The notes beneath the pieces were generated by a model. The model saw only the letters and a list, made by a program, of their open reading frames with translations, did not search any database and was not told where the DNA came from. From the IMG/VR virus record IMGVR_UViG_3300008259_000009: a stretch of DNA of 64,000 nt; one strand, given 5' to 3'. Each line of letters opens with the position of its first letter. The first letter of the stretch is position 1. Of this stretch, positions 1 to 64,000 are shown in pieces. Source of the stretch: a virus. The translations under genes were made by a program, and so were the position numbers.

Positions 1-4
1 TTTT

Positions 5-337
5 TTATTTTTTATAAAACCAAAAAGAGTTTTTACCACAATTACCAAGTTTAAATAAACTACCTTCAAAGACATCATTTAATTTTTCAATAACTTCTTC
101 GGCAATTTCTTCAGTATCCTCACCTGATTGTTTAAATTTGACCATAAATCTATCGTATGGTTTATCTGAGGATTCACGGTGACCACCAATCCATTCATCT
201 TCACCAACGTAATCGTCCATAAGTTTGTTTAACTCAGATTCAATTTTTTTATTTGATGGGTCTTTCTTACTTTCATTGATTACTCGTTTAACAAATCTTG
301 TTAAATCCGATTCTGTTAGCCTAATTACTTTTTTCAT
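5..337 (-). CDS. Hypothetical protein with MKKVIRLTESDL..VKRVINE N-terminal leader
   Basis: Internal Met49 of the 5..481 ORF; ATATTTAT motif at 342-349; upstream part of the ORF overlaps a structured RNA. Confidence 0.8.
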   Translation of the reverse strand: MKKVIRLTESDLTRFVKRVINESKKDPSNKKIESELNKLMDDYVGEDEWIGGHRESSDKPYDRFMVKFKQSGEDTEEIAEEVIEKLNDVFEGSLFKLGNCGKNSFWFYKK

Positions 338-371
338 ATTAATAAATATTGCAATTGGTATAAAAAATAAT

Positions 372-490
372 GTCCAGGTGTGGGAATCTAACCCACTTAG
401 TCCATATTCGTTGCTTGTACGTCTGGGCAATTTATTGTTAGGACCGTCCCATTCGTCAATGGGGTGTGTAACACAATCCACCTACCTGAA
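372..490 (-). ncRNA. tRNA-like RNA (acceptor stem + T-arm, enlarged central domain)
   Basis: TTCAGGT/ACCTGGA acceptor; GTGGG-TTAGATT-CCCAC T-arm; inner GGTCC/GGACT stem; no canonical anticodon loop. Confidence 0.55.
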
Positions 491-501
491 GGTTTTATGT
501 G

Positions 502-584
502 TGGGATGTGATGGAGTCGAACCACCCGAGTCCGAAGACAAACGATTTACAGTCGTTCCCGCTGCCCCTACGGTATAACATCCC
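502..584 (-). tRNA. tRNA-Tyr(GTA)
   Basis: GGGATGT/ACATCCC acceptor, CT-GTA-AA loop, long variable arm, TTCGACT T-loop. Confidence 0.92.
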
Positions 585-593
585 AAGTTTAGG

Positions 594-722
594 AAATCAG
601 AAGATGGTTGTGTGGACATCTGATTTTACGATTGGCATTACTTTGGTGTATATCTCCCAACTCCGATGATACTGACCGATATACACTCTCGTGTCATTAG
701 TATCACCCTTCCCCAATCAACC
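594..722 (-). ncRNA. Pseudoknotted structured RNA candidate
   Basis: Crossing 9-bp helices 699-707/665-673 and 678-686/646-654, closing helix 713-718/630-635, 8-bp hairpin 619-626/594-601. Confidence 0.55.
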
Positions 723-727
723 TATTG

Positions 728-800
728 CGACTCAGACAGGACTCGAACCTGTAACGTTCACATTAACAGTGTGATGCTCTCCCAATTGAGCTACTGAGTC
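728..800 (-). tRNA. tRNA-Asn(GTT)
   Basis: GACTCAG/CTGAGTC acceptor, TCACA-CTGTTAA-TGTGA anticodon arm. Confidence 0.95.
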
Positions 801-806
801 ATTTTG

Positions 807-878
807 CGCGTCTCCAAGGACTCGAACCCTGACCAAGAGATTTGGAGTCACTTATGCTTGCCGTTACACCAAAGACGC
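807..878 (-). tRNA. tRNA-Trp(CCA)
   Basis: GCGTCTT/GAGACGC acceptor, CT-CCA-AA loop, TTCGAGT T-loop. Confidence 0.9.
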
Positions 879-904
879 AAATAATGAAATTAATTATTTC
901 ATTG

Positions 905-978
905 AGGACAGAGAGGGATTTGAACCCCCGAATAATGGATTTGCAGTCCACCCCTTTAAACCACTCAGGCATCTGTCC
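905..978 (-). tRNA. tRNA-Cys(GCA)
   Basis: GGACAGA/TCTGTCC acceptor, U73, GTGGA-CTGCAAA-TCCAT anticodon arm. Confidence 0.93.
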
Positions 979-992
979 TTGTTAATTTGTTT

Positions 993-1058
993 AGAGGTTG
1001 GTTTACATTCAGTGACCATGACTTGTACTTCGTCTCAAGGGGTAAACCCTATACCTCT
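993..1058 (-). ncRNA. Imperfect long hairpin RNA candidate
   Basis: AGAGGT/ACCTCT and GGTTTAC/GTAAACC stems with inner GAC/GTC stem, between tRNA-like genes. Confidence 0.4.
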
Positions 1059-1062
1059 ATTG

Positions 1063-1213
1063 TGACCCCAATGGGAATCGAACCCACCTTGTTAACTACA
1101 TATAAGATGCTTTGACCTAAGTGACCCATATACTAGTACTACGGGTGCCAACTACAAATTATCATCGTTAACCCACTCACCGCTTCGGTTGCGACCCTAA
1201 CAGTTATGGAGTC
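1063..1213 (-). ncRNA. tRNA-like RNA with ~70-nt insert at the anticodon position
   Basis: GACTCCA/TGGGGTC acceptor, A73, GTGGG-TTCGATT-CCCAT T-arm, GTTAAC/GTTAAC stem enclosing an insert with an ACCCGTA/TATGGGT hairpin. Confidence 0.65.
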
Positions 1214-1219
1214 GTATTG

Positions 1220-1291
1220 TAGCCCCTGTAGGACTCGAACCTACACTATCTTGTATGTAAAACAAGCGCTTTTCCTTTAAGCTAAGGAGCT
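1220..1291 (-). tRNA. tRNA-Val(TAC)
   Basis: AGCTCCT/AGGGGCT acceptor, CTTGT-TTTACAT-ACAAG anticodon arm. Confidence 0.93.
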
Positions 1292-1298
1292 ATTTTTG

Positions 1299-1373
1299 TA
1301 TCCCCGAAGAGATTCGAACTCTTGACCCCTCCATTAAAAGTGGAGTGCTCTAATCCTGCTGAGCTACGAAGAC
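1299..1373 (-). tRNA. tRNA-Lys(TTT)
   Basis: GTCTTCG/CGGGGAT acceptor, CTCCA-CTTTTAA-TGGAG anticodon arm. Confidence 0.93.
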
Positions 1374-1379
1374 ATTTTG

Positions 1380-1452
1380 TTGTGATGGAGGGATTCGAAC
1401 CCCCGTAAACTATCGTATCAGGATAGCCCCTACACCGCTCGGGCACATCACA
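1380..1452 (-). tRNA. tRNA-Ile(GAT)
   Basis: TGTGATG/CATCACA acceptor, CTATC-CTGATAC-GATAG anticodon arm. Confidence 0.9.
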
Positions 1453-1469
1453 GTTTTAGTTTCTTGGAA

Positions 1470-1477
1470 CAAATATA
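1470..1477 (-). promoter_or_regulatory. Bacteroidota sigma-A -7 element (TATATTTG) for the distal half of the tRNA array
   Basis: Matches TAnnTTTG about 18 nt upstream of tRNA-Ile. Confidence 0.65.
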
Positions 1478-1508
1478 ACCGTTTTTTGGTATATACCGCA
1501 ACATTATA

Positions 1509-2333
1509 CTAATTTTCTTTTTCTTTTTTTCTGTCTTTATATGTTTTATTTACTTTATGTTTAGCAACCTCATCGTTAAAGTCAGATATTTCTTTATCAG
1601 TTATATTATTAATTCTGTTATTGGCGTTGATAATATATTCCTCAGATATATCAATCCCAAAATAGTTATGCCCTAATAGTTTAGATGCAACCGCTGAAGT
1701 TCCACTACCCATATATGGGTCAATAATGTCACAACCTTCTTTATCATCCAATATTGAGTAAATACATCTTGTCGGTATTTCAATTGGAAATGGTGCGGGA
1801 TGATTAGATACCGTAGATTTATTCATTTCAGGTCGTAATCTCCAAACTGATGTCATTAATGCATGTTTAGATTTTAATTCCTCACCATTATCTTTTTTAT
1901 TTATTGGTTTGTACAACCAATAAATTCTTTCCTCCACTTGCCAAAATCTCCAACCTCTAATATTTGCGGCAATTTGTCTATCCCAAATTATTTCTTGTTT
2001 AACTGTCCAATCAGTTTTTTTTAACCAATCCATCGGATGAAACATTTCTCCTTTATCCCATCTAATTTTATGGTTATAAAAGAACGAACCTCCAGGTTTA
2101 ATAACACGAAACAATTCGTTTAGTATTTCAATTTGCTCTATTTGGTATTCAGATTCATTTTTATTATCCGTAATATCCGAATATTTAATATCCTTAACCA
2201 AGACACCTTTTCTATTGTTTTGTTTATTATAAGGTGGGGATGTTACACCCATATCAAAAATGTTTTCATCAAGTGTTTTTAAAACATCATACACATCACC
2301 AAGTACTATATTGTTTTTAATTTCCATATTCAA
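1509..2333 (-). CDS. DNA methyltransferase, N4-C/N6-A beta class
   Basis: Catalytic TSPPYN motif before HPAPFP and DPYMGSGT SAM-binding motif. Confidence 0.92.
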   Translation of the reverse strand: MNMEIKNNIVLGDVYDVLKTLDENIFDMGVTSPPYNKQNNRKGVLVKDIKYSDITDNKNESEYQIEQIEILNELFRVIKPGGSFFYNHKIRWDKGEMFHPMDWLKKTDWTVKQEIIWDRQIAANIRGWRFWQVEERIYWLYKPINKKDNGEELKSKHALMTSVWRLRPEMNKSTVSNHPAPFPIEIPTRCIYSILDDKEGCDIIDPYMGSGTSAVASKLLGHNYFGIDISEEYIINANNRINNITDKEISDFNDEVAKHKVNKTYKDRKKEKEN

Positions 2334-2934
2334 TCAACGATTTAAAAAACGGTTTTGTAAATTTATGTTCATATTCACTAATCATAGGTGAAATATATTC
2401 AAGTCTAAACGAATCTGAATTTTTAAAGTGTAAGTAACTAAATTTAACACTTCTAACATATCTATTTAATTCATCACCGTTTGGTAAGTGTTTAGTTAAT
2501 TGCCGTTCTATTTCATTTACAAAATCAACTGAGTTATATTGGAAACTTACTAAAAACAATAATTTACCATCTAAAAACCCCGACACTACCATTTTAACTT
2601 TATCATCTTTATATTTTTTGTGTCTTTTCCATGTAAAGTCACTGAAATTACCTGAACCGTCAAACTTTTTAGTTGAATCTGATGATAAATTCTTTGGTTT
2701 AACTTCAATTGGGTATTCGTCAGAATCGTACCCTAATTTGTGAACACTTTGTTTTACCCCTAAAATCCCCAATGTCACCCCTTCTCTAAATAATGAGGAA
2801 TTTTTATCATTAGACATCTCATTAAGTAACCCTAATAATAACGTTTCTTTGGTTTTGTCATCAAGTTCTAATATTTTAGAATTATCTCCTAATGAATAGT
2901 TTAATTTTAATTCTGATAGATTCATACAATACAT
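2317..2934 (-). CDS. Putative type II restriction endonuclease
   Basis: Overlaps MTase start; YDS..IEVK resembles PD-(D/E)xK core; start uncertain (2925-2976). Confidence 0.55.
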   Translation of the reverse strand: MYCMNLSELKLNYSLGDNSKILELDDKTKETLLLGLLNEMSNDKNSSLFREGVTLGILGVKQSVHKLGYDSDEYPIEVKPKNLSSDSTKKFDGSGNFSDFTWKRHKKYKDDKVKMVVSGFLDGKLLFLVSFQYNSVDFVNEIERQLTKHLPNGDELNRYVRSVKFSYLHFKNSDSFRLEYISPMISEYEHKFTKPFFKSLIEYGN

Positions 2935-2986
2935 TTTTAACAAAGTACGTAAATAAAATAAATTATTCAATACCATTAATTTTTTG

Positions 2987-3061
2987 TAGGGTAGACAGGA
3001 CTCGAACCTGCACTATGTCCTCATCCCAAATGAGGCGGCCTACCAATTGGCCAACTACCCT
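2987..3061 (-). tRNA. tRNA-Pro(TGG)
   Basis: AGGGTAG/CTACCCT acceptor, CCTCA-TTTGGGA-TGAGG anticodon arm. Confidence 0.92.
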
Positions 3062-3067
3062 ATATTG

Positions 3068-3137
3068 TACCGAGTATGGGGATTGAACCCACTTGACCAT
3101 CCTTATGAGAGATAGTTCTTTACCACTAAGCCTCGGT
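3068..3137 (-). tRNA. Atypical tRNA with CAT anticodon (Met or Ile2), short D region
   Basis: ACCGAG/CTCGGT acceptor, CT-CAT-AA loop, normal T-arm; D region about 3 nt short. Confidence 0.65.
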
Positions 3138-3144
3138 ATCTCAG

Positions 3145-3233
3145 CGGAGAATGTGGGATTCGAACCCACGCATCATGTTTCAGACCTATCACGTTAGCAA
3201 TGTGACCCCTTAAACCATCTTGGGTAATTCTCC
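3145..3233 (-). tRNA. tRNA-Ser(GCT)
   Basis: GGAGAAT/ATTCTCC acceptor, TT-GCT-AA loop, long variable arm. Confidence 0.92.
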
Positions 3234-3237
3234 GTAG

Positions 3238-3309
3238 AAGTCTCTGAAGGATTTGAACCTTCTCTAAAACATCCGTAGTGTTTCGTGCTGTCCGTTACAC
3301 CAAGAGACC
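3238..3309 (-). tRNA. tRNA-Arg(ACG)
   Basis: GGTCTCT/AGAGACT acceptor, AAACA-CTACGGA-TGTTT anticodon arm. Confidence 0.9.
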
Positions 3310-3315
3310 AAAGTG

Positions 3316-3389
3316 GGTAACTAATGGGAATCGAACCCATGGCACAAGGAACCACAATCCTTTGCTCTACCTACTGAGCTATAGCTACC
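3316..3389 (-). tRNA. tRNA-His(GTG)
   Basis: G-1, GTAGCTA/TAGTTAC acceptor, C73, AAGGA-TTGTGGT-TCCTT anticodon arm. Confidence 0.92.
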
Positions 3390-3409
3390 ATAAAATTTTA
3401 TTTTCTATG

Positions 3410-3482
3410 TGGAGAGGGTGGGAATCGAACCCACATTGCTGGATTTTCAGTCCAGTGCCTTGACCAACTTGGCAACCTCTCC
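3410..3482 (-). tRNA. tRNA-Phe(GAA)
   Basis: GGAGAGG/CCTCTCC acceptor, CTGGA-CTGAAAA-TCCAG anticodon arm. Confidence 0.94.
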
Positions 3483-3488
3483 TTATTG

Positions 3489-3562
3489 TTGTCCTGGAAG
3501 GATTTGAACCTCCAATTTCCTCGTTCAAAGCGAGGTGACTTTGCCAGTTCGTCTACAGGACA
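3489..3562 (-). tRNA. tRNA-Gln(TTG)
   Basis: TGTCCTG/CAGGACA acceptor, CCTCG-CTTTGAA-CGAGG anticodon arm. Confidence 0.92.
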
Positions 3563-3568
3563 GTGAAC

Positions 3569-3706
3569 TCACTTTTTGAGTTTTTTTAAAATCTTTTTTA
3601 AAAGTTTTGATTTTACTTTAATTTTAATCCCTTCTTTTCTTAAATTTTCCTGACTTGAGTTGAAGGTCCCCTCAAGTACAATTTTAATAGTTTCTTTTTT
3701 TCCCAT
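3569..3706 (-). CDS. Small lysine-rich protein (45 aa) inside the tRNA array
   Basis: MGKKETIKIVLEGTFNSSQENLRKEGIKIKVKSKLLKKILKKLKK, read manually. Confidence 0.5.
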   Translation of the reverse strand: MGKKETIKIVLEGTFNSSQENLRKEGIKIKVKSKLLKKILKKLKK

Positions 3707-3722
3707 AATTTATTTTTTAGCG

Positions 3723-3809
3723 AGGAGGGTGTGGGACTTGAACCCACAAGACCTATTACACGTCTTACTCGTTTTCAAGACGAGCTCTTCATCCAGCCAG
3801 ATACCCTCC
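3723..3809 (-). tRNA. tRNA-Ser(TGA)
   Basis: GGAGGGT/ACCCTCC acceptor, CT-TGA-AA loop, long variable arm. Confidence 0.9.
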
Positions 3810-3820
3810 GAATTTTTATA

Positions 3821-3840
3821 CCAATATGTCAAAGAACAAA
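3821..3840 (-). promoter_or_regulatory. boxA-like antitermination element
   Basis: TTTGTTCTTTGACATATTGG resembles rRNA-operon boxA (E. coli TGCTCTTTAACA); lies between terminator and first tRNA. Confidence 0.6.
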
Positions 3841-3866
3841 AAACCCCCGAACTTGTGGTCCGAGGG
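3838..3866 (-). terminator. Intrinsic terminator (attenuator) upstream of the tRNA array
   Basis: CCCTCGG-ACCACAAGT-TCGGGGG followed by TTTTTT. Confidence 0.85.
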
Positions 3867-3888
3867 CTTATATCATAGTTAATCTTTT

Positions 3889-4005
3889 TTAACTTATAAA
3901 ACACTTCGGACTACCATATGACATGCTCGGATACCAATTGCGGTTACACGAGATGACAATCTGTGATTGTTTAAAATTAATCATATGTTTACCAAATGTT
4001 TTCAT
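3889..4005 (-). CDS. Leader peptide (38 aa) of putative tRNA-array attenuator
   Basis: MKTFGKHMINFKQSQIVISCNRNWYPSMSYGSPKCFIS; between promoter and terminator; carries two sequences complementary to the terminator 5' arm. Confidence 0.75.
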   Translation of the reverse strand: MKTFGKHMINFKQSQIVISCNRNWYPSMSYGSPKCFIS

Positions 4006-4024
4006 TGTTTTTTAATAACTATTA

Positions 4025-4032
4025 CAAATATA
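4025..4032 (-). promoter_or_regulatory. Bacteroidota sigma-A -7 element (TATATTTG) for the leader/tRNA operon
   Basis: TAnnTTTG 20 nt upstream of leader ATG. Confidence 0.75.
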
Positions 4033-4067
4033 GGAAAAATCCTCGTTTAATCAATATTTCTTTAAAA

Positions 4068-4247
4068 TTATATTTTTTTCACTGAATAAATGTGACCTGA
4101 ATCTGAATTTGTTTGAAATATCTCTTTCATCTTATCAGCCTCCTTTTCAGATTCAAACTCCCAAACTTCATTATCAGAATTTAAAATTATAACAGGTAAC
4201 CATTTACCTGATTTTTTGTTTTTAATGCTTTTGATTATTACATACAT
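4068..4247 (-). CDS. Hypothetical protein (59 aa)
   Basis: MYVIIKSIKNKKSGKWLPVIILNSDNEVWEF..., read manually; TACATTTG promoter at 4266-4273. Confidence 0.65.
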   Translation of the reverse strand: MYVIIKSIKNKKSGKWLPVIILNSDNEVWEFESEKEADKMKEIFQTNSDSGHIYSVKKI

Positions 4248-4297
4248 AGTTTTAGATTTTTTTTACAAATGTAACGTTTTTTTGGTTACGGTTCAAC

Positions 4298-6997
4298 TTA
4301 GTATTTGTTTTTTCTTGAAAATGGGTTATTTGAGTCGTCACGTTTTCTTTTTTGAGGGAAGAACTCCCTATTTTGAGCCGCCAAAGTACCCTTTTTAATT
4401 TCAATAAGTTTATTCCTGTCGTTTGGCACATGTTCTCTAACAGGTTTCACATTTTTTGATGGATGGTATATATCAGTTCTATTTAAAACTTGATTGATTA
4501 AATCATAATTTATTTTGGAATCAGAATTTTTTGGTTTAACATTTAATTTAATAACGTCAGTTAATAGAGTATCTATTTTTTGTTTATTAATTATGAATTT
4601 TTCATACTCTTCATCAATAATCTTTTTATTAAAAATTTCATAAAAAGATTCGGTTACTAAATTTTCTATCGGTCCAAAAGTTTTTCTTTTTTTACTTAAA
4701 TTATAATATTTACCTCTCATTTGAGAAGATAAATTAGTATCGGGATGTTGAGTTAAACTATTTTTATGGACCCTTCTATAAAACCCTAAAGATTTGGTAT
4801 GGATTAATTTGACATTATTTTTATATAATCTATTCATTAGGTCAGAATCCGCCGCACATCTCCACCCCTCAAAACCATTCATGTCTAAAAATAATTTTTT
4901 CTCAATTCCAAAAACACCTTCACCATATGTGTTTGCATTTGATTTTTCCAAATTAATGTTTTTAACTTCTTCGTTGAAATCTATATACATAGGCTTTATT
5001 AGCTTATGTGTTGATTTATAACGAATGATGTCTTGGACAAGTTCTTCTTTCATAATGTCATCAGAATCAAAAAACATTAAATAATCAGAATTTGAAATCA
5101 GTGATAAACTATTTTTAACAATATAAGGTCCGACATTTTGATTAAAGTAATAGAATCTAATTCTTGGGTCAAATTTACTGTCTTGAATATAAGATAGTGT
5201 TTTTTTGCACCCATCAATTCCAACTAATATCTCAACATTTAAATCTTTAATTGATGTTAATACAGAATCTAAACATTCGGTTAAATAATTTAAAACATTA
5301 TACGTTGGGATGATGATTGATATGTCCTTTTTATTGTTTTTTATATCAAATTCATTAACCATTTTATTTAACGTTAATAAATCTTTTAATACCAAAATAT
5401 TCTCATTTTTATCGTTATTACCAATAACTAACCCTTTATTACCAGGTATCCAATTAATTAAATTTTCTAATATTTGATGTGAGAAACTTTTTTTATTATT
5501 ATCCACCGAAAATAAAATTTTACTATTAAGTTTTTCTTTAAAATTATTTTCTAAGTAAGTAAGATGGTGCATATACATTTGAGAAATATAATATTTTTTT
5601 TCGGGCATTTTTCTTGCAGGGTCAGAAAGAACTGAACTACTTATATGTCTACCATATTTTCTTTCATCAATTTTATAAATTGATGGTACGTAAAGTTTGT
5701 CCTCAACAAAGTAATATTTATCACTTTTATAATATGACACGATTGGTGAATATAATGTGTCAATACCATTCTCATTCATGAATTTTATTTCATCAGTAAC
5801 ATATCTATCATTATAACATTCATCATTATCTAAAGTTAGAATATAATCACAATTCGCGTTTTTACATTTAGATAAACCAACATTTCGTTTGTCTATCATT
5901 CCGATAATCTTATCTACCACATCTTCATCATATAACACCAATTCATCTATATAACCACAATCAACCAATTCTTGTAATAAAATATTATTTTCAATTGAGC
6001 CGATTTCACCCGAAAAACTTTTTTTCTGATGAACCACACATATGTAATCAACAACATTAATAATTGATTCAATTGATTTTTTTAATACGTCAACATTATA
6101 AAAGGAATTATATGAAACCCCAACTTTTAAATTATTAAATTGTTTAGTTTTAAACCTATGAGATATTGTTCTACTAAAATCTAACCATTTATTGTTAGTC
6201 AACAATTCAGTTAACTTTTTTTCTAAAGTTTCATAATTTTCAAATTCGTGGATTAAATCACCATAATAATTCTTTTTACTTAGTTCCGATACAACACATT
6301 TACTATTATTTAATAAATAAAATAACCTTACTTGTTCTTGTATTGACGATTCATAAAAATGTAAATTTAAAATAATTTTAGTTTCTGAAATTATATTATC
6401 TAACTTATCCGAAAAATCTTTAGGTAAAAATTTAATTCCCGAATTATTTAACTCAACGTTATCTACATCAAAATTGTCACCAATAACAACTAAATTAAAT
6501 TTAGAATTTATTTTTTTTAAAATTTCAAATCGTTTTTTATTTATTGCACCATAAAATAAAATGTCGTATTTAGGGTTTTGATTAACCTTTATGTTTTCTA
6601 AAGATTTAGAATATTTAAGTGGTACAAATTTTACTTTATTGTAACCAAGAGTTTCTAAAAACCACTTATTAGATAAATCATATTCCCATATTTCATCACA
6701 TTCATCCAACCATTTTTTAATGTGAGAGGTTCTATGTTTCACATGTTTTGAATTACTATTAGGGTTAAACCAATTTGGGTTATAATTAAAAAGTTGCTCT
6801 AATTGGTAAACTATTATTTTTTTATTAGGGTATTTTTCTCTATAGAAATTAATCTCTTTACCTAAATTATATCCTAATATAACCAGACAATTATGGTATT
6901 TAGAATTATCAGAATATAATTCTTCAACCATTGTCTTTACATGTAAAAATGTACCAACATCACTATCTCTGTTGATTACACATTTAAGTTTCTCCAT
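4298..6997 (-). CDS. Multidomain glycosyltransferase (GT-B-like part plus GT2 domains)
   Basis: YDILFYG..IILNLH..RLFYLL; LTLDNDE DxD motif; ISIIIPTYN..FFDSDD GT2 motifs. Confidence 0.85.
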   Translation of the reverse strand: MEKLKCVINRDSDVGTFLHVKTMVEELYSDNSKYHNCLVILGYNLGKEINFYREKYPNKKIIVYQLEQLFNYNPNWFNPNSNSKHVKHRTSHIKKWLDECDEIWEYDLSNKWFLETLGYNKVKFVPLKYSKSLENIKVNQNPKYDILFYGAINKKRFEILKKINSKFNLVVIGDNFDVDNVELNNSGIKFLPKDFSDKLDNIISETKIILNLHFYESSIQEQVRLFYLLNNSKCVVSELSKKNYYGDLIHEFENYETLEKKLTELLTNNKWLDFSRTISHRFKTKQFNNLKVGVSYNSFYNVDVLKKSIESIINVVDYICVVHQKKSFSGEIGSIENNILLQELVDCGYIDELVLYDEDVVDKIIGMIDKRNVGLSKCKNANCDYILTLDNDECYNDRYVTDEIKFMNENGIDTLYSPIVSYYKSDKYYFVEDKLYVPSIYKIDERKYGRHISSSVLSDPARKMPEKKYYISQMYMHHLTYLENNFKEKLNSKILFSVDNNKKSFSHQILENLINWIPGNKGLVIGNNDKNENILVLKDLLTLNKMVNEFDIKNNKKDISIIIPTYNVLNYLTECLDSVLTSIKDLNVEILVGIDGCKKTLSYIQDSKFDPRIRFYYFNQNVGPYIVKNSLSLISNSDYLMFFDSDDIMKEELVQDIIRYKSTHKLIKPMYIDFNEEVKNINLEKSNANTYGEGVFGIEKKLFLDMNGFEGWRCAADSDLMNRLYKNNVKLIHTKSLGFYRRVHKNSLTQHPDTNLSSQMRGKYYNLSKKRKTFGPIENLVTESFYEIFNKKIIDEEYEKFIINKQKIDTLLTDVIKLNVKPKNSDSKINYDLINQVLNRTDIYHPSKNVKPVREHVPNDRNKLIEIKKGTLAAQNREFFPQKRKRDDSNNPFSRKNKY

Positions 6998-6998
6998 A

Positions 6999-7529
6999 TT
7001 AAAATTTATAACAAAGTATTATTCGTTCAGATATTATTTCTGAATGATACGGAGTGTGACCCATAGTCCATTCTTTAATTATTTCATCATCAATCATGTG
7101 ATGTTCAATATCGTCAGGGCAATCCCATTTATAGGGTAATGAAATGATACAATATTTTGATATTCTTTTTATTTCATCAAAAACTAATTTTTGACTAGGA
7201 CTTAAATGTTCTAAAACTTGTAAAGCAACAAATACATCGTATTCTTTATCAGGTATATCCCAAGGAGTTTTTGTTGCGTCAAAAATATAATTTTTATTTT
7301 TTATATTATCAGGGTCAACTGTGTCAATTTCTAACGCTATAGTATCACTAAAACCCATTAAAGACATTCTATTAGTACCCATCTCTATTGCGGTCTTAGG
7401 ATTTATTTTTTTTAACTCATTAACAACAATCTCACTATATTTCCATCTAAAATGTTTAGATTTATCCCAATATCTATCATTTAATCTTTTTACTTTGTTG
7501 TAATATTCAACTTTATCAACTATATTCAT
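6999..7529 (-). CDS. Class I SAM-dependent methyltransferase-fold protein
   Basis: AIEMGT, FDATKTPW, YDVFVALQVLEHL motifs. Confidence 0.7.
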   Translation of the reverse strand: MNIVDKVEYYNKVKRLNDRYWDKSKHFRWKYSEIVVNELKKINPKTAIEMGTNRMSLMGFSDTIALEIDTVDPDNIKNKNYIFDATKTPWDIPDKEYDVFVALQVLEHLSPSQKLVFDEIKRISKYCIISLPYKWDCPDDIEHHMIDDEIIKEWTMGHTPYHSEIISERIILCYKF

Positions 7530-7627
7530 ATTAAATAAATATAACCAAAAAAAAATAATAGTGTATTTTACGTATAATCGTTTTTTACTCTTGAATGTTA
7601 TTTAATTTTCTTATAATGTTATGAGCA

Positions 7628-8119
7628 ATGGATAAAGTATTAGTATTAAATTCTGATTACACCCCAATAAATGTTACGACATTAATTAGGGGGTTTACAT
7701 TAGTGGATAAAGGTAAAGCGGAAGTTTTAAAGTCAGGTGATAACCCTATAACATCAGGACATAAAAAATACGTTAGACCCCTTATCATACGTTTATTGAA
7801 TTACGTTAGATTTAGAGTTAAACCTTTAAAAATTAATAGACAACGTATTTTTAAACGGGATGGTTTTAAATGTTCGTACTGTGGGATATCTAAAAATCTT
7901 ACTATTGACCATATTTTACCTAAATCAAGGGGTGGTGGAAATACTTGGTTAAATCTAACAACTTGTTGTAAAAACTGTAATAGAATAAAAGATAATAAAA
8001 CACCCGAAGAGGCTGGTATGAAATTGATTAATCGTCCTTTTGAACCTTCATTATTTTCAGAAGTTATTAATCCATCTATTTCAGAGATTTGGAATGAGTT
8101 TAAAAAATCTTATAGTTAA
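7628..8119 (+). CDS. HNH endonuclease (McrA-like)
   Basis: IFKRDGFKCSYCG..LTIDHILPKSRGG..NLTTCCKNCN..K. Confidence 0.92.
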   Translation: MDKVLVLNSDYTPINVTTLIRGFTLVDKGKAEVLKSGDNPITSGHKKYVRPLIIRLLNYVRFRVKPLKINRQRIFKRDGFKCSYCGISKNLTIDHILPKSRGGGNTWLNLTTCCKNCNRIKDNKTPEEAGMKLINRPFEPSLFSEVINPSISEIWNEFKKSYS

Positions 8120-8122
8120 AAC

Positions 8123-8148
8123 AAAAAGGTGTCAAACGACACCTTTTT
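8123..8148. terminator. Bidirectional intrinsic terminator
   Basis: AAAAAGGTGTC-AAAC-GACACCTTTTT between convergent genes. Confidence 0.85.
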
Positions 8149-8208
8149 GCTAGATTTGCTCTCCTTTCTTTTAAAATGTTAAGCCTTTTAGACAAATCTA
8201 AAAGATTT

Positions 8209-9732
8209 TTATGCCATCACTTTTTGTTTGATAGTTGATGCTGCAGAACCTAATTTCTGACCAATACCACCCAATAAAGGACAAATAAATTCACTAACTT
8301 TTTGTTCAACTTTTTGACCAAATGAACTGTCTTCAGCCATCTCAATTAATGCGTTACGTAAAATATCATAACCCGCACCCTCAAATCCTCTTTCAGCTTG
8401 TATTTTCTTAGTGGTACCCTCAACAATTGATTTTGATATGATATTACTAACAAAACTACAATTAGTTAATTTTGGTAATTCACTTATCGGAACGTTACCT
8501 ATTGCCGTTATAATTATTGACCCTAACCAACTATCAGATTCTATTGGTGTAAATTTCTCAACAATCCAAGTTGCAAATTGCTCTTTGAAGTAACTGAAGA
8601 TGCTTTCAGATGCGTTACCGAATAAACCTTTAACCATGTCAAATAACCCTTCTTGGATTAATTCAGGTCTATACCCTAATGAATTTAACTCGGCAGTTTC
8701 TTTAATTAGTTCATTAACAAATTCTCTAATTTCTTTTTCAGTTTTAATACTTTTACCTTCAGTTAATACTTCGTATCTATTTTTAATTACCGTAGTTTCA
8801 CTAATAAGAATATTTTTTTTCTCAATTGATTTTTTAATTAAATTTTCTTTAATTACACTTTTAATGCTTGTTGATTCTTTCATATTCATTTTATTAGTTA
8901 AAAATTCATTAATACCATACTTACTTGTATCACCTATTATATTTTTCATTTCATCACCAACACCTAACGTACCCTCAATAAATTTTTCACCTTGTTCATA
9001 ACAAGCAAAAACTCCACGTTTTAATGACATTAATTCGGCATCATCAACTTGTGCGTTAGTTTTTCTTAGATAATCTAAAGTTTTAATCATACTTCTACAA
9101 TCTTTTTTAGATGTCTCACCACTCTTTACTCTTTTAAGAAGTTTTTTAGCTGATTTACTATCAATCTTACCTGTAATTTCGGAATCATCTGTCGGTCTAC
9201 GTGTGATTCTATCCTTTAATGAATAGTTTTCAGGTGTTTCATCTTCCATTGGATATGCGTAAATAGGACCACCTGTCCCACCTAAATCTTTATAATAATC
9301 TTTATACTTACCACCCATCAGTAGTCTAATGTCCATTCTTTTGTCATATCTACCGTCAGTAATCTCAGGAGCAACTAAAGTATATCCAGCTTTATTTAAA
9401 ACGTCCTCTACAACTTTATTGTCTGCAGTTATTTTAAGTTTTTCTTCGTCAGATTTAAGTTTTTCTTCGTCAGATTTTTTTTGTTCTACCGACTTAAACC
9501 CTTCGCAAGATATTTTACCCGTCTTCAATGTTTCTTTAGTAGATGGATTAATTGCCTCAATAGTTAAATCTTCATAAACAAAAATCCAATTCCCTTTTTC
9601 AGTTTTCTTGTATAAAGCAACTTTATTATTAATAGGGTTAGTTACAAACTTAAAATCATCGGTCACACATTTTTGAGCTTTGATTTCTTTTAAATTTGTT
9701 AATCCTGTATTTTGGTCTTCTTTTAATAACAT
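8209..9732 (-). CDS. Hypothetical protein, putative virion cargo
   Basis: 507 aa; several (I/L)xE junction motifs; same operon as leader-bearing genes. Confidence 0.75.
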   Translation of the reverse strand: MLLKEDQNTGLTNLKEIKAQKCVTDDFKFVTNPINNKVALYKKTEKGNWIFVYEDLTIEAINPSTKETLKTGKISCEGFKSVEQKKSDEEKLKSDEEKLKITADNKVVEDVLNKAGYTLVAPEITDGRYDKRMDIRLLMGGKYKDYYKDLGGTGGPIYAYPMEDETPENYSLKDRITRRPTDDSEITGKIDSKSAKKLLKRVKSGETSKKDCRSMIKTLDYLRKTNAQVDDAELMSLKRGVFACYEQGEKFIEGTLGVGDEMKNIIGDTSKYGINEFLTNKMNMKESTSIKSVIKENLIKKSIEKKNILISETTVIKNRYEVLTEGKSIKTEKEIREFVNELIKETAELNSLGYRPELIQEGLFDMVKGLFGNASESIFSYFKEQFATWIVEKFTPIESDSWLGSIIITAIGNVPISELPKLTNCSFVSNIISKSIVEGTTKKIQAERGFEGAGYDILRNALIEMAEDSSFGQKVEQKVSEFICPLLGGIGQKLGSAASTIKQKVMA

Positions 9733-9758
9733 TGTATTTTATATTAATTTTATTTTAT

Positions 9759-11153
9759 TTAAATCCCAGCTAAAAAATCTTTAACATTAACTGATTCAGG
9801 TTCTATTGTTGTCGGTTCTGAAATAGGTTTTACTGTTGTAGTTGTGGTTGTTACATTTTGTGCAATACCACAAATTCCATCAACATCAGAATCACTAAAA
9901 ATCAATTTACCAAGTTTAGACTGAACAGCCGCTTCTGTTTTAGGTCCAAATAAACCGTCCATTTTAACACCTAAACAACCTTGTACTTTTCTAATTACTT
10001 CAGATTTACATCCTTTATTATATGTTCCACTACAAGCTCTGTATGTTGGTTGGGTTGTTCCTCCACCACCATCTGTGTTAGAACCTCCACCTCCACCATC
10101 TGTGACTACAGGTGTTACTGAACCTTTAACAGGATAATATTCTTGACCATCAAATTCTAATACTAATTTTTCACCATCACATTCCCAAGTACCTTCAAAT
10201 TGACCATTTTTTGCGGTTCCATCATTTCTAAAATAAGTATATCCGTTCATGTCTAACGATTGTAAACCTGTTTTACCTTTAACAGATAAAATACCTGGTT
10301 TAATCTGAACCGCCTTTGAAAAATTGTTGTATCCAACAAAATCAATTAAACATTGACTCCATATCTTAGGTTTTGCGGAAAACCAGTTTCTCCAAAGATA
10401 TATCGCCAACCATCCTGCTGCACCATACATAATTACCTTTTTCCAACCAAGTCTTTTAGCGTATTCAAGTACTTTCAACCCTTTCATTCGGGCCAATTTT
10501 TTAAAACCTTCCCATTTACCTTTTTGAGTATTTAAACTAAGTAAATCTTTTTCAGATTTTATATTTTTACCTGCTTGAACGTCTTTACCTGATGTTTTAA
10601 GGATATCTTCACCTGTTTTTATTTTACCTCCAATGTTTTCAGTTTGTTTAACAATTGAAGTTATCGCCTCTTCGCTATATCCAGCGGCCTTTAACGCTTT
10701 TTCGTACTCAACTTGACCTTTAGCTAATGATGATGAATATTTGTTTATAAAACTTTTGTTTCTTGCTAAGTTACTAGCTGCAGCATCAATTAATGATTTA
10801 TTAGTTGTTCTTGATTTTAATATAGCTAACTCAAGTTCACCTTTTAGAAAACTATTTAGTTTACCTAATTTAATCGCACTTGCAAGTTCTTCAGCGGTTC
10901 TAACTCCCGTCCTCATTCCTTTAGCATCAGTTAAAGTCACATTTTTAAGTTCATTAGCGACTTTACTATCTTTCATCATAGTTTTAAGCACACCCTCAAG
11001 TTCACGAGCCGCAACTCCACCACCTCTAACAATATCTTTTATAACACCTTGTTCTGAAATTACGGATTCAACACTTTCTAAATTTTCAGTTAATGTTGTA
11101 CTCATATCGTATTTCATTAACAATAATTGTCTTTTTAATAAATCTTCACTCAT
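9759..11153 (-). CDS. Putative virion protein with TM segment and C-terminal peptidoglycan-binding-like motif
   Basis: YGAAGWLAIYLW hydrophobic stretch; VRKVQ-type VQGCLGVKMDGLFGPKTEAAV motif. Confidence 0.7.
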   Translation of the reverse strand: MSEDLLKRQLLLMKYDMSTTLTENLESVESVISEQGVIKDIVRGGGVAARELEGVLKTMMKDSKVANELKNVTLTDAKGMRTGVRTAEELASAIKLGKLNSFLKGELELAILKSRTTNKSLIDAAASNLARNKSFINKYSSSLAKGQVEYEKALKAAGYSEEAITSIVKQTENIGGKIKTGEDILKTSGKDVQAGKNIKSEKDLLSLNTQKGKWEGFKKLARMKGLKVLEYAKRLGWKKVIMYGAAGWLAIYLWRNWFSAKPKIWSQCLIDFVGYNNFSKAVQIKPGILSVKGKTGLQSLDMNGYTYFRNDGTAKNGQFEGTWECDGEKLVLEFDGQEYYPVKGSVTPVVTDGGGGGSNTDGGGGTTQPTYRACSGTYNKGCKSEVIRKVQGCLGVKMDGLFGPKTEAAVQSKLGKLIFSDSDVDGICGIAQNVTTTTTTVKPISEPTTIEPESVNVKDFLAGI

Positions 11154-11158
11154 AATAT

Positions 11159-12364
11159 TTATATTTTATTTATATTATATACCGACTTCACATCTGAGTC
11201 TGTTAGTGCGGATGCCAATTCCATCTCACCTTTTTCTTGTTTATACCCACTATAAGTTCCAATACCACCAACTAAAGCGGTTGTTCCAATCGCAGCTCTT
11301 GACCCTCTTGCCAATTTACCAGTTCCAGGTGCAATTGTATGTAACGCCTTAGAAATAAAATTAGATATCCCTTTTAAAAATTTACCAATTTTACTTAAGA
11401 TACCACCAATAAATTTAGCACCCATAGGGAATTTAGTTTTTAACCAATTAACGGCTCTTTCTAAAAGACCAGGGGCTTTTTCAACGGCTCCACCAATTTT
11501 AGTTAACAAGTTTTTTACGGTTGAGTTTTTAGCCGCAACCACTCCCAACTCTTCAGCGGTTTTAACCCCTCTAACAGCACCTTCAAGGGCCACTCTTCCT
11601 GATTTAGCTACTGCCCCCGCAAAAACTAAACCTAAGATATCAACTCCTAAGAATAATAATCTTTGCCAAGTAGGTAAGTTTTCCTCATAATTACCTGTAA
11701 CCATTTCATACACATCTAAAGCAACTATTATTGCCCAAGGAATCCACTGAACCGCTTTACCAATTCCTGTCGCAACTAAAATAGCGTCAAGAATCAACCC
11801 GACAGGATGATACAATGCACTTCTTAGTTTTCTTGCCAACCATAAAACTCCTTTCCCTAATAATGAAAAAACTTCTTTCCATTCACCCTTAGATATTTTA
11901 TCAACAATATCACCAATACCTTTAACACTTTTTTTAGCGAATTCTTTAAATCCGTCAATAGTGGATTTACCTGTTTCGTAAGCCCAATTTTTAAAACTAC
12001 TCCATAATCCTTCATTTAACAGGACCTTGAAATCTGATTTTAAATGTGAAATGTTTTTTGTACTTTCGGTTATAAGTTTACTACTTAGGATTAATTCTGC
12101 CTCTTCCTTTATTTGTTTGGGTAAAGTTGACACAGCAAATGAGTGTGATAAGAAAGTTTTTAAATTATTAAAGTCTTCCCATATATTCCCAAGTTTGGTT
12201 TTGTTTTCAATGTCATATAACTCATCCAAAAATATGATGTATTTTTCATCGGGAGATAACCAATCGGTAATAACAATTTCCTCACTAATGTTATTAGTTG
12301 CGGTTATATTGTATAAACCTAATATATTGTCTTTTTCCGATTCTGTAATCAACAGTTTCTTCAT
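11159..12364 (-). CDS. Hypothetical protein with MKKLLITE leader and Gly/Ala-rich amphipathic C-terminal half
   Basis: 401 aa; hydrophobic helices at LILDAILVATG and LLFLGVDILGLVF. Confidence 0.75.
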   Translation of the reverse strand: MKKLLITESEKDNILGLYNITATNNISEEIVITDWLSPDEKYIIFLDELYDIENKTKLGNIWEDFNNLKTFLSHSFAVSTLPKQIKEEAELILSSKLITESTKNISHLKSDFKVLLNEGLWSSFKNWAYETGKSTIDGFKEFAKKSVKGIGDIVDKISKGEWKEVFSLLGKGVLWLARKLRSALYHPVGLILDAILVATGIGKAVQWIPWAIIVALDVYEMVTGNYEENLPTWQRLLFLGVDILGLVFAGAVAKSGRVALEGAVRGVKTAEELGVVAAKNSTVKNLLTKIGGAVEKAPGLLERAVNWLKTKFPMGAKFIGGILSKIGKFLKGISNFISKALHTIAPGTGKLARGSRAAIGTTALVGGIGTYSGYKQEKGEMELASALTDSDVKSVYNINKI

Positions 12365-12410
12365 ATCTTATTTTATCTTATAAATAGTTTATAATATAAA
12401 AAAGTAAATT

Positions 12411-12662
12411 TTACAATAAAGTATTAGCTTTACCTCTGTTAACTTTTACAATGTCCGCCCATTTAACTATCGCTATTTGATTGGCAGGTCCTCTAGCAAC
12501 ACCTGATTCCCATTTTGTCACTGTCGGATAATCTGGTTTTGTATCTCCACCAGTATCTCCTCCGCCCGCCGTAGTGGTATCTTGTTCACTTAATTCTGTG
12601 TCATATGATTTATTAATAACCATATTCATAACTGAGATTATATTGTCAATTTCACTTCTCAT
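12411..12662 (-). CDS. Hypothetical protein
   Basis: 83 aa; ATATTTAT at 12667-12674. Confidence 0.7.
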   Translation of the reverse strand: MRSEIDNIISVMNMVINKSYDTELSEQDTTTAGGGDTGGDTKPDYPTVTKWESGVARGPANQIAIVKWADIVKVNRGKANTLL

Positions 12663-12684
12663 AGTTATAAATATTAATGGAAAT

Positions 12685-12710
12685 AAAAAACCCCCTAATT
12701 GAGGGGGTGG
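12685..12710 (-). terminator. Terminator of terminator+ATATTTAT cassette type
   Basis: CCCCC/GGGGG hairpin then T-run, then ATATTTAT motif. Confidence 0.7.
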
Positions 12711-12719
12711 TTTTAAAAA

Positions 12720-13064
12720 CTATTTTTTAGATAGTATGAAGAAAAATTGAGACACTGAAATTACTATTAAATTTAACATCAGTAATGGAGATATAATAAC
12801 AAATATAATAATATTAATGTCTTGATATGAATACCCGTAATTTCTACCAATGTAGTTGATGATATCACAGCATTTTTCAAATAAAGTCAGATTATTATCT
12901 TTTAAAAACAAAGTCGCGAACAAATCAAGATATGAATCGTATGAATATCCTTTTAAAAGGTACGGACTAACAACGTAAGATTCGTTACCACAAAGTAAAA
13001 TAACTGAAAAAACGACTAACCAAAAAATAACACTACCCCAATAAATTGATTTTATGAATTTCAT
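12720..13064 (-). CDS. Membrane protein (2 TM)
   Basis: Two hydrophobic segments; TATCTTTG promoter at 13086-13093. Confidence 0.65.
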   Translation of the reverse strand: MKFIKSIYWGSVIFWLVVFSVILLCGNESYVVSPYLLKGYSYDSYLDLFATLFLKDNNLTLFEKCCDIINYIGRNYGYSYQDINIIIFVIISPLLMLNLIVISVSQFFFILSKK

Positions 13065-13107
13065 CTCTTTGTCTTTTTATTATTACAAAGATAATGGATT
13101 TTTTCAA

Positions 13108-14277
13108 TTACGCAACATTTTGAGGATAATCTATAGTAATATTTACTTTTGGTTTATTATTAACATTGGTGTCAGGATGTTCTAAGTAAGCCAAATGTCT
13201 AATACAAGCGTACCACCCAGCCTTCGGGTTTTCATTTTTTATTTTTAATATTTTTTGCGGATATGTTAAGTTTTCAAGTTCCTTTAAATTTGTTTTAGCA
13301 TCAGGAATAGGACTAAAGTCATAAATGTCGGTTACTTTTAGTTTACCATTTTCAATTTTATAAGTAAATCTACCTAAAGTTGTTGCTATCATAAATATAG
13401 GATTACTATTTAAAGTATTCAAAACCATATCTACAGATTTTACACCACCAGGTCCGAACCATTTATCGGCATTTTCTTTACCATAATCAACATATTCGGT
13501 AGCACCTAATTTAGTTTTACCAGTTCTTTTAACCGCATTATTAACCGCAGTTTTAATGACCGCCAATTGGTCAGGTTTAAAGTCGGACTCGTCTAAATCC
13601 CTTGAATAAAATAACTGAATAACATTTGGAAATTGTTTTCTTAAAAACTTTTTAACTCCTCTGACCGCCGCATTTCCCGCTGTTTTAACACCAGAGTATG
13701 CTGGGGACGTAAAAGTTAAAAACGCATCTAACGCAACACCCGCAACAGATGCTAAGTTTTTCACATCATCCCAAAGTGTCCCACTTTTTTTAGTTTCTTG
13801 TTTTAGAGCACTCACATAAGATTGTTTGTAAGTTTTCATCGCATTTTTTGTTTCAGGACCATATGTCCCTAGATAATTGTTAGGTAACTTACCACCTTTA
13901 AACCAATTGGGTTTATTTTTATTCATCCATAATTGGAACCCCATAATGAATTTTTGGTTATTCGCTTTTTGATATTTCTTATTTAAAGTTGATGATAATT
14001 GTCCGTATAATTTTTTTAATGCTACGGGGTATTTCTCTAAACTAACCCAATTGTTTGATTTATCTGTTTTTCTTTTAAAGAACCACTTCATATTCTCTAA
14101 TTTGTAATCGTAAGACTTATCAAAATCTTTATAAACCCCATCATTCATTCTTTTCATTTTATCAATGACATTAGGGAACAATTTTGATTCCACCGATTTG
14201 TTTAAAAGTTGTTCATTTAAAACCTTTCTAATTGAGGTTTTTAATTCCCTTTCATTAATGTTAATTCTATTTTTCAT
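13108..14277 (-). CDS. Putative virion protein with peptidoglycan-binding-like motif
   Basis: ELKTSIRKVLNE leader; FQLWMN..GTYGPETKNAM motif. Confidence 0.7.
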   Translation of the reverse strand: MKNRININERELKTSIRKVLNEQLLNKSVESKLFPNVIDKMKRMNDGVYKDFDKSYDYKLENMKWFFKRKTDKSNNWVSLEKYPVALKKLYGQLSSTLNKKYQKANNQKFIMGFQLWMNKNKPNWFKGGKLPNNYLGTYGPETKNAMKTYKQSYVSALKQETKKSGTLWDDVKNLASVAGVALDAFLTFTSPAYSGVKTAGNAAVRGVKKFLRKQFPNVIQLFYSRDLDESDFKPDQLAVIKTAVNNAVKRTGKTKLGATEYVDYGKENADKWFGPGGVKSVDMVLNTLNSNPIFMIATTLGRFTYKIENGKLKVTDIYDFSPIPDAKTNLKELENLTYPQKILKIKNENPKAGWYACIRHLAYLEHPDTNVNNKPKVNITIDYPQNVA

Positions 14278-14281
14278 ATTT

Positions 14282-14599
14282 TTAAAAAAATTCGGCCTTA
14301 GGCAAGTTACCTGAATTTATTAAGTAATATTCATTTAAAAACGAAATTACGTCATCTTCTAATTCATCATCTTCAAAAAGTTCGTCAAAATCATCATATT
14401 CAAATTCGTCCTCATCTAACAAGTCTTCAAATTCATCAATCCTATTAAGTAAAACATCATAACCAAAATTTTTAATTTCACTAAAATTTATTTGGTCAGT
14501 TCTAATTTCATCGTCAGTATCTAATAAAGTTCTAAAAGTTACGTCTAATGTTTGCGATGATTCATTAATGTAAAACGACACTAATTCCTTAATTTCCAT
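14282..14599 (-). CDS. Acidic hypothetical protein
   Basis: Start at MEIKE; Asp/Glu-rich tract. Confidence 0.7.
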   Translation of the reverse strand: MEIKELVSFYINESSQTLDVTFRTLLDTDDEIRTDQINFSEIKNFGYDVLLNRIDEFEDLLDEDEFEYDDFDELFEDDELEDDVISFLNEYYLINSGNLPKAEFF

Positions 14600-14600
14600 T

Positions 14601-15134
14601 TCAATATTTCTTAAATCTATTGAACATGTCAATAGTTCTATTTAATTGTTCTTGTAATGGTTCAACCATATCGTCGTCAAGTTCATCAAAGATACTATCG
14701 TCGTGGTGGTCACATTCACAGTCAATCATTCCACAAATTGAACATACTTCCTCATTAAAGTCAACAGTTCCGTGTTCTAAATCCATGGGTCCATCACCAA
14801 TTGTATCTAGTTGCATTTCATCTAACTCTTCAAATGTTTCTTCAGGTTCAAATCCGTGAGACCCTGAATAAACGTCCTCAGTTGCTTCATCGGAAAACAA
14901 TCCAGTATCTTTACCATCATATTTCATTTCATTGATATTCATATTTCTATACTCACCAACTTCACCTCTATTATTAACGGTAATACCGTTTTTATCATTT
15001 GCAAAATCTTGGGTATATAATGGTTGTTCATTTGGTTTTGAATATTGAGTCACATATCCGTCATAAATTTCTTTATGCTTGTCTAATATGTTATTTCTTT
15101 CCTCGTTTGTAATATTGAAAAAATAAGCGTTCAT
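14601..15134 (-). CDS. Acidic hypothetical protein
   Basis: FNITNEERNNIL leader; CSICG..CECDH Cys cluster; ATATTTAT at 15148-15155. Confidence 0.7.
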   Translation of the reverse strand: MNAYFFNITNEERNNILDKHKEIYDGYVTQYSKPNEQPLYTQDFANDKNGITVNNRGEVGEYRNMNINEMKYDGKDTGLFSDEATEDVYSGSHGFEPEETFEELDEMQLDTIGDGPMDLEHGTVDFNEEVCSICGMIDCECDHHDDSIFDELDDDMVEPLQEQLNRTIDMFNRFKKY

Positions 15135-15268
15135 AATTTTTTTATTTATAAATATTAGTTGAAAGGGACGGAATGGATGAGATTGAGGCCATTGAGTTTT
15201 ACGATTTTAATATTCTTGGTTTATATGCTGGTGAACAAAATCCTGTTTTTCTCACAATACCATAACAA

Positions 15269-16054
15269 TTAAAAACTTGTCATATAGATTCTTAATACTC
15301 TACTTGCCAAATCTTTAATATGTCTATTAGCCAATCTTAATATTTTACTTTGTTCCATAGAATCCTCATCTTCATCATCACCTAATTTTTCTGAATCAAT
15401 TTTGTACTTATCTTCAATTAGATTCATTGTGACCATAATCATTATATTTCTAGCATCATCTGCCATATCTAATACTTCCTCAAACGCTTCATCGTCGCCT
15501 ATCGTTCCATCACCATAGTGTCTATCAATATAATCTCTACCCATATATAAGAACGGAGAAGCTCCAAACATATTAACTATACCCGACTTTTTAATTAATT
15601 TTAAAAATCTAACTAATTCCAAGAGGTAATTTTTATTATTCATTTTAAAGTATTTAACGACATCGGCATTTTTAATAAAGGTATCCATATCACGGTCTTC
15701 ATTTACCTTTCTTTTTTTTCTTCCTTGACAATGAGCTTTTTGAGAGAACCCTTTTGGGTTTTTACAATCAATACTTTTTTTATATTTTTGAGACCATTTC
15801 TCTTCAATTGGGGATTTTGCTCTGTTAATTAACATCCATCTGTCTGTAGTTGAGAATAGATTATTGGTTGATATGAGGTTACCAATATTTTCTTTATCAC
15901 CATCATCCCAATTAACATAGTAAGCTTCAGAACCATCGTCAGGGTCTCTAAATACACCTCTAACTACACCATAACAACCAGGGTAAGGTTTGGTTTCACC
16001 TTCCATATTTAATAATCTAATTCTATCCTTTTCTTGTAATTTTGGTTTAAACAT
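15269..16054 (-). CDS. Multidomain hypothetical phage protein
   Basis: Includes KWSQKYKKSIDCKNPKGFSQKAHC micro-domain bounded by IEE and VNE. Confidence 0.7.
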   Translation of the reverse strand: MFKPKLQEKDRIRLLNMEGETKPYPGCYGVVRGVFRDPDDGSEAYYVNWDDGDKENIGNLISTNNLFSTTDRWMLINRAKSPIEEKWSQKYKKSIDCKNPKGFSQKAHCQGRKKRKVNEDRDMDTFIKNADVVKYFKMNNKNYLLELVRFLKLIKKSGIVNMFGASPFLYMGRDYIDRHYGDGTIGDDEAFEEVLDMADDARNIMIMVTMNLIEDKYKIDSEKLGDDEDEDSMEQSKILRLANRHIKDLASRVLRIYMTSF

Positions 16055-16100
16055 GATATAAAATATTTATTAATAAATATAACAAGATATTTATATTAAT

Positions 16101-16730
16101 ATGAAAACCACAATTTTAATTACTGAAGAACAAAAAAGAAAACTTATTGTTGAGTCTCTTAATAACGAAATAGAAGATGATGTGAAACAAAGCTATAATC
16201 TTTTTAAACGAATTACAGAATTTTCTAAAGATGAGTTTTCAAACAATCTTGGATTTTTAATTACTTGGGGAGCGGGTATTGGTGGTTTTATGAAACCAGT
16301 TAATGATTTTTTATCAGGCGAGTATCCTGAATTAAGTGATAGAGATACGACATTAATTTTATTAGGTATTGTAGGAACTATTTTTATGGATAATAGAACT
16401 TTTATTGGTGATATTATTGATAAAATTAAAGAAAAAGGTTTGTTTGATGTATTTAAAATCGCACTTAATAAATCTAAAAATTTAAAGAAAACTTTTATTT
16501 CATTTTTAAAATCAATTGATATTAATGTTGGTAGTATGGTGACAATGTTATCTTACGCCTTTATGATACCATCACTAGGACCAATTATAAACTTAGTGCA
16601 AACAGGTCAAGTTACATATGACGATACTATGTTATTTGTTTCGTCAATCGGGATGTCAAAATTAATTACTTTATCAGGTAAAGTTTTAAGTGAATTTTTT
16701 AAGAAACTAATTAGTAAATTACAAAATTAA
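16101..16730 (+). CDS. Hypothetical protein with MKTTILITEE leader, hydrophobic helices
   Basis: ATATTTAT at 16087-16094. Confidence 0.75.
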   Translation: MKTTILITEEQKRKLIVESLNNEIEDDVKQSYNLFKRITEFSKDEFSNNLGFLITWGAGIGGFMKPVNDFLSGEYPELSDRDTTLILLGIVGTIFMDNRTFIGDIIDKIKEKGLFDVFKIALNKSKNLKKTFISFLKSIDINVGSMVTMLSYAFMIPSLGPIINLVQTGQVTYDDTMLFVSSIGMSKLITLSGKVLSEFFKKLISKLQN

Positions 16731-17728
16731 GCGTTTTGTAACAAAGTGTTTATCACTTTTTCCTTATCTTTATTATTTAAATGGTGAATATCTTTATGAG
16801 TTTCAAACCAATTTCTAATTGTCGCATTTAAAGGTATCCTACGAATTTTTGATAATCGTTTAAACCCTTTTAATTGTGCTTTAATTTCTTCAGGTCTTGT
16901 GTAATATTCTAATGGGTCTTCAATATCCGCATTACCCCCTAACTCAAACTCTCCCGATTTATATTGTCTGTAGTGTTCTAATTCGTGAGCAAACAAATCA
17001 TTTAGTTCGCCAATAATATCGTAAAGTAATTTATTAATATTTTCATCAGGATTAACAACAACTAAAACTTCAATAACATCTTGGTCTTTAACATAATTTC
17101 CATTAACTGCAAATCTTTTTATGTCGTCATCTTTTCTAACGGTTAACTCAACTGAAATATCTTTAACATTCGTAAAATTATATACCATTTCATCATTAAT
17201 ATCTTCAGGTAAATAAAATTCACCCTCTTGATTTTTCTTTAATATAGAAACAACGTCTTTAATCATTTTTTGAATTGGTAATCTGTGTGCCTTAGTTTCA
17301 TTAATACTCTCGGTTTCTTTGAATTGTATGTCGGTTTTAGTAACCGCGATAGTCCCCTCAAACCCTATTGCAGACATCAAATATTCCCTGATTTCTCCTT
17401 TTATTTCCCATAATGTGGGTTTTGCAACAATATCTAAAAGTCCTTCCACATTATCAGAACCCCTTAATGCCTTTAAAAGATTTTTAAAAGTATAATCCAT
17501 TTCATCATCAAAATCAAAAAGCTCAACCTCCAAAAATATGACAGGTTTCCAATCACCAGTATGAATCATCATTTTGATGTCGTTAACTTTTTTAACTCGG
17601 TATTTGAATTCATATGTAATACCTTCTTTTCTTGGGTTAGGGAATTGATAAAAATCACCTGAATACTGAAACACTTTTCTTTTCAGTAATCTACTAATGA
17701 ATTCAATTCTATAACCGTGTTCTTGCAT
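16727..17728 (-). CDS. Zincin-like metallopeptidase domain protein
   Basis: FAHELEHYRQ (HExxH) plus YYTRPEEIKA. Confidence 0.75.
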   Translation of the reverse strand: MQEHGYRIEFISRLLKRKVFQYSGDFYQFPNPRKEGITYEFKYRVKKVNDIKMMIHTGDWKPVIFLEVELFDFDDEMDYTFKNLLKALRGSDNVEGLLDIVAKPTLWEIKGEIREYLMSAIGFEGTIAVTKTDIQFKETESINETKAHRLPIQKMIKDVVSILKKNQEGEFYLPEDINDEMVYNFTNVKDISVELTVRKDDDIKRFAVNGNYVKDQDVIEVLVVVNPDENINKLLYDIIGELNDLFAHELEHYRQYKSGEFELGGNADIEDPLEYYTRPEEIKAQLKGFKRLSKIRRIPLNATIRNWFETHKDIHHLNNKDKEKVINTLLQNA

Positions 17729-17772
17729 GGGAGACTCTTTATATACTAATAAATATGTTTTATTTTTACTTT

Positions 17773-18168
17773 ATGGAAATAATAAATATACGAAAAAATA
17801 AAAAACCTGACAATGTTGCCGATAATCCAGGTTTATTACCCTATGGTTCTAATGTGGGGGCCCCAAGTATTAGTATAGAAAATGTTGACGGATGGAAGGC
17901 ATCTAAATTACAAAAAGTAAATCATCAGTTTAAATCAAAATTTGAGGAAATGAAAAAAGACTATGATTTATTAATGGAGGAATTTTTATGGAACGAGATG
18001 ATTTATAACTCTAAATTTACTTTTGAGCCAGTTGTTGGTGAAATATATCACCTTTACTATGGAAATGATGAAAGTGTTTTCTTATCATTAATTGGTCCTA
18101 ACGAATGGAATAAAAAATACGTAGGGAGTTTTAAGTTAAATAGCGATAATAAATGGTTAAAAATTTAG
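17773..18168 (+). CDS. DUF2452-like protein
   Basis: LLPYGSNVGAPSI..FEPVVGEIYHLY..FLSLIGPNEW resembles flavobacterial DUF2452 (from memory). Confidence 0.65.
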   Translation: MEIINIRKNKKPDNVADNPGLLPYGSNVGAPSISIENVDGWKASKLQKVNHQFKSKFEEMKKDYDLLMEEFLWNEMIYNSKFTFEPVVGEIYHLYYGNDESVFLSLIGPNEWNKKYVGSFKLNSDNKWLKI

Positions 18169-18170
18169 AA

Positions 18171-18593
18171 ATGGAATTATTAAACACCCACCCTATTAAA
18201 AAATCTGATTTAGGATTTCACGGAAATTTGTTTGGTGGGAAACTTTTGGCGTGGTTAGATGCATCTGCTGTGGCCTACGCAATGCAATTATGTGACACCC
18301 CTAGAATGGTTACAGTATCTATAGATAAATGCGTTTTTGAAAAACCGTCAAAAGAAGGTCAGTTATTAAAAATATTTGGGTGGCCATCATCTATTGGAAC
18401 CACATCTGTGACTTTATATATTGAGGCCAGAGCGCATAATGTTAGAACAGGAAAACAATATATTGTATTAAAAACTCACACTAAATTTGTGTATATTGAT
18501 GAAGATGGAGCGCCATTACCATTAAAAGAAAAATCAATTAAACGTATAACAACTATGATTGACTCAATTAAAAACGAAGAAACAAAAAACTAA
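18171..18593 (+). CDS. Acyl-CoA thioesterase (HotDog fold)
   Basis: DLGFHGNLFGGKLLAWLD..VTVSID..IGTTSVT. Confidence 0.9.
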   Translation: MELLNTHPIKKSDLGFHGNLFGGKLLAWLDASAVAYAMQLCDTPRMVTVSIDKCVFEKPSKEGQLLKIFGWPSSIGTTSVTLYIEARAHNVRTGKQYIVLKTHTKFVYIDEDGAPLPLKEKSIKRITTMIDSIKNEETKN

Positions 18594-18594
18594 T

Positions 18595-19617
18595 ATGGAA
18601 CAAAAATTTGATTTTAAAGACATTACAATTATTCCAGAATCAATTTCATCAATAAATTCAAGAAGTGAGATTAATGTTAAAGATGAAAACAATAAATTAC
18701 CAATTATTGTTTCCCCAATGGATACTGTAATTGATTACGATAATCAAGAAATTTTTACTAAAAATAATTTAGTTGTTTGTTTACCTAGAGGTGTTAAAAG
18801 TGTTGACACTAATTCGTTTTTTTCACTGTCTTTGGATGAATTTGAGTGGTACTTAGAGTTATTACCTGAAAAGACCGAACCAAAAAATATTTTGGTGGAC
18901 ATTGCAAATGGTCATATGGAAAAAATCCACACTTTATCTAAAAGGTTTATTGAAATGAGACCGACCGATTCTCACAAACTTATGGTTGGGAATATTGCTA
19001 ATCCTGAAACATTTAAACGTTTTTGTGAGATTGGTGTTGATTATGTTAGAGTTGGCATTGGTGGTGGTAGTGGTTGTTTAACCTCAGCAAATACAGGTGT
19101 TCATTATCCGATGGCATCATTAATAAGTGAATGTTTTTGGATTAAACAATTATCTAATTACACTACAAACATAGTTGCCGATGGTGGGTTTAGGAATTAC
19201 GATGACATAATTAAAGCGATTATGTTAGGTGCCGATTATGTTATGTTAGGAGGATTATTAAATCAAACTTTAGAGTCTTGTTCTCAAACTAAACTATTCA
19301 AAAAAATCCCAATCAGTTATAAAACTTCAGTTAAAATTTGGGATAAGTGTCCGTACCTTAGAAAACACATGTATAAAAATTTTAGGGGTATGTCAACCAA
19401 AGAAGTTCAAAGAAAATGGAATAGACCAGTATTAAAAACTTCTGAAGGGATATCTAAATTTAATAAGGTTGAATATAAATTAAGTTCTTGGGTTGAAAAC
19501 TTTGAGGATTATCTTAAATCAGCAATGTCCTACACTAATTCAAGGACTTTATCTGAGTTTAGAGAATCCCAATATGTTTTTATCACTGAGAATGCGTTAA
19601 AAAGGTTTTCTAAATAA
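18595..19617 (+). CDS. GMP reductase / IMP dehydrogenase family
   Basis: SPMDTV, DIANGH, RVGIGGGSGCLT, VADGG, DYVMLGG, FRGMST motifs. Confidence 0.9.
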   Translation: MEQKFDFKDITIIPESISSINSRSEINVKDENNKLPIIVSPMDTVIDYDNQEIFTKNNLVVCLPRGVKSVDTNSFFSLSLDEFEWYLELLPEKTEPKNILVDIANGHMEKIHTLSKRFIEMRPTDSHKLMVGNIANPETFKRFCEIGVDYVRVGIGGGSGCLTSANTGVHYPMASLISECFWIKQLSNYTTNIVADGGFRNYDDIIKAIMLGADYVMLGGLLNQTLESCSQTKLFKKIPISYKTSVKIWDKCPYLRKHMYKNFRGMSTKEVQRKWNRPVLKTSEGISKFNKVEYKLSSWVENFEDYLKSAMSYTNSRTLSEFRESQYVFITENALKRFSK

Positions 19618-20197
19618 ATTCTATGGATACTTTTAAATTACCTTGTCCTTTAATTATTCTGTGATATACACCTTCAGGTATTATATATTTTTGGCCTTTT
19701 GTAAGACTTTTTGGTAATTCGTTATCCATTTGTATTTCCCATCCTTGACCTTCAAGGACTGTGACTAATCTATCCTCTCTATCTCTGTGCCATTTTAATT
19801 CATCAGATTCGGTATTTTCACTAAACACACGAATTTTTTTATTACCCTCATTTATTTCGTCAAATGGTAAATCATTAACTTTTGATTTTTTCTTTTTAAA
19901 TAGTTTCATTAATATTAAAAATATAGTACCACCAGGTAACAAAAATATACCCGCCATACCTAATTTAGTTAAAGTTCTTTTAAATACACCCTTAAGTTCA
20001 TCACCAATTTTTTCACGTTCTTCTTCACTAATTGATTCCCCACTATTAACCAATTTAATTAAATTAGAATATGCTGATTTAGCATCATCACTTGAATTTT
20101 TAAGTTCTTCTAAGAATGTTTTTTTTATTGATTCTTTGTGTTTATTGAAAAATTCTTTGACTTTATTTTCATTTAACACGTTTAAACGTTTGTTCAT
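19610..20197 (-). CDS. Two-domain protein with C-terminal cupin-like domain
   Basis: KWHRDREDR..IPEGVYHRIIKG cupin pattern; N-terminal LLPGGTIF hydrophobic hairpin. Confidence 0.65.
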   Translation of the reverse strand: MNKRLNVLNENKVKEFFNKHKESIKKTFLEELKNSSDDAKSAYSNLIKLVNSGESISEEEREKIGDELKGVFKRTLTKLGMAGIFLLPGGTIFLILMKLFKKKKSKVNDLPFDEINEGNKKIRVFSENTESDELKWHRDREDRLVTVLEGQGWEIQMDNELPKSLTKGQKYIIPEGVYHRIIKGQGNLKVSIEFI

Positions 20198-20198
20198 A

Positions 20199-20822
20199 TT
20201 ACCAGCTTCTTGACGATTTTAAACCTAATTTTTTTCTATATCTTGACACATTACAAGACCAATATCCAGCAGTTGTTCTATCTTTCTTTTGGTCACATTT
20301 GTGTCTCGCTCTAAATGATTTTGCCCTGCCTTTACTAGCATTTTTAATTCTTAAATTTGGGTCCCCAAATGTAACTTTTTTTACTGTACCTTTTGGGGTT
20401 TTAACATAAACTGCGAATTTTTTTGGTCCGCCAGGTGTTCTAAATGGACTACCTAATTTAACTTTTTTACCACGGTGTATCGCTTCATTTAAAACATCCT
20501 CAAGGTCATTTTCATAAATAGGTGCGTCCAAATAAACCTCATCCCCATTTTCAAGGATAACTTTTTTTCCTAAATCAGATTCAACTAACCATATATCATT
20601 TTCGTTTAATGATAACAAATTTTGATTATAAAGTTCTCTAGCTTCATTAATCAAATCAAAATATTTTGATGAATATATTCTAAAAACGTTTTCACTTAAA
20701 CTAACTTTATTTTCTAAATGATATTTTAACTCAGGAGAAACGTCAACACCTCTTTTTAATTTCATAGGTGGGTTTTTATATTCACGTAAAACTGATTCTA
20801 TTAATAAATCTAAATTTTTCAT
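20199..20822 (-). CDS. Hypothetical phage protein with basic C-terminal domain
   Basis: KKVTFGDP..KSFRARHKC..AGYWSC; ATATTTAT at 20841-20848. Confidence 0.7.
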   Translation of the reverse strand: MKNLDLLIESVLREYKNPPMKLKRGVDVSPELKYHLENKVSLSENVFRIYSSKYFDLINEARELYNQNLLSLNENDIWLVESDLGKKVILENGDEVYLDAPIYENDLEDVLNEAIHRGKKVKLGSPFRTPGGPKKFAVYVKTPKGTVKKVTFGDPNLRIKNASKGRAKSFRARHKCDQKKDRTTAGYWSCNVSRYRKKLGLKSSRSW

Positions 20823-20851
20823 AACTTCTTTTTTATTTAAATAAATATCCC

Positions 20852-20859
20852 TATATTTG
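20852..20859 (+). promoter_or_regulatory. Bacteroidota sigma-A -7 element (TATATTTG)
   Basis: Immediately upstream of 20864 ORF. Confidence 0.65.
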
Positions 20860-20863
20860 TGTT

Positions 20864-21256
20864 ATGAATGAAAAAGTTTTATATATCGTTAGGGGAGTAC
20901 CAGGTTCAGGTAAATCAACTTTTGCAAGACAATTAACCTCAAACGTATTTGAGGCGGACCAATATTTTATTGATGAAAATGGTGAATACAAATTTGATTT
21001 TACAAAAATCAAAGACGCTCATAAAGATTGTCAAGATAATGTAAAATACGCCATGGAATCATCTATTCCAAAAATTGCCGTGTCAAATACATTCACCCAA
21101 GAATGGGAGATGGAATATTATTTCAACATTGCTAAAGAATTTGGGTATAAAGTTTTTACAATAATTGTGGAAAATAGACACGGTGGTAAGAATGTACACA
21201 ATGTTCCTGATAATATTATTGACTCAATGAAAACCCGATTTGAATTTAACCTATGA
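20864..21256 (+). CDS. P-loop kinase (AAA_33 / polynucleotide kinase-like)
   Basis: RGVPGSGKST Walker A, EADQYF, VSNTFTQ, HNVP. Confidence 0.85.
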   Translation: MNEKVLYIVRGVPGSGKSTFARQLTSNVFEADQYFIDENGEYKFDFTKIKDAHKDCQDNVKYAMESSIPKIAVSNTFTQEWEMEYYFNIAKEFGYKVFTIIVENRHGGKNVHNVPDNIIDSMKTRFEFNL

Positions 21257-21462
21257 AGTACTCCCCTTTACTAGCGGCATTAATCTTATTTTTTAGAATT
21301 TTTATAGTTTTAAAACTATTACTATTGTTTTTACAAACAAGTTTATATCCTGAGAAATATGATGTTTCATCATTAACTTGGTGGATTTATTTATTGATTT
21401 TTGATATTTGGGTTTTAACCCAAATACCAGCACCTGAAGAAAAATCGGATAGTGATGAATGA
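21253..21462 (+). CDS. Small membrane protein
   Basis: Two hydrophobic segments; ATGA overlap with upstream gene. Confidence 0.55.
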   Translation: MKYSPLLAALILFFRIFIVLKLLLLFLQTSLYPEKYDVSSLTWWIYLLIFDIWVLTQIPAPEEKSDSDE

Positions 21463-21465
21463 TTA

Positions 21466-21684
21466 TTATTTAGAGTATTTCCGAAATAAGAAATAAAGAC
21501 CAAAAAATAGTCCCGATACGCAATACAAAATTAAATTTGCATAAAATAAACTCCCTGTCGTAACAATCAGATAATATTGAACTGCATCGAATCCAAATGG
21601 ATTGAAGAACATTGCCAACATAAGGAACTTTATTGAAAGATTCCCCAAAAATATTTGTCTCCACGTCTTGATTCGATTCATCAT
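21466..21684 (-). CDS. Small membrane protein
   Basis: Hydrophobic 72 aa; FFNPFGFDAV. Confidence 0.6.
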   Translation of the reverse strand: MMNRIKTWRQIFLGNLSIKFLMLAMFFNPFGFDAVQYYLIVTTGSLFYANLILYCVSGLFFGLYFLFRKYSK

Positions 21685-21800
21685 CGTCCATATATGTTAA
21701 TTTAACATTTATGTAATAAAAAATTACGAATATTAATATAAACCAAATGTTGAGTTATTTTGATTTATATTAATATTTATCTATATAAATAACATTTAGT

Positions 21801-22307
21801 ATGAAAAAATACATAATTGACGAAAATAAACTTCGTAAAGCAATTAGACAGCATATTCTTGAGTCAGACTCAACTCAAGAACCTAATGAAGGAAAACAAA
21901 GATGCCTTACAACTAACACAGTTAGTTTGGATGAAATTGTCGGTTTAAATGATGGGTTTAAAAACTACACTTCAAAGTTGTATAAAAGAAGTGGTGGTAT
22001 TAGAGGTATGGTAGACGCTTTGGATATTTTAAGAACCATAAGATTACACCCTGATGTTACAGATGCTGGTGAACATTTATCTTACGATTTAATGAATCAT
22101 CTTAACACATTTCGTGGTAAAAATTATTTAGATGAGACAACAGGTAATTGTCACAGTGCCATGGATAAAGTACTTGAGCTTTATAAAGAAAATGAACACG
22201 GTGAAGAATTAGTGAAAGATATTGAAAAAGTTCTTTCTCATCCTGACCCATCGTCAAGAGCCAAAGAATATTTAAAAAGATGTTTACAGTTAGTAAAAGA
22301 AAAATAA
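21801..22307 (+). CDS. Hypothetical protein with MKKYIIDE..RQHILE leader
   Basis: ATATTTAT at 21773-21780. Confidence 0.75.
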   Translation: MKKYIIDENKLRKAIRQHILESDSTQEPNEGKQRCLTTNTVSLDEIVGLNDGFKNYTSKLYKRSGGIRGMVDALDILRTIRLHPDVTDAGEHLSYDLMNHLNTFRGKNYLDETTGNCHSAMDKVLELYKENEHGEELVKDIEKVLSHPDPSSRAKEYLKRCLQLVKEK

Positions 22308-22355
22308 TCCTCTTTACAGAGGACTTTTAGGACCGTTATCGTTATGGTAACAACT

Positions 22356-22387
22356 AAAGGGGAGGTTCGCTACCATCCCCTTTTTTA
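22356..22387. terminator. Intrinsic terminator between convergent genes
   Basis: AAAGGGGA..TCCCCTTTTTT. Confidence 0.75.
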
Positions 22388-22903
22388 TTTCAGATATTTC
22401 AGGATTTTATCCTTAACACCTGACTGTTTAATTCCCTCATTATAAGGTTTGGTTGTTCTTACAAAATTCTCAAGTGATGACAAATTCAGGTCATCAACCG
22501 CAACCCAATGAGTTACTTCAGGATGATTCTTTAAGTATTCATTGACCTCATAAACACGGATACTTTCACTAAATCCCTTCCAATGTAACATAGCGTGGCC
22601 AGTCTCATCAAAGTCTTTCATATTGGGAGTGTAATCAATAGGAGGTTTAATACCACGAGTGATGTACATTTCTTTCATTTGGTCTAAAGTCCCGTGTAAT
22701 TTCCAATCAGATGATATAACAAGTTCACACCCTGTTTCATCAATAATTTCTTTAAGAATTTTAACCGCCTTCACATCAAAATTATCCATTCGGATATCCA
22801 TTGGTGTTTCAGGGTTGCTATCAAACCCTTTCTTTTTATAACGACCACCCCAATTATTTGACAAACAAATAACTCCATCGTGGTCTAAAAATAATACTTT
22901 CAT
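22385..22903 (-). CDS. HAD-family phosphatase (Swiss-Army-Knife RNA-repair-like)
   Basis: LFLDHDGV, VISSDWK, WVAVDDL. Confidence 0.85.
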   Translation of the reverse strand: MKVLFLDHDGVICLSNNWGGRYKKKGFDSNPETPMDIRMDNFDVKAVKILKEIIDETGCELVISSDWKLHGTLDQMKEMYITRGIKPPIDYTPNMKDFDETGHAMLHWKGFSESIRVYEVNEYLKNHPEVTHWVAVDDLNLSSLENFVRTTKPYNEGIKQSGVKDKILKYLK

Positions 22904-22906
22904 AAC

Positions 22907-23296
22907 TTATTTATTTAACACCTCTAAACAATTTTCTTTCCAAGAAAAGTGACCAACATTAAGTGGAACACAAGAATCTTTACTTTGCATTATTAAAATT
23001 AACTCATGTTCATCGTCATCTAAATGAAATTCAAACCCTTTATCTTTTAGAAAAACAATTTTATCTATGTGTTCTGTAAAGACAATTTTATCTTTTACTA
23101 CACCTACCGACTCAGCAACTTTGTATAACTCATCATTTTGTTTTTCAATCCAATACCACCCTTTTTCTAATGCGGGTTCCGTTGAAATCCTTGAGGTAAC
23201 AATCCATACATCAATTCCTTTACCAATCAATTCTTTGGCAAAGTCCTGAACATCTTTTCGGGATAATGTCCCATCAAAATCAAAACTTACTTTCAT
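22907..23296 (-). CDS. HAD-superfamily protein
   Basis: SFDFDGTL, IVTSR, FHLDDD. Confidence 0.8.
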   Translation of the reverse strand: MKVSFDFDGTLSRKDVQDFAKELIGKGIDVWIVTSRISTEPALEKGWYWIEKQNDELYKVAESVGVVKDKIVFTEHIDKIVFLKDKGFEFHLDDDEHELILIMQSKDSCVPLNVGHFSWKENCLEVLNK

Positions 23297-23299
23297 ATC

Positions 23300-23821
23300 T
23301 TATTTAATTTCAAACGCCGCTCTCATTGGTCGTCTCGCTTTAACCGCATCTTCAGGATTACCAATTACGACACCATCTTTGATTGTAAAGGCATGACCTT
23401 TAACCAATACAAAGAATGTTCCTTTTGGATTCTTTTTAACAAAAGTTCCTACGGTCATTTGTCTGTTAACAATTTTATATAGTTTATCAGTACCAGTAAC
23501 TTTTACTTTAACAGGATAAGATAATGAATGAGGGAGTAAAGGATTTTTTGTGGGTGTCCCAACAGGACAAACTTTTTTACCATTTACTTTGATATTACAT
23601 TCTGACAACTTAACCATCTTAGATGCCGTGAAAAAAGTACCTCTTCTTGGTTGTCTTTTAAACTCCTCAGCAACAAACTTGTGAGCGTAATCATAAGAAA
23701 TCTCAAATGAAGATGCAAATGCTCTTACAACACAATCATTTGTCTCACCTTTAGCAATTGCAGATTCAGTATATCCTTTAATTGCTCGTCCTGTTGTTTC
23801 GTATGGTAGTTTGTTTTTCAT
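23300..23821 (-). CDS. Hypothetical protein, possible Cys-His papain-like fold
   Basis: NDCVVRAFA..VKGHAFTI; TATATTTG promoter at 23826-23833. Confidence 0.6.
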   Translation of the reverse strand: MKNKLPYETTGRAIKGYTESAIAKGETNDCVVRAFASSFEISYDYAHKFVAEEFKRQPRRGTFFTASKMVKLSECNIKVNGKKVCPVGTPTKNPLLPHSLSYPVKVKVTGTDKLYKIVNRQMTVGTFVKKNPKGTFFVLVKGHAFTIKDGVVIGNPEDAVKARRPMRAAFEIK

Positions 23822-23891
23822 ATCACAAATATACACAAAAAATCTCAAACCATAAAAGGCCTGAGATTTTTTTCACGGGAGTTATTAACAA

Positions 23892-25763
23892 TTACTTGAC
23901 TTCTTCAAATTCTACATCTGAAAAATCAGTATCATTTGTTGATTCGTTGGTTGATTCATTATTAGAATTCTCATACAAGTTTTGAGAAACTGATTGGAAT
24001 TTATTGTTTAATGTTTCCATTTTAGATTCCAAAATAGTTAACTCTTTTTTATCTACAGATTCTTTTAAACTACTGATAAGTTCTGTTAATTCATTCTTAT
24101 CAGTTTCTGATATTTTTTCCTCTAAGTCTTTTAAAGACCTTTCAGATTGAAATACTGTAGAATCCGCTTTGTTAATTAATTCAACTTCTTCTCTCGCCTT
24201 TTGGTCTGATTCAGCATTTGCTTCGGCATCTGCCTTCATTTTATCAATTTCTTCTTTGGATAAACCTGATGAAGACTCAATTCTAATTGATTGAACTTTA
24301 TTTGTTCCTTTATCAACTGCCGATACATTAATAATACCATTAGCGTCAATGTCAAAAGTCACTTCAATTTGAGGGACTCCTCTTTGTGATGGTGGAATAT
24401 CGGTCAATTGGAATCTACCAATAGTTTTATTGTCTTTGGCCATCGCTCTTTCACCTTGTAATACATGAATATCAACACTTGGTTGATTGTCAACTGCTGT
24501 TGAGAATACCTGAGATTTTTTAGTTGGGATTGTTGTGTTAGATTCAATTAACTTAGTAAACACCCCACCCATAGTCTCAATACCTAATGAAAGTGGTGTA
24601 ACGTCTAATAACAAGACATCTTTAACATCTCCAGCCAATACACCTCCTTGAATTGCCGCACCTAACGCAACAACCTCATCAGGATTAACCCCTTTTGAAG
24701 GTTCTTTACCGAAGAAGTTTTTAACCGCCTCTTGAATTGCGGGAATTCTTGTTGTCCCCCCAACCAATATAATTTCATCAATATCAGTTGTTTTAATACC
24801 CGCATTTTTCAACGCTGTTTTACAAGGTTCAATAGTTCTTTTAACCAAATCATCAACAAGTTGTTCAAATTTAGATTTTGTTAATGTTAACACTAAATGT
24901 TTTGGGATTCCATCAACAGGAATTAAATATGGTAAATTAATTTCGGTTGATGATGATGAAGACAACTCAATTTTTGCTTTTTCAGCAGACTCTTTCAGTC
25001 TTTGTAATGCCATTGGGTCCTGACTTGGGTCAATATTATGTTCTTTTTTAAACTCTCCAACCAAATAATCAATAATTGCTTGGTCAAAGTCATCACCACC
25101 CAAATGAGTATCACCATCAGTAGCCATTACCTCAAAAACACCATCACCTAACTCAAGGATAGAAACGTCATGAGTTCCACCACCACAGTCAAATACAACG
25201 ACAACGGCATCTTTTGATTTTTTATCAAGTCCGTAAGCCAACGCCGCGGCGGTTGGTTCATTGATAATTCGTCTAACTTTTAATCCCGCAATTTCACCCG
25301 CTTCTTTAGTTGCTTGACGTTGAGCATCATTAAAGTACGCAGGAACAGTAATAACCGCCTCAGTAACTGTAGTACCCAAATAGTCCTCAGCCGTCTTTTT
25401 CATTTTCTGAAGGATAGTTGCCGAAATTTCTTGTGGTGAGTATTCCTTACCATCAATTTTAACTCTAGGTGAGTTATTCTTACCTTTAATTACGGAATAC
25501 GGAACTTTACCAACTTCGTCTTTAGATTCGTCGTAGGTTGACCCCATAAATCTTTTAATTGAATAAACAGTTTTAGTTGGGTTTGTCACAGATTGTCTTT
25601 TAGCGGGGTCACCCACTTTTCTTTCCCCTTCATTCACATACCCCACAATTGATGGTGTAGTTCTTTTACCTTCACTGTTTGGGATAACAATAGGTTCATT
25701 ACCTTCCATTACCGCAACACACGAATTTGTTGTACCTAAATCAATTCCAATAATTTTACTCAT
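23892..25763 (-). CDS. dnaK: Hsp70 chaperone DnaK
   Basis: [53 protein letters not shown]. Confidence 0.98.
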
Positions 25764-25821
25764 AGTTTTTATTTTTATTTTTATTTTTTTTCGTTATTTA
25801 TATAATAAAAATTATACCAAA

Positions 25822-25866
25822 TGTCAAAACCTGACAAATTGTCAGTATAATTTTTTTTTGTGTCAG
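25822..25866. promoter_or_regulatory. Palindromic operator-like box upstream of dnaK
   Basis: CTGACA-AAT-TGTCAG at 25831-25845 plus half-sites at 25822 and 25861. Confidence 0.5.
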
Positions 25867-25901
25867 TATTGTTTTATTAAAAATATTATTAATTTTGTGA
25901 T

Positions 25902-26075
25902 ATGTCAAAGAAAAAGGTAGAAATAGAGCACAAAAAGTGGGAAAGAGTGTTTGAGGATGATGAAACAATCATCACATTCAAGTATGATAGTAAAAAAAGT
26001 ATGATTAATCCTTGTGAAGTTGAAATAAAATACAAGGTTGAAAGAAAAGGTGGTGTTAAGAGGAGTAAAATTTAA
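25902..26075 (+). CDS. Hypothetical protein (57 aa)
   Basis: MSKKKVEIEHKKWERVFEDDETI..., read manually. Confidence 0.6.
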   Translation: MSKKKVEIEHKKWERVFEDDETIITFKYDSKKSMINPCEVEIKYKVERKGGVKRSKI

Positions 26076-26750
26076 TTACTCCTCTTTAGATGCATATTTA
26101 ATACCCATTATAGTACCTATAATTGAGAAAGCGTTAGTTAACAGTATACCAAACATATTTGACCAAGCGGCACTTATAACTTGTGTGTCTTTACCCATGA
26201 GCATAGTGAATACATAAACCCCTGTTGTAATAAACCCAACACCTACAATAATCCATAATGCAACTCTAACAATAGTTGAAATTAATTGGTTTTGGGTTCT
26301 TTTTTGAAGTAAGTCTAAGTCGTTTTCGGCACTTTGCTTTGCGGTTTCAGCGTCAATCTTAGCTTGTTCGGCCTTAACCATTTCATTTTTTAGCTCCTCA
26401 GTTAATCTAAGGTTATCTTGTTTCCACTCATTAAGTTCTCTATTTTGGACTTCAAAAGTCAACCTTGATTCCTCAACTTCTCTTAAAGTTTCTTGTAATT
26501 CCCCAAGTATTCTTTCATTTTCATTATTGGCGTTAGTTAATTCGTCGTTTTGCTTTTGAATTTTTTTTGTCATTTCAAGACGTTTTTTTCTTTTTTCTTC
26601 ATCTTTAGTTTGACAAGTTTTTAAATACTCTTTAAACTCTTCATCATCCTCACCATCAATAAGTTTGGTAATATTACCCTCAAGACCTATACCCTTTTTA
26701 TTATATAAGTCAATTAACGTTTTTTTAGTATTTAAATCTATTTTAATCAT
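26076..26750 (-). CDS. Coiled-coil protein with two C-terminal TM helices
   Basis: Long heptad region then VALWIIVGVGFITTG and MFGILLTNAFSIIG. Confidence 0.8.
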   Translation of the reverse strand: MIKIDLNTKKTLIDLYNKKGIGLEGNITKLIDGEDDEEFKEYLKTCQTKDEEKRKKRLEMTKKIQKQNDELTNANNENERILGELQETLREVEESRLTFEVQNRELNEWKQDNLRLTEELKNEMVKAEQAKIDAETAKQSAENDLDLLQKRTQNQLISTIVRVALWIIVGVGFITTGVYVFTMLMGKDTQVISAAWSNMFGILLTNAFSIIGTIMGIKYASKEE

Positions 26751-27184
26751 CTGTATATTTTAAATGGTGCGGTTCTATTTTTATACCCATCGTAATCATT
26801 TCTAAATTCTTCTAATCTAGGTTCTATCTCATCCGATTTAATAATCCAAAATTGAGCTCCAGCATGTACTGCTTTAGCTTGCTCTTCAGACTCGTTAGAT
26901 GAAGAGATTATCCCAATAACTACGTGGTTTCCATATTGAAAATTTATTTTTCTAATGAGTTCAATACCATCAAATGAACTTCCTACTATGTTTAAATCAA
27001 CAAACACACATTCAGGTTTGTCCTCGGTATTATTTTCTTCAAACCATTTTTTAAACATTTTTTCGGCCTCGTCTGCGCTAGTAACTGATTGTAAAGATAA
27101 ACTTATGTCCAAAAGAGAACACGCATCTTCAAATACTAAATGGAATAAATCCTCATCATCCACTAACAAAATTGAATCAATCAT
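26747..27184 (-). CDS. Stand-alone response regulator receiver domain
   Basis: LLVDDED, VFVDLN phospho-Asp, IISSS, WIIKS. Confidence 0.9.
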   Translation of the reverse strand: MIDSILLVDDEDLFHLVFEDACSLLDISLSLQSVTSADEAEKMFKKWFEENNTEDKPECVFVDLNIVGSSFDGIELIRKINFQYGNHVVIGIISSSNESEEQAKAVHAGAQFWIIKSDEIEPRLEEFRNDYDGYKNRTAPFKIYR

Positions 27185-27187
27185 TTT

Positions 27188-28948
27188 TTAATTTTTTATT
27201 TTTATTTTTATTTTGGTCCCTATTTTGTTCTTCTCACAAGATATCTCAAAACCATGTTCTTTAAGTATTGCAATACAAATATTTAAACCCAACCCTGTAC
27301 CAGATTCTTTTTGTCCTTCCTTTCTAGTATACGGTTGAGATAATTTCTCAAAGTCTTTTTGGGTTATCCCTCTACCATTATCTTGGATGATAATGTGACT
27401 TTCTTCACTATAAATTTTTACAAATTTAGTATCACTATCATTATATTTTAACCCGTTTCTAATTAGATTATCAACTGCGGTACAAAATAAAGATTCATTA
27501 ACTTCTAATGTAGGTAACTCTTCTAATACGACTTGTGACTTATAAGATGTACTTGATAAGTAACTATCTAATATTTCTTTTACGTTACAAACAGTTTTTT
27601 CTAAAACAGCATCTTTCTTAACTAAATTAGTAAACTCATAAACCCCCTTATATACTTTTTGCGAATGTTTTAACCCTTCCCTCAACATTTTAAGAGGACC
27701 TTCAATTTTTAACCTTTCAATATCATCATTAGTTAATCGTCGTTCTAGTGAACTCAACCCTCTTGGGATGTAAGTATTTATCCCTGAGTGCATATCGTGT
27801 CTTAGTATTTTTGCCGCATGCTCTAAATAGGTGTTTTTTTTGTCAATCTCTTTTAAAGTTTTCATTAACTCTGTTACATCATATCTTATTGACATAAATC
27901 CTGTAAGGTTATTGTCGCTATCAAATTCGGCCTTAATATATGAATCAACCCAATACAATTCACCGTTTTTATTTTTATTAGTTACGACATTGTTCCATAT
28001 TTTATTATCCACTAATATTGTTTTATACATATCGGACCAATATTTTTTTGGGTGAGCCCCTGAATTAACAATATTATGGTCTTGACCTAAAACTTCAGAT
28101 AAAGACCAACCTGAAACTTCTTCAAACCTCTTATTAACATAAGTTATTTTACCATTTTTATCCGCTTTACTAACCAATACTGAATAGTCAATAAATCCTT
28201 CAATGTCTTTAATATTTTTACTTACGTTATTTGATATTTTAACTGAATACGCAAATGAATAAAGTGATGATAAAATTTGCGCAAAATTAACTTCTAAGTT
28301 AGTCCACTCTCGTTTAGTTAGACTTTCAATACAGATAACGCCTATAATATCACCCCCATATATTATGGGAACGTCTAACATAGACTTAATACCTAATGGT
28401 TTAAGGTAACTATCTTTAAAACAATTTGTCGCCTGATGAGTCTCAGCATCATTGGCAATTATTATTGGATTATATATTAATGACGTAAAATAAGACTCAA
28501 AATCTTTTTTAAATAATTCAGTTCCACTATACCATTTATTTTCACTTTTAACGAATAATTGTTCACAAATTATTGATGTTTTATCCTCATTATATAACCA
28601 TATGGAACATCTATCAGTGTTTATTGTTTCAGTCACTTCATTTGTTAATATTTTAGCACCATCAATAGTATTACCAACATAAAACAAAGGATTATGAGAT
28701 TGGGATATTAAAACATCAATTAGTTTTTTAGTATATTCAGATTCTATTTCAATAACCTTATTTCTTTTTAGGTATTCAATAATAAAAACTATTAAACAAA
28801 AAACAATGAACGCTTTAGAATAAAAACTAAACCTTAAAACACTCTCCGTAACTAACATTAATTCGGTATATATTAAGGTATGCATCGTTAAAAATGAAAC
28901 TAAACCTATAATCCCAAAGAATAACGATATTTTTGATATTTTATTCAT
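27188..28948 (-). CDS. Membrane sensor histidine kinase (2 TM-GAF-PAS/PAC-HK)
   Basis: ILRHDMHS H-box, NLIRNGLKYN N-box, QDNGRG, GTGLGL; GAF SMLDVPI; PAS VSKADKNGKITYVN. Confidence 0.93.
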   Translation of the reverse strand: MNKISKISLFFGIIGLVSFLTMHTLIYTELMLVTESVLRFSFYSKAFIVFCLIVFIIEYLKRNKVIEIESEYTKKLIDVLISQSHNPLFYVGNTIDGAKILTNEVTETINTDRCSIWLYNEDKTSIICEQLFVKSENKWYSGTELFKKDFESYFTSLIYNPIIIANDAETHQATNCFKDSYLKPLGIKSMLDVPIIYGGDIIGVICIESLTKREWTNLEVNFAQILSSLYSFAYSVKISNNVSKNIKDIEGFIDYSVLVSKADKNGKITYVNKRFEEVSGWSLSEVLGQDHNIVNSGAHPKKYWSDMYKTILVDNKIWNNVVTNKNKNGELYWVDSYIKAEFDSDNNLTGFMSIRYDVTELMKTLKEIDKKNTYLEHAAKILRHDMHSGINTYIPRGLSSLERRLTNDDIERLKIEGPLKMLREGLKHSQKVYKGVYEFTNLVKKDAVLEKTVCNVKEILDSYLSSTSYKSQVVLEELPTLEVNESLFCTAVDNLIRNGLKYNDSDTKFVKIYSEESHIIIQDNGRGITQKDFEKLSQPYTRKEGQKESGTGLGLNICIAILKEHGFEISCEKNKIGTKIKIKIKN

Positions 28949-29036
28949 ACTTAATAAATACTATTTAATGAAAAAAAAACTAATTCAACCCCATTGTTAC
29001 CCCGTTTAGGATATTTATTTAAAAATATAAATAGAT

Positions 29037-29855
29037 ATGTTAAAAATTGGTTCAACAGGTGAGGATGTAAAAAAATTACAATCCAAACTAGGCTTAAAGG
29101 CCGATGGTGTATTTGGTCCTGGTACCGAAAAAGCAGTTAAAGAATGGCAATCCAGTAATGGTCTAACTGCCGATGGAATTGTAGGTCAAAAAAGTTTGGA
29201 AAAACTATATGGGACCACAATAATTAAAGAAGATGTTGTTATACCGTCAACAAGTGGTTTAAACATTAGTAAATTAAAAGGTCACATACCTGATTCAGTA
29301 TTGTCTCAGATTGACGAGACGGCAAAAAAATTTAATATTACATCTAATTTAAGATTGGCACATTTCTTAGCACAATGTGCTCACGAAAGTGGAAATTTTA
29401 GGGCGGTTTCAGAAAATCTACATTATTCTGCGGACGCACTTAAAAGAGTGTTCGGAAAATATTTTCCAGGTAACTTAGCTGAATCATATGCGAAACAACC
29501 TGAAAAAATTGCTTCAAGAGTTTATGGTGGAAGAATGGGTAATGGTGATGAATCAACAAAAGAAGGTTTTAAATTTAGAGGGAGAGGGTTTATACAATTA
29601 ACAGGAAAAAATAACTATACAAACTTCAGTAAATTTGTTGGTGAAGATTGTGTGGCGAATCCTGATTTAGTTGCAACAAAATATCCATTAGCGTCCGCAG
29701 CTTATTTCTTTGATGCGAATGGTCTATGGGGTATTTGTGATAAAGGTGCCGATGATGCGGTTGTTAAATCGGTTACAAAACGAGTAAACGGTGGTGATAA
29801 TGGTCTTGCTGATAGATTAAAACATTTTAAAGAATTTTATAATCTTTTAAAATAA
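29037..29855 (+). CDS. Endolysin: peptidoglycan-binding domain + GH19
   Basis: ADGVFGPGTEKAVKEWQ; HFLAQCAHES; FRGRGFIQLTGKNNY. Confidence 0.92.
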   Translation: MLKIGSTGEDVKKLQSKLGLKADGVFGPGTEKAVKEWQSSNGLTADGIVGQKSLEKLYGTTIIKEDVVIPSTSGLNISKLKGHIPDSVLSQIDETAKKFNITSNLRLAHFLAQCAHESGNFRAVSENLHYSADALKRVFGKYFPGNLAESYAKQPEKIASRVYGGRMGNGDESTKEGFKFRGRGFIQLTGKNNYTNFSKFVGEDCVANPDLVATKYPLASAAYFFDANGLWGICDKGADDAVVKSVTKRVNGGDNGLADRLKHFKEFYNLLK

Positions 29856-29856
29856 G

Positions 29857-29884
29857 AAAAACCCCTCCAAAGAGGGGTTTTTTA
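29857..29884. terminator. Bidirectional intrinsic terminator
   Basis: AAAAACCCCTC-CAAA-GAGGGGTTTTTTT. Confidence 0.8.
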
Positions 29885-30580
29885 CTACCAAAATATTTCA
29901 TTTGTGATTGGGTCCCACTCAAAACTCCAAGGTGTGTGACCATAAAGATATTGCTCGTCAAGAACCGCAGCATTGAAGTAATGTGTAGTTCCGTCAAAAT
30001 AGTGTCCGTGTCCTGAATGAATGTGACCACAAACAAAGATTTTAGGTTTTACTTGTTTGATTCTTTCAGCAAGTAATTCACATCCAAGGTGTTGTCCTCG
30101 TCGTCCTTCAACATCATCATTCATCCCCCAACTTGGTCCGTGAGTGATAAGAATGTCAATACCTTCAGGAATCATATCCCATTTTGATTTAAGTTCTTCA
30201 CCATTGCGAGGAAGATTAAACGCCCAATTATAGAACTCAGGTTGCCAAGGACTACCCCAAATTTTTATTTCAGGTTTGTCACCATCTTGGTATCCAACAA
30301 CCTCATCTTGGATGTAGTCAATTGTCTTATAACCAGTTAATAATCCTTTGATTTTCTCTGTGTTATTTTGAAACCCCCAATCGTGGTTACCAGCGATGAA
30401 ACCTTTAAAATCGTAAATATTGATTTTATCATACCAATTTGCAAACCCTTGGATTTCATGCTCATAACCCATAGAGGATATGTCGCCAGCATGGAGTAAG
30501 ATATCACCACCAGGTAAGTCCCCATTCAACTTATTATGCTTATTATGCGTGTCAGAAATTAATGTTAGTTTGTATTTCAT
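29885..30580 (-). CDS. Metallophosphoesterase (calcineurin-like)
   Basis: ISDTH, HAGDI, IAGNHD, LITHGP, CGHIH; TATATTTG at 30585-30592. Confidence 0.92.
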   Translation of the reverse strand: MKYKLTLISDTHNKHNKLNGDLPGGDILLHAGDISSMGYEHEIQGFANWYDKINIYDFKGFIAGNHDWGFQNNTEKIKGLLTGYKTIDYIQDEVVGYQDGDKPEIKIWGSPWQPEFYNWAFNLPRNGEELKSKWDMIPEGIDILITHGPSWGMNDDVEGRRGQHLGCELLAERIKQVKPKIFVCGHIHSGHGHYFDGTTHYFNAAVLDEQYLYGHTPWSFEWDPITNEIFW

Positions 30581-30603
30581 ATTACAAATATAATAAAATT
30601 ATT

Positions 30604-31194
30604 TTAATCCCACCAGCGAGAAATCTCACTTTCCATTATTTTAAAAATCAATTTTCTACAACGGTCTTGATTTCTATACGACATTTTCATAGCGATTTTA
30701 CTTTTGGTTTCAACATCAACAAGTTCTTCATCAGAAAAATCTTCTTCAGACAACACCTCTTTGAAGATTCTTGGGTACTTTTTAAAGTAGTCATCGTAAT
30801 TTTCAGAAATCAATGTGTTCTCCATTGTAAACCATTTTTTGGTTTCGTCGGTTGGTACAAACTCAAATTCACTTTTTTGATAATCCATATATTCCATATG
30901 ATAGAAATCATCCTGTTGTAATTTGATTAACTTCGCAACCATTCTCATTTTCTCAGCATCTCTTTTTGCTGATACATGGATTCCACGACCTCCAATATAT
31001 TTTGCCTGATTCTCCAATTTAACTCTGAGAATTTCAAATATAAAGGTATCATCCCAATCACGGTCTTTCCAAATCGTAGGAAACCATCTCCAAAGATTTT
31101 TTACGCCACGAGCAAATTCCTTGTGCATGTATTTCCCATCAAATTTCCACCAAAGTGATATCTTTTCAAATATGTTTAATTTCTCTGTTTCCAT
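30604..31194 (-). CDS. Hypothetical phage protein
   Basis: 196 aa; TATCTTTG at 31199-31206. Confidence 0.75.
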   Translation of the reverse strand: METEKLNIFEKISLWWKFDGKYMHKEFARGVKNLWRWFPTIWKDRDWDDTFIFEILRVKLENQAKYIGGRGIHVSAKRDAEKMRMVAKLIKLQQDDFYHMEYMDYQKSEFEFVPTDETKKWFTMENTLISENYDDYFKKYPRIFKEVLSEEDFSDEELVDVETKSKIAMKMSYRNQDRCRKLIFKIMESEISRWWD

Positions 31195-31222
31195 GTGACA
31201 AAGATAATAAAGTTTTGTGGAT

Positions 31223-31290
31223 AAAAAAAGGGATTGTAAAAAATTACAATCCCCTCTTATATATAGGCACTCAGATGAGAGTGATAGTAA
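31223..31290 (-). ncRNA. Candidate small RNA (promoter motif, hairpin, terminator)
   Basis: ATATTTAT 31293-31300, CACTC/GAGTG hairpin, 10-bp GGGATTGTAA/TTACAATCCC terminator + T7; no ORF. Confidence 0.4.
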
Positions 31291-31335
31291 TAATAAATAT
31301 ATGAGTCTTTAAAAAAATTAACTCTGTAATCTTAA

Positions 31336-31554
31336 TTAGGACAGATTTTTTTGTATCTCATCAAGTCTTAACGATTTTTGTCGTTCATAATCAGAATTAA
31401 TTGTCAACAACTTAATGTCGGATAACTCATAAGACCATTTTTGTTTATAAGTCTTAAATAATAAATCAGCAACTTTTAAATGAGTGATTGTTAAACAAGA
31501 ATTTAACACTTTTAACACCCATTTGTATTCATTCTCAACGTGTAAAAAATCCAT
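31336..31554 (-). CDS. Hypothetical protein
   Basis: 72 aa, in operon with neighbour. Confidence 0.6.
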   Translation of the reverse strand: MDFLHVENEYKWVLKVLNSCLTITHLKVADLLFKTYKQKWSYELSDIKLLTINSDYERQKSLRLDEIQKNLS

Positions 31555-31555
31555 A

Positions 31556-31741
31556 TTATTTTATTTTTTTCTTTAAAATTTCTTTAATGTCAATTTTTGG
31601 GTTGTTTTTTATACCCTTAATTTTTTTAAAATCTTTAAAATCAATTTTTATGTGTTTCTTTATTTGTAAAAACATTAATACCATAAATATTAACGGTATA
31701 AAGATAACAATAAGTAAAACAATGATTAAAAATATTTTCAT
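31556..31741 (-). CDS. Small membrane-anchored basic protein
   Basis: N-terminal TM; TACATTTG at 31746-31753. Confidence 0.55.
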   Translation of the reverse strand: MKIFLIIVLLIVIFIPLIFMVLMFLQIKKHIKIDFKDFKKIKGIKNNPKIDIKEILKKKIK

Positions 31742-31834
31742 AATTCAAATGTAACAAATAATTTAATTAAAAACAAATTAAATAATTGACCATATACTCT
31801 CAACTATTTATATTAAAATATAAGACATTTTTTT

Positions 31835-32113
31835 ATGAAAAAAGCATTAGAGGTTTTACTAAATAAAGTTTTTAAAAAAGACCTTGAGCTTTTATATGGT
31901 GAAGGATGTTATGTTCTTATTAATCGGATACATTTTTCCGAATATCAAAAAAAATATATGATAGACTGTAAACTAATGATTCCAAAAGAGACTGTGCTAG
32001 AAGAGTTAAATGAGACATATCCTGACGGGTTAAATTACCTAATGAATGAATCTTGGAAATTTATGGTGGTACCTGAAAATACTCAATTAATGTCAACTAT
32101 TGATTTTTTTTAA
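31835..32113 (+). CDS. Hypothetical protein
   Basis: 92 aa; CTATTTAT variant upstream. Confidence 0.65.
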   Translation: MKKALEVLLNKVFKKDLELLYGEGCYVLINRIHFSEYQKKYMIDCKLMIPKETVLEELNETYPDGLNYLMNESWKFMVVPENTQLMSTIDFF

Positions 32114-32138
32114 TATATTTGTCAAAAAATAATATTCT

Positions 32139-32468
32139 ATGGCAACAACCGCATTAATTAACATTTATAATGAAAAGGATGATTTACTTATAAGTATTCA
32201 CATCCAACACGATGGGGGTAAGAGACTTAAAACCAAATTAGAAAGATTTATTAATGATGGTAGATATATTGACGCCATATCATTTACCACACCAAGATTA
32301 GGAGATGCATTTTTGGGTATGGGGTGTTTTGCAGCAAGTTTAATTACTAAATTAAAAACTGAGTGTGGTGATGTCTTTATTACTAAAAATACAAACGTCC
32401 TTAATTTATATGATTATGTTTATGACATTCGTTTTGATAATGAAAAGAATAAAATTGTGATGTATTAA
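32139..32468 (+). CDS. Hypothetical phage protein
   Basis: IQHDG..GMGCFAASLI; TATATTTG at 32114-32121. Confidence 0.7.
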   Translation: MATTALINIYNEKDDLLISIHIQHDGGKRLKTKLERFINDGRYIDAISFTTPRLGDAFLGMGCFAASLITKLKTECGDVFITKNTNVLNLYDYVYDIRFDNEKNKIVMY

Positions 32469-32514
32469 GTTGATTCATTAAAGTTTTAACATATACTTAT
32501 TAAAAAACTGATTT

Positions 32515-32940
32515 ATGAAAAAAGTACAAAATGGTGACACCGTTGTAGTTAATTACACGGGTAGATTAGAAGATGGGACTGTTTTTGATTCATCTTTAAC
32601 TGAAGGTAGAGAACCTCTTAAAGCCCAATTAGGTCAAGGTCTTTTAATTAAAGGATTTGAGGACGGATTATTAGAAATGAATGAGGGTGACAAAAAAACG
32701 ATTGAGATTGAGCCTACAAATGCTTACGGAGATATTAATCCAGAAATGATTGTTGAGGTACCAAAGGAACAAATCCCTGAAGGTGTTTCTGTTGGGGATA
32801 TGTTACAAGCTCAGGGACCTATGGGACCTGTTAATGTTAGGGTTGCAGAAATAAAGGAAGATGTTGTAATAATTGACGCAAATCATCCTTTGGCAGGTAA
32901 AAAATTAATTTTTGATTTAGAACTTGTCACGGTTGAGTAA
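32515..32940 (+). CDS. FKBP-type peptidyl-prolyl isomerase (SlyD/FkpB-like, no His tail)
   Basis: VNYTGRLEDGTVFDSS, LIKGFE, AYG, IDANHPLAGKKLIFD. Confidence 0.95.
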   Translation: MKKVQNGDTVVVNYTGRLEDGTVFDSSLTEGREPLKAQLGQGLLIKGFEDGLLEMNEGDKKTIEIEPTNAYGDINPEMIVEVPKEQIPEGVSVGDMLQAQGPMGPVNVRVAEIKEDVVIIDANHPLAGKKLIFDLELVTVE

Positions 32941-32960
32941 AACAAAAAAATTAAAAAGTC

Positions 32961-32999
32961 AAGAGACCACCAATTAAAAACTGGTGGTTCTTTTTTTTT
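32961..32999 (+). terminator. Intrinsic terminator
   Basis: ACCACCA..TGGTGGT then T-run. Confidence 0.75.
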
Positions 33000-33075
33000 A
33001 CGGGGTTTCATTGAACATTTCCCGTTTTTTGATTAACATTTGTATAGAGTTATTAACAATTTAAATTTAAAAATT

Positions 33076-33417
33076 ATGGAAGAGAATGTAGAAAAGAGAA
33101 AAGTAACGGCTAAAGAAGTTGTTAAAAACGCAATGGTTTATGGTATTATTGTTATTTCGGTGGTAGCATCATTTATTGTAGGTTTTACATATCACAAATT
33201 AACTAACAAAACTGTGATTTCTAAAAAAGAAATTGTTAAAGTTAGGAAAAATGATGTAACAATCGCCATTGATGAAAGTCATCATTTAATTATCATCAAT
33301 AATAATACAGGTGATTACACTGTGTACCAAGATTCAATCGGTAATACAATCTTTAAACTATACGCAGCAAATGTTTGGGGTCAACATAGTCCTGTGATTA
33401 ATAAAATTAAACCTTAA
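33076..33417 (+). CDS. Membrane-anchored protein
   Basis: Single TM YGIIVISVVASFIVGF; co-oriented with SLT gene. Confidence 0.7.
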   Translation: MEENVEKRKVTAKEVVKNAMVYGIIVISVVASFIVGFTYHKLTNKTVISKKEIVKVRKNDVTIAIDESHHLIIINNNTGDYTVYQDSIGNTIFKLYAANVWGQHSPVINKIKP

Positions 33418-33420
33418 ATT

Positions 33421-33978
33421 ATGAATACAAAAAATTTAATTTTAACGTCATTGTTTACAATATCGTTATTGATTGTTTTAACTTCTTTGGGTTCATTTAA
33501 AACAACAATTCAGTTTAAAAAAGAAGTTGAGTTATTCAAAAGTAATAATGAAATTGTTTCACCAATACCTATGTATATGTACGAAAATATTGAGAAATAT
33601 TCTACCGAATACAATATACCCAAGTATATAGCGTACAACATATCTTATTTGGAGACAAGGTATCAAGGACCATTTCATTGGGGTTACAATCCAAGTCAGA
33701 TTTCTTGTGTTGGAGCGTTGGGTCCCATGCAAATAATGCCAGGTACCGCTAAACTAATACAGAAACGTAGAGTGCCAAATGAAATTTTAAAAAATGATAT
33801 CAGACTAAACATTGAAATTAGTATGAAATTATTACGAAAACTATATAACAAGTATCATGATTGGGGAATAGTATGCGGATGTTATAATACAGGTAGACCA
33901 ATGATTAACGATTACGCTAGGTATTGTGTTAAAAATCATGACTATCAAAACAAATGGATACGACCGACTATATTATAG
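33421..33978 (+). CDS. Lytic transglycosylase (SLT) with N-terminal signal/anchor
   Basis: ISYLETRY catalytic Glu, GALGPMQIMPGTA, YNTG. Confidence 0.88.
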   Translation: MNTKNLILTSLFTISLLIVLTSLGSFKTTIQFKKEVELFKSNNEIVSPIPMYMYENIEKYSTEYNIPKYIAYNISYLETRYQGPFHWGYNPSQISCVGALGPMQIMPGTAKLIQKRRVPNEILKNDIRLNIEISMKLLRKLYNKYHDWGIVCGCYNTGRPMINDYARYCVKNHDYQNKWIRPTIL

Positions 33979-34365
33979 TTAATCGTAAAGCTTATCTTCA
34001 GAATCAGGAACGTCTCTCTCAAATTTTTTCATAATGGCACCTGATTCTGAATTTGCTTCATCCTCAATTTTACCACCAATATCAGGACCCATTTCCTTTT
34101 TTTCTACCTCCATTTGATATTCATGAACCCACTCGTGAGCCAAAGTTCTTAAAATATCACGATTCATTCTGTTCTTAGATAAAACTCTAATTTCTTGAGG
34201 TAATCTACTACCTGTAGTCATTTTACCGTTTCTCTCACCTAAAAATATAACTTTTAAATCCCGATTCAAAGGAAATTTATCTTGAAGATAATTAATGAAT
34301 TTATTATATAATTCATATTCATTCTTATCAATACCCGAATTTTTATGTATAATGGTTACTTTCAC
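33979..34365 (-). CDS. Zincin-like metallopeptidase
   Basis: TLAHEWVHEYQ plus EDEAN; ATATTTAT at 34373-34380. Confidence 0.8.
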   Translation of the reverse strand: MKVTIIHKNSGIDKNEYELYNKFINYLQDKFPLNRDLKVIFLGERNGKMTTGSRLPQEIRVLSKNRMNRDILRTLAHEWVHEYQMEVEKKEMGPDIGGKIEDEANSESGAIMKKFERDVPDSEDKLYD

Positions 34366-34431
34366 GTCTTTTATAAATATCTTATATAAACTTTAATGAT
34401 AGGGAAGTATTTATATAAAAAGATAAAAAAA

Positions 34432-35271
34432 ATGAAATTAGTTATAACTGAGAGTCAAAAAAAGTTTTTAATTAGACAGTCTTTAATTGAATCCGATTTT
34501 ATTGATACAGATAGAGATACAGGAAGTGTTATTGGTAACTTAATACTAAAAGGTATAAAGAACGCAAAAACAACGGAACCTACCGATTCATCATCCACCG
34601 ACAATTCAGATGAACCTGTTGATAGTACTGAAAATGTTCAGGGTTCAGGGTCATTTGGTAAAGTTAAACTTTTAGGTAACTTTGATAGTATTCAAAAAAA
34701 TAATATTTCTTTATTAATTGATGAAATGAAAAAAAAGGGAATAACCGACCCTTTAGCTCAAATAGGTATGTTATCTGTCGTTAAAAAAGAATCCAATTTT
34801 AAACCTAAAGGTGAGGTTTCATACGCTAATACAGATAATTCAAGAATTAGAAAAATTTTTGGTTCAAGAGTTAGTAAATTTTCCGATGGTGAACTAAATA
34901 AGTTAAAAAGTAACGCAAAAGAGTTCTTTAATTTAGTTTACGCAAAAATTGCGGGTAATCAAGGAGGTGGTGATGGGTGGAATTTTAGAGGTAGAGGATT
35001 TAATCAGTTGACTGGAAGAGGTAATTACAGAAAATACGGTCAACTTTCAGGGGTGAGTCTTGAGTCAAATCCTGAAATGCTAAATAGAAACGACATTGCT
35101 GCAAAAATTGCGGTTACATTTTTATTAGATGGTCAATCACCATCAAGTATACCTAAATTTTCAAGTAAAGAAGATGCCGCAAGTTATTTTGCCGACAAAA
35201 ACGCAAGAAAAAAACGAAGTGGTCATAGAAATAAAGCCATTGAGGCATCAAAATCATTTGGAGTAGCATAA
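34432..35271 (+). CDS. GH19-like lysozyme with MKLVITESQ leader
   Basis: KKESNF; GDGWNFRGRGFNQLTGRGNY. Confidence 0.85.
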   Translation: MKLVITESQKKFLIRQSLIESDFIDTDRDTGSVIGNLILKGIKNAKTTEPTDSSSTDNSDEPVDSTENVQGSGSFGKVKLLGNFDSIQKNNISLLIDEMKKKGITDPLAQIGMLSVVKKESNFKPKGEVSYANTDNSRIRKIFGSRVSKFSDGELNKLKSNAKEFFNLVYAKIAGNQGGGDGWNFRGRGFNQLTGRGNYRKYGQLSGVSLESNPEMLNRNDIAAKIAVTFLLDGQSPSSIPKFSSKEDAASYFADKNARKKRSGHRNKAIEASKSFGVA

Positions 35272-36428
35272 TGAAAAAATATATATTAGAGGCGTTAGGT
35301 GTTCCTGAAAACATTTTGTTGTCAGGTGAGAAATTATATAAAGATTTATTAAAACAATTATCGTATGAATCAAATGAAACATTTGACGAGGATAGTAAAT
35401 TTGATATAGGGTTCAGTACTAATTTACAAATCAATGAACTTAATATTAAAAAAGTTCATGCTCGGATTGAGTTGGATTTTGTTGATACCGATAAAATTTT
35501 AATGGCAGGTATGGGTTTTTCGCCAAGATATACTCATAACATTAAAAAATTTGTGAGTATGTCTTTACAAGATTTTTCAGAATTATACATTTCCGTTTCT
35601 CTTTATTTACCTGAAAGGGATGTTAATATGTCTGAAATAATTAAATTTTTAAAAGATGAAAAAACAGAGATTTTACCTTCGTTATCTCACGAATTAAAAC
35701 ACGCATATGACAATTTTAAAGAACCTGAAAAACCATTGACACATATTGTTGACTATGGTACAACATCCAATTTCGGGGCATTTGGTATTAAACCTTTAAG
35801 AATATTTTTCCATTATCTTTATTTGGCAACATTAACTGAGACTTTAGTTAAACCAACTGAAGTTGCCTCAAGAATGATATTATCCGATGTCAATAAAACT
35901 CAATTTTTAGAATTCCTTTTAAATGATAAAACTTTTAAAGAATTTATGGTTTTAAAAAACTATACGTTTGAGGACTTAGTGTCAGAGTTGAAATCTGATA
36001 TTGAAACTATTAAAACTCGTTTACGTGACAGTGATATTGATGTCCCTGAAAGTGATGATGAGATTATTAATCTAATCTTAGAGTTGGGTTATATAAACTT
36101 AACTAACGATAAGGGTGAGATGTTAAAACATTTATTAATATCGGGGGAAGAGGACAGTCTTTTAAAATTTATGGAATTCATGGGAGGGATTGACCCTGAA
36201 AGTGATAAAGGTAAATATTTTTATAAAAACTTATCAAAATTTTCAAAGTATCAAAATAACCCATTAAATTTTTATAAAAATGAAATTAAATTGTTTAATT
36301 TTGTAGGAGAAAAAATGGCGAAAAAGATTGGTAAACTTTATGAAATGGCCCAAGACCCTGAAGATACTCATTCAAACATCATTAGAAAAATTTATGTTAA
36401 ATCTAATACAAATGAAAAAAGAACCTAA
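35271..36428 (+). CDS. Zincin-like metallopeptidase domain protein
   Basis: SLSHELKHAYD plus KPTEVA; MKKYILE N-terminus. Confidence 0.7.
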   Translation: MKKYILEALGVPENILLSGEKLYKDLLKQLSYESNETFDEDSKFDIGFSTNLQINELNIKKVHARIELDFVDTDKILMAGMGFSPRYTHNIKKFVSMSLQDFSELYISVSLYLPERDVNMSEIIKFLKDEKTEILPSLSHELKHAYDNFKEPEKPLTHIVDYGTTSNFGAFGIKPLRIFFHYLYLATLTETLVKPTEVASRMILSDVNKTQFLEFLLNDKTFKEFMVLKNYTFEDLVSELKSDIETIKTRLRDSDIDVPESDDEIINLILELGYINLTNDKGEMLKHLLISGEEDSLLKFMEFMGGIDPESDKGKYFYKNLSKFSKYQNNPLNFYKNEIKLFNFVGEKMAKKIGKLYEMAQDPEDTHSNIIRKIYVKSNTNEKRT

Positions 36429-36567
36429 ATACAAAACAGAGTGGATAATAGACCCATTAATAAGTCCCACAGATAATTGGGAACTTTATCAGAAGATAAT
36501 GGAAAGTAAACCGTTACCTAAAATTGAGACTGATTATAAATACAAAATAAAACCCCCTAAAAAATAA
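36412..36567 (+). CDS. Hypothetical protein (51 aa)
   Basis: MKKEPKYKTEWIIDPLISPTDNWELYQK; internal Met of 36328 ORF. Confidence 0.5.
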   Translation: MKKEPKYKTEWIIDPLISPTDNWELYQKIMESKPLPKIETDYKYKIKPPKK

Positions 36568-36578
36568 GGGGGTTTTTT
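36549..36578. terminator. Bidirectional intrinsic terminator
   Basis: AAAACCCCC..GGGGGTTTTTT. Confidence 0.75.
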
Positions 36579-36579
36579 G

Positions 36580-37548
36580 TTATTTACCAAATCCTACTTC
36601 TTTTTTGTCTTTAACCGTAGGGGTCTTTTTCATACCCTCAAGGTTATCAATTGTTTCATCAAAATCCCTACCCATAATAATAGTTGAGATAACAACTTCT
36701 TTTAGATGAGACAATGACATTCCTTTTGTTTTCTTAACCCACTCATTAATGTTAATTGTTGCCAAGTCTTCATCATTAAGTTTATTAACAATATATGATT
36801 TTCTAATTTCGTCACTTGGTAACTCAACTTTATAACGTCTGTCAAAACGAGAAGGTCTATTTGTGATTCTCTCCTGTAGTTTCTCAGGGTAATTGGTTGT
36901 TGCTATGTAAACAACGTTTTCAATCTGTTTAACACCATCTAAAATGTTTAATAATCTTGACGTTGAATATCTATTCTCCCCAGCGATTGAGTCAATGTCT
37001 TCAAGTAACACAGTTAACGGTCTTTTAGGTTCAACCTTTCTAAAGGTGGGTATAAATGATGTGAATTTTTCTAAATCTTCTTCATCTTTTATATTAATAA
37101 CAATACCGTTTCTTTGCATCAATTGTTTTGATAGTAACTGAATTATACCTGATTTACCACACCCTGGTTCTCCGTACAATAAAATACCTCGTTTGTGTAC
37201 AAAGTTGTATTTTTTATATACATCAACTCTATTCCAAAAGTTTTCAATATCGGTAATAATATCAGTTATTTCAGGTGATGGTAATTCATACAACTCATCG
37301 GTATTGAATGGTTGTTTCTTCAGTGTATGAGTCCCAAGTTGACCGTTCCAAGCAATTTCATAAACACCAGATGGTACTTGTGGTGTTGTAAGATAAGCGG
37401 GAGAATATTCATCATTCTTTAAACTACTCCAACAACAAGGTGTATCATAATCACTTACTTCATCAGTATCCTCAATCCTCTTGTACCCATCAACAGTTCT
37501 TAATGCCATTATTGTCGTTGGCAATTCTTCTTCTAAATCTCTATTCAT
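36580..37548 (-). CDS. AAA+ ATPase (BCS1/FtsH-like module)
   Basis: GILLYGEPGCGKS, LLEDID, LLNILDG, RPSRFD. Confidence 0.9.
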   Translation of the reverse strand: MNRDLEEELPTTIMALRTVDGYKRIEDTDEVSDYDTPCCWSSLKNDEYSPAYLTTPQVPSGVYEIAWNGQLGTHTLKKQPFNTDELYELPSPEITDIITDIENFWNRVDVYKKYNFVHKRGILLYGEPGCGKSGIIQLLSKQLMQRNGIVINIKDEEDLEKFTSFIPTFRKVEPKRPLTVLLEDIDSIAGENRYSTSRLLNILDGVKQIENVVYIATTNYPEKLQERITNRPSRFDRRYKVELPSDEIRKSYIVNKLNDEDLATININEWVKKTKGMSLSHLKEVVISTIIMGRDFDETIDNLEGMKKTPTVKDKKEVGFGK

Positions 37549-37564
37549 TTTTTTTTTAATTAAA

Positions 37565-38224
37565 TTAATCAATTTCTTTTTTCCACAAGTCATACGGATA
37601 AAAGGCCTCCATATACTTTATATACCCTGTTTCACCCCTCGGTATTGATTTTTCCCAATTGTTATATTTGATAGTATAGTACCACAATTCTTTTCTATCC
37701 CAACCTAATTTATCCTGAACATATTTTGCCACTTGATATCCTGTTCTATCAGCACCGTGAGCACAATGTATCAATACGTTTCCTTTATGTAAATAAGGTT
37801 GTAATGTATCTAACGATTTAGTATATCCCTTACCTTTAACATATCCAAGATGTGCGTTAACCCAAACATATTTTTTACCCATACCCTCAACCAACTGTTT
37901 TTCAGATGAGGTAGAAACACCAGTACCTTCCTCAGCATTCATGCGTATAACCACGTCAATGTCGTAATTGTTAAGAATGTCTCTTAATTGTGATACAGAT
38001 GGTTGACTTGACCTAAATACGTTATTAGCGCCAGGTACAGTATCAAAATTATGCGGTAAATTGTTAATCCTAACAAATTCTTGTTTAGGTTTTAATGTAT
38101 CCTTTATTGTATCGTTAATAGTAATCTTATTACTATTTCTAATCTCAAATTGGTTGGTCGGTTCTAAAAAATAGTGTAGAACACCAAACAACACCAAACA
38201 TAATAAAAAAAACCCTGTTCTCAT
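37565..38224 (-). CDS. Tyrosine/dual-specificity phosphatase with N-terminal signal/anchor
   Basis: VFRSSQP; IHCAHGADRTG (CX5R). Confidence 0.88.
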   Translation of the reverse strand: MRTGFFLLCLVLFGVLHYFLEPTNQFEIRNSNKITINDTIKDTLKPKQEFVRINNLPHNFDTVPGANNVFRSSQPSVSQLRDILNNYDIDVVIRMNAEEGTGVSTSSEKQLVEGMGKKYVWVNAHLGYVKGKGYTKSLDTLQPYLHKGNVLIHCAHGADRTGYQVAKYVQDKLGWDRKELWYYTIKYNNWEKSIPRGETGYIKYMEAFYPYDLWKKEID

Positions 38225-38379
38225 TTTAATACCATATATTTGACACCATCCACAATCTTTACCACATACTTCCCATCAACTTTGTTATTTGCTCTTTTAG
38301 TTGATTTTGCAGTTTTAACATTTTTTTCGGATTCACCGAATTTGTCTTTAATCACTTGGTTCATTGAAAATTTTTCCAT
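38221..38379 (-). CDS. Small basic hypothetical protein
   Basis: Start at MEKFSMNQ. Confidence 0.55.
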   Translation of the reverse strand: MEKFSMNQVIKDKFGESEKNVKTAKSTKRANNKVDGKYVVKIVDGVKYMVLK

Positions 38380-38438
38380 ATCTCTTAATTTTTTATCAAA
38401 GATAATCAAAAAACCCAATATTACGATAGAGGGATGAT

Positions 38439-38582
38439 TTATTTTTTAACTGAGATGTATATATCCCCATACCACCCAAATATTTGGTCATCAAATTCCT
38501 TTTCAGGTTTGAATTGTGACATATCCATATCAATCTCAATGAAATAACTTTCATTTGGAAATCTTACCATTACTTTTTTCAT
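38439..38582 (-). CDS. Hypothetical protein (47 aa)
   Basis: MKKVMVRFPNESYFIEIDMD..FGWYGDIYISVKK, read manually. Confidence 0.55.
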   Translation of the reverse strand: MKKVMVRFPNESYFIEIDMDMSQFKPEKEFDDQIFGWYGDIYISVKK

Positions 38583-38893
38583 AAATCTCCGATTGATACT
38601 CCCACACCAATGGTAAAAACTAACGCACCTGAAACAATTGCTGCCGCTCTACCCCCCTGTTTATAGAAGGGCTGTTTTTGAGTTGTTGACCCTCCGACCA
38701 TTAATGGAGGTGTTAACAAACCTGCGGTTGTTAAAATTGCACCACCAATCATCATAGCAGGTCCCATACCTATTTTTGGGGTCGTATTATTAATAGGTGG
38801 TAAATTAAGTTTTATCTGTTGTTTTGGTGGTGCAATCTGAGAATGACCAACAAATAAAAATAATAAAAATAAAAGACTAATTAACTTTTTCAT
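38579..38893 (-). CDS. Signal-peptide membrane protein
   Basis: MKKLISLLFLL signal; two Gly-rich TM segments. Confidence 0.65.
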   Translation of the reverse strand: MKKLISLLFLLFLFVGHSQIAPPKQQIKLNLPPINNTTPKIGMGPAMMIGGAILTTAGLLTPPLMVGGSTTQKQPFYKQGGRAAAIVSGALVFTIGVGVSIGDL

Positions 38894-38903
38894 AACCTTT
38901 AAA

Positions 38904-39272
38904 TTATTCTCCACCCCAAGCCGAGACGATTGTTATTGTGTATAATGGAAAGTTTTTTTCTTTAATGTAATAAATGTCACTAATAAAACCATTTTCTTGT
39001 TCTACACTCCAATAGGGGTCACCATCAACATCTTTATCGTTTGGTAACTCAATATCCATATCAAATTGACCTAATAAATTCTCAAGTGTGTAGACCGCCA
39101 AATCTTCATTCTCAAATGTAATGTAGATATTATTTTCTCTATCTTTTTCATGGATAGTGTACCACATATTAAGTGGAACAGTTTGATTTTTCTTTATGGT
39201 TATAACACCAATTTGAGCATTTGACACTAATGTGGTCAACAACATTATTAAAGTTAGGATAAGTTTTTTCAT
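38904..39272 (-). CDS. Secreted hypothetical protein
   Basis: MKKLILTLIMLLTTLVSNA signal peptide. Confidence 0.7.
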   Translation of the reverse strand: MKKLILTLIMLLTTLVSNAQIGVITIKKNQTVPLNMWYTIHEKDRENNIYITFENEDLAVYTLENLLGQFDMDIELPNDKDVDGDPYWSVEQENGFISDIYYIKEKNFPLYTITIVSAWGGE

Positions 39273-39276
39273 TTGT

Positions 39277-39699
39277 TTAATTTATTACATCAGCTAAGTA
39301 TTGTCCAGAACCTAAAGTTATTTTTTCACAACCCTCTTGGTCCTCCATCTCTTTCATCCAATTATCCCAATTATTATTTAATAAGTCAACAAATGTGTCA
39401 TTATTTCCTCTGTCTTTATATCGTTGGATATATTCGTCCTTAATGTTTTTGTCAGGATAAACAAGAACATAAGGTATTCCTCTTTTTACAAGAGCGTCTC
39501 TTACATCTTTATGGGATGAAACCAAAATCTTGTCAACCTTGGGGTCTTGAATGTTTCTTTCAATATGTTCAATGTAATTTGCGGGGAAGTTCTTTTTATC
39601 AAACTTTGAGCTGTCACTATCCAAAACATTTTTATCTGTTGTTTTGAAATAAGTTGTTTTCCCTACACCAGGGAATGCTGAATATACTTTTGTTTTCAT
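39277..39699 (-). CDS. P-loop nucleotide kinase-like protein
   Basis: YSAFPGVGKT, LDSDSS, LVSSH, LVYP. Confidence 0.8.
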   Translation of the reverse strand: MKTKVYSAFPGVGKTTYFKTTDKNVLDSDSSKFDKKNFPANYIEHIERNIQDPKVDKILVSSHKDVRDALVKRGIPYVLVYPDKNIKDEYIQRYKDRGNNDTFVDLLNNNWDNWMKEMEDQEGCEKITLGSGQYLADVIN

Positions 39700-39701
39700 A
39701 A

Positions 39702-40019
39702 TTATTCAGATATTGATATTGTATATTTTTTATGATATGCACCCGTATCTGTTTTAACCAACACACCTAATACAGGCATAAAGTTTTCAGGGTTATACAT
39801 AATCGGAGTTATAATAACATTTTCATTATAAGTTTCATCAAATGATTTTTTTATTTTTCTCATTATATCAGTAACAATTTTATTGTCCTCCGCAATGGAA
39901 TCAGCTATACACCCCATTTTGTCTTTAATTTCCTGTGGTAATTCATTTCTGATTTCCTCGTGTTTTTTTGCTAATTCTTCACCCTTTTTGATTAGGTCAT
40001 TTATTTTTTTACTTTTCAT
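39702..40019 (-). CDS. Hypothetical protein
   Basis: 105 aa in operon; TPIMYNPENF. Confidence 0.65.
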   Translation of the reverse strand: MKSKKINDLIKKGEELAKKHEEIRNELPQEIKDKMGCIADSIAEDNKIVTDIMRKIKKSFDETYNENVIITPIMYNPENFMPVLGVLVKTDTGAYHKKYTISISE

Positions 40020-40522
40020 AATTCATAATTTATTTTATCCCCATTTGCCATAGAATAAACAACATGGGTTGGTTCCAATTTGAATTGAATACCTTTTAGT
40101 TTATTTGCGTATTTTCTACCCATACCTGGTTTTAAATACCCGATTGTTAAATGTGGATGGTAGTCAGGAAATGATGTCGTGTGTGGAAACTTTGTAAGTT
40201 CCTTATTTGTTTCGTGAAGGTTTGGTCCACTTGTATCAAACTTTAATACATCATACATTTCATTTTCAAATAATGATGGATTTGTGATTCTACAAGTTCC
40301 ATAATCAAAATTATCAATAACCCCTTTTACATCATCTTCAGTTACATCATTGTGTAACCCATAAAGTAATGTAGTGTGTGGTTCATCTTCTAAACCAAAA
40401 CTTCTATCACCTTCTTCGGTGTAGATATCATCTTCATCAATTAGTGAATGTAGATTTTTAATTTCGGGGAAATCAAAATATAACATTACACATCCGTAGT
40501 CGTATGTTTGTTTATCACTCAT
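40016..40522 (-). CDS. 2H phosphoesterase (Acb1/T4 57B-like fold)
   Basis: Two HxT motifs: EPHTTLLYG and YHPHLTIGY. Confidence 0.8.
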   Translation of the reverse strand: MSDKQTYDYGCVMLYFDFPEIKNLHSLIDEDDIYTEEGDRSFGLEDEPHTTLLYGLHNDVTEDDVKGVIDNFDYGTCRITNPSLFENEMYDVLKFDTSGPNLHETNKELTKFPHTTSFPDYHPHLTIGYLKPGMGRKYANKLKGIQFKLEPTHVVYSMANGDKINYEL

Positions 40523-40526
40523 AATA

Positions 40527-41072
40527 TTATAAATAATTTGACATATTTTTAGCGGCATCAAACGCCTCTTCCATTGTTTCAATAATTTTTGAACCTCTTA
40601 ATCTAAATGGTATGACATATGATATACCATCGTCATCCATCCACTTTTTACCAAGTTCATCTTCATCTTCATATAATTCATTGAATCTTGTTTCATATCC
40701 ATTCCATTCATCTTCAGGATAATCTTCTTTAACTGGTTTATATTTTGAATCGAACAATCTGTCACCAATTCTAAACATACTACCACCTCTGTGAGTATAA
40801 CCATACATCCCTTCAATAATAGGGTTATCAGTTCCATAAGTTTCTTTAGTGATTACGGCAGCCACACCGTGTGGATATTCTTCATCTACCATCATTTCAT
40901 TATTAACATACCATCTAGCTTCCTCAATACTACCGATATATGTACCATCGGGTGATAAAAATGAATTCTCTAATGTATGTTCGTTGTTTGGTCCAAATGT
41001 GTGTGTCCCAATCTTCCCACCAGTTAATCTTTCAATCTCTTGGATTTCTTCTTGTGTGATTTCTTTTGTCAT
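40527..41072 (-). CDS. Hypothetical phage protein
   Basis: 181 aa; YGYTHRGG. Confidence 0.7.
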   Translation of the reverse strand: MTKEITQEEIQEIERLTGGKIGTHTFGPNNEHTLENSFLSPDGTYIGSIEEARWYVNNEMMVDEEYPHGVAAVITKETYGTDNPIIEGMYGYTHRGGSMFRIGDRLFDSKYKPVKEDYPEDEWNGYETRFNELYEDEDELGKKWMDDDGISYVIPFRLRGSKIIETMEEAFDAAKNMSNYL

Positions 41073-41124
41073 AACTTTAATTACTTTTTACATTTTTATG
41101 TGTTTTTGTCAAAACTATTTTACA

Positions 41125-41379
41125 TTAATAGGAATAACTATAATATTCAAATGTGTAATAACTACCATATCTTTTACATATTCCGTGTCCCGTATAATGT
41201 TTAAACAGATATTGTTCCGCTTCATCATAACTACTATGTGTTACCTCAACGTGTTTAGGGCCTTCATTACGATATATTTGTCTCCAACCCCAAAACTTCT
41301 TTTCCTCAATAACCCACTCAATCTTCCTGTCGTTTGAATGTGAATCGTGACATAACTGAACTATTCTAAATTTTAACAT
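41125..41379 (-). CDS. Hypothetical protein
   Basis: 84 aa; EKKFWGW. Confidence 0.65.
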   Translation of the reverse strand: MLKFRIVQLCHDSHSNDRKIEWVIEEKKFWGWRQIYRNEGPKHVEVTHSSYDEAEQYLFKHYTGHGICKRYGSYYTFEYYSYSY

Positions 41380-41385
41380 AGTTTT

Positions 41386-41595
41386 TTAATTTGACATTAT
41401 ACTCTTTAATACATTTTTTTGTAGTGTTAATTCAAATTCATAGTGACTTGAGTCGTCCACTCCACAACTTAATTTATACATTAATTCACCTTTATTGTAA
41501 ATCGTTATTCCACAAACAATTCGTTCTTCTTGGTCCTTGTCTGTTTTTAAATAAACAATATCTCCGATATTAAACTTATTATCAATTTTAATCAT
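41386..41595 (-). CDS. Hypothetical protein (KFNIGDIVY SH3-like start)
   Basis: 69 aa in operon. Confidence 0.65.
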   Translation of the reverse strand: MIKIDNKFNIGDIVYLKTDKDQEERIVCGITIYNKGELMYKLSCGVDDSSHYEFELTLQKNVLKSIMSN

Positions 41596-41602
41596 AACTT
41601 AA

Positions 41603-42901
41603 TTAATTACTTAATGGTGCCTTAATACTTGGGTGTGATTGATAATCTATTAATTTAATTAAACTATAATCTAATTCATCAAATGGAACTTTAAATCCAT
41701 CAGTTCTTCTCATATCCTCACATATCATTAATTTTGGTAACGGATATGGTTCTCTTGTATGTCCAATTATTATTTGTTTTTTAATACCTTCATTCATAGG
41801 ACCATTTGGATATAGTGTCAGTGATTCTTCAAATATAGGTTGACCAATCTGTTCCTTTGCTTGCTCAATGTGATTCAAGTACAAGTGAGTATCACCTAAA
41901 TTACCAATCAATTCATCAGGAACCATATTAACTTCTTTTGCAATTATTTCAAGTAGTAAACCATAAGAAGCAATGTTGAATGGTAAACCTAAGAATGTAT
42001 CCACTGAACGTTGGTTCCACATTAATGAGATTGCTCGTTTAGGTATTGATGAAAAACATTCAAGTTCAATTAAAGGCTTACCTGTGTATGGGTCTTTATT
42101 ATTTTGCCACCCATTGACAAATATTTGATTAGCTGATTCTATAGTGTCAGTTTTAATGTCTCCAGCATATCCACCAGAACTTTTTGCTAAACTCCAATTA
42201 ACATAGATTTCTTTAATTTTATCTAAGTCATCGTACCAACTCAACTCTCTTGTATAAACTTGAAATCCATAATGACAAGGTGGAAGTGTCATTTGGTCCA
42301 ATTCACCTACATTCCAAGCTGAAACCATTAGTCGTCTTGAGTCTGGGTTTGTTTTAAGGTCGTTGATTAAATTTTGGATTTGGTCTATCGGGTTTCTTTC
42401 CCAACTTCCCCATTCAGTTCCAATACTATTTTCTATTTTACCTCTTTCTATTGTTAGAATTTTAGGTACATCCCACTTTCTCCATTGCTTCCCATACACG
42501 GGACCTAATTCACCCCACTTATTAGCAAACTCATCATTTGTTTTGATTTTGTTAATGAATTCTTCTTGTGTGTAGTAATCTGGTACTCCACCTAATTCTT
42601 CATTTAGTTTAGCACCTTTGGTAAGATAATTCTTATACGCATCGCCATCCCAAATATGACAATCATTATCAACAAGGTATTTGATGTTTGTATCACCACT
42701 CAAGAACCATAACAATTCTGTTACAATTCCTTTGAAATACATTTTCTTTGTTGTGAGTAAAGGAAATCCTTCTGACATCTTGTGTCTGATTTGTCTTCCG
42801 AATACTGATAGTGTTCCTGTACCCGTTCTATCCTCCTTGCGAATGCCATTATCTAGGATGTCTTGTAGGAGCGCTTGGTAAGATTTATCTAACGTGTTCA
42901 T
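41603..42901 (-). CDS. thyA: Thymidylate synthase with in-frame insertions
   Basis: DRTGTGT, FPLLTTKK, ELLWFL, LGPVYGKQWR, LPPCHY, QRSVDTFLGLPFN, HLYLNH. Confidence 0.97.
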   Translation of the reverse strand: MNTLDKSYQALLQDILDNGIRKEDRTGTGTLSVFGRQIRHKMSEGFPLLTTKKMYFKGIVTELLWFLSGDTNIKYLVDNDCHIWDGDAYKNYLTKGAKLNEELGGVPDYYTQEEFINKIKTNDEFANKWGELGPVYGKQWRKWDVPKILTIERGKIENSIGTEWGSWERNPIDQIQNLINDLKTNPDSRRLMVSAWNVGELDQMTLPPCHYGFQVYTRELSWYDDLDKIKEIYVNWSLAKSSGGYAGDIKTDTIESANQIFVNGWQNNKDPYTGKPLIELECFSSIPKRAISLMWNQRSVDTFLGLPFNIASYGLLLEIIAKEVNMVPDELIGNLGDTHLYLNHIEQAKEQIGQPIFEESLTLYPNGPMNEGIKKQIIIGHTREPYPLPKLMICEDMRRTDGFKVPFDELDYSLIKLIDYQSHPSIKAPLSN

Positions 42902-43095
42902 TTTTGTTCTATTTTAATTTCAAAATTTAGAGTCACCCAAGAACTTAGTAAAGTTGGTAAAGTAACCCACCATATCCATTCAGTATTAAAATCCACAATT
43001 TTATAAATTTTCAAAATAATATATGTTATTGCGGGTATAGACCAAACAAATGATGTCATTATAGGTTTGGCCAATTTTCTTTTAATCAATTTCAT
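42898..43095 (-). CDS. Small membrane protein
   Basis: Two hydrophobic segments. Confidence 0.55.
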   Translation of the reverse strand: MKLIKRKLAKPIMTSFVWSIPAITYIILKIYKIVDFNTEWIWWVTLPTLLSSWVTLNFEIKIEQK

Positions 43096-43101
43096 AACGT
43101 T

Positions 43102-43308
43102 TTATTTTAAACTTAAAACTCTGTCAATTTCTAAAGTATCTGACGGAAATTCATAACATTCCCACTTATTATTGAATCTTGAGTGGATGTGTTGTTCATC
43201 AAAAATAATTGTGTCACACACAGTCACCATTCCATAGGCGTCACATTCAGCTTTCTTAGTTGTTTTACAGGAGATAAGTAACGGTAAAATTAGTAATAGT
43301 TTTTTCAT
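43102..43308 (-). CDS. Putative lipoprotein
   Basis: MKKLLLILPLLIS-C lipobox. Confidence 0.65.
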   Translation of the reverse strand: MKKLLLILPLLISCKTTKKAECDAYGMVTVCDTIIFDEQHIHSRFNNKWECYEFPSDTLEIDRVLSLK

Positions 43309-43312
43309 TTAA

Positions 43313-43558
43313 TTATATTTCGTGGATTATTGTTTCGGTTACACTTGGGTAAGTATTTAATTGGTATTCCTTTTCCCTTTCAATTGACGAAAGAGCTAAA
43401 TTATAACTATCACAATAATCATGCTTTTCAGCGGGGTACCATTTTTTTAGGATATATTCTTCATTCCAATAAGAAATATTATCCTGTATTTTTTTAATCG
43501 GATAGTATCTACTTTTTCCGTTATCAAGCTTTTCTTCTTTAATATAAAATGTTTCCAT
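43313..43558 (-). CDS. Hypothetical protein
   Basis: 81 aa in operon. Confidence 0.6.
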   Translation of the reverse strand: METFYIKEEKLDNGKSRYYPIKKIQDNISYWNEEYILKKWYPAEKHDYCDSYNLALSSIEREKEYQLNTYPSVTETIIHEI

Positions 43559-43574
43559 AATTTATTTATTTTAT

Positions 43575-43676
43575 TTATTTAAATAACACCCAACCAATGG
43601 TTATACCAGCCATTATCCCAACCAGTGTACCGAGAAAATACCATTTCTCGTTATAATCTTCTATAAATTTTTTCAT
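43575..43676 (-). CDS. Small single-TM protein (33 aa)
   Basis: MKKFIEDYNEKWYFLGTLVGIMAGITIGWVLFK, read manually. Confidence 0.45.
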   Translation of the reverse strand: MKKFIEDYNEKWYFLGTLVGIMAGITIGWVLFK

Positions 43677-44059
43677 ACTTTTTCTATTTTATTCTTAAGT
43701 TTATAATGTTCATCACACAAAGTCAAATGCCAACCAATATCTCGTCTTACTTCACCTTCTTTTCCACAGGTTTCACAAGTACGGTAACTATTTATTTCCG
43801 CATCCATAATTCTTTTATGCATTTCATCAGAACCTTCATCAATATAAAATCTAAGACCCCCAAATTTTTCTTTACACTGAATTAAATTCTTATCCCAACC
43901 CATACCAATCAGGTCGTTAATAAGGTCTTTTATTATTGGGTACCAACCAGAATTGACACTAAAAAATTTACAATTATCAACTGTTCTTTCATAAACACCC
44001 CACGCATTTTTTAAACCACCTATAGATTTTAGGTAATCATTCATTTCTTGTTCTGTCAT
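43673..44059 (-). CDS. Conserved phage protein with C-terminal CxxC
   Basis: GWYPII..KEKFGGLRFYI..TCETCG..LTLC. Confidence 0.75.
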   Translation of the reverse strand: MTEQEMNDYLKSIGGLKNAWGVYERTVDNCKFFSVNSGWYPIIKDLINDLIGMGWDKNLIQCKEKFGGLRFYIDEGSDEMHKRIMDAEINSYRTCETCGKEGEVRRDIGWHLTLCDEHYKLKNKIEKV

Positions 44060-44170
44060 AATTTATTTTATATAAAAAATGTAATAATTCCAATAATTGA
44101 AACCGAAATGAAGTATAACAGGATAAAGATTTTATCATCATTATCCATATTGTTCATTATCTTTTCAAGA

Positions 44171-45364
44171 TTATTCATTCTCAATTTTAAAGATAATTTT
44201 ATTAAAATTCAATAGATAAATTCCTTTATCAAAATTTTCCAACTTTATGTTGAAGTAGTTACTTCCCATAGATATATTAATTTCTTCTTGATGTAATACT
44301 TTCCCCATTAAATCGGTAATACAGATTATTTGTGGTCCTCGGATATCCGAATCAAACATTATATTAATATTATCACTAAAAGGGTTTGGTGTGACTGTTA
44401 TATTTTTAATTTCATCAATTATATTAACCGAATACCAATCAGTTATCGTGTTTTTACCATCAATATCCGTCTGTTTTAATCTATAGTAGATTACTGAAGA
44501 ATTTAAATCATAATCAAATGAGTTATAATCGGATATTGTCTGACTGTTTCCGACCGCATCTACAGTATCTATGGTTTCATAACTAACCCCATTGATTGTT
44601 TTTTCAATAGTAAAATAGTCATTATTTTTTTCAGATGCAGTAACCCATTTAATGTTAACCACCCCATTTTTATATGTTGGTTTAAAGTCTAACAATTCAA
44701 TTGGTAATGCCGATGTTGTACAAAATTTAATGTCGGGTCTTGCATATAACCTTGTACCTGACGTAGGTCCCATTGAGCCGTCTTGGGCTCCGTACTTCAT
44801 TGTTCTTGTTGAGGTTGCGGTATTATAGTTGGTGTAGTGAAATATTGGGTATCCTGAAGCATATGAACCGTCATTATTGTCAACATGTACAATTAGATTT
44901 GTCGCACCATCATAACTAAACGGGGATGTTAAAGTTATGGTTTTCCAAGCATCTGAGGCATTGAATGTAAATGAACCGTCAAACACTTTTGTCCAAGAGG
45001 TGATTCCTTGAGCCACATTCACTCCTGTTAGTCTATTAACCCCCGATACATTATTTGTACTAGCCCAACCTGATAAAGTGGTATACGCAAAATATATTTG
45101 AACATTATTGAAGGTATACGGACCTGTTTGTGAATACCCTGATTGGAACCCATCAACATACCATGCAATGGAACCTATTGTTTTGGCCGCACCAATATCC
45201 GCAGCCCGATATATACTTGAGGACCAACTATAATCGTATAAACCATATATTGGTGCTAGTGGTGTTGTTTGTGAATTACCATATGTTCCATCAGATATGG
45301 TTACACAAGTTTGTGATATTAACCAATATGGGAATATCAACAACATAAATAAACCTAACTTCAT
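44171..45364 (-). CDS. T9SS type-A sorting-domain (CTD) protein
   Basis: Signal peptide; LPIELLDF module; YYRLKQTDIDG; TPNPF..ITDLMGK..GIYLL..FKIE C-terminal domain. Confidence 0.88.
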   Translation of the reverse strand: MKLGLFMLLIFPYWLISQTCVTISDGTYGNSQTTPLAPIYGLYDYSWSSSIYRAADIGAAKTIGSIAWYVDGFQSGYSQTGPYTFNNVQIYFAYTTLSGWASTNNVSGVNRLTGVNVAQGITSWTKVFDGSFTFNASDAWKTITLTSPFSYDGATNLIVHVDNNDGSYASGYPIFHYTNYNTATSTRTMKYGAQDGSMGPTSGTRLYARPDIKFCTTSALPIELLDFKPTYKNGVVNIKWVTASEKNNDYFTIEKTINGVSYETIDTVDAVGNSQTISDYNSFDYDLNSSVIYYRLKQTDIDGKNTITDWYSVNIIDEIKNITVTPNPFSDNINIMFDSDIRGPQIICITDLMGKVLHQEEINISMGSNYFNIKLENFDKGIYLLNFNKIIFKIENE

Positions 45365-45374
45365 ATAAATCTCC

Positions 45375-45650
45375 TTACTCTAAAATAACTCGTTTTGGTA
45401 TATTAAAATTGTTAAGATGTAAAGTAATGTAAGCCTCTCCGTACTTCTGAACTTTATTAATCCTAACATTTTCAATTGATTCTGCAATTCTATACCTTTC
45501 ATCAAAAGTTAATTCTCTTGTTGACCCATTGGCCCATTCGGTATTAAATGCGTCATCATTAATTAATAAATTTTTAAATTCCCCTATTGTCAAATCGGTT
45601 ACGACTTGTGTTAAATAATTAGCGTATGCCGTTTCTACTAATGTTCCCAT
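45375..45650 (-). CDS. Hypothetical protein
   Basis: 91 aa. Confidence 0.6.
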   Translation of the reverse strand: MGTLVETAYANYLTQVVTDLTIGEFKNLLINDDAFNTEWANGSTRELTFDERYRIAESIENVRINKVQKYGEAYITLHLNNFNIPKRVILE

Positions 45651-45656
45651 TTTTGT

Positions 45657-45890
45657 TTATATAAAATTAATTCTGAACTCAAATCCCGTGAACTTTTCCA
45701 ACATTCCTGTTATTTCATAGTTATTTTCCACACCTGAAATTCTCATATCAATAAATATCGCAGATTCCCCTTCAACAAACTGTCCTGAATCATTAAAATC
45801 AAATCTAGACATTTTTTCGTAACTAACAATATTAAATTCACTGTCAGGGTACATTTTTTTTATAAATACCTCAACTAACTCTTGTCTCAT
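45657..45890 (-). CDS. Hypothetical protein
   Basis: 77 aa. Confidence 0.6.
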   Translation of the reverse strand: MRQELVEVFIKKMYPDSEFNIVSYEKMSRFDFNDSGQFVEGESAIFIDMRISGVENNYEITGMLEKFTGFEFRINFI

Positions 45891-45927
45891 ACATAAAATT
45901 AAGGGAAATGAAGCGGAATATCAAATA

Positions 45928-46410
45928 TTATTCGTTTGAGTAGTCAATGCTACCAACATATATATCAATACCCGTTTTTGTGGTTACTAACTCATATAAA
46001 TCACTGCCTACTTGGTCATTAATATAGTCACTGAAATCAAAATACTCGGACATATCCATATCTTTAACCGTATCTTGAACATTTTTACCAAAAACAACAA
46101 TATCAATTCCAAAAGATGTTGTAAATACTCTATTTACCTGAACATATTTCCATTTTGATAGGATATCGTCCGTATCAAGGTCAATTGGGGGTAGGTTTTC
46201 TAACATTTTTATTGTTTTCTTAATCGCAACCTCATAACCGCCCAAATACTCAACTAAAAAGTCCTGTAAATCAGGTAAATCGTTATGTTCTACATGGAAT
46301 AATGACAATACAGTATCACCAATAGATGGTTCCTTACCTTGTGAGGATAACTTATCCCAATATTTCTTAATTATGGAGAATTTTTGGTCTTCGGTGATGA
46401 TTAATTTCAT
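45928..46410 (-). CDS. Hypothetical protein with MKLIITEDQ leader
   Basis: ATATTTAT at 46415-46422. Confidence 0.75.
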   Translation of the reverse strand: MKLIITEDQKFSIIKKYWDKLSSQGKEPSIGDTVLSLFHVEHNDLPDLQDFLVEYLGGYEVAIKKTIKMLENLPPIDLDTDDILSKWKYVQVNRVFTTSFGIDIVVFGKNVQDTVKDMDMSEYFDFSDYINDQVGSDLYELVTTKTGIDIYVGSIDYSNE

Positions 46411-46421
46411 AATGATAAATA

Positions 46422-46790
46422 TTACGCCGAATATATTTCTCTACCATTGGATATTAATGTACTGAATGTGAAATTATCTGCATCATCTCCGTCATACACC
46501 CAATGTGGTCTGATTCTTGGGTTATAAGATACCGATTTACCCCCAAGATGAGGTTTTGGTGAGTTAATTATAACATTATCACAAATTATCCAAGAACACA
46601 CGGTCTTATTTGCCCCTTCATATATCCTCTGTGCCGTCTTTTTATAGTTTTTTAGTAGACAACCTTCCATAATAAGATTAACCTCATCAGGGTTAAGGTA
46701 TTTTAGTTCAGAATTGGGGTACTCTATCTTCCATTTACGATAATTTTTACCCCTACCTAAATTAAACCTGACTTTTATCTTGTCCTTCAT
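46422..46790 (-). CDS. Conserved phage hypothetical protein
   Basis: VRFNLGRGKNYRKWK..NKTVCSWI..SYNPR. Confidence 0.7.
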   Translation of the reverse strand: MKDKIKVRFNLGRGKNYRKWKIEYPNSELKYLNPDEVNLIMEGCLLKNYKKTAQRIYEGANKTVCSWIICDNVIINSPKPHLGGKSVSYNPRIRPHWVYDGDDADNFTFSTLISNGREIYSA

Positions 46791-46944
46791 CTGAGATTGT
46801 TTCCTTTGGATTTTTTAATTCCTCCAATTGGACGTGTAGCTCTTTAACATAATTTTCAATATGTTTATTTGTCTCACCCAAGTCACTATAGAATTTAATT
46901 AGTTTTTGAATGTCATTAATTTGTCTTTCAGTTACGTTGTCCAT
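46762..46944 (-). CDS. Small coiled-coil protein
   Basis: 60 aa; CTATTTAT variant upstream. Confidence 0.55.
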   Translation of the reverse strand: MDNVTERQINDIQKLIKFYSDLGETNKHIENYVKELHVQLEELKNPKETISDEGQDKSQV

Positions 46945-46971
46945 AATCTTTGAAGTATTTTTTATAAATAG

Positions 46972-47295
46972 TTAGTAGTTTATAAATGATGATTGAGCAA
47001 TTAAACTATTAAAATTGACCCTGGTTTTTATATAATCATTTGGGTATATCATCTTTATAAGTAAAAAAATAGTGTTACCTATATCCGTTAGTAAGTTTGG
47101 TATGAATTTCATATTTTCATCAAATTGGACATCAAAAACCAAAATATCCTCATACTCCGTCCCATGTGTGGTGACCCATGGTCTTAAGATAACCCCAGGA
47201 CGATGTTCACACGTCACATTTACATTTTTAATTTGCGGAAACTTTGGTATAACCAACTTATTAATCTTAATATATATGTCTGAAATCCCATCCAT
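46972..47295 (-). CDS. Hypothetical protein
   Basis: Start probably MDGISD. Confidence 0.55.
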   Translation of the reverse strand: MDGISDIYIKINKLVIPKFPQIKNVNVTCEHRPGVILRPWVTTHGTEYEDILVFDVQFDENMKFIPNLLTDIGNTIFLLIKMIYPNDYIKTRVNFNSLIAQSSFINY

Positions 47296-47308
47296 ACATA
47301 AGATTAAC

Positions 47309-47337
47309 AAAAAACCCCTTTGTTATCAAGGGGTTTC
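47309..47337 (-). terminator. Intrinsic terminator
   Basis: AACCCC..GGGGTT hairpin with T-run on minus strand. Confidence 0.65.
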
Positions 47338-47604
47338 TTTAGGTTTTTTACAAATAGGTGTCCCTTTATCATCATTAAAAATAATAAACTCACCTTTTTC
47401 TTCACCTTTAATTAATTTACCATCAGATTTAAATCCTGAACATCTTTTTAACCCATCAAGGTCTATTTTTTGTGGAATTGTGGTTGTTTGTGTTGTGGTG
47501 TCACCTGTAGTACCACCACTAGTTGGTGTTGTTTGTTCACTTATCACAACACCCTTCTTATACCCAAACAAATATTTTATTTTATCTAATTCTTCGTTAA
47601 TCAT
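47326..47604 (-). CDS. Hypothetical protein with INEE..IKYLFG..VISE leader
   Basis: Thr-rich linker, small Cys-containing domain. Confidence 0.65.
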   Translation of the reverse strand: MINEELDKIKYLFGYKKGVVISEQTTPTSGGTTGDTTTQTTTIPQKIDLDGLKRCSGFKSDGKLIKGEEKGEFIIFNDDKGTPICKKPKETP

Positions 47605-47612
47605 ACTTATAA

Positions 47613-48104
47613 TTATCTTCTTAATTCGGGAATTACCTCGTCTTGAAAGAAAACCCCAATCTCATGTTCTAACCCTTTTGTCTCATCATTGAAACTGTAG
47701 TCATTTAGTTCGTCACTTACGTTATAGAAATCATACCCTGTCAAAAACCCTCTCTTATCCGTTATAATAACCCCCAAATACTCCTCACCTTCAAATTGAA
47801 TCTCCCCGAAGTATTGAATCTCATTTTCATTTTTTAATTCTTCCGAAAAAGTAAATTTAATCATGGGTAAATTAGGAAAGCTTGATTCAAACACTCGTCC
47901 TTCTCTTTCATCATATTCAGGTTCAGGACATTTAAATTCATCAGGATTACCACCGTTTCTCATATGTTCAGAGTAAGCGTCCAAACATTTCTTTTCATCA
48001 ATGAATAACTTTTCTTTTCTAGAAATTTTATCTAATATAGCGTCAATTACTTCATTATTCTCCATTAATCTCAAATATTGTGTTTCAGATATTATTATTT
48101 TCAT
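47613..48104 (-). CDS. Hypothetical protein with MKIIISETQ leader
   Basis: IDAILDKIS helical motif. Confidence 0.7.
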   Translation of the reverse strand: MKIIISETQYLRLMENNEVIDAILDKISRKEKLFIDEKKCLDAYSEHMRNGGNPDEFKCPEPEYDEREGRVFESSFPNLPMIKFTFSEELKNENEIQYFGEIQFEGEEYLGVIITDKRGFLTGYDFYNVSDELNDYSFNDETKGLEHEIGVFFQDEVIPELRR

Positions 48105-48105
48105 A

Positions 48106-48489
48106 TTAATAAATAGCGATATTTGCTGAATAAACTCTTTTAACTTCATAATCAGGAAAGAATTTTTTAAAGGATTCATAGATTAAAAATTTTCCATGAA
48201 CATACCAAATTGGATGTGGTAATATTTTCTCAAATAATTCAGATATGGACCTATCATAGTACAAAATTTTAGATTCAGGATGATAACTGATTAAAGCCTC
48301 ACCATCCTTACCACCAAAAAGTAATATTTTACCTTCTTTTGTTTTTCCGTAAGATTTAAACAATTTCATAACCTTTGGGACTAATCTGTCTTTAACCCTG
48401 TCAAATTGTTCTTCATCTTCAACTTCATCCCAAGTCCTTTCCAACTCACAGATTTGTTTATATTGATTCTCACTGATTATAAGTTTCAT
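48106..48489 (-). CDS. Hypothetical protein with MKLIISENQ leader
   Basis: ATATTTAT at 48494-48501. Confidence 0.75.
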   Translation of the reverse strand: MKLIISENQYKQICELERTWDEVEDEEQFDRVKDRLVPKVMKLFKSYGKTKEGKILLFGGKDGEALISYHPESKILYYDRSISELFEKILPHPIWYVHGKFLIYESFKKFFPDYEVKRVYSANIAIY

Positions 48490-48510
48490 ATCAATAAATA
48501 TTCGTGAAAT

Positions 48511-48536
48511 AAAAAACCCCCGAATTCGGGGGTTTT
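48511..48536 (-). repeat. Terminator+ATATTTAT cassette
   Basis: AAAACCCCCGAATTCGGGGGTTTT, followed on minus strand by ATATTTAT. Confidence 0.75.
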
Positions 48537-48539
48537 AAC

Positions 48540-48725
48540 CTAACTTAATAAACGATTTATCTCGTTCATTACCTTCAATTGTCTTTGTTGTAATTCTTTT
48601 ATCTTGTTTAACTGTTGTTGATTCAAGTCAATAGATTCTCCTTTAATTGAAGCGATTTGATTTTGCAACCTCGTATGTTCATTTAGAAGTTGTCCGTAAT
48701 ATGCGGCTTTTTGGTCATTATTCAT
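48540..48725 (-). CDS. Small coiled-coil protein
   Basis: 61 aa. Confidence 0.6.
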   Translation of the reverse strand: MNNDQKAAYYGQLLNEHTRLQNQIASIKGESIDLNQQQLNKIKELQQRQLKVMNEINRLLS

Positions 48726-48752
48726 ATTATAATAATAATATAAGTTTATTTT

Positions 48753-49001
48753 TTATAAACCATAAATAACCACTTTATCACCTAAAAGGGACTTTGCAAC
48801 ATCAACCGCCTCATCTTTGGTTTTATATCCTTTCTCAACCAATTTCTTAGCGTGGTATACATTATATACCGTAGATGCGACATCTGGTTTGGTAAATTTA
48901 AACTTAGATTCTTTTTTAGGTTTAAATGAATCCTTAGCGTAGATATCATAGAATCCTACTTTGCAAATGTAACGTCCTTTTTGTCCTGATTTTGTTGCCA
49001 T
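48753..49001 (-). CDS. Small basic hypothetical protein
   Basis: 82 aa; TATATTTG at 49038-49045. Confidence 0.7.
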   Translation of the reverse strand: MATKSGQKGRYICKVGFYDIYAKDSFKPKKESKFKFTKPDVASTVYNVYHAKKLVEKGYKTKDEAVDVAKSLLGDKVVIYGL

Positions 49002-49058
49002 AACTTACTTTTATTTTTTAGATGATTAATAATGATACAAATATAATTAATTTTTTTA

Positions 49059-49454
49059 TTATTCCAAACTTCCCCAAGTTTTTTCAAATCTATTTTTATA
49101 TGGGTCTTTAATTCTTGACACTATCCCATAATTCTCAATACGAATTTGGTCGGGTGTGACTATAACTCTATCTCTATTATTAATGAATGTGTACACCAAT
49201 ATATAACCGCCTATATTAGGTGCAAAGTGTCTAAGAGTAAATGCGAAATCATCTTCACTATATGTGTTATTAGTCCCATCAAATTCAAATTCAGGTACAA
49301 AACTATGTTGTCCGTAGAATGCCCTCTTTATATTGGTTAGTTTAATGTTATACAGATATTTTAAACTTAGTTCTGGTTCAATTACGTATTCTACACCCTT
49401 AAAAAAGGTTTCAAAAATTCTTTGTATTAAAACTTCGTGAGGTATCATAATCAA
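49059..49454 (-). CDS. Hypothetical protein
   Basis: 131 aa. Confidence 0.65.
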   Translation of the reverse strand: MIMIPHEVLIQRIFETFFKGVEYVIEPELSLKYLYNIKLTNIKRAFYGQHSFVPEFEFDGTNNTYSEDDFAFTLRHFAPNIGGYILVYTFINNRDRVIVTPDQIRIENYGIVSRIKDPYKNRFEKTWGSLE

Positions 49455-49466
49455 ATGATAATAAAT

Positions 49467-49493
49467 AAAAAATCCCCAATCAATAGATTGGGG
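49467..49493 (-). terminator. Intrinsic terminator
   Basis: CCCCAATC-A-ATAGATTGGGG hairpin with T-run on minus strand. Confidence 0.7.
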
Positions 49494-49677
49494 TCAAGAT
49501 TAAAAAATTACCCACCCTACGGGGTGAAGTAACTTTAATTATTTATAATAATTTCTTCTATCTCTTATTACGGTAATAACTAAGAAAGAACCCGATAAAA
49601 TTAAAAACAATGGTATCATATCAATAGGTATAATAAAATAACTAAAAGGATGTTATGTAATCTTTAAGAAATTGTTA

Positions 49678-49986
49678 TTAATTTTTTCTTGGTAATAACA
49701 CTCCATCAATTTCCATATTATATTTTTTGGTAAACCATTTCTCTATTACCTTATCAAACATATAATTACTAATAGGCATCATTCGTTGGATGGAGTCTCG
49801 GTCTTTTTTACGATACTGCAGGTAATTTTTACCATAATGTTCTCTAACTTGTAATCTGATATTATCCTGACTGTAATAATTCATATATCTATCAAGATTA
49901 CTGTCACTAATACGGTCAATATCTGAATATACAGTATCAAACACTGAATCAACGGCCTTGATTAGATGTTCTTTATTAATTTTCAT
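49678..49986 (-). CDS. Hypothetical protein, WF-motif paralog family
   Basis: IEKWFTKKYNMEIDGV C-terminus. Confidence 0.7.
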   Translation of the reverse strand: MKINKEHLIKAVDSVFDTVYSDIDRISDSNLDRYMNYYSQDNIRLQVREHYGKNYLQYRKKDRDSIQRMMPISNYMFDKVIEKWFTKKYNMEIDGVLLPRKN

Positions 49987-50344
49987 TATCTAAAAATTTT
50001 TTAATGGACTTTTTAACTTTAACCTCAAGTTTATCCAAATATTCATTCCATAAGTTTTCGGCCTTTTTTGGTTCCTCGTCCATATCAACACCCACTAACA
50101 TAAAGAAACTTTTTAAATTATATCTAGCGGGTGAGGTGAAAGTAAACTCGTTAGGGTTATTAAACGCTAAATTATAAAAATTATCGGTATATGGGAATTT
50201 CATATGGGCAGCATAACTATATTTATTATAATCATATTTCATAAAACCAAAAATTTCAGTATCCCTAACAAGCATATCAATAAACTTATCATATATTTTA
50301 TATTTCGCCTTATTGTATTGCTCTTCAGTTAAAATCACTTTCAT
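49976..50344 (-). CDS. Hypothetical protein with MKVILTEEQ leader
   Basis: ATATTTAT at 50350-50357. Confidence 0.75.
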   Translation of the reverse strand: MKVILTEEQYNKAKYKIYDKFIDMLVRDTEIFGFMKYDYNKYSYAAHMKFPYTDNFYNLAFNNPNEFTFTSPARYNLKSFFMLVGVDMDEEPKKAENLWNEYLDKLEVKVKKSIKKFLDNEN

Positions 50345-50420
50345 TATTTATAAATATCTTGTATTTGTTTTCAAATATAAGAACTATTTTTATTATATTT
50401 GTTTTATAAAACTAATGGAT

Positions 50421-50963
50421 ATGAAAAATGTAATTGTAATATTGGTAATGGTGTTGGGTCTGAATGTTTTTGGTCAAAACAGTTTGCTTGAAATTAATCA
50501 CTACCCAAATGTATCTACCGATACAATACCATTTGCTGACAGTCTTCACACTAAGACTTTTTACAATATGGATACATATGTAAAATTGGTCCTCCTTTAT
50601 ATTAACGAGGAAAGAAAATCTCACGGTCTTAATCCATTAGTTATGGATAAAAAACTAATGGGTATAGCTCAAAAACATAGTGATTATATGGCCAGATGGG
50701 CGAACTACAAACACTCAGGATTAAATTATGTTGAGGTAATAAATCGCATAAATAGTATTGAGGTTTGTTCACATAAAGAAAATGCGGGATGTGCGGTTAA
50801 ACAATGGATGCACTCTGAAGCGCATAGAAATGCGTTATTGGACCCTAAACTTAAAACATTTGGTATCGGAGTCCAAGAAAATACGTCAGGAATATATGTT
50901 CATGGAGGTGAAAAATATAACGTAGTTAACAACACTTATTTCACCGTTATCTTTCAATACTAA
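50421..50963 (+). CDS. Secreted CAP/SCP-domain protein
   Basis: Signal peptide; INEERKSHGLNPL, AQKHSDYM, WMHSEAHRNALL, FGIG; TATATTTG at 50394-50401. Confidence 0.88.
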   Translation: MKNVIVILVMVLGLNVFGQNSLLEINHYPNVSTDTIPFADSLHTKTFYNMDTYVKLVLLYINEERKSHGLNPLVMDKKLMGIAQKHSDYMARWANYKHSGLNYVEVINRINSIEVCSHKENAGCAVKQWMHSEAHRNALLDPKLKTFGIGVQENTSGIYVHGGEKYNVVNNTYFTVIFQY

Positions 50964-52198
50964 TCTCTCTGAACCCATTTATCTGCAGGTACCCGATTAC
51001 CATATGTGTGGTCGGGTACTTTTGTCCCTTCAGGTAAACGATTAGTAGCATTATCGGAACTCGCATATCCACTGATGTTTGCTCCTAACTCAACTAAACG
51101 AAAATCCTCAATTTTTTTAGCTTTCATTAAATTATTAATACCATCAAATAATTGTTTATACGTTTCAGGTTTAATTGAAATCATATTATCCTTAAAAAAA
51201 TTGTCATCCAATTTATATGAACCCAAGTCAAACCATTCTTCAGTAGAACCAGATTTAACGGCTCCTGGTACAACACCCTCAACACTTGGCTCCATTCGTT
51301 TAATTACAATATCAGTACCATTAGGGTTATTTACCGATAATATTTTACCTTTTCTACCCGTACCTAAATCACCAAATATGTAATTACCCGCACCACCTGT
51401 AGAGCTTGTGAAGTTGTGTTGTCTTGCATTTGGGTTCTTTAATGATTCGTCGGTCCTGAAATCATCCGCAGTATAATCGGCGATAAAGTTAGCCATCTCT
51501 TTAAATTTATCCACATTATTGGCGTCAAAATGAACTCTACTTTTTTCTCTAGCGGTGTAACCAAATTTTTCTTGGGTAATCGGAATCATAATCCCATATA
51601 TCGTTTCAGCTCTATTAGGACCTTCGGCACTTCCACCTCCGACAGTTTGATTAACAATCTTCGCATTATACTCGGCTGGTATTTTTTCTAAATATTTATT
51701 AAATCTGTTTACCCACGTTGTACTACCTTTAGTAGAATCAAGTTTTTCAGGAGAACCTTTACCTAGTTGTGTTACCAATATGTGTGGAACTCCCCCAATC
51801 TCATAAAAATTATAAAGTATTGTATAAGGGTACATCTCTTGTTTTTCAGGTTCCTTTTTCATTTTACCATAAAAAGTCCCAATAACATATTGGTTCGCAT
51901 CACCAGCACCTAAAACTTTTGTTTCATTAACTCTAACATTTTGTTCTTCAATACTCCCTTTAAATTGAGATAAAAGGTAATTTTTTAATGAAATGGCTCT
52001 ATTAGATGCTAACCATTCATTGCCACCATCAATTCTGATATAACCTATAGATGGATTATAATTTGCAATGCCTGCGGGTAATGCATCTAACTTAAACGTT
52101 AAGTTTGAGAACTTTTTAAAAGCGGGATTTGTTTGCTCTTGCAAACCCATCATATTTTTAATACGTCTAATTTCTTCGTTTAATAAATTTTGTTTCAT
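50960..52198 (-). CDS. Putative virion protein with OmpA-C-like motifs
   Basis: LLNEEIRRIKNMMGLQE leader; NEWLASNRAISLKNYL and ISGYASS motifs. Confidence 0.65.
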   Translation of the reverse strand: MKQNLLNEEIRRIKNMMGLQEQTNPAFKKFSNLTFKLDALPAGIANYNPSIGYIRIDGGNEWLASNRAISLKNYLLSQFKGSIEEQNVRVNETKVLGAGDANQYVIGTFYGKMKKEPEKQEMYPYTILYNFYEIGGVPHILVTQLGKGSPEKLDSTKGSTTWVNRFNKYLEKIPAEYNAKIVNQTVGGGSAEGPNRAETIYGIMIPITQEKFGYTAREKSRVHFDANNVDKFKEMANFIADYTADDFRTDESLKNPNARQHNFTSSTGGAGNYIFGDLGTGRKGKILSVNNPNGTDIVIKRMEPSVEGVVPGAVKSGSTEEWFDLGSYKLDDNFFKDNMISIKPETYKQLFDGINNLMKAKKIEDFRLVELGANISGYASSDNATNRLPEGTKVPDHTYGNRVPADKWVQRD

Positions 52199-52201
52199 CG
52201 C

Positions 52202-52495
52202 TTAATTTAAATGTTTCATTATATCCGCCTTTTTAGCCAAACACATCTTTTTATCACCCAAAGAAGATGATTTTATCACCATTAGTTCTTTATCTGATAA
52301 AGCATTAATATCAATACTTAAAGGATTCCCACCTTCATATGAGTCTCTAATTTTTTTAAGGTCAAATAATGAACACTCCTCAAGAGGTAGTTGGTCTTCT
52401 TTTATTATAGAGTATTTTTCCAAAATGGATTTTTTCTCATCTTGAGATATTTCAACTATTCTTTTCATAATTCTTTCTTTTCTAGCCTTTGCCAT
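52202..52495 (-). CDS. Hypothetical protein with EISQDEK..IIKE leader
   Basis: ATATTTAT at 52515-52522; start at MAKARK or MKRIVE. Confidence 0.65.
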   Translation of the reverse strand: MAKARKERIMKRIVEISQDEKKSILEKYSIIKEDQLPLEECSLFDLKKIRDSYEGGNPLSIDINALSDKELMVIKSSSLGDKKMCLAKKADIMKHLN

Positions 52496-52523
52496 AACTA
52501 TATATTTATTTCTAATAAATATC

Positions 52524-52817
52524 TCAATTATCAATAGTTCCCCAACCAATACTATATATTTTCCTAAAAATAAACTCATCGTAATTAGATTGGAATACCA
52601 TGTTGGACAAATCTCTTATATTATCTTCTATTTCGTTTTCTAATTCTAAATCAATTATTTCAATATTATATTTCCCCGTAACAATCATAATACTATAATA
52701 AAACGCCTCATTATCAATATTATCTGAGTTAACTACGATTTTATCAATAAATGGATATTTCTTAATAATAATTGTATTAAGTATCTTACTAAGTTGTGGG
52801 ACTAAATCGTTTTTCAT
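52524..52817 (-). CDS. Hypothetical protein
   Basis: 97 aa; KKYPFIDKIVV. Confidence 0.65.
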   Translation of the reverse strand: MKNDLVPQLSKILNTIIIKKYPFIDKIVVNSDNIDNEAFYYSIMIVTGKYNIEIIDLELENEIEDNIRDLSNMVFQSNYDEFIFRKIYSIGWGTIDN

Positions 52818-52823
52818 ATAACA

Positions 52824-53390
52824 TTAAAATTCAGTCTCCAAGTCATACCCCATTTTATCGGTATATTTCTCTTGTAATACTTTATTAACAATTGATATTA
52901 CTTCATCCCTATAATCCTCAACAAGGTTAAAGAACTCATCGTCATAGTTTGGGTCATCGTCATATAAATCATCATAAATACTTCTACCATTCTCAGTAAT
53001 TGAGTCCAAGTCAATCTCCATTCTCATATGAACATATTGATTTGGAACGCTAACCTCAATTTCCCATAGTGTTACCAAAAAAGAAATATTATTCCACTCA
53101 AATCGTAATTTTCTACCACTATCAGTTTCGTCTGTTAAATATAAACCAGGTCTTACCTCAAATAATGTAAAATCAGCTTTTAGGTATTTAAGGGGGTCAA
53201 CACCATTTTTTTTGTTCCATTCTAATACCCAATGTTGTATTGTTGTGTATTGGTGAAAAAATAATCCAAATAATTTGATTTTAGTCATATCGTAATTGGC
53301 GTACCCCTGTTTATCCCAAAGTCTAAACAACATATTTTTTTGAGCTTCAATAACCGAATTTTGATTTTCTCTTATAATTACTTTCATCAT
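52824..53390 (-). CDS. Hypothetical protein with MKVIIRENQ leader
   Basis: LFRLWDKQG resembles 45928 KKYWDKL. Confidence 0.72.
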   Translation of the reverse strand: MMKVIIRENQNSVIEAQKNMLFRLWDKQGYANYDMTKIKLFGLFFHQYTTIQHWVLEWNKKNGVDPLKYLKADFTLFEVRPGLYLTDETDSGRKLRFEWNNISFLVTLWEIEVSVPNQYVHMRMEIDLDSITENGRSIYDDLYDDDPNYDDEFFNLVEDYRDEVISIVNKVLQEKYTDKMGYDLETEF

Positions 53391-53701
53391 TCAACAGGTA
53401 TTACTGTAGGTTTACCAAATGGTTCTAAGACATGTGTAAAATACTCGTTAACAAATCTCAAATGGTCGGAATCAACTCGGTTACCATAAACATCAACAAA
53501 AATTAATACTCGGTGTGACATAACTTTAACCATTGTGACTTTGATTCTATCTATTACATTTATATATGATAAATACCAATTACCCGAAGACACTTCTTCA
53601 TCTTTATATCTTTGTTTTAACACATTCCATTCATCATCAATTTTATTTTGATAAAATGAATGTAATTTATTCTCGGTATTTTCATTAATTATAACTTTCA
53701 C
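53387..53701 (-). CDS. Hypothetical protein with MKVIINE leader
   Basis: Translationally coupled; IDRIKVT motif shared with 54180. Confidence 0.72.
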   Translation of the reverse strand: MKVIINENTENKLHSFYQNKIDDEWNVLKQRYKDEEVSSGNWYLSYINVIDRIKVTMVKVMSHRVLIFVDVYGNRVDSDHLRFVNEYFTHVLEPFGKPTVIPVE

Positions 53702-54180
53702 GATAAATAATTATTCACTAACATTTCAAATAGTTTATTTAAGTATTTAGTTTCCAATTTGTTAACACGAACATCATAATCATCAAAATATTCGTCATAC
53801 ATCTGACCATCTTCATCAAATTCCCATACCGTAACATGGGCGAATAAGTTGTCATTATAATTCTCAATAAAATCAATATAAGATTCAAATGTGTGGCCAT
53901 CATCACCATCAAATTCGTCATACAAAATATCGGAATCTACTTCAGATAAATAGATTCTACCCCCGCCACCATAAACAGGATGTTGTTCATCAAGTCCAAT
54001 TATTTCTTTAATTAAATCTATCTTACTTTCTCTTGAATCAAAGTAATCGGGTAAAAGAGTTATGAAATTATCGTACCCTCCCATGAACTTAATGGTATTT
54101 AATAATCCATTATTATCAATCATACCCATTAGTTTATGACTAATACCTTTTTTTTGTTCTTCTGTGACTACTATTCTCAT
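53698..54180 (-). CDS. Acidic hypothetical protein with MRIVVTEEQ leader
   Basis: TAATG coupling with upstream gene. Confidence 0.72.
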   Translation of the reverse strand: MRIVVTEEQKKGISHKLMGMIDNNGLLNTIKFMGGYDNFITLLPDYFDSRESKIDLIKEIIGLDEQHPVYGGGGRIYLSEVDSDILYDEFDGDDGHTFESYIDFIENYNDNLFAHVTVWEFDEDGQMYDEYFDDYDVRVNKLETKYLNKLFEMLVNNYLS

Positions 54181-54566
54181 TACCATTGGGGATTTTCATT
54201 TTTTAGGTCCACATTGTCTTCTATTATTTTAAGTTTGACACCCCTATCTCTTCCAAATGTAAGTCCCTTAACATAATACTCTAAATGAAACAATAGATTA
54301 GATGTGTCAAAAAATTTAATTGAGTCCAAAACTATATTAACATGAATGTTAACCACCATAATATTTGCACCAGGGTAAGTTTCATCGTAAATATCAACAT
54401 TAGTAACCTTAATACTATCAACACTTTCAATATCATCTAAAACACGAGGGTCAACCCAATCAGGAACATTATCAGGACCATCAATACTAATCAATTCAGA
54501 CACACACTTATCAATTAATGATTGATATAGATTAACCATTTTATTTTCGGTAATTAATACTTTCAT
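54180..54566 (-). CDS. Hypothetical protein with MKVLITENK leader
   Basis: TAATG coupling. Confidence 0.72.
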   Translation of the reverse strand: MKVLITENKMVNLYQSLIDKCVSELISIDGPDNVPDWVDPRVLDDIESVDSIKVTNVDIYDETYPGANIMVVNIHVNIVLDSIKFFDTSNLLFHLEYYVKGLTFGRDRGVKLKIIEDNVDLKNENPQW

Positions 54567-54895
54567 TATGCCTCAACCCTTTTTAAAACGTATATTCTAA
54601 CCTCCCATTTACTTCCATATTCTTGCAAACCTAAACCAAACATAGAATCAAGACCAACCTTGATACTCCCTTTTAACTTCGCAACAACATCATAATTAAC
54701 CGATTCACCTCCTGTTAAAATATTATGAGGGTCCATTGTAATCTCAATAGTTTTCCTTTGTATTATTTCATCATTACGGCTAGCCAGCATAACAGGTTTG
54801 GTATTAAAGGAAACGGTAATTACTTCAGGAAATGAAGTTTTAATGAATCGCTCAATTGTCCCTTCTAATCTGTCTTCAGTTATAAGATATTTCAT
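54566..54895 (-). CDS. Hypothetical protein with MKYLITEDR leader
   Basis: ATATTTAT at 54901-54908. Confidence 0.75.
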   Translation of the reverse strand: MKYLITEDRLEGTIERFIKTSFPEVITVSFNTKPVMLASRNDEIIQRKTIEITMDPHNILTGGESVNYDVVAKLKGSIKVGLDSMFGLGLQEYGSKWEVRIYVLKRVEA

Positions 54896-54917
54896 ATTAC
54901 ATAAATATAATGAAAAT

Positions 54918-54943
54918 AAAAAACCCACCTGTTTGGGGGGTGG
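54918..54943 (-). repeat. Terminator+ATATTTAT cassette
   Basis: AAAAAACCCACC-TGTTTGGG-GGTGGG. Confidence 0.8.
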
Positions 54944-54968
54944 GTAAATTAAATCATTTTATGTTTTT

Positions 54969-55697
54969 TTAGGGTGTAATAAGTTTTAAACCATCGGTTG
55001 GTAATATAAGTCTATGACTACCACTTTGATTGGTGATACCATCAATTGTAGAGGTACCTCCATTAATCGTGATTGTTAATTTAGTACCGTCATTTACATA
55101 TCCTAAAATTGTTTTTTTAAGTTCTTGATATTCGTTAGGATTTATTTTGTGAGTTATTACTTTATCAGTAGATGCCGTTCCTGTAGTCACAGGAGTTGCG
55201 GGAACATTTTTATTATCCCCTGTTGTAGGGAATTGATGCTGTTCTCTTACTACCCCACCACTTTGGACTTTTTTAGGTAAAATCCATCCTAATTGTCCTA
55301 AACAAACGTTTTTGGGCATATTAACACCAATGTAATTTAAATGACCACAAAATTTTTCAGTTGATGGGACATCACTAAAGTCACCTTTAAATAAAGTTGC
55401 AATATCTTCACCTTTTGATTTTGCGATAGCATCAATTCTACCATACTCATTTTTGTCTTTAATAGAATATAGAGCCTTAAAAAACGCATCTTCATTAGTT
55501 CCAGCACCTTTAACGGATTGGTATAACAAGTTATATTTTTGTTCGTCGTAATTTTCATTCAGTAACGGTTTAACGTTACCCAACTCAGACTCCATTAATG
55601 ATTTAAAACGTTCAGCATTAATTTTTATTTCCGCACCATATTGTTCAAGAATACCATTCTTTTCTTCATCACTTAAACCGTTTAATATATGTTTCAT
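54969..55697 (-). CDS. Protein with annexin-like repeat
   Basis: LYQSVKGAGTNEDAFFKAL..GEDIATLFKGDFS after PLLNE junction; ATATTTAT at 55712-55719. Confidence 0.7.
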   Translation of the reverse strand: MKHILNGLSDEEKNGILEQYGAEIKINAERFKSLMESELGNVKPLLNENYDEQKYNLLYQSVKGAGTNEDAFFKALYSIKDKNEYGRIDAIAKSKGEDIATLFKGDFSDVPSTEKFCGHLNYIGVNMPKNVCLGQLGWILPKKVQSGGVVREQHQFPTTGDNKNVPATPVTTGTASTDKVITHKINPNEYQELKKTILGYVNDGTKLTITINGGTSTIDGITNQSGSHRLILPTDGLKLITP

Positions 55698-55729
55698 AAT
55701 ATTTTTTTTATATAAATATCATTTAAAAT

Positions 55730-55755
55730 AAAAAACCCACCTAAAAAGATGGGGT
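55730..55755 (-). repeat. Terminator+ATATTTAT cassette
   Basis: AAAAAACCCACC-TAAAAA-GATGGG. Confidence 0.75.
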
Positions 55756-55775
55756 TAACATAATTTGTTTCGGTA

Positions 55776-56090
55776 TTACATACCTCTTCTTGTTCTTACT
55801 TTAAATGGTCTTTGTTTAACTTCTCTATATTTGTCAAACATTTTTTTACCGTGTTCTCCACGACCAAACCATTTAGTGTCTTCTCCGTGCTTAGATTCAA
55901 AATCTTCAAAGTCCTCAAACTTTTCTTCATCAAAGTCTTCATCACCCATATCATCAAAGCTAGCTCTTCTATCTGATTCATCGTACCATTCCTCATCGTC
56001 AAATGAACCAAATTTTTTACCTTCATTGATAACTCGTTTAACGATTCTCATCAAATCAGATTCTGTTAATCTTATAACTCTTTTTGCCAT
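55776..56090 (-). CDS. Acidic protein with long RLTESDL..VKRVINE leader
   Basis: ATATTTAT at 56107-56114. Confidence 0.8.
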   Translation of the reverse strand: MAKRVIRLTESDLMRIVKRVINEGKKFGSFDDEEWYDESDRRASFDDMGDEDFDEEKFEDFEDFESKHGEDTKWFGRGEHGKKMFDKYREVKQRPFKVRTRRGM

Positions 56091-56125
56091 GTTCTATTTT
56101 TTATTTATAAATATTATATAAAAAT

Positions 56126-56149
56126 AAAAAACCCACCTGATGAGGTGGG
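56126..56149 (-). repeat. Terminator+ATATTTAT cassette
   Basis: AAAAAACCCACC-TGATGA-GGTGGG. Confidence 0.8.
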
Positions 56150-56159
56150 AATTAATACA

Positions 56160-56384
56160 TCATAAGAAATATAACCATTTATCCTCAAAATGAGGGTAAT
56201 ACTTGGTAAAATTACGATGTCTGTCAATCATGTCATTCAAATCAACACATAAAATGAATGACCACAACAAAACACCAAGATAATCTACCTCAATCACAGA
56301 TTTAATGGTAAACTCCAAACTAATACCAAGTAAGATGAGACCCATAACCCCATACACAAAATATAAAATCAAACTATTTTTCAT
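56160..56384 (-). CDS. Small membrane protein (2 TM)
   Basis: Hydrophobic 74 aa. Confidence 0.55.
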   Translation of the reverse strand: MKNSLILYFVYGVMGLILLGISLEFTIKSVIEVDYLGVLLWSFILCVDLNDMIDRHRNFTKYYPHFEDKWLYFL

Positions 56385-56407
56385 AAGACAAATATATACA
56401 AAATATT

Positions 56408-56911
56408 TTAACCAAACAAAGATTTTAATATTTCTTTGTCTTCATCACTCAAAGCATTCCACCATTCATCATTATCAATATCAGGTAAACCACCAAAATA
56501 AGAGTCATCAGTCATTCCTGATTCCTTACAAATTTTTGTTCCAACACTTTTTAGAATTATATATTCGTCACATTTATGTTTGTACGGATTTCTAACATTA
56601 TTAAACACCACACTATAATTTAAATCAATGTAGTTAGCCGCACTTGTTAGTATTTCTTCAAGATGAGACGGGACATCATACCTACCTTCATCCCACATTG
56701 TATCATCATAACTTAAATCTTTAATCAAAAAAGGTACCTTATCCCCAATAGCATTTACACGAATAACATAATCAGTGGTGTCTCTTGATTTGAAGTGGTG
56801 TTCATTTACTTTATCAACCTCAAACTTCAAGTCAAGACCATATCTGTCTTTGATAATCTTACTACCAAGAGTATTAAGTATTTTTTCAATTGCCGCGATT
56901 GGGTGTTCCAT
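56408..56911 (-). CDS. Hypothetical protein
   Basis: 167 aa; ATATTTAT at 56917-56924. Confidence 0.7.
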   Translation of the reverse strand: MEHPIAAIEKILNTLGSKIIKDRYGLDLKFEVDKVNEHHFKSRDTTDYVIRVNAIGDKVPFLIKDLSYDDTMWDEGRYDVPSHLEEILTSAANYIDLNYSVVFNNVRNPYKHKCDEYIILKSVGTKICKESGMTDDSYFGGLPDIDNDEWWNALSDEDKEILKSLFG

Positions 56912-56933
56912 ATATGATAAATATATTATAAAT

Positions 56934-56959
56934 AAAAAACCCCACCTGTGAAGATGGGG
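56934..56959 (-). repeat. Terminator+ATATTTAT cassette
   Basis: AAAAAACCCCACC-TGTGAA-GATGGGG. Confidence 0.75.
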
Positions 56960-56987
56960 AGTAATAAAGTTTTAATGAATAAAATGC

Positions 56988-57200
56988 TTACTTCGGACTT
57001 TCTACCGTAAGTTGTGATAATGTTGCGGTAACCCCGCCAACCGCGATTAAATAACCACCCAAAGTAACAAGTGCCGCTGGTAATGCAACAGGTGCCGCTA
57101 CCAAAGCCGCTCCAAGAGCTCCCGCAGTTAACCCTACTTTCTGAACTTTTTTCCAAAAGTCAGGGGTCTTAGCATTCCATCTTTCAAATAAATTTTTCAT
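56988..57200 (-). CDS. Putative holin-like membrane protein
   Basis: KTPDFWKKV then two Ala/Gly-rich TM helices; ATATTTAT at 57215-57222. Confidence 0.55.
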   Translation of the reverse strand: MKNLFERWNAKTPDFWKKVQKVGLTAGALGAALVAAPVALPAALVTLGGYLIAVGGVTATLSQLTVESPK

Positions 57201-57221
57201 AGTTGTTTTTATTAATAAATA

Positions 57222-57581
57222 TCAATAATCTTTAAAATGTCGTTCACCGTTAATATAGTAATAAACTCTACCCACATTAAGTCGGGTATTATGAGTAAAC
57301 CACTCAACAAATATATCAACCCAATTTGCACCAAAAGTTTGAGTTAAGGTATTTGACACCCTACCAAAAATCCATAATGTGTCCTCCTCATTATTATTCT
57401 TATTCAAAGACCAATATTCATAAGCACCATCCCCATCAATATCAAAGTCAATTGCCCCGAATTTATCCATCATATTACGATAATCAATTGCCTTTTCAAA
57501 ACCACCATCAGGGGTATATAGACTATCAAGATAAGATTTGACAGCTAAAGTATATTTGGATTCTGTTATTATTAATTTCAT
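57222..57581 (-). CDS. MKLIITESK leader, WF-motif paralog
   Basis: FVEWFTHNTRLNV C-terminus; paralog of 61092. Confidence 0.75.
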   Translation of the reverse strand: MKLIITESKYTLAVKSYLDSLYTPDGGFEKAIDYRNMMDKFGAIDFDIDGDGAYEYWSLNKNNNEEDTLWIFGRVSNTLTQTFGANWVDIFVEWFTHNTRLNVGRVYYYINGERHFKDY

Positions 57582-57592
57582 ACTAATATATA

Positions 57593-58381
57593 TTATACAA
57601 AGGCGGATATAATATCATCTATTGATAATCCAATAGGGGGTAATCCCAAAAGTTCAATTACTTTTGATTCCGAATAAGTTCTATTCATATAATCACCAAT
57701 AACTTTATTACCATCTCTATTTTGATATAGTAGGTTTTTTTCATTGGTTTTGATTAGATATAATGGTCCATACTTATTAATATAGACATCCAAAATACGA
57801 GGATTTATTAGATTATCAAATTCTATTGGTAAATCATATCTATCATTAATTCTTTCAATCATACCTGTTAAGTCAACACCCAACCTGTCAATGATAAGAT
57901 TTTTTAATTTTGATTCAATTAAAAAACTTTCTTTAATGTTCTTTTTCTTCTTAACATTATATTTGTTCGTTTTACTAGTATAAAAAGCATTTTCATCATC
58001 GCTTTGGCCAGGGTCATGAATAAAGTCATAATCATACTGAACACAATCGCATTTAATACCAAGTTCATCGTATACATACTGAACCAAAACCTTTGAGAAT
58101 AACTTTGTTTTAAACAACGGAATAAATCTCTCCAACATATGAGAAAACTCACCATCCAAAGTTAAATCTCTTTTACATCCTTCGTTTGCCATGGTGGGAG
58201 GAAACCATATTGTCATTGGTGAAATATCGTCAAGGATATTACTTTTACCATAAATATATATTGATTGTATCGTTCTTTCATCATTTTCATACATATTCTC
58301 GTATCTTAACTCACCCAAAATAGTTTTTAGGAGTTTATACGCCACATTCTTATATTGTTTTTTTGTAATTACGACTTTCAC
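57593..58381 (-). CDS. Two-domain protein with MKVVITKKQ leader and internal IKE/LIE junction
   Basis: ATATTTAT at 58386-58393. Confidence 0.72.
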   Translation of the reverse strand: MKVVITKKQYKNVAYKLLKTILGELRYENMYENDERTIQSIYIYGKSNILDDISPMTIWFPPTMANEGCKRDLTLDGEFSHMLERFIPLFKTKLFSKVLVQYVYDELGIKCDCVQYDYDFIHDPGQSDDENAFYTSKTNKYNVKKKKNIKESFLIESKLKNLIIDRLGVDLTGMIERINDRYDLPIEFDNLINPRILDVYINKYGPLYLIKTNEKNLLYQNRDGNKVIGDYMNRTYSESKVIELLGLPPIGLSIDDIISAFV

Positions 58382-58398
58382 AATAATAAATATCTCCG

Positions 58399-58749
58399 TT
58401 ACCTAAACTTATCTTGAATTCTATTGACGAGATGTTTCCTTGCAACATTCATAAAATAATCTTGCACAATATCGGGGGGAACCATATTAAATGGTGTTAT
58501 GTCGTGTGGACTAGGCCAAGATACATTAATTCCTTTCTCAGGGATATTACCTTTTTTATCAATATAAAAGACATATTCAATCCTTCTTTTACGGCCTTCA
58601 ATATTAAACCAAAGATACACCACATAGTATTCTCTACGCATTGTATCTTCGTTCTTATATCCATACTCAGGTGTGACCTCAATATTACCAATCTCTAGTA
58701 ACCTGTCAATGATTTCTTTAGATGTTTTTTCTGTAATTAGGACTTTCAT
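58399..58749 (-). CDS. MKVLITEK leader, EYG paralog family
   Basis: IEVTPEYG..VYLWF..DIVQDYF; paralog of 59200 N-half and 62846. Confidence 0.75.
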   Translation of the reverse strand: MKVLITEKTSKEIIDRLLEIGNIEVTPEYGYKNEDTMRREYYVVYLWFNIEGRKRRIEYVFYIDKKGNIPEKGINVSWPSPHDITPFNMVPPDIVQDYFMNVARKHLVNRIQDKFR

Positions 58750-58770
58750 ATATGATAAATACAATCTTTA

Positions 58771-59139
58771 TCAAAAATTACCTTCGTATGTAAAATTGGT
58801 TGTTAGATTTTTTTCTTTCACGCTAACAACAAAATCAAGATGGGCCATAAACTGACATAACAAATCTCTAATTGATGATAGGTCCTCCTCAATGACATGT
58901 GTTAATTTTTCTTCACCGTCCACAATTTTATAGAATTTGTATCTTGGAGTAAAATCCATTGGACTGTAAAATATCTTCCATTCTTCGTTAATTTGGACAT
59001 CATATATTACCCTATTATCTATTTTGGTAACTGAATTATAAAGAAGGTGGTTATAGTCGGACTTTGTAACGGTGCAGGTCAATCCCTTATAAAGAGATTC
59101 AAACAACTTCTTAATCATTGGTATGTTTTTATCTTCCAT
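58771..59139 (-). CDS. Hypothetical protein
   Basis: 122 aa; TATCTTTG at 59144-59151. Confidence 0.65.
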   Translation of the reverse strand: MEDKNIPMIKKLFESLYKGLTCTVTKSDYNHLLYNSVTKIDNRVIYDVQINEEWKIFYSPMDFTPRYKFYKIVDGEEKLTHVIEEDLSSIRDLLCQFMAHLDFVVSVKEKNLTTNFTYEGNF

Positions 59140-59168
59140 AAAACAAAGATATAAAATTAATATGAAAT

Positions 59169-59192
59169 AAAAAACCCACCTGATGAGATGGG
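59169..59192 (-). repeat. Terminator cassette
   Basis: AAAAAACCCACC-TGATGA-GATGGG, followed here by a TAnnTTTG promoter. Confidence 0.78.
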
Positions 59193-59199
59193 ATATTTT

Positions 59200-60552
59200 T
59201 TATAATGCAATTTTAACCTGTGATTTTAAATAATCAGATTGTTGTACAATTTTTGTTAACAATTTTTTATACTCGGTTGGGTTTTTTGAAGATAGAATGT
59301 CAAAATGTTCTTTCACGAATTTTTCATCATAACCCAAAAGTTTTTTCATGTTAGGTGTTATATCTTTTTTAACACCTTTACCCCAATTAATTATATCGTC
59401 CAAAGTTTTAATGGTCACCTCTTTACCTAAACTTTTCATATATTTTTTTGTATTAGTACTAATACCATTTAATATTTTGGAGGTATTAGCAACAAGTTCT
59501 CTTGGGTGAAAATAATATGAGTTAGAAAAATATTCATCACTATATCTTTTAGTACCTGATTTATATTTTTTCATTAATTTTGAACTAACGGATGATGGGT
59601 CTTTAATATGTGCCAATTCATGATAGAACAATTGGTCAATATCGGTAGGTGACATTTTCTTTACGTTATCTATACTAAACAATAAATAATCATCCACCGC
59701 AAACCCGTAGCTACTACGGTAATTTTCACCCCACCATCTAACGGCATCATCAGATGTTATAAATAATACAGGGACATTTTTAACACCCGTCTTTGTTGTA
59801 ACCTTTACTGAATGTCGTAATGGTTTAATATATTTCCTTAAAGTTAATGCTTTAGTTGCGGATGATGGTATATTTTTTACTTGTGAAGTTATTTTATGAA
59901 TTTGAGATATTTCATCTTTAGTAAATTTAACCCCAAATTTAGAAACAAAATTCGCCATATTAGGTTTTGCGGTTTTTGAGGACTCTAAAGAACTCAAAAA
60001 TTTCTTCCTATCAATTTTTTTACTTAAAAAACTTTGCACAAGTTTATCATATGATTCTTTACCAAATCTTTTAATATAAATCGGTTTTAACGTATTAACA
60101 TAACTTAATATTGGTTTTGTTTCTTTAGTACCTCTAGAAAATAATTTTAAGAAATCCCCCAATACACCTTCGTTAATATTATCATCGGTAACCCACCATT
60201 TTGGGTTGCGACGCCTTTCCTCATACATATCCTCAAGAAATTGTCTTGTTTTCTTAATAAAATAACCATTGACAATATCTTTAGGGAGAAATGAAAACTC
60301 ATCTATTGTCCGAACATCATCATAATAATCAAGTTTACCAATATTATCCACACCACGAACAACATACCAATAACGAAATGGCAATTTAAATTTACGACCA
60401 TTAATGGTGAACCAAATATTAACACCATCATAAACTCTCCCGACAACATCATAAGTTTTTGCGCCATATTCAATTTCGTACTCAATGTTCTTCATCTTCA
60501 GGAGTTTCTCCATTGCACCACTTGTCTGTTCTTCTGAGATAATAATCTTCAT
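59200..60552 (-). CDS. Fusion: EYG-family domain + zincin metallopeptidase, MKIIISEEQ leader
   Basis: FYHELAHIKD plus FHPRELVAN; NINE junction; ATATTTAT at 60557-60564. Confidence 0.8.
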   Translation of the reverse strand: MKIIISEEQTSGAMEKLLKMKNIEYEIEYGAKTYDVVGRVYDGVNIWFTINGRKFKLPFRYWYVVRGVDNIGKLDYYDDVRTIDEFSFLPKDIVNGYFIKKTRQFLEDMYEERRRNPKWWVTDDNINEGVLGDFLKLFSRGTKETKPILSYVNTLKPIYIKRFGKESYDKLVQSFLSKKIDRKKFLSSLESSKTAKPNMANFVSKFGVKFTKDEISQIHKITSQVKNIPSSATKALTLRKYIKPLRHSVKVTTKTGVKNVPVLFITSDDAVRWWGENYRSSYGFAVDDYLLFSIDNVKKMSPTDIDQLFYHELAHIKDPSSVSSKLMKKYKSGTKRYSDEYFSNSYYFHPRELVANTSKILNGISTNTKKYMKSLGKEVTIKTLDDIINWGKGVKKDITPNMKKLLGYDEKFVKEHFDILSSKNPTEYKKLLTKIVQQSDYLKSQVKIAL

Positions 60553-60678
60553 ACCAATAAATATATCATAAAATAAATCGCGGCGGGCGGGGACCAAAAG
60601 AAAAACGACCGAAGGTCGGACACGGTGAACGAAAATTTATCTTTTTTCTCCTTTTTTATTCCAAAATTATATAAGCAT

Positions 60679-60706
60679 AAAAAACCCCACTTATGATGAG
60701 GTGGGG
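60679..60706 (-). repeat. Terminator cassette
   Basis: AAAAAACCCCAC-TTATGATGAG-GTGGGG. Confidence 0.75.
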
Positions 60707-60729
60707 ATTTAATTTAATTCAAAAATTAT

Positions 60730-61038
60730 TTAAAATTCATCTTCATTACCAAGAATATCCTGAATATCGGCCCCATAATAATCAGTAATATAGTTTGCTA
60801 AAATCTCAGATAAGTCATTTTGTAATCTACCCAAAATTTCTTCGGACAAATCCATTGCCATGTCTCTCATAGATTCATCATAACCATCATAATCGTTAAG
60901 AACATCCTTAACCTCTCTAAATATATCTTGTACAGTAATGGTTATAGATGAGCCTCCCATTTCATCATCATCTTCTTTAATAACTCGTTTAACGATTCTT
61001 TTTAAATCTGATTCTGTTAATCTTACAACTTTTTTCAT
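60730..61038 (-). CDS. Acidic protein with long RLTESDL..VKRVIKE leader
   Basis: ATATTTAT at 61055-61062. Confidence 0.8.
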   Translation of the reverse strand: MKKVVRLTESDLKRIVKRVIKEDDDEMGGSSITITVQDIFREVKDVLNDYDGYDESMRDMAMDLSEEILGRLQNDLSEILANYITDYYGADIQDILGNEDEF

Positions 61039-61091
61039 AATATCTTTTTTAATAATAAATATATTGTATTAATAAAAACTCCCACATTATA

Positions 61092-61445
61092 TCAATCATT
61101 CTTAAATGCATCAGCTTTTAAATCGTCATCATAATAACTTGTCCAATCAACCTTAAGTCCCGTGTTTTGTTCAAACCATTTTGTAACCACGGGAACCCAC
61201 TTATTGTGAAACAATCTATTAAGGTCTTGACTCATTTCATTAAATACCATTAATGATTTTCCATCACCCCAATCTGTGTAATAATACATCCGTTCATCAT
61301 TAACATAAAAATTAATATCCCCATGTTTATTAACTTCTTCTCTATAATAATCATCACCAACCCAATTATAGTCGGGGTAAAATTTTAAATCAAGATATCT
61401 AATGATTCCTTGTTCGTACTTAGATTCGGAGATGATTACTTTCAT
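61092..61445 (-). CDS. MKVIISESK leader, WF-motif paralog
   Basis: VTKWFEQNTGLKV; ATATTTAT at 61450-61457. Confidence 0.75.
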   Translation of the reverse strand: MKVIISESKYEQGIIRYLDLKFYPDYNWVGDDYYREEVNKHGDINFYVNDERMYYYTDWGDGKSLMVFNEMSQDLNRLFHNKWVPVVTKWFEQNTGLKVDWTSYYDDDLKADAFKND

Positions 61446-61466
61446 AATGATAAATATACTAAAAAT

Positions 61467-61495
61467 AAAAAACCCCACCTGTTAGGGTGGGGTTT
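61467..61495 (-). repeat. Terminator+ATATTTAT cassette
   Basis: AAAAAACCCCACC-TGTTAG-GGTGGGG. Confidence 0.8.
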
Positions 61496-61517
61496 CAAAG
61501 AATATCTTATAAAACAT

Positions 61518-62069
61518 TTAACGAATATTTCTTATCTCACCAGTGGTGGCGTTATATTCATATTTATTTTTATTATCAATGGTCACAATAACATATGGTG
61601 GTTCAATTTGGGTACTATAATTATAAGAGTCCAATTCTGGATTAATTTCCTCAATTTTTTTCAATATATAATTTTCCATCCATTCTTCCAATTCCCCATG
61701 CAAGATTTCCCTTTGTATTGTATTTTTTATGGAATTACCAATTTTTTTAAATGGTTTTTTAACAGCATCCCATATTTTACCTTCACCAAGCTCTGATTCA
61801 AGGTCTTTTGAGTTTATCTTATTTAAAGCCCATTTCTTTAAATTATGTGCAACATCTTCATCAGCGGTTGCTCGTGAATAATTGCTAACAAATCTAATTT
61901 GTTTGTCCTCATCCATGGAATTAAAGTCAATGTCTTTACCAAGTTCAGTTCTAAGAACATCATTCATAAAATCAGAGACCTCCTCATCAGACCAAATATT
62001 TGATTCTTTAATAACCCTTCTAACAATACGAGTTAACTCTGATTCTGTTAATCTTACAATCTTTTTCAT
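61518..62069 (-). CDS. Protein with long RLTESEL..VRRVIKE leader
   Basis: ATGA coupling with 62066 gene. Confidence 0.8.
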   Translation of the reverse strand: MKKIVRLTESELTRIVRRVIKESNIWSDEEVSDFMNDVLRTELGKDIDFNSMDEDKQIRFVSNYSRATADEDVAHNLKKWALNKINSKDLESELGEGKIWDAVKKPFKKIGNSIKNTIQREILHGELEEWMENYILKKIEEINPELDSYNYSTQIEPPYVIVTIDNKNKYEYNATTGEIRNIR

Positions 62070-62377
62070 TTTTTACATTTATTTTTTTTAAATCTTCTTA
62101 TTTTTGCGCCACAAAGATTAAATTCGTCAGACCTTTCAGCATCTTCTTGAGCGGAAAAAGCTCTATTTAATAAATTCCATTTGTCTTCCATATTATTTAT
62201 TTTACCACATTCAGAATCTTTAATATTTTCAACCTCTTTATATAAAGATTTAATTTCACCCATAAATTCACCGTGATTCATTTTAGCATATTTATGATGA
62301 GGTTTTTCATTTTCACTAATCACTCGTTTAACGATTTTCATCAAATCTGATTCGGTTAATCTTATAACTTTTTTCAT
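62066..62377 (-). CDS. Protein with long RLTESDL..VKRVISE leader
   Basis: ATATTTAT at 62392-62399. Confidence 0.8.
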   Translation of the reverse strand: MKKVIRLTESDLMKIVKRVISENEKPHHKYAKMNHGEFMGEIKSLYKEVENIKDSECGKINNMEDKWNLLNRAFSAQEDAERSDEFNLCGAKIRRFKKNKCKK

Positions 62378-62427
62378 ATTAATTTTTATTTATAAATATT
62401 AGGTAAAAACAAAAAACGGGGGACTAA

Positions 62428-62844
62428 TTAACTACGAACAAACTTATCGGTAGAATAATCATCAATCACTTGTTTAATGGGATAATCATATGTTGATTCA
62501 AACCAAACCTTTAATAAATCATTAAACTTAGAACCAAACATTTCCAACATAGATTTAAAAGAATATTTAGAATAAATTAATAGCGGTGTTTGGAAACCAT
62601 CAACAGGTTCGTTGTATGGGGGGTTCTCAGCATACTGAAATACCCAATCGTCATCTTCCCACCAACTATTATTATCATCATTATCATCAATATTATAAAA
62701 ATTAAGCGGGGAGTAATCAATATAAGTATTCTTATTATAATCATAATAGTCATAATCCCTTTCATGTTCATATAAATTAGCAAACTCTAACATCATACTG
62801 TTGAATAGGGACTGTAATTTATCTTCCGTAATTAATACTTTCAT
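62428..62844 (-). CDS. MKVLITEDK leader, WF-motif paralog
   Basis: LKVWFESTYDYPIKQV. Confidence 0.75.
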   Translation of the reverse strand: MKVLITEDKLQSLFNSMMLEFANLYEHERDYDYYDYNKNTYIDYSPLNFYNIDDNDDNNSWWEDDDWVFQYAENPPYNEPVDGFQTPLLIYSKYSFKSMLEMFGSKFNDLLKVWFESTYDYPIKQVIDDYSTDKFVRS

Positions 62845-62845
62845 C

Positions 62846-63199
62846 TCAATCGTCAAAATTTATTATTGGTAATAACTTATCCAAATAAACTCTTGCTCTC
62901 TCAATAAAGTAACCATTAACAAGTTCCCTGGGGATGGATTCAAACTCATCTGTAATGCTAGCAAGGTCACCATGACTTACCATCTTAATGATATAATCCT
63001 TTTTTGTTTTGAAGGTTACCAATCTTGAATGCTCGTAAATTTGATTGGGATATTTAAACCAAACATTAACAACATCGTATTGTCCACCATCAGTGCTATA
63101 AGACCTAAGCCCATATTCATAATGAATCTCAATACCCCTCTTGTTAAGGATACCCTCAATCATTTTATCTCTATTTGATTCGTTAAGAATGATTTTCAT
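62846..63199 (-). CDS. MKIILNESN leader, EYG paralog family
   Basis: IEIHYEYG..VNVWF..ELVNGYF; ATATTTAT at 63206-63213. Confidence 0.75.
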   Translation of the reverse strand: MKIILNESNRDKMIEGILNKRGIEIHYEYGLRSYSTDGGQYDVVNVWFKYPNQIYEHSRLVTFKTKKDYIIKMVSHGDLASITDEFESIPRELVNGYFIERARVYLDKLLPIINFDD

Positions 63200-63222
63200 A
63201 TACAGATAAATATAATGAAAAT

Positions 63223-63255
63223 AAAAAACCCCCTACATAAAAGAGGGGGTTTTTA
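63223..63255 (-). repeat. Terminator+ATATTTAT cassette
   Basis: AAAAAACCCCC-TACATAAAAGA-GGGGGTTTTT. Confidence 0.75.
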
Positions 63256-63708
63256 TTCACAAACTTCTTTAAGTAACTTTAAATATAAATCTAAAGATAA
63301 GTCATTTTTTGAAATGTTTACAAATTTTGTAACTACAATGGTATTTTCCTTAGTATATCCAATATCGCTATCTAATCTATCTAAAGATAAACTATACCAA
63401 TCTTTCTCATTCATTGAAATTGGTTTTTTGGATATAAAACATTTTCCGTCTTGGGATTTTAATTTCTCAACAATATCATCATCAGTTATCTCAAACACAA
63501 ACCCCTTTCTCGTTGCTCTATGTTTGGCACTCATAACTCTATAATGTATTAGATTATTTGACCTCCACTCCTTTTGTTTTTTTATATACTCATCTTTATC
63601 CCCCCTATTTTTATATTCTTTAGAGAGACAAACTTTACACTTGTTTTTTCTTTTAGGGTAAAAGTTATAAATTTCACTATCCCCACATATTACACAACTA
63701 TATCCCAT
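63253..63708 (-). CDS. Putative His-Me finger (EndoVII/HNH-like) endonuclease
   Basis: N-terminal CxxC..CxxC; QDGKCFIS..SLSLDRLDSDIGYTKENTIVV..VN..K. Confidence 0.75.
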   Translation of the reverse strand: MGYSCVICGDSEIYNFYPKRKNKCKVCLSKEYKNRGDKDEYIKKQKEWRSNNLIHYRVMSAKHRATRKGFVFEITDDDIVEKLKSQDGKCFISKKPISMNEKDWYSLSLDRLDSDIGYTKENTIVVTKFVNISKNDLSLDLYLKLLKEVCE

Positions 63709-63795
63709 ATTTATAAATATCTTAGATAGTGAAAAAAACACAATGTTTTTTTTTTAATATTCCACATTTTTCATCCAGAAATTTTTTTTTTACAT

Positions 63796-64000
63796 ATGGA
63801 CCCCTTTTCCCTTTTTCAGATTTTTACCCCAAAAATTTTTTTTTGGTTTTTCAGAAAAAATTTATATAAATGTTTTTTTACCCATACGTTTTGTTTAGGG
63901 GATTATCCCCCCTTTTTGACCCCAAACCACCTATATATGGAGGGGGGATACGGGGAGGGGAGGGGTATACCCCCCATATAGGGGGATAATGGGGGTAGGG
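63796..64000. other. Non-coding G/C homopolymer-rich tract
   Basis: Several G4-G6 and C4-C6 runs, GGGG-TATA-CCCC palindrome, unlike the AT-rich background. Confidence 0.5.

Follow-up and report, generated by a model that had tools for sequence, protein, structure and literature searches.

A putative leader-peptide transcription attenuator ahead of a tRNA gene block in a large phage of Bacteroidota

The window analysed here, which is the whole stretch of 64,000 nucleotides from the viral IMG/VR record IMGVR_UViG_3300008259_000009, carries a tRNA-array locus that stems from a large phage of Bacteroidota. Along the minus strand, a promoter-like element TATATTTG is followed by an ORF of 38 codons (the leader ORF), an intrinsic terminator with a 12-bp stem and a T-run, a boxA element and a block of 15 tRNA genes (Table 1). 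The promoter motif, ORF, terminator, boxA, tRNAs and complementary segments described earlier (the original prediction, made without database searches) were all verified on this strand, at the stated coordinates where these had been given, and the terminator core indeed starts 22 nt past the leader stop. Sequences of the TAnnTTTG type are not enriched in the window (123 matches vs 110 expected), so the promoter call at 4032-4025 is a matter of position and of conservation of the motif in L060, the closest relative.

Table 1. Features of the leader region and the tRNA block behind it (window coordinates)
Feature	Position	Strand	Remarks
Promoter-like Bacteroidota -7 element, TAnnTTTG type, TATATTTG	4032-4025	-	19 nt 5' of leader ATG
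Leader ORF, 38 codons + stop	4005..3889	-	A-rich upstream context; Lys is codon 2
ORF 5' end, predicted protector (region 1)	3990..4005	-	MFE fold; pairs with distal antiterminator segment in untranslated RNA
Local hairpin in ORF containing proximal antiterminator segment (3936-3926)	3923..3955	-	-8.2 kcal/mol
Distal antiterminator segment, codons 30-36	3898..3916	-	complementary to terminator 5' arm
Intrinsic terminator, 12-bp stem, 5-nt loop, T-run	3836..3869 (stem 3869-3841)	-	-16.9 kcal/mol
boxA + conserved 3' extension	3815..3837 (boxA-like motif 3837-3824)	-	identical to Bacteroidota 16S-23S spacer boxA
tRNA-Ser(TGA), first gene of block	3722..3809	-	ARAGORN
Lys-rich ORF, 45 codons, within tRNA unit	3569..3706	-	kept in every variant
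tRNAs Gln, Phe, His, Arg(ACG), Ser(GCT), CAT-anticodon (3137-3068), Pro	2986..3562	-	
Internal promoter-like element 5' of tRNA-Ile	1470..1477	-	present in all variants
Distal tRNAs Ile(GAT), Lys, Val, Cys, Trp, Asn, Tyr	501..1452	-	ARAGORN

The count of 15 tRNAs holds, with 14 genes called by ARAGORN and a fifteenth with a CAT anticodon, which scores 28.0 bits against an Rfam threshold of 29 and is homologous to an ARAGORN-called tRNA-Met of contig L003. The original prediction had cautioned that a second promoter at 1470 might serve the distal tRNAs; a conserved promoter-like element was found there and probably also drives the distal seven genes. Expression of 7 of the 15 tRNAs could accordingly bypass the leader, which counts against leader control. 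Inspection of the interval between terminator and tRNA-Ser revealed no promoter-like element. In two variants of the locus (L001, L005) the whole leader cassette is absent and four distal tRNAs are retained, a further point against leader control.

A recount bore out what had been claimed for the composition of the leader. Of its 38 codons, 35 belong to the set served by the block, the exceptions being one Thr and two Gly codons; 34 of the 37 residues past Met1 are of the kinds that the block serves, and none of its 14 amino acids is missing. Leu, Glu, Asp and Ala do not occur, both Ser boxes are used, and Arg is encoded by a CGC codon. Each block amino acid has one to six codons, scattered over the ORF with no tandem run for one amino acid, so the element departs from the plain class of leader-peptide attenuators. 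Absence of Leu, Glu, Asp and Ala by chance has a probability of 1.8e-5 for a protein-like composition, in agreement with the earlier estimate of 1e-5 to 1e-6, and of 4e-4 when random ATG ORFs from the six frames of the window serve as null, against which that estimate was 20 to 400 times too optimistic. With the random-ORF null the probability is 3e-3 for at least 34 of 37 residues in the set, 1.5e-2 for the presence of all 14 amino acids and 1.3e-4 for both jointly; the joint probability under the protein null is below 2.5e-6. In a set of 124 real random ORFs between 30 and 50 codons long, the leader is the sole one without Leu, Glu, Asp and Ala. The evidence of the window by itself (joint p for composition ca. 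1e-4; p = 0.06 for the antiterminator described below) is suggestive.

Relatives were sought in several ways. GenBank phages (INPHARED) gave isolated tRNA matches and no relative; IMG/VR searches seeded with the 899-residue glycosyltransferase and a 219-residue ORF gave no matches, nor did a search with an exact 39-mer of the terminator. The comparative set consists of 38 distinct leaders in 18 families, which occupy the same position ahead of tRNA blocks in other phage contigs. Terminator-plus-boxA units ahead of tRNAs have an ATG ORF ending at most 90 nt 5' of the terminator in 84 of 85 cases. The original prediction had proposed a comparison of leader and array content in related phages, and over these 38 leaders and 18 families the two co-vary. 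The fraction of leader residues that belong to the leader's own block is 0.567 for the 38 unique leaders, vs 0.429 +/- 0.016 after permutation (p<5e-5), and 0.638 vs 0.492 +/- 0.024 for 18 family representatives (p<5e-5), while permutation inside families gives p = 3.5e-4; these permutation p-values overstate independence because the units are related by descent. Leaders cover 0.95 (38 leaders) or 0.91 (18 representatives) of the block amino acids, vs 0.75, and the match is unchanged when the family of the window is left out. Nineteen of the 20 amino acids are commoner in leaders whose block holds their tRNA. The match extends to isoacceptors: over the 38 leaders, codon choice follows the block for Ile (ATH vs ATA, p = 5e-5), Arg (CGN vs AGR, p = 0.006) and Leu (CTN vs TTR, p = 5e-6). 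Many leaders hold residues that lack a block tRNA, the mean in-block share being just 0.57.

Two comparisons argue against base composition of the genome as the reason why leaders match their blocks, and this explanation was rejected. When leaders and blocks were swapped within a genome, the own block was favoured at 8 of 8 loci (0.54 vs 0.30), and control ORFs from the same loci have a lower in-block share (0.444 vs 0.575 for leaders, p = 1.7e-5) as well as a lower block coverage (0.625 vs 0.948, p = 1.2e-7). Leaders of different families have no sequence in common, just the rule that they mirror their block. It is this comparative evidence that is decisive in support of a putative attenuator.

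An intrinsic terminator with T-run follows the ORF in all 38 unique units, at a spacing of 17-36 nt (median 24) between stop codon and stem, and in L060 and L325 the stem is kept via one-sided changes. The two ORF segments that had been proposed to compete for the terminator 5' arm (3864-3856) have the sequences given in the original prediction, with predicted pairing energies of -11.0 kcal/mol (3936-3926) and -11.5 kcal/mol (3916-3904). The protector at the 5' end of the ORF would form a duplex of -9.5 kcal/mol with the distal segment. The antiterminator of the window, at -11.7 kcal/mol vs -8.4 +/- 1.9 kcal/mol for dinucleotide shuffles, is not significant alone (p = 0.063), and the pairing of the arm with its own ORF ranks 10th of 28 when compared to other ORFs. 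Across 28 units with distinct terminators, 5' arms pair better with their own ORF (-11.5 kcal/mol) than with the ORFs of other units (-7.4 kcal/mol, p<5e-5), and the complementary segment mostly lies in the last third of the ORF. A related leader subfamily with tRNA-Thr after the terminator showed weak antiterminators in a simple duplex search (-6.6 to -7.9 kcal/mol). For the window's own subfamily, the antiterminator alignment comprises just three distinct sequences with one-sided changes and has no power for covariation.

Modelling of the RNA suggests how a ribosome could act on these structures. In a ribosome-masking model, sequestration of the arm stands at 85% except with a ribosome on codons 29-34 or at the stop. 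A model of truncated transcripts predicts that sequestration of the arm drops no further than 0.5 when a ribosome is at the stop and that the antiterminator forms also without any ribosome; because of these two predictions the switch would be kinetic at best.

The boxA 17-mer behind the terminator is shared by more than 120 bacterial genomes, almost all from Bacteroidota; in Pedobacter hartonius, for example, it lies between the spacer tRNAs and the 23S gene. Its matches in IMG/VR are located directly 5' of tRNA arrays in 6 of 6 cases. A further boxA-like match in the window (25913-25900, one mismatch) has no tRNA behind it and is at chance level. The possibility that the motif after the terminator is a promoter was rejected: a sigma-70 -35-like hexamer is present, with no -10 or Bacteroidota -7 element at usable spacing, and the identity with the boxA of rRNA-operon spacers also rules it out. 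By analogy to rRNA operons, the boxA probably serves to load a Nus antitermination complex ahead of the long, untranslated array. In rRNA-operon antitermination, boxA elements act mainly against Rho.

Additional units are found beyond the window. Contig L002, which represents the same phage, matches the window with 99.8-100% identity over 7.4 kb. Just past the window edge, this contig has a second set of leader, terminator and boxA, placed ahead of tRNA genes for Thr and Leu(TAG); in the variant L001, with 92-96% identity to the window, this second block also holds Ile(TAT). A third unit in L002 consists of a mini-ORF and a boxA, with the mini-ORF located inside a hairpin that has no T-run. 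The block after the third boxA in L001 comprises Asp, Glu, Leu(TAA), Gly, Ala, Arg(TCT) and Met. Judged by these gene calls, the amino acids absent from the first leader (Leu, Glu, Asp, Ala) are served by two later units, each with a short ORF.

Taken with the complementarity of ORFs to their own terminators, the leader/block co-variation across phages supports the attenuator reading of the original prediction, and we consider it likely that the segment 4032-3815 is a ribosome-mediated (leader-peptide) transcription attenuator ahead of the phage tRNA block. Since the leader is written almost wholly in the amino acids of its block, the phage probably makes these tRNAs when their codons are read slowly. 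For the operation of the element we infer that the leader is translated, and the direction of the switch, the physiological trigger and the role of boxA, as follows. The promoter would give a short transcript that encodes the 38-codon ORF, with at least one codon for each amino acid served by the 15 tRNAs, and the last third of this ORF is complementary to the 5' arm of a terminator that starts ca. 20 nt past the stop. A ribosome that keeps in step with RNA polymerase would cover the complementary segment or the stop, allowing the terminator to form and transcription to end. Slow decoding at earlier codons (ca. 1-27) would make the ribosome lag, and the free segment would then take the terminator 5' arm and permit read-through, after which the polymerase would transcribe the boxA identical to that of host rRNA operons. 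Because the leader's codons are read by the phage tRNAs themselves, the circuit would feed back negatively on decoding capacity, separately for each block of the code. Any slowing of decoding would do for induction, not only cleavage of tRNAs by host defence nucleases, the candidate trigger put forward in the original prediction.

Other explanations of the locus have to be weighed against this attenuator. The ORF might be translated and report the decoding of its codons by block tRNAs, with an output other than the choice between terminator and antiterminator; translation could act on Rho-dependent polarity, on how the precursor is processed by RNases or how stable it is, or on how the boxA complex is loaded, and the response might also run in the opposite direction. 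We regard this as unlikely, although it would fit the modelled default state, in which the antiterminator forms by itself and a ribosome at the stop merely halves arm sequestration, as well as the weak pairing in one leader subfamily, the mini-ORF of the third unit within its T-run-less hairpin, and the general action of boxA elements against Rho. It leaves unexplained why a strong T-run terminator stands at such a narrow spacing in every unique unit and why terminator 5' arms fit their own ORF better than others. A lower probability still is assigned to the explanation that the terminator is an ordinary one, belonging to the upstream operon of the glycosyltransferase and a 59-codon ORF, with the leader ORF being a chance or unrelated frame, its composition coincidental and the tRNAs transcribed separately. 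In AT-rich random ORFs, 72% of the residues already come from the 14 amino acids of the block, 2 of the 124 random ORFs match the in-set share of the leader, the shuffling test for the window antiterminator is borderline (p = 0.06) and an internal promoter is present. However, the interval before tRNA-Ser is without a promoter-like element, the motif located there is an rRNA-operon boxA and no promoter, and the coincidence would have to repeat itself in 18 leader families with differing blocks and at the level of codons.

The leader ORF could alternatively encode a functional micropeptide whose own activity keeps it conserved, e.g. a membrane peptide or small regulator. The frame is open in 28 further sequences, homologues differ more often at the third codon position than at the other two (356/364/552 by position), and N-terminal residues are common to many leaders. 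We nevertheless consider a micropeptide very improbable, since non-synonymous differences outnumber synonymous ones (648 vs 262), leader families share the mirroring of their block and no sequence, and a peptide activity would not account for the complementarity to the terminator. A T-box riboswitch (RF00230) or another leader known to Rfam was rejected, as positions 1-6000 of the window gave no match up to E = 1.

The proposed attenuator resembles those of amino-acid operons (thr, ilvGMEDA, trp, his, phe, leu) in having a short 5' leader ORF followed by an intrinsic terminator. As in those systems, ribosome position is predicted to set the availability of a segment competing for the terminator 5' arm, the 5' part of the ORF to act in protector pairing, and slow decoding to result in read-through. 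Multivalent leaders occur in enterobacteria, the thr leader responding to Thr and Ile and the ilvGMEDA leader to Ile, Leu and Val. Unlike these attenuators, which control biosynthetic enzymes and have codon runs for one to three amino acids, the phage element would regulate tRNAs and has one or a few codons for each of 14 amino acids. It is, furthermore, phage-borne, is present as several units that divide the code, has a boxA after the terminator, and would sense its own product too, giving direct feedback on tRNA supply. The pheL leader (PMC3082878) is a classical leader-peptide attenuator, alongside the trp, his and leu leaders. Similar to the pheST (pheM) leader and T-box riboswitches, which are the attenuators known for genes of the translation apparatus, the proposed element would tie the expression of a decoding component to the tRNA pool by a choice between terminator and antiterminator; pheM, however, responds to a single amino acid and regulates a synthetase, and a T-box directly binds one uncharged tRNA independent of translation, whereas the phage signal would be the amino acid and codon content of an ORF. 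The drug-sensing leader-peptide attenuators of resistance genes such as vmlR (PMC9226507) and yxjB (PMC6851288) share with the phage element the proposed inactivation of a downstream terminator by a ribosome stalled in the leader ORF. There the stall is caused by an antibiotic acting on specific nascent peptides, and here it would reflect the supply of many tRNAs. The boxA itself is like that of rRNA operons in that the identical 17-nt motif precedes long untranslated stable-RNA genes; unlike the latter, it is phage-borne, precedes arrays of tRNAs only and stands behind a putatively conditional terminator, with binding of Nus factors being predicted.

The literature searched contained no paper describing such attenuator control of tRNA genes. 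In the usual view, phage tRNA genes are either passive supplements for codon reading or decoys for defences that cleave tRNAs (PMC11464382, PMC11555353). When infection depletes host tRNAs, those of the phage take their place and counter tRNA-cleaving immunity, as reported for PARIS (PMC11464382) and for retrons and other systems (PMC11555353). These studies addressed which tRNAs rescue infection, and the element described here would add a layer of sensing and control. In a broad and tentative reading, which we consider possible yet doubtful, the tRNA genes of large Bacteroidota phages would be code-partitioned, self-sensing regulons with a boxA handover and possibly the function of an anti-nuclease alarm. 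Multi-input leaders would gauge, in real time, the speed of ribosomes on the codons of each block and pass the polymerase to an antitermination signal borrowed from host rRNA operons, and replacement tRNAs may come on when shut-off or anticodon nucleases (PARIS, PrrC, retron effectors) destroy host tRNAs. If the attenuator is real, expression of a tRNA block would be directly tied to the decoding speed of its own codons, which would explain why large phages sort their tRNAs into blocks fronted by short ORFs. Leader-peptide attenuation would extend from amino-acid and synthetase genes to tRNA genes, with a natural 14-input sensor and phage reuse of a boxA from the rRNA operons of the host. For metagenomic phages, tRNA regulons could then be annotated by the rule that the leader foretells the tRNAs behind it.

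On the minus strand of the window a 38-codon ORF (leader 1), a terminator hairpin and a boxA-like motif precede a block of 15 tRNA genes for 14 amino acids. The original prediction described this arrangement as a leader-peptide attenuator and candidate sensor of host tRNA depletion, with two ORF segments complementary to the 5′ arm of the terminator. The observation as a whole was confirmed, since the order of the elements, the fifteenth tRNA and the letters of both segments and of the terminator arm were all found in the window as described. The fifteenth tRNA (3137-3068, CAT anticodon) reaches 28.0 bits with Rfam, where the threshold is 29. ARAGORN does not report this tRNA; it does call tRNA-Met(CAT) of the compared locus L003, with which the fifteenth tRNA shares 94% identity. 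ARAGORN and Rfam found no tRNA in the two long array gaps at 585-726 (142 nt) and 979-1218 (240 nt) on the minus strand.

Features of the leader and tRNA locus, in the order in which they are read
Feature	Position	Strand
59-codon ORF	4247-4068	minus
TAnnTTTG-type motif	4032-4025	minus
38-codon ORF (leader 1)	4005-3889	minus
12-bp hairpin with T-run	3869-3836	minus
14-nt boxA-like motif	3837-3824	minus
tRNA-Ser(TGA)	from 3809	minus
45-codon ORF, very Lys-rich, between tRNA-Ser and tRNA-Gln	3569-3706	minus
Proximal tRNAs, in order: Gln, Phe, His, Arg(ACG), Ser(GCT), CAT-anticodon tRNA, Pro		minus
Two protein genes between tRNA-Pro and tRNA-Ile	1509-2976	minus
Second promoter-like motif, TAnnTTTG type, before tRNA-Ile	1477-1470	minus
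Distal tRNAs, in order: Ile(GAT), Lys, Val, Cys, Trp, Asn, Tyr		minus

Residues of the 14 block amino acids account for 62.5% of the long ORFs of the window and for 72% of its random short ORFs. If a peptide of 37 residues had protein-like composition, the probability would be 5e-5 that at least 34 residues belong to the set, 2.4e-3 that all 14 amino acids are present and 1.8e-5 that Leu, Glu, Asp and Ala are all absent; with random-ORF composition these values become 3e-3, 1.5e-2 and 4e-4, and 1.3e-4 for the first two jointly. The six frames of the window contain 124 real ATG ORFs with 30-50 codons; the same in-set share occurs in two of them, and only leader 1 lacks all four of Leu, Glu, Asp and Ala. 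At -11.7 kcal/mol, pairing of the ORF with the 5′ arm of the terminator does not differ significantly from that in dinucleotide shuffles (p = 0.063). The evidence for an attenuator from the window by itself is suggestive, short of conclusive.

Comparison with other phages was based on units, each consisting of a leader ORF, terminator, boxA and its own tRNA block. BoxA with its conserved extension was found in six IMG/VR contigs (30-288 kb), always immediately before a tRNA array, and searching for a 17-nt pattern of T-run plus boxA added 67 loci. The pipeline took the best hairpin preceding a T-run and lying at most 160 nt ahead of boxA, the longest ATG ORF with its stop at most 90 nt before that hairpin, and as block the same-strand tRNAs from the terminator until the next unit, a 2.5-kb gap or the locus end. 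Such an ORF is present in 84 of the 85 units found, with 38 unique leaders in 18 sequence families. The leader at L007:2251-2337 precedes an array of Tyr, Asn, Phe, Arg(TCT), Trp, Glu, Asp, Lys, Val, Ile, Ala, Gly, Thr, Met and Cys tRNAs; 26 of its 27 residues are in this set and 15 of 15 amino acids are covered, with Ser, Gln, His and Pro missing from leader and array alike. One 288-kb phage carries two leaders (L008:1235-1324 and L008:3928-4032) with complementary blocks. Leaders rich in Thr/Gln/Gly/Ala/Pro, in Asn/Ile/Asp/Glu/Tyr/Cys or in Leu/Asp/Val/Ala/Glu/Trp each stand before exactly such tRNAs. Scanning metagenomes for the leader 5′ end shared by the window's family yielded 24 more unique leaders that precede arrays, and these too cover the array amino acids almost completely; the frame is open in all 24, and pairwise differences number 356, 364 and 552 at codon positions 1, 2 and 3. 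The closest diverged leader, L060, has lost all Asn codons along with tRNA-Asn, though it retains Phe, Lys and Cys codons while its array is without those tRNAs.

Several relatives have a tRNA or tRNA-like RNA between terminator and boxA (L008:1378-1455; L043 reverse strand 1862-1935), which is a normal tRNA-Thr in one leader subfamily and, in the 288-kb phage, a short tRNA-like RNA that lacks a D arm and has an anticodon-like loop reading GCA. A conserved promoter-like block is common to many leaders (L011, L053, L049, L076, L100 and the leader-2 family) and ends only 8-14 nt before the ATG, so that their 5′ untranslated regions would be very short or absent; in some leaders another TAnnTTTG element is present about 35 nt farther up.

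The expectation that leader content co-varies with array content in related phages was borne out by permutation, within-genome and codon-level tests. As the units are related by descent, p-values are not those of independent samples, a problem lessened by the family-level and within-genome tests: after Met1, the share of leader residues with a tRNA in their own block is 0.567 vs 0.429 +/- 0.016 after permutation (38 units, p < 5e-5), and 0.638 vs 0.492 +/- 0.024 for one representative per family (18, p < 5e-5). The permutation results were unaltered when the window's family was left out, and permuting blocks only within families gave p = 3.5e-4. The fraction of block amino acids present in the leader is 0.95 (38 leaders) or 0.91 (family representatives) vs 0.75, and 19 of 20 amino acids are commoner in leaders when the block has their tRNA. 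Genome composition as the cause of this match was ruled out, because in two-unit loci a leader's own block beats the other block in 8 of 8 cases (0.54 vs 0.30), and because leaders exceed size-matched ORFs of the same locus in both in-block share (0.575 vs 0.444, p = 1.7e-5) and coverage (0.948 vs 0.625, p = 1.2e-7). Where a block has one isoacceptor class only, the leader uses the codons of that class (38 leaders: Ile ATH vs ATA, p = 5e-5; Arg CGN vs AGR, p = 0.006; Leu CTN vs TTR, p = 5e-6); the effect has the same direction and is weaker among the 18 representatives (0.018, 0.051 and 0.19, respectively).

Look-up of the 110-residue protein encoded at 337-5 provided six metagenomic contigs. 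One of these, L002, is from the same phage as the window, with 99.8-100% identity across 7.4 kb, and extends beyond its left end. Immediately behind the 110-codon gene L002 has a second unit, composed of a 25-codon ORF (L002:7488-7565), a terminator, the same boxA, tRNA-Thr(TGT) and tRNA-Leu(TAG), with Ile(TAT) additionally in this block in variants L001, L004 and L006. The third unit has a 10-codon ORF (L002:7904-7936; Asp, Gly, Thr, Leu and Met codons) followed by boxA; the ORF is buried in an 11-bp hairpin without T-run, and this unit may work differently from the first two. Behind the third boxA, variant L001 (92-96% identical to the window) has Asp, Glu, Leu(TAA), Gly, Ala, Arg(TCT) and Met tRNAs. 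The core codons of the second ORF specify Leu, Ile(ATA), Asp, Ala, Arg(AGA), Thr, Glu and Gly. The four amino acids missing from leader 1 and its exceptions Thr and Gly are therefore those served by the later blocks; the exceptions are located in the shared N-terminal start and the two pairing RNA segments.

The 360-nt cassette made up of leader, terminator, boxA and tRNA-Ser is entirely absent from variants L001 and L005, as are the proximal tRNAs, and their array is reduced to Ile, Cys, Trp and Tyr. At this indel (window 3707-4067 vs L001:1825-1830 and L005:2381-2385) the 59- and 45-codon genes are 3 nt apart in both variants. Judged from these contigs, the cassette is dispensable and mobile within the phage population. 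The Lys-rich ORF, inside the putatively attenuated unit, is kept in all variants, even without leader. The promoter-like element before tRNA-Ile is kept in all six variants, even where the Pro-Ile gap is 67 nt and the two protein genes are absent, and the distal seven tRNAs are probably also expressed independently of the leader. The protein genes interrupting the array vary: the window, L002 and L003 have an ORF of 219, 202 and 205 residues, respectively, and an N6/N4 DNA methyltransferase (PF01555), L004 and L006 an HNH endonuclease between Trp and Asn (L004:2595-3167), and L001 another HNH-like ORF ahead of tRNA-Gly.

Across 28 units whose terminators are all distinct, the mean energy of pairing between 5′ arm and ORF is -11.5 kcal/mol when both belong to the same unit and -7.4 when the ORF comes from another unit (p < 5e-5). 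In 22 of the 28 the complementary stretch has its end within the final 30% of the ORF or extends over the stop codon, and in one relative the match is a perfect 9-mer. In the subfamily with tRNA-Thr behind the terminator, a simple duplex search gave only weak antiterminators. The spacer between stop codon and stem is 17-36 nt (median 24), and a terminating ribosome therefore leaves the hairpin itself uncovered. In the full-length MFE structure of the window (-46.3 kcal/mol) the first ORF codons pair with the distal segment (3916-3898), the proximal segment (3936-3926) folds into a local hairpin and the terminator is formed; when the 3′ arm is blocked, the distal segment captures the 5′ arm (-33.6 kcal/mol). 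In a crude model, in which the ribosome footprint is masked in the transcript as it stands before synthesis of the 3′ arm, the 5′ arm is sequestered to 85% with the A-site at codons 1-27, to 30-50% at codons 29-34 and to 50% at the stop. This fits a kinetic race of ribosome and transcription, in which a ribosome keeping up would cover the antiterminator and one lagging anywhere earlier would leave it free; the direction of the switch is inferred.

More than 120 bacterial genomes contain the boxA 17-mer, and nearly all of them belong to Bacteroidota (Pedobacter, Mucilaginibacter, Chitinophagaceae, Bacteroidales); the motif also suggests that the phage host is a member of this phylum. A Pedobacter rRNA-operon contig has the 17-mer after the spacer tRNAs and before 23S rRNA, the same place at which E. 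coli rrn operons have their spacer boxA. The phage boxA with extension (3815-3837; cf. L116:2545-2561) is identical in sequence to the boxA of the 16S-23S spacer in genomes of Sphingobacteriales and Chitinophagales. The phages thus carry the boxA of the host behind the proposed conditional terminator, a borrowed rRNA antitermination signal that would load the Nus complex and shield the long untranslated array from Rho. Elsewhere in the window, a minus-strand gene from about 25763 downward has an N-terminus typical of DnaK/Hsp70, which suggests a phage-encoded Hsp70; the one-mismatch boxA-like match upstream of it (25913-25900) is at chance level.

A T-box was rejected for the window element. 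The predicted element would work like classical and multivalent leader-peptide attenuators and conforms to them in structure, for the antiterminator at the level of the compared units. It differs from them in its target, which is tRNA genes, in its input, which is single codons for many amino acids instead of runs, and in its context, a phage with several code-partitioned units and boxA behind the terminator. In full-text literature searches, no account of tRNA genes regulated through a leader peptide was found. The comparative evidence supports the proposed interpretation, and we consider it likely from the sequences that a multi-input leader-peptide attenuator controls the phage tRNA block. 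Recent work on phage tRNAs deals with their role against PARIS and retron defences, not with regulation (PMC11464382, PMC11555353); the element described here is possibly a sensor of host defence.

Follow-up and report, generated by a model that had tools for sequence, protein, structure and literature searches.

Leader-bearing genes in the window

The question raised by this locus is why so many proteins with unrelated bodies should begin with one of two short peptides. The window, meaning the whole 64,000-nt stretch of DNA analysed (IMG/VR record IMGVR_UViG_3300008259_000009), contains 24 leader ORFs, 19 with a short leader (MK-h-h-I-(T/S)-E) and five with a long one (MKKVIRLTESDLxRIVKRVIxE). 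They are listed below with three looser variants, which the count of 24 leaves out; genes are otherwise referred to by start-codon position, and a slash follows the Glu of a known or putative site.

5..337, minus: long-leader gene, MKKVIRLTESDLTRFVKRVINE..., 110 aa; TATTTAT 4 nt before ATG
11159..12364, minus: short-leader gene, MKKLLITESEKDNILGLY..., 401 aa, Gly-rich hydrophobic segments; TATTTAT 15 nt upstream
16101..16730, plus: short-leader gene, MKTTILITEEQK..., 209 aa; TATTTAT 6 nt upstream
34432..35271, plus: short-leader gene, 279 aa (leader, helix, acidic/Ser-rich linker, GH19-like domain)
45928..46410, minus: short-leader gene, MKLIITEDQK..., 160 aa, net charge -14; TATTTAT 4 nt before ATG
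47613..48104, minus: short-leader gene, MKIIISETQY..., 163 aa, net charge -19; TATTTAT 4 nt before ATG
48106..48489, minus: short-leader gene, MKLIISENQY..., 127 aa; terminator 48536-48513, then TATTTAT 4 nt before ATG
49976..50344, minus: short-leader gene, MKVILTEEQY..., 122 aa; TATTTAT 5 nt before ATG
52824..53387, minus: short-leader gene, MKVIIRENQN..., 187 aa; operon-internal, without its own promoter motif
53387..53701, minus: short-leader gene with GTG start, MKVIINENTE..., 104 aa
53698..54180, minus: short-leader gene, MRIVVTEEQKK..., 160 aa, net charge -21
54180..54566, minus: short-leader gene, MKVLITENKM..., 128 aa; operon-internal
54566..54895, minus: short-leader gene, MKYLITEDRL..., 109 aa; TATTTAT 5 nt before ATG
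55776..56090, minus: long-leader gene, MAKRVIRLTESDLMRIVKRVINE..., 104 aa, acidic body; terminator 56149-56132; TATTTAT 16 nt upstream
57222..57581, minus: short-leader gene, MKLIITESKY..., 119 aa; AlphaFold2 model
57593..58381, minus: variant short-leader gene with GTG start, MKVVITKKQY..., 262 aa, Glu replaced by Lys; TATTTAT 4 nt before GTG
58399..58749, minus: short-leader gene, MKVLITEKTS..., 116 aa; paralogue of 63199 and of the 60552 N-domain
59200..60552, minus: short-leader gene, MKIIISEEQT..., 450 aa; TATTTAT 4 nt before ATG
60730..61038, minus: long-leader gene, MKKVVRLTESDLKRIVKRVIKE..., 102 aa, net charge -14; TATTTAT 16 nt upstream
61092..61445, minus: short-leader gene, MKVIISESKY..., 117 aa; paralogue of 57581; terminator 61496-61469; TATTTAT 4 nt before ATG
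61518..62069, minus: long-leader gene, MKKIVRLTESELTRIVRRVIKE..., 183 aa; start overlaps the end of the upstream gene
62066..62377, minus: long-leader gene, MKKVIRLTESDLMKIVKRVISE..., 103 aa; AlphaFold2 model; TATTTAT 14 nt upstream
62428..62844, minus: short-leader gene, MKVLITEDKL..., 138 aa, net charge -16; operon-internal
62846..63199, minus: short-leader gene, MKIILNESNR..., 117 aa; terminator 63247-63229; TATTTAT 6 nt before ATG
13108..14277, minus: looser long-leader variant, MKNRININERELKTSIRKVLNE/Q..., 389 aa; same hydrophobic/charged spacing, ending in VLNE
21801..22307, plus: looser variant, MKKYIIDENKLRKAIRQHILE/S..., 168 aa; TATTTAT 20 nt upstream
50960..52198, minus: looser variant, MKQNLLNE/EIRRIKNMMGLQEQ..., 412 aa

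All five long-leader starts given in the first-pass annotation are present (337, 56090, 61038, 62069, 62377), as are its 19 short-leader starts, on ORFs of 102–450 aa; only the position of one needed adjusting, since the leader listed at 53390 has a better start at 53387 (MMKVIIRE). Genes 53701 and 58381 start with GTG, and the leader of the latter, MKVVITKK, has Lys at the Glu position. A longer ORF (5-481) around gene 337 begins at an upstream GTG, an unlikely start.

Chance is excluded as the cause of this pattern. The window proteome has 16 matches to K[ILVYF][ILV][ILV][TSNR]E, whereas shuffling yields 0.5 ± 0.7, and within the first 12 residues of the proteins the core leader motif reaches 21 times its density elsewhere. 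The DNA of the five long leaders had been called near-identical, which overstates the case: 46–57 of 66 bases are common (70–86%), with the peptides ~85–95% identical. The invariant Leu, Arg, Thr and Ser are each encoded by three to five synonymous codons, Ser by both TCN and AGT, and this free synonymous variation at invariant residues indicates that selection on the leader acts at the protein level.

Distribution of the leaders and of the head module

A profile of the long leader, a comparison proposed in the first-pass annotation, matched 8,224 protein-cluster representatives in public metagenomes at E<=0.001, the match starting at residues 1–4 in 136 of the best 150. IMG/VR has more than 593 pattern matches, whereas 185,579 species genomes of bacteria and archaea have three, all weak; judged by these collections, the leader is phage-specific. 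Related contigs (1.78 Mb) contain 345 leader proteins in 189 families. The two leader types can exchange on one body, which has a long leader in metagenome protein P0012 and a short one in the window (53698-54180), and a hybrid leader was found in L065:5642-6490. The leader is thus a portable module, spread across unrelated bodies. There are also two-module proteins with internal leader copies, so that the N-terminal position is not obligatory; in the window, the protein of 11159..12364, which has no Pfam match, has a second, internal leader-like stretch (KLITES...VLLNE/G) at about residues 96–118.

No cultured phage with the leader, and no cultured relative, was found. The closest relative, G005, is a freshwater Bacteroidetes phage encoding bS21, and the window appears to come from an uncultured, T4-type giant phage infecting freshwater Bacteroidota, whose membership in the bS21 group would follow from its relatives. 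The leader co-occurs with a T4-type head module: leader-bearing relatives encode a gp21-family protease, gp22 scaffold and gp23 capsid protein. The prohead protease, which had been put forward as something to look for, was sought in these relatives, and 14 of the 15 IMG/VR records with the leader encode Peptidase_S77 (gp21-type), among them all five of at least 90% completeness. Among the first five leader-bearing records, gp23 is present in four; the exception for both gp23 and gp21 is G001, which is 76% complete. In G005, terL, portal, gp21, gp22 and gp23 are in T4 order, and its capsid protein has a predicted maturation site, LINE/A, at the position of LTE/A in T4 gp23.

Leader anatomy and proposed role

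The long leader is 83–100% conserved through V19-I20, variable at position 21, and Glu at position 22 in 98% of cases, with random sequence beyond; conservation ends exactly at I-x-E22. After MK-h-h-h-[TS], Glu follows in 183 of 191 cases (96%) vs 25% away from N-termini. T4 core and cargo proteins have N-termini in a like format (Alt MELITE, gp67 MEGLIE, gp21 ...LLIE, gp22 ...LIAE; PMC9026906). In AlphaFold2 models of one protein of each type, residues 1–8 form an unpaired, lower-confidence extension: in 57222..57581 (pTM 0.78) they are coil with low pLDDT, followed by a helix at 9–21, and in 62066..62377, whose orthologues are 64–99% identical, coil is followed by a helix at 9–23. The 57222..57581 model had no fold match in the PDB.

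On balance, and by a modest measure, the sequence evidence favors the leaders being a lineage-specific, much expanded counterpart of the T4 capsid-targeting sequence (CTS), with cleavage. Each leader consists of an extended 8-residue N-terminus holding (I/L)-T-E, then an amphipathic helix, which in the long form ends in (V/I)-I-x-E22. Leader genes would be switched on late, the leader would dock its protein onto the assembling prohead core, a gp21-type prohead protease would cut after the Glu of (I/L)-x-E to free the cargo inside the head, and the cargo would exit with the DNA at infection. The cargo set would comprise cell-wall hydrolases and many small, mostly acidic orphans, the latter possibly anti-defense or takeover factors. 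The portable capsid-targeting pro-peptide suggested in the first-pass annotation is supported in part, with every indirect test in agreement (head module, site anatomy, models, TATTTAT motif and cargos). Use of the leader as an engineering tag for protein delivery is speculation.

Some features count against a head-loading tag: the mostly acidic cargo, the internal leader copies, the lack of homology to MKTYQEFIAE, conservation that reaches past the putative cleavage site in the short leader, and the frequency of [ILV]xE by chance. The last also bears on the internal (I/L/V)xE sites, which do exist and had been read as polyprotein junctions, for which they are suggestive only; [ILV].E occurs 379 times vs 317 expected, while the narrower [ILV][ILV]NE is enriched 3-fold (15 vs 4.9 ± 2.0).

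The leader could instead be a docking or oligomerization module for a non-capsid partner, either a host machine or a cytoplasmic phage hub protein, with I-x-E structural in the helix rather than a cleavage site. Short-leader conservation also takes in Thr at P2 and the positions that follow Glu (S/N, Q/K, L/Y), and in the 57222..57581 model the helix packs into the predicted fold (pLDDT ~90), so that the leader motif exceeds a bare protease site. Such conservation and the amphipathic helix would suit docking, as would the internal copies and the resemblance of small acidic proteins to cytoplasmic takeover or anti-defense factors. The sharp stop in conservation at variable-21/Glu-22, the near-invariant Glu, the tag on peptidoglycan hydrolases and the motif shared with head genes would all be left unexplained, and no candidate partner was found; we regard this reading as rather unlikely.

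Upstream motif and gene layout

TATTTAT, a candidate late promoter purely from its position upstream of genes, precedes 74% of the leader genes in the window vs 20% of its other genes, and in G005 it is found upstream of terL, gp21, gp23 and tail-fiber genes. In most short-leader genes it lies 4–6 nt before the ATG, and its spacing is bimodal genome-wide. Terminators are 3.4-fold enriched in the leader array (26 found vs 7.6 expected). This layout, together with leader swapping between bodies, might suggest that the leader simply belongs to a mobile expression cassette of terminator, TATTTAT promoter and first codons, the peptide having no targeting role and being kept because it helps leaderless or near-leaderless late mRNAs to be translated efficiently and supplies homology for cassette shuffling. 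The clade's own bS21, a protein proposed to favor late phage mRNAs (PMC9723584), would fit. Against this, residues are invariant while synonymous sites vary freely, the DNA identity of the long leaders is just 70–86%, the peptide is missing from the head genes and from other genes spaced at 4–6 nt, and operon-internal leader genes without their own promoter (53387, 54180, 54566, 62844) retain it. A cassette alone is therefore distinctly improbable.

Cargo proteins

With the first 24 residues cut off before BLAST grouping, the 24 window proteins fall into 21 families, bearing out the diversity first proposed; 58749/60552/63199 form one set of paralogues and 57581/61445 another. Small acidic orphans make up most of the cargo, with a median net charge of -3 to -4. 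The recognizable ones (M23+GH19, lysozyme+LysM, PG_binding_1, GH19) are all cell-wall hydrolases or binders. The GH19 assignment of gene 34432 is weak on its own match (E 0.0028) and gains from a homologue, L038:16529-17719, in which Peptidase_M23 and GH19 are both above cut-off. A paralogue without leader (29037-29855, GH19+PG_binding_1) is likely the window's separate endolysin. In 59200..60552, described earlier as a zincin, the HELAH motif is present and the PF18894 match is below threshold; a paralogous N-domain, ending about 10 residues ahead of NINE/GVL, is followed by a basic C-terminal part with HELAH.

Since every cargo whose domains are known acts on peptidoglycan (M23, GH19, lysozyme, LysM, PG_binding_1), a non-classical export or lysis-timing signal to the envelope might be considered. 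This is very unlikely: the leader is charged and lacks a hydrophobic core, no leader-protein body has a hydrophobic run of at least 15 residues, the cargos are mostly small acidic orphans, and the window's true secreted proteins (44171-45364, which has a T9SS sorting domain, and 50313-50963, a CAP-domain protein) carry conventional signal peptides. A recognition sequence for a modifying enzyme, as in RiPP precursors, has general precedent in common leaders on varied small proteins and is already disfavored to the point of near dismissal, there being no radical-SAM gene in five leader-bearing genomes 96–100% complete, no enzyme consistently adjoining the arrays in the window or G004/G005, and cargos of 100–450 residues that look like folded proteins.

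Comparison with known systems

In its reverse-strand bS21 inside a terL-portal-protease-capsid block, G005 resembles the bS21 phages as described by Chen et al. (2022, PMC9723584), and sizes up to 322 kb agree with the bS21-encoding freshwater Bacteroidetes phages described there; a term search of that paper found no mention of common N-terminal leaders.

The giant phages phiKZ, 201phi2-1 and SPN3US offer a parallel: many proteins inside their large capsids are processed after Glu by a prohead protease related to that of T4 (PMC9026906). Head and ejection protein propeptides there are cut by gp21-related proteases whose cleavage motif is different, the logos for T4, phiKZ and SPN3US being given separately (PMC9026906). 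The genome organization of phiKZ, 201phi2-1 and SPN3US is not T4-type. To our knowledge, their propeptides are long and protein-specific, with no single portable tag in common.

The T4 Alt propeptide (MELITE/LFDE) and the N-termini of gp67, gp68, gp21 and gp22 share the M-x-h-h-(T)-E format over the first 6–10 residues. MKLIITE is closest to Alt MELITE, a likeness that spans 4–5 residues and is no sign of common descent. Alt is a packaged and injected protein that gp21 processes (PMC9026906); unlike the window leader proteins, it is a single large enzyme outside any tag family.

The literature bears out the T4 background, with a CTS that gp21 removes and with polymorphic ip loci (PMC9026906, PMC3012670, PMC12373910). 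T-even ip loci encode variable injected proteins with only an N-terminal packaging leader in common (PMC12373910, PMC3012670), and ~10 Ip types have been described (PMC12373910). The leaders here differ in having no sequence homology to MKTYQEFIAE, in their two-part build (extended segment and helix) of up to 22 residues, in internal copies and two-module proteins, and in number, with ~20–25 or more genes per genome vs three in T4; packaging and cleavage are here predicted from sequence. Most of the cargo here is acidic, in contrast to the basic T4 IPII and IPIII, and some of it consists of cell-wall hydrolases. As with the T4 internal proteins, a short N-terminal peptide is common to otherwise unrelated, non-essential proteins (PMC9026906, PMC3012670, PMC12373910), it ends in an (L/I)-x-E site for the gp21 protease (predicted here), and the genes lie in hypervariable loci of a phage with a T4-type head module.

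Leader motif in the window

The first-pass annotation had proposed that about 24 ORFs of the window share an N-terminal leader on otherwise unrelated proteins. This was borne out by a six-frame ORF listing and motif scan: 19 ORFs begin with a short form, M-K-(0-2 K/T)-h-h-h-(T/S/N/R)-E or a close variant, and five with a long form, M(A)K(K/R)(V/I)(I/V)RLTES(D/E)LxxxV(K/R)RVIxE. On the minus strand are 21 of the 24, with 20 within 45.9-63.2 kb. The pattern is not due to chance: shuffled proteomes have the motif 0.5 times and that of the window 16 times, and the first 12 residues hold the motif core at 21-fold the density seen elsewhere. The bodies do differ as claimed, since removal of the first 24 residues leaves 21 BLAST families among the 24 proteins. 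Some details required correction. The start assigned to 53390 is better placed at 53387, those at 53701 and 58381 are GTG codons, and the leader of 58381 is a variant with Lys where others have Glu. The five long leaders had been described as near-identical in DNA, but their identity is just 70-86%.

Leader ends and the proposed prohead-protease site

In the long leader, positions 1-20 are conserved at 66-100% except for a variable position 13. Position 20 is Ile in 86% (Val in 9%), position 21 is variable, position 22 is Glu in 98%, and there is no conservation beyond it, as would be the case for a module bounded by an (I/V)-x-E cut. After the string MK-h-h-h-(T/S) of the short leader, the next residue is Glu 183 times out of 191, compared with 25% where the string lies away from N-termini. 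Both ends (I-x-E22 in the long form, I-T-E in the short) match the (L/I)-x-E consensus of gp21, the T4 prohead protease. T4 head-internal proteins begin alike: Alt with MELITE, the T4 N-terminus nearest to the leader, gp67 with MEGLIE, gp68 with MLLIPE, gp21 with MNEPQLLIE, and the scaffold gp22 with MLKEQLIAE. Direct comparison of the leader consensus with the published T4 capsid-targeting sequence (CTS), MKTYQEFIAE (10.1101/2021.01.19.427310), showed that the two agree only in beginning with M-K and ending in h-x-E.

The capsid proteins of the clade have (H/F)LINE|ATS aligned where T4 gp23 has FLTE|AEIGG, a known gp21 site (PMC9026906), and in the relatives the predicted cut falls at LINE|A. 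Complex prediction for the gp22 scaffold of G005, the closest relative of the window, with the N-terminal 45 residues of one of its long-leader proteins scored 0.00, which is evidence neither way.

(V/L)LNE or LINE also occurs, close to the N-terminus or where domains seem to meet, in several larger proteins that do not have the strict leader:
9759-11153 (-), larger protein with such a motif
13108-14277 (-), larger protein with such a motif
19610-20197 (-), larger protein with such a motif
20199-20822 (-), larger protein with such a motif
54969-55697 (-), larger protein with such a motif

The phage and head genes of its relatives

The window is AT-rich (GC ~30%) and has 14 tRNA genes. It contains no head genes within its 64 kb, and these were read in relatives. 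The prohead protease implied by the first-pass annotation was found there only: Peptidase_S77 (PF03420, the T4 gp21 protease) is present in 14 of 15 leader-bearing records, the exception being a 76%-complete fragment. The same fragment is the exception for gp23 (PF07068), found in four of the five leader-bearing records searched.

G005 shares two genes with the window at 75-78% DNA identity, and its orthologue of window protein 62066-62377 is 67% identical. It has a block in T4 order: terL, portal, gp21, an acidic gp22-like scaffold, and gp23, with the gp21 homologue at L096:16190-16927. A gene for the ribosomal protein bS21 (115460-115612, minus strand) lies between the portal-side genes and gp21, on the opposite strand to the block; bS21 is also encoded in two other leader-bearing records, G002 and G004. 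In freshwater Bacteroidetes phages, bS21 has been described as lying inside the terL-portal-protease-capsid block in reverse orientation (Chen et al., PMC9723584), an arrangement that G005 matches, the comparison being with relatives only.

The G005 scaffold ORF (17278-18783 on contig L096) has a TTG start overlapping a TATTTAT motif. Translation more probably begins at an ATG 21 nt further downstream, which gives MTKNKNVIEE|A, and the protein has a long Asp/Glu-rich tract. Right after the G005 capsid gene are signal-peptide proteins similar to those of the window. Other window genes, as read from their translations only, are:
23892-25763, full-length DnaK/Hsp70
26747-28948, sensor-kinase-like and adjacent receiver-domain-like proteins
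32515-32940, FKBP-like protein

Two-module proteins and internal sites

Some metagenome proteins carry the leader twice, at the N-terminus and again internally, and several of the internal copies lack Met. Two long-leader copies are found in the following metagenome representatives:
P0023
P0025
P0028
P0030
P0036
P0044

An [ILV]-x-E directly precedes the internal leader in 6-7 of 19 internal copies (e.g., SIFE|NKKVVRLTE). In the window, [ILV][ILV]NE is 3-fold enriched in the proteome, and in the protein of 450 residues encoded by 59200-60552, NINE|G lies ~10 residues past the end of a domain that also has stand-alone paralogues. The two-copy proteins could be fused cargo modules or polyproteins, and the internal sites, although small in number, would fit a protease-jointed cargo. 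Also in the window, the 401-residue short-leader protein at 11159-12364 (minus strand) has a leader-like stretch repeated internally (KLITESTKNISHLKSDFKVLLNE|G, near residues 96-118), followed by a Gly-rich hydrophobic C-terminal part.

What kind of signal the leader is

The short and long leaders are versions of one module. They have a common core, (I/L)-T-E-S-(D/Q)-L; a hybrid of the two occurs on a related contig (MKIIITEDQYEQLTNIVKRVISE, L065:5642-6490); and the body of window protein 53698-54180, which has a short leader, recurs behind a long leader in metagenome protein P0012. In AlphaFold2 models of one protein per leader type, residues 1-8 are unpaired coil of lower confidence, with a helix from 9 to 21-23. 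A Foldseek search of the 57225-57581 model against the PDB gave no match at E<=0.001.

The module is best read as a putative leader for capsid targeting and cleavage in the manner of T4, but longer and more numerous. Counting against this are the absence of T4 CTS homology, conservation beyond a bare cleavage site, the acidic cargo, and the internal copies. That the leader is a docking module unrelated to the capsid is considered unlikely.

An expression or shuffling cassette is improbable. Among 345 unique leader proteins from the window and related contigs, codon choice is free at invariant residues: Leu7 is encoded by TTA, CTA, CTT, or TTG, Arg18 by AGA, CGA, CGT, or AGG, and Ser by both TCN and AGT. 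Because synonymous codons vary in this way, a nucleotide-level signal was ruled out as the main cause of the leader, and selection on it works at the protein level. Operon-internal leader genes of the window without their own promoter still keep the peptide, which likewise argues against a cassette. An export signal is less probable again, and a signal peptide was rejected on composition: after MK-hhh-T-E the leader continues with charged residues, without the hydrophobic h-region of a Sec or lipoprotein signal peptide, and the bodies have no hydrophobic runs. A RiPP-type recognition leader is barely credible and was rejected, radical-SAM proteins (PF04055) being absent from five leader-bearing genomes (96-100% complete) with a control search matching 14 of 14 genomes.

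Expression context

In G005, the heptamer TATTTAT is found 13-35 nt upstream of terL, gp21, gp23, and tail-fibre genes. In the window, it occurs <=60 nt upstream of 74% of leader genes vs. 20% of other genes, for example at:
46411-46421, TATTTAT site
48490-48500, TATTTAT site
60553-60563, TATTTAT site
61446-61456, TATTTAT site

Judged by position only, it would be a late-type promoter. Putative early genes and a tRNA array have the Bacteroidota-type TAnnTTTG in its place, and a scan for sigma-70-type promoters showed no enrichment (110 vs. 117 expected). Intrinsic terminators number 26 in the leader array against 7.6 expected, with TATTTAT often following one. In the window, G004, and G005, the distance from TATTTAT to the start codon is bimodal, with classes of 4-6 nt and 12-20 nt. 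At the shorter spacing, mRNAs would be leaderless or nearly so, and the clade has a bS21 of its own. The spacing raises the question of whether late genes of these phages rely on leaderless mRNAs and a ribosomal protein of phage origin. The bimodal spacing is seen as well on window genes whose proteins have no leader peptide:
6999-7529, gene for a protein without leader
12411-12662, gene for a protein without leader
27188-28948, gene for a protein without leader
56408-56911, gene for a protein without leader

Cargo

The recognisable domains of leader proteins act on peptidoglycan (M23 with GH19, lysozyme with LysM, PG_binding_1, and GH19). The GH19 family is laid out as leader, helix, acidic Ser-rich linker, and then enzyme. 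Two GH19-type lysins are encoded in the window:
34432-35271 (+), GH19-type lysin with short leader and acidic Ser-rich linker
29037-29855 (+), GH19-type lysin with PG_binding_1, without leader

The leaderless one is likely the endolysin, and the tagged second lysin is consistent with a virion-borne enzyme. The remaining cargo consists of small orphan proteins, for which Pfam, PHROG, and PDB-fold searches gave no match; Pfam and PHROGs assigned no family to nearly all leader-protein bodies. Two other window genes encode secreted proteins with ordinary signal peptides:
44171-45364 (-), secreted protein with ordinary signal peptide and T9SS C-terminal sorting domain (Por_Secre_tail, E 4.7e-8)
50313-50963 (+), signal-peptide CAP-domain protein (E 6.4e-18), the only plus-strand gene within the leader array

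The T9SS sorting domain on a phage protein points to a Bacteroidota host.

Spread across phages and metagenomes

A search of IMG/VR with an alignment of long-leader proteins gave >593 pattern matches, 382 of them confirmed, on contigs of up to 322 kb. With one variable cargo alone (61518-62069) as query, the related-locus search gave no match. A profile of the long leader (30 positions), the means by which the first-pass annotation had hoped to trace it, matched 8,224 cluster representatives among 1.84 billion at E<=0.001 and 770 at E<=1e-10. Among the best 150 matches, 136 begin at residues 1-4, and five more have apparently mis-called starts. The pattern search used on IMG/VR gave three weak matches in 185,579 species genomes. 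The 345 leader proteins, from 1.78 Mb of related contigs, have a median length of ~120 residues, are mostly acidic, and fall into 189 body families, 135 of them singletons.

Among 50,697 phage records, neither tblastn of a leader protein nor megablast of the leader array found a match, and no cultured phage of that collection carries the leader. The closest cultured capsid protein (33% identity) is that of Flavobacterium phage immuto, in which no short-leader pattern was found; it is therefore not usable as a model.

A tandem family of ~100-120-residue proteins beginning MKYLITESQLDKVIFRYLDNQDF has 36 members from 11 sources, with up to six adjacent copies per relative, and is absent from the window. 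Its loci on related contigs include:
L100:12040-14179, tandem family
L011:13779-17939, tandem family
L067:1189-3547, tandem family
L038:217-3652, tandem family

Comparison with known systems

It is possible, if doubtful, that the leader represents a general programmable cargo-loading system. One address peptide would then direct thousands of protein families into the heads of widespread T4-type jumbo phages of freshwater Bacteroidota, acting at the N-terminus or between polyprotein modules, with the prohead protease cutting at (I/L)-T-E and (I/V)-x-E. Many leader genes would have leaderless late mRNAs, perhaps with the phage's own bS21 assisting their expression, and the acidic orphans among the cargo would make up a huge stock of anti-defence proteins for injection. 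Should the reading be correct, proteins loaded into the capsid and injected would form a large and rapidly evolving class of genes in jumbo phages that abound in freshwater, and T-even coliphages would no longer be their sole case. As a simple sequence rule, the leader would single out candidates by the thousand, both injected effectors and virion-borne lysins, for functional study, and it would provide a defined tag with a cognate protease for testing protein packaging in Bacteroidota phages.

A literature search found no description of such a leader. The principle is already known from T-even phages, where the CTS alone suffices to package foreign proteins and is removed by gp21, and where the ip loci encode variable injected anti-restriction proteins with only that leader in common (PMC9026906, PMC3012670, PMC12373910). 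What is new here is the tag sequence and its two-part form, the scale, the clade and host, the cell-wall-enzyme cargo, and the two-module proteins.
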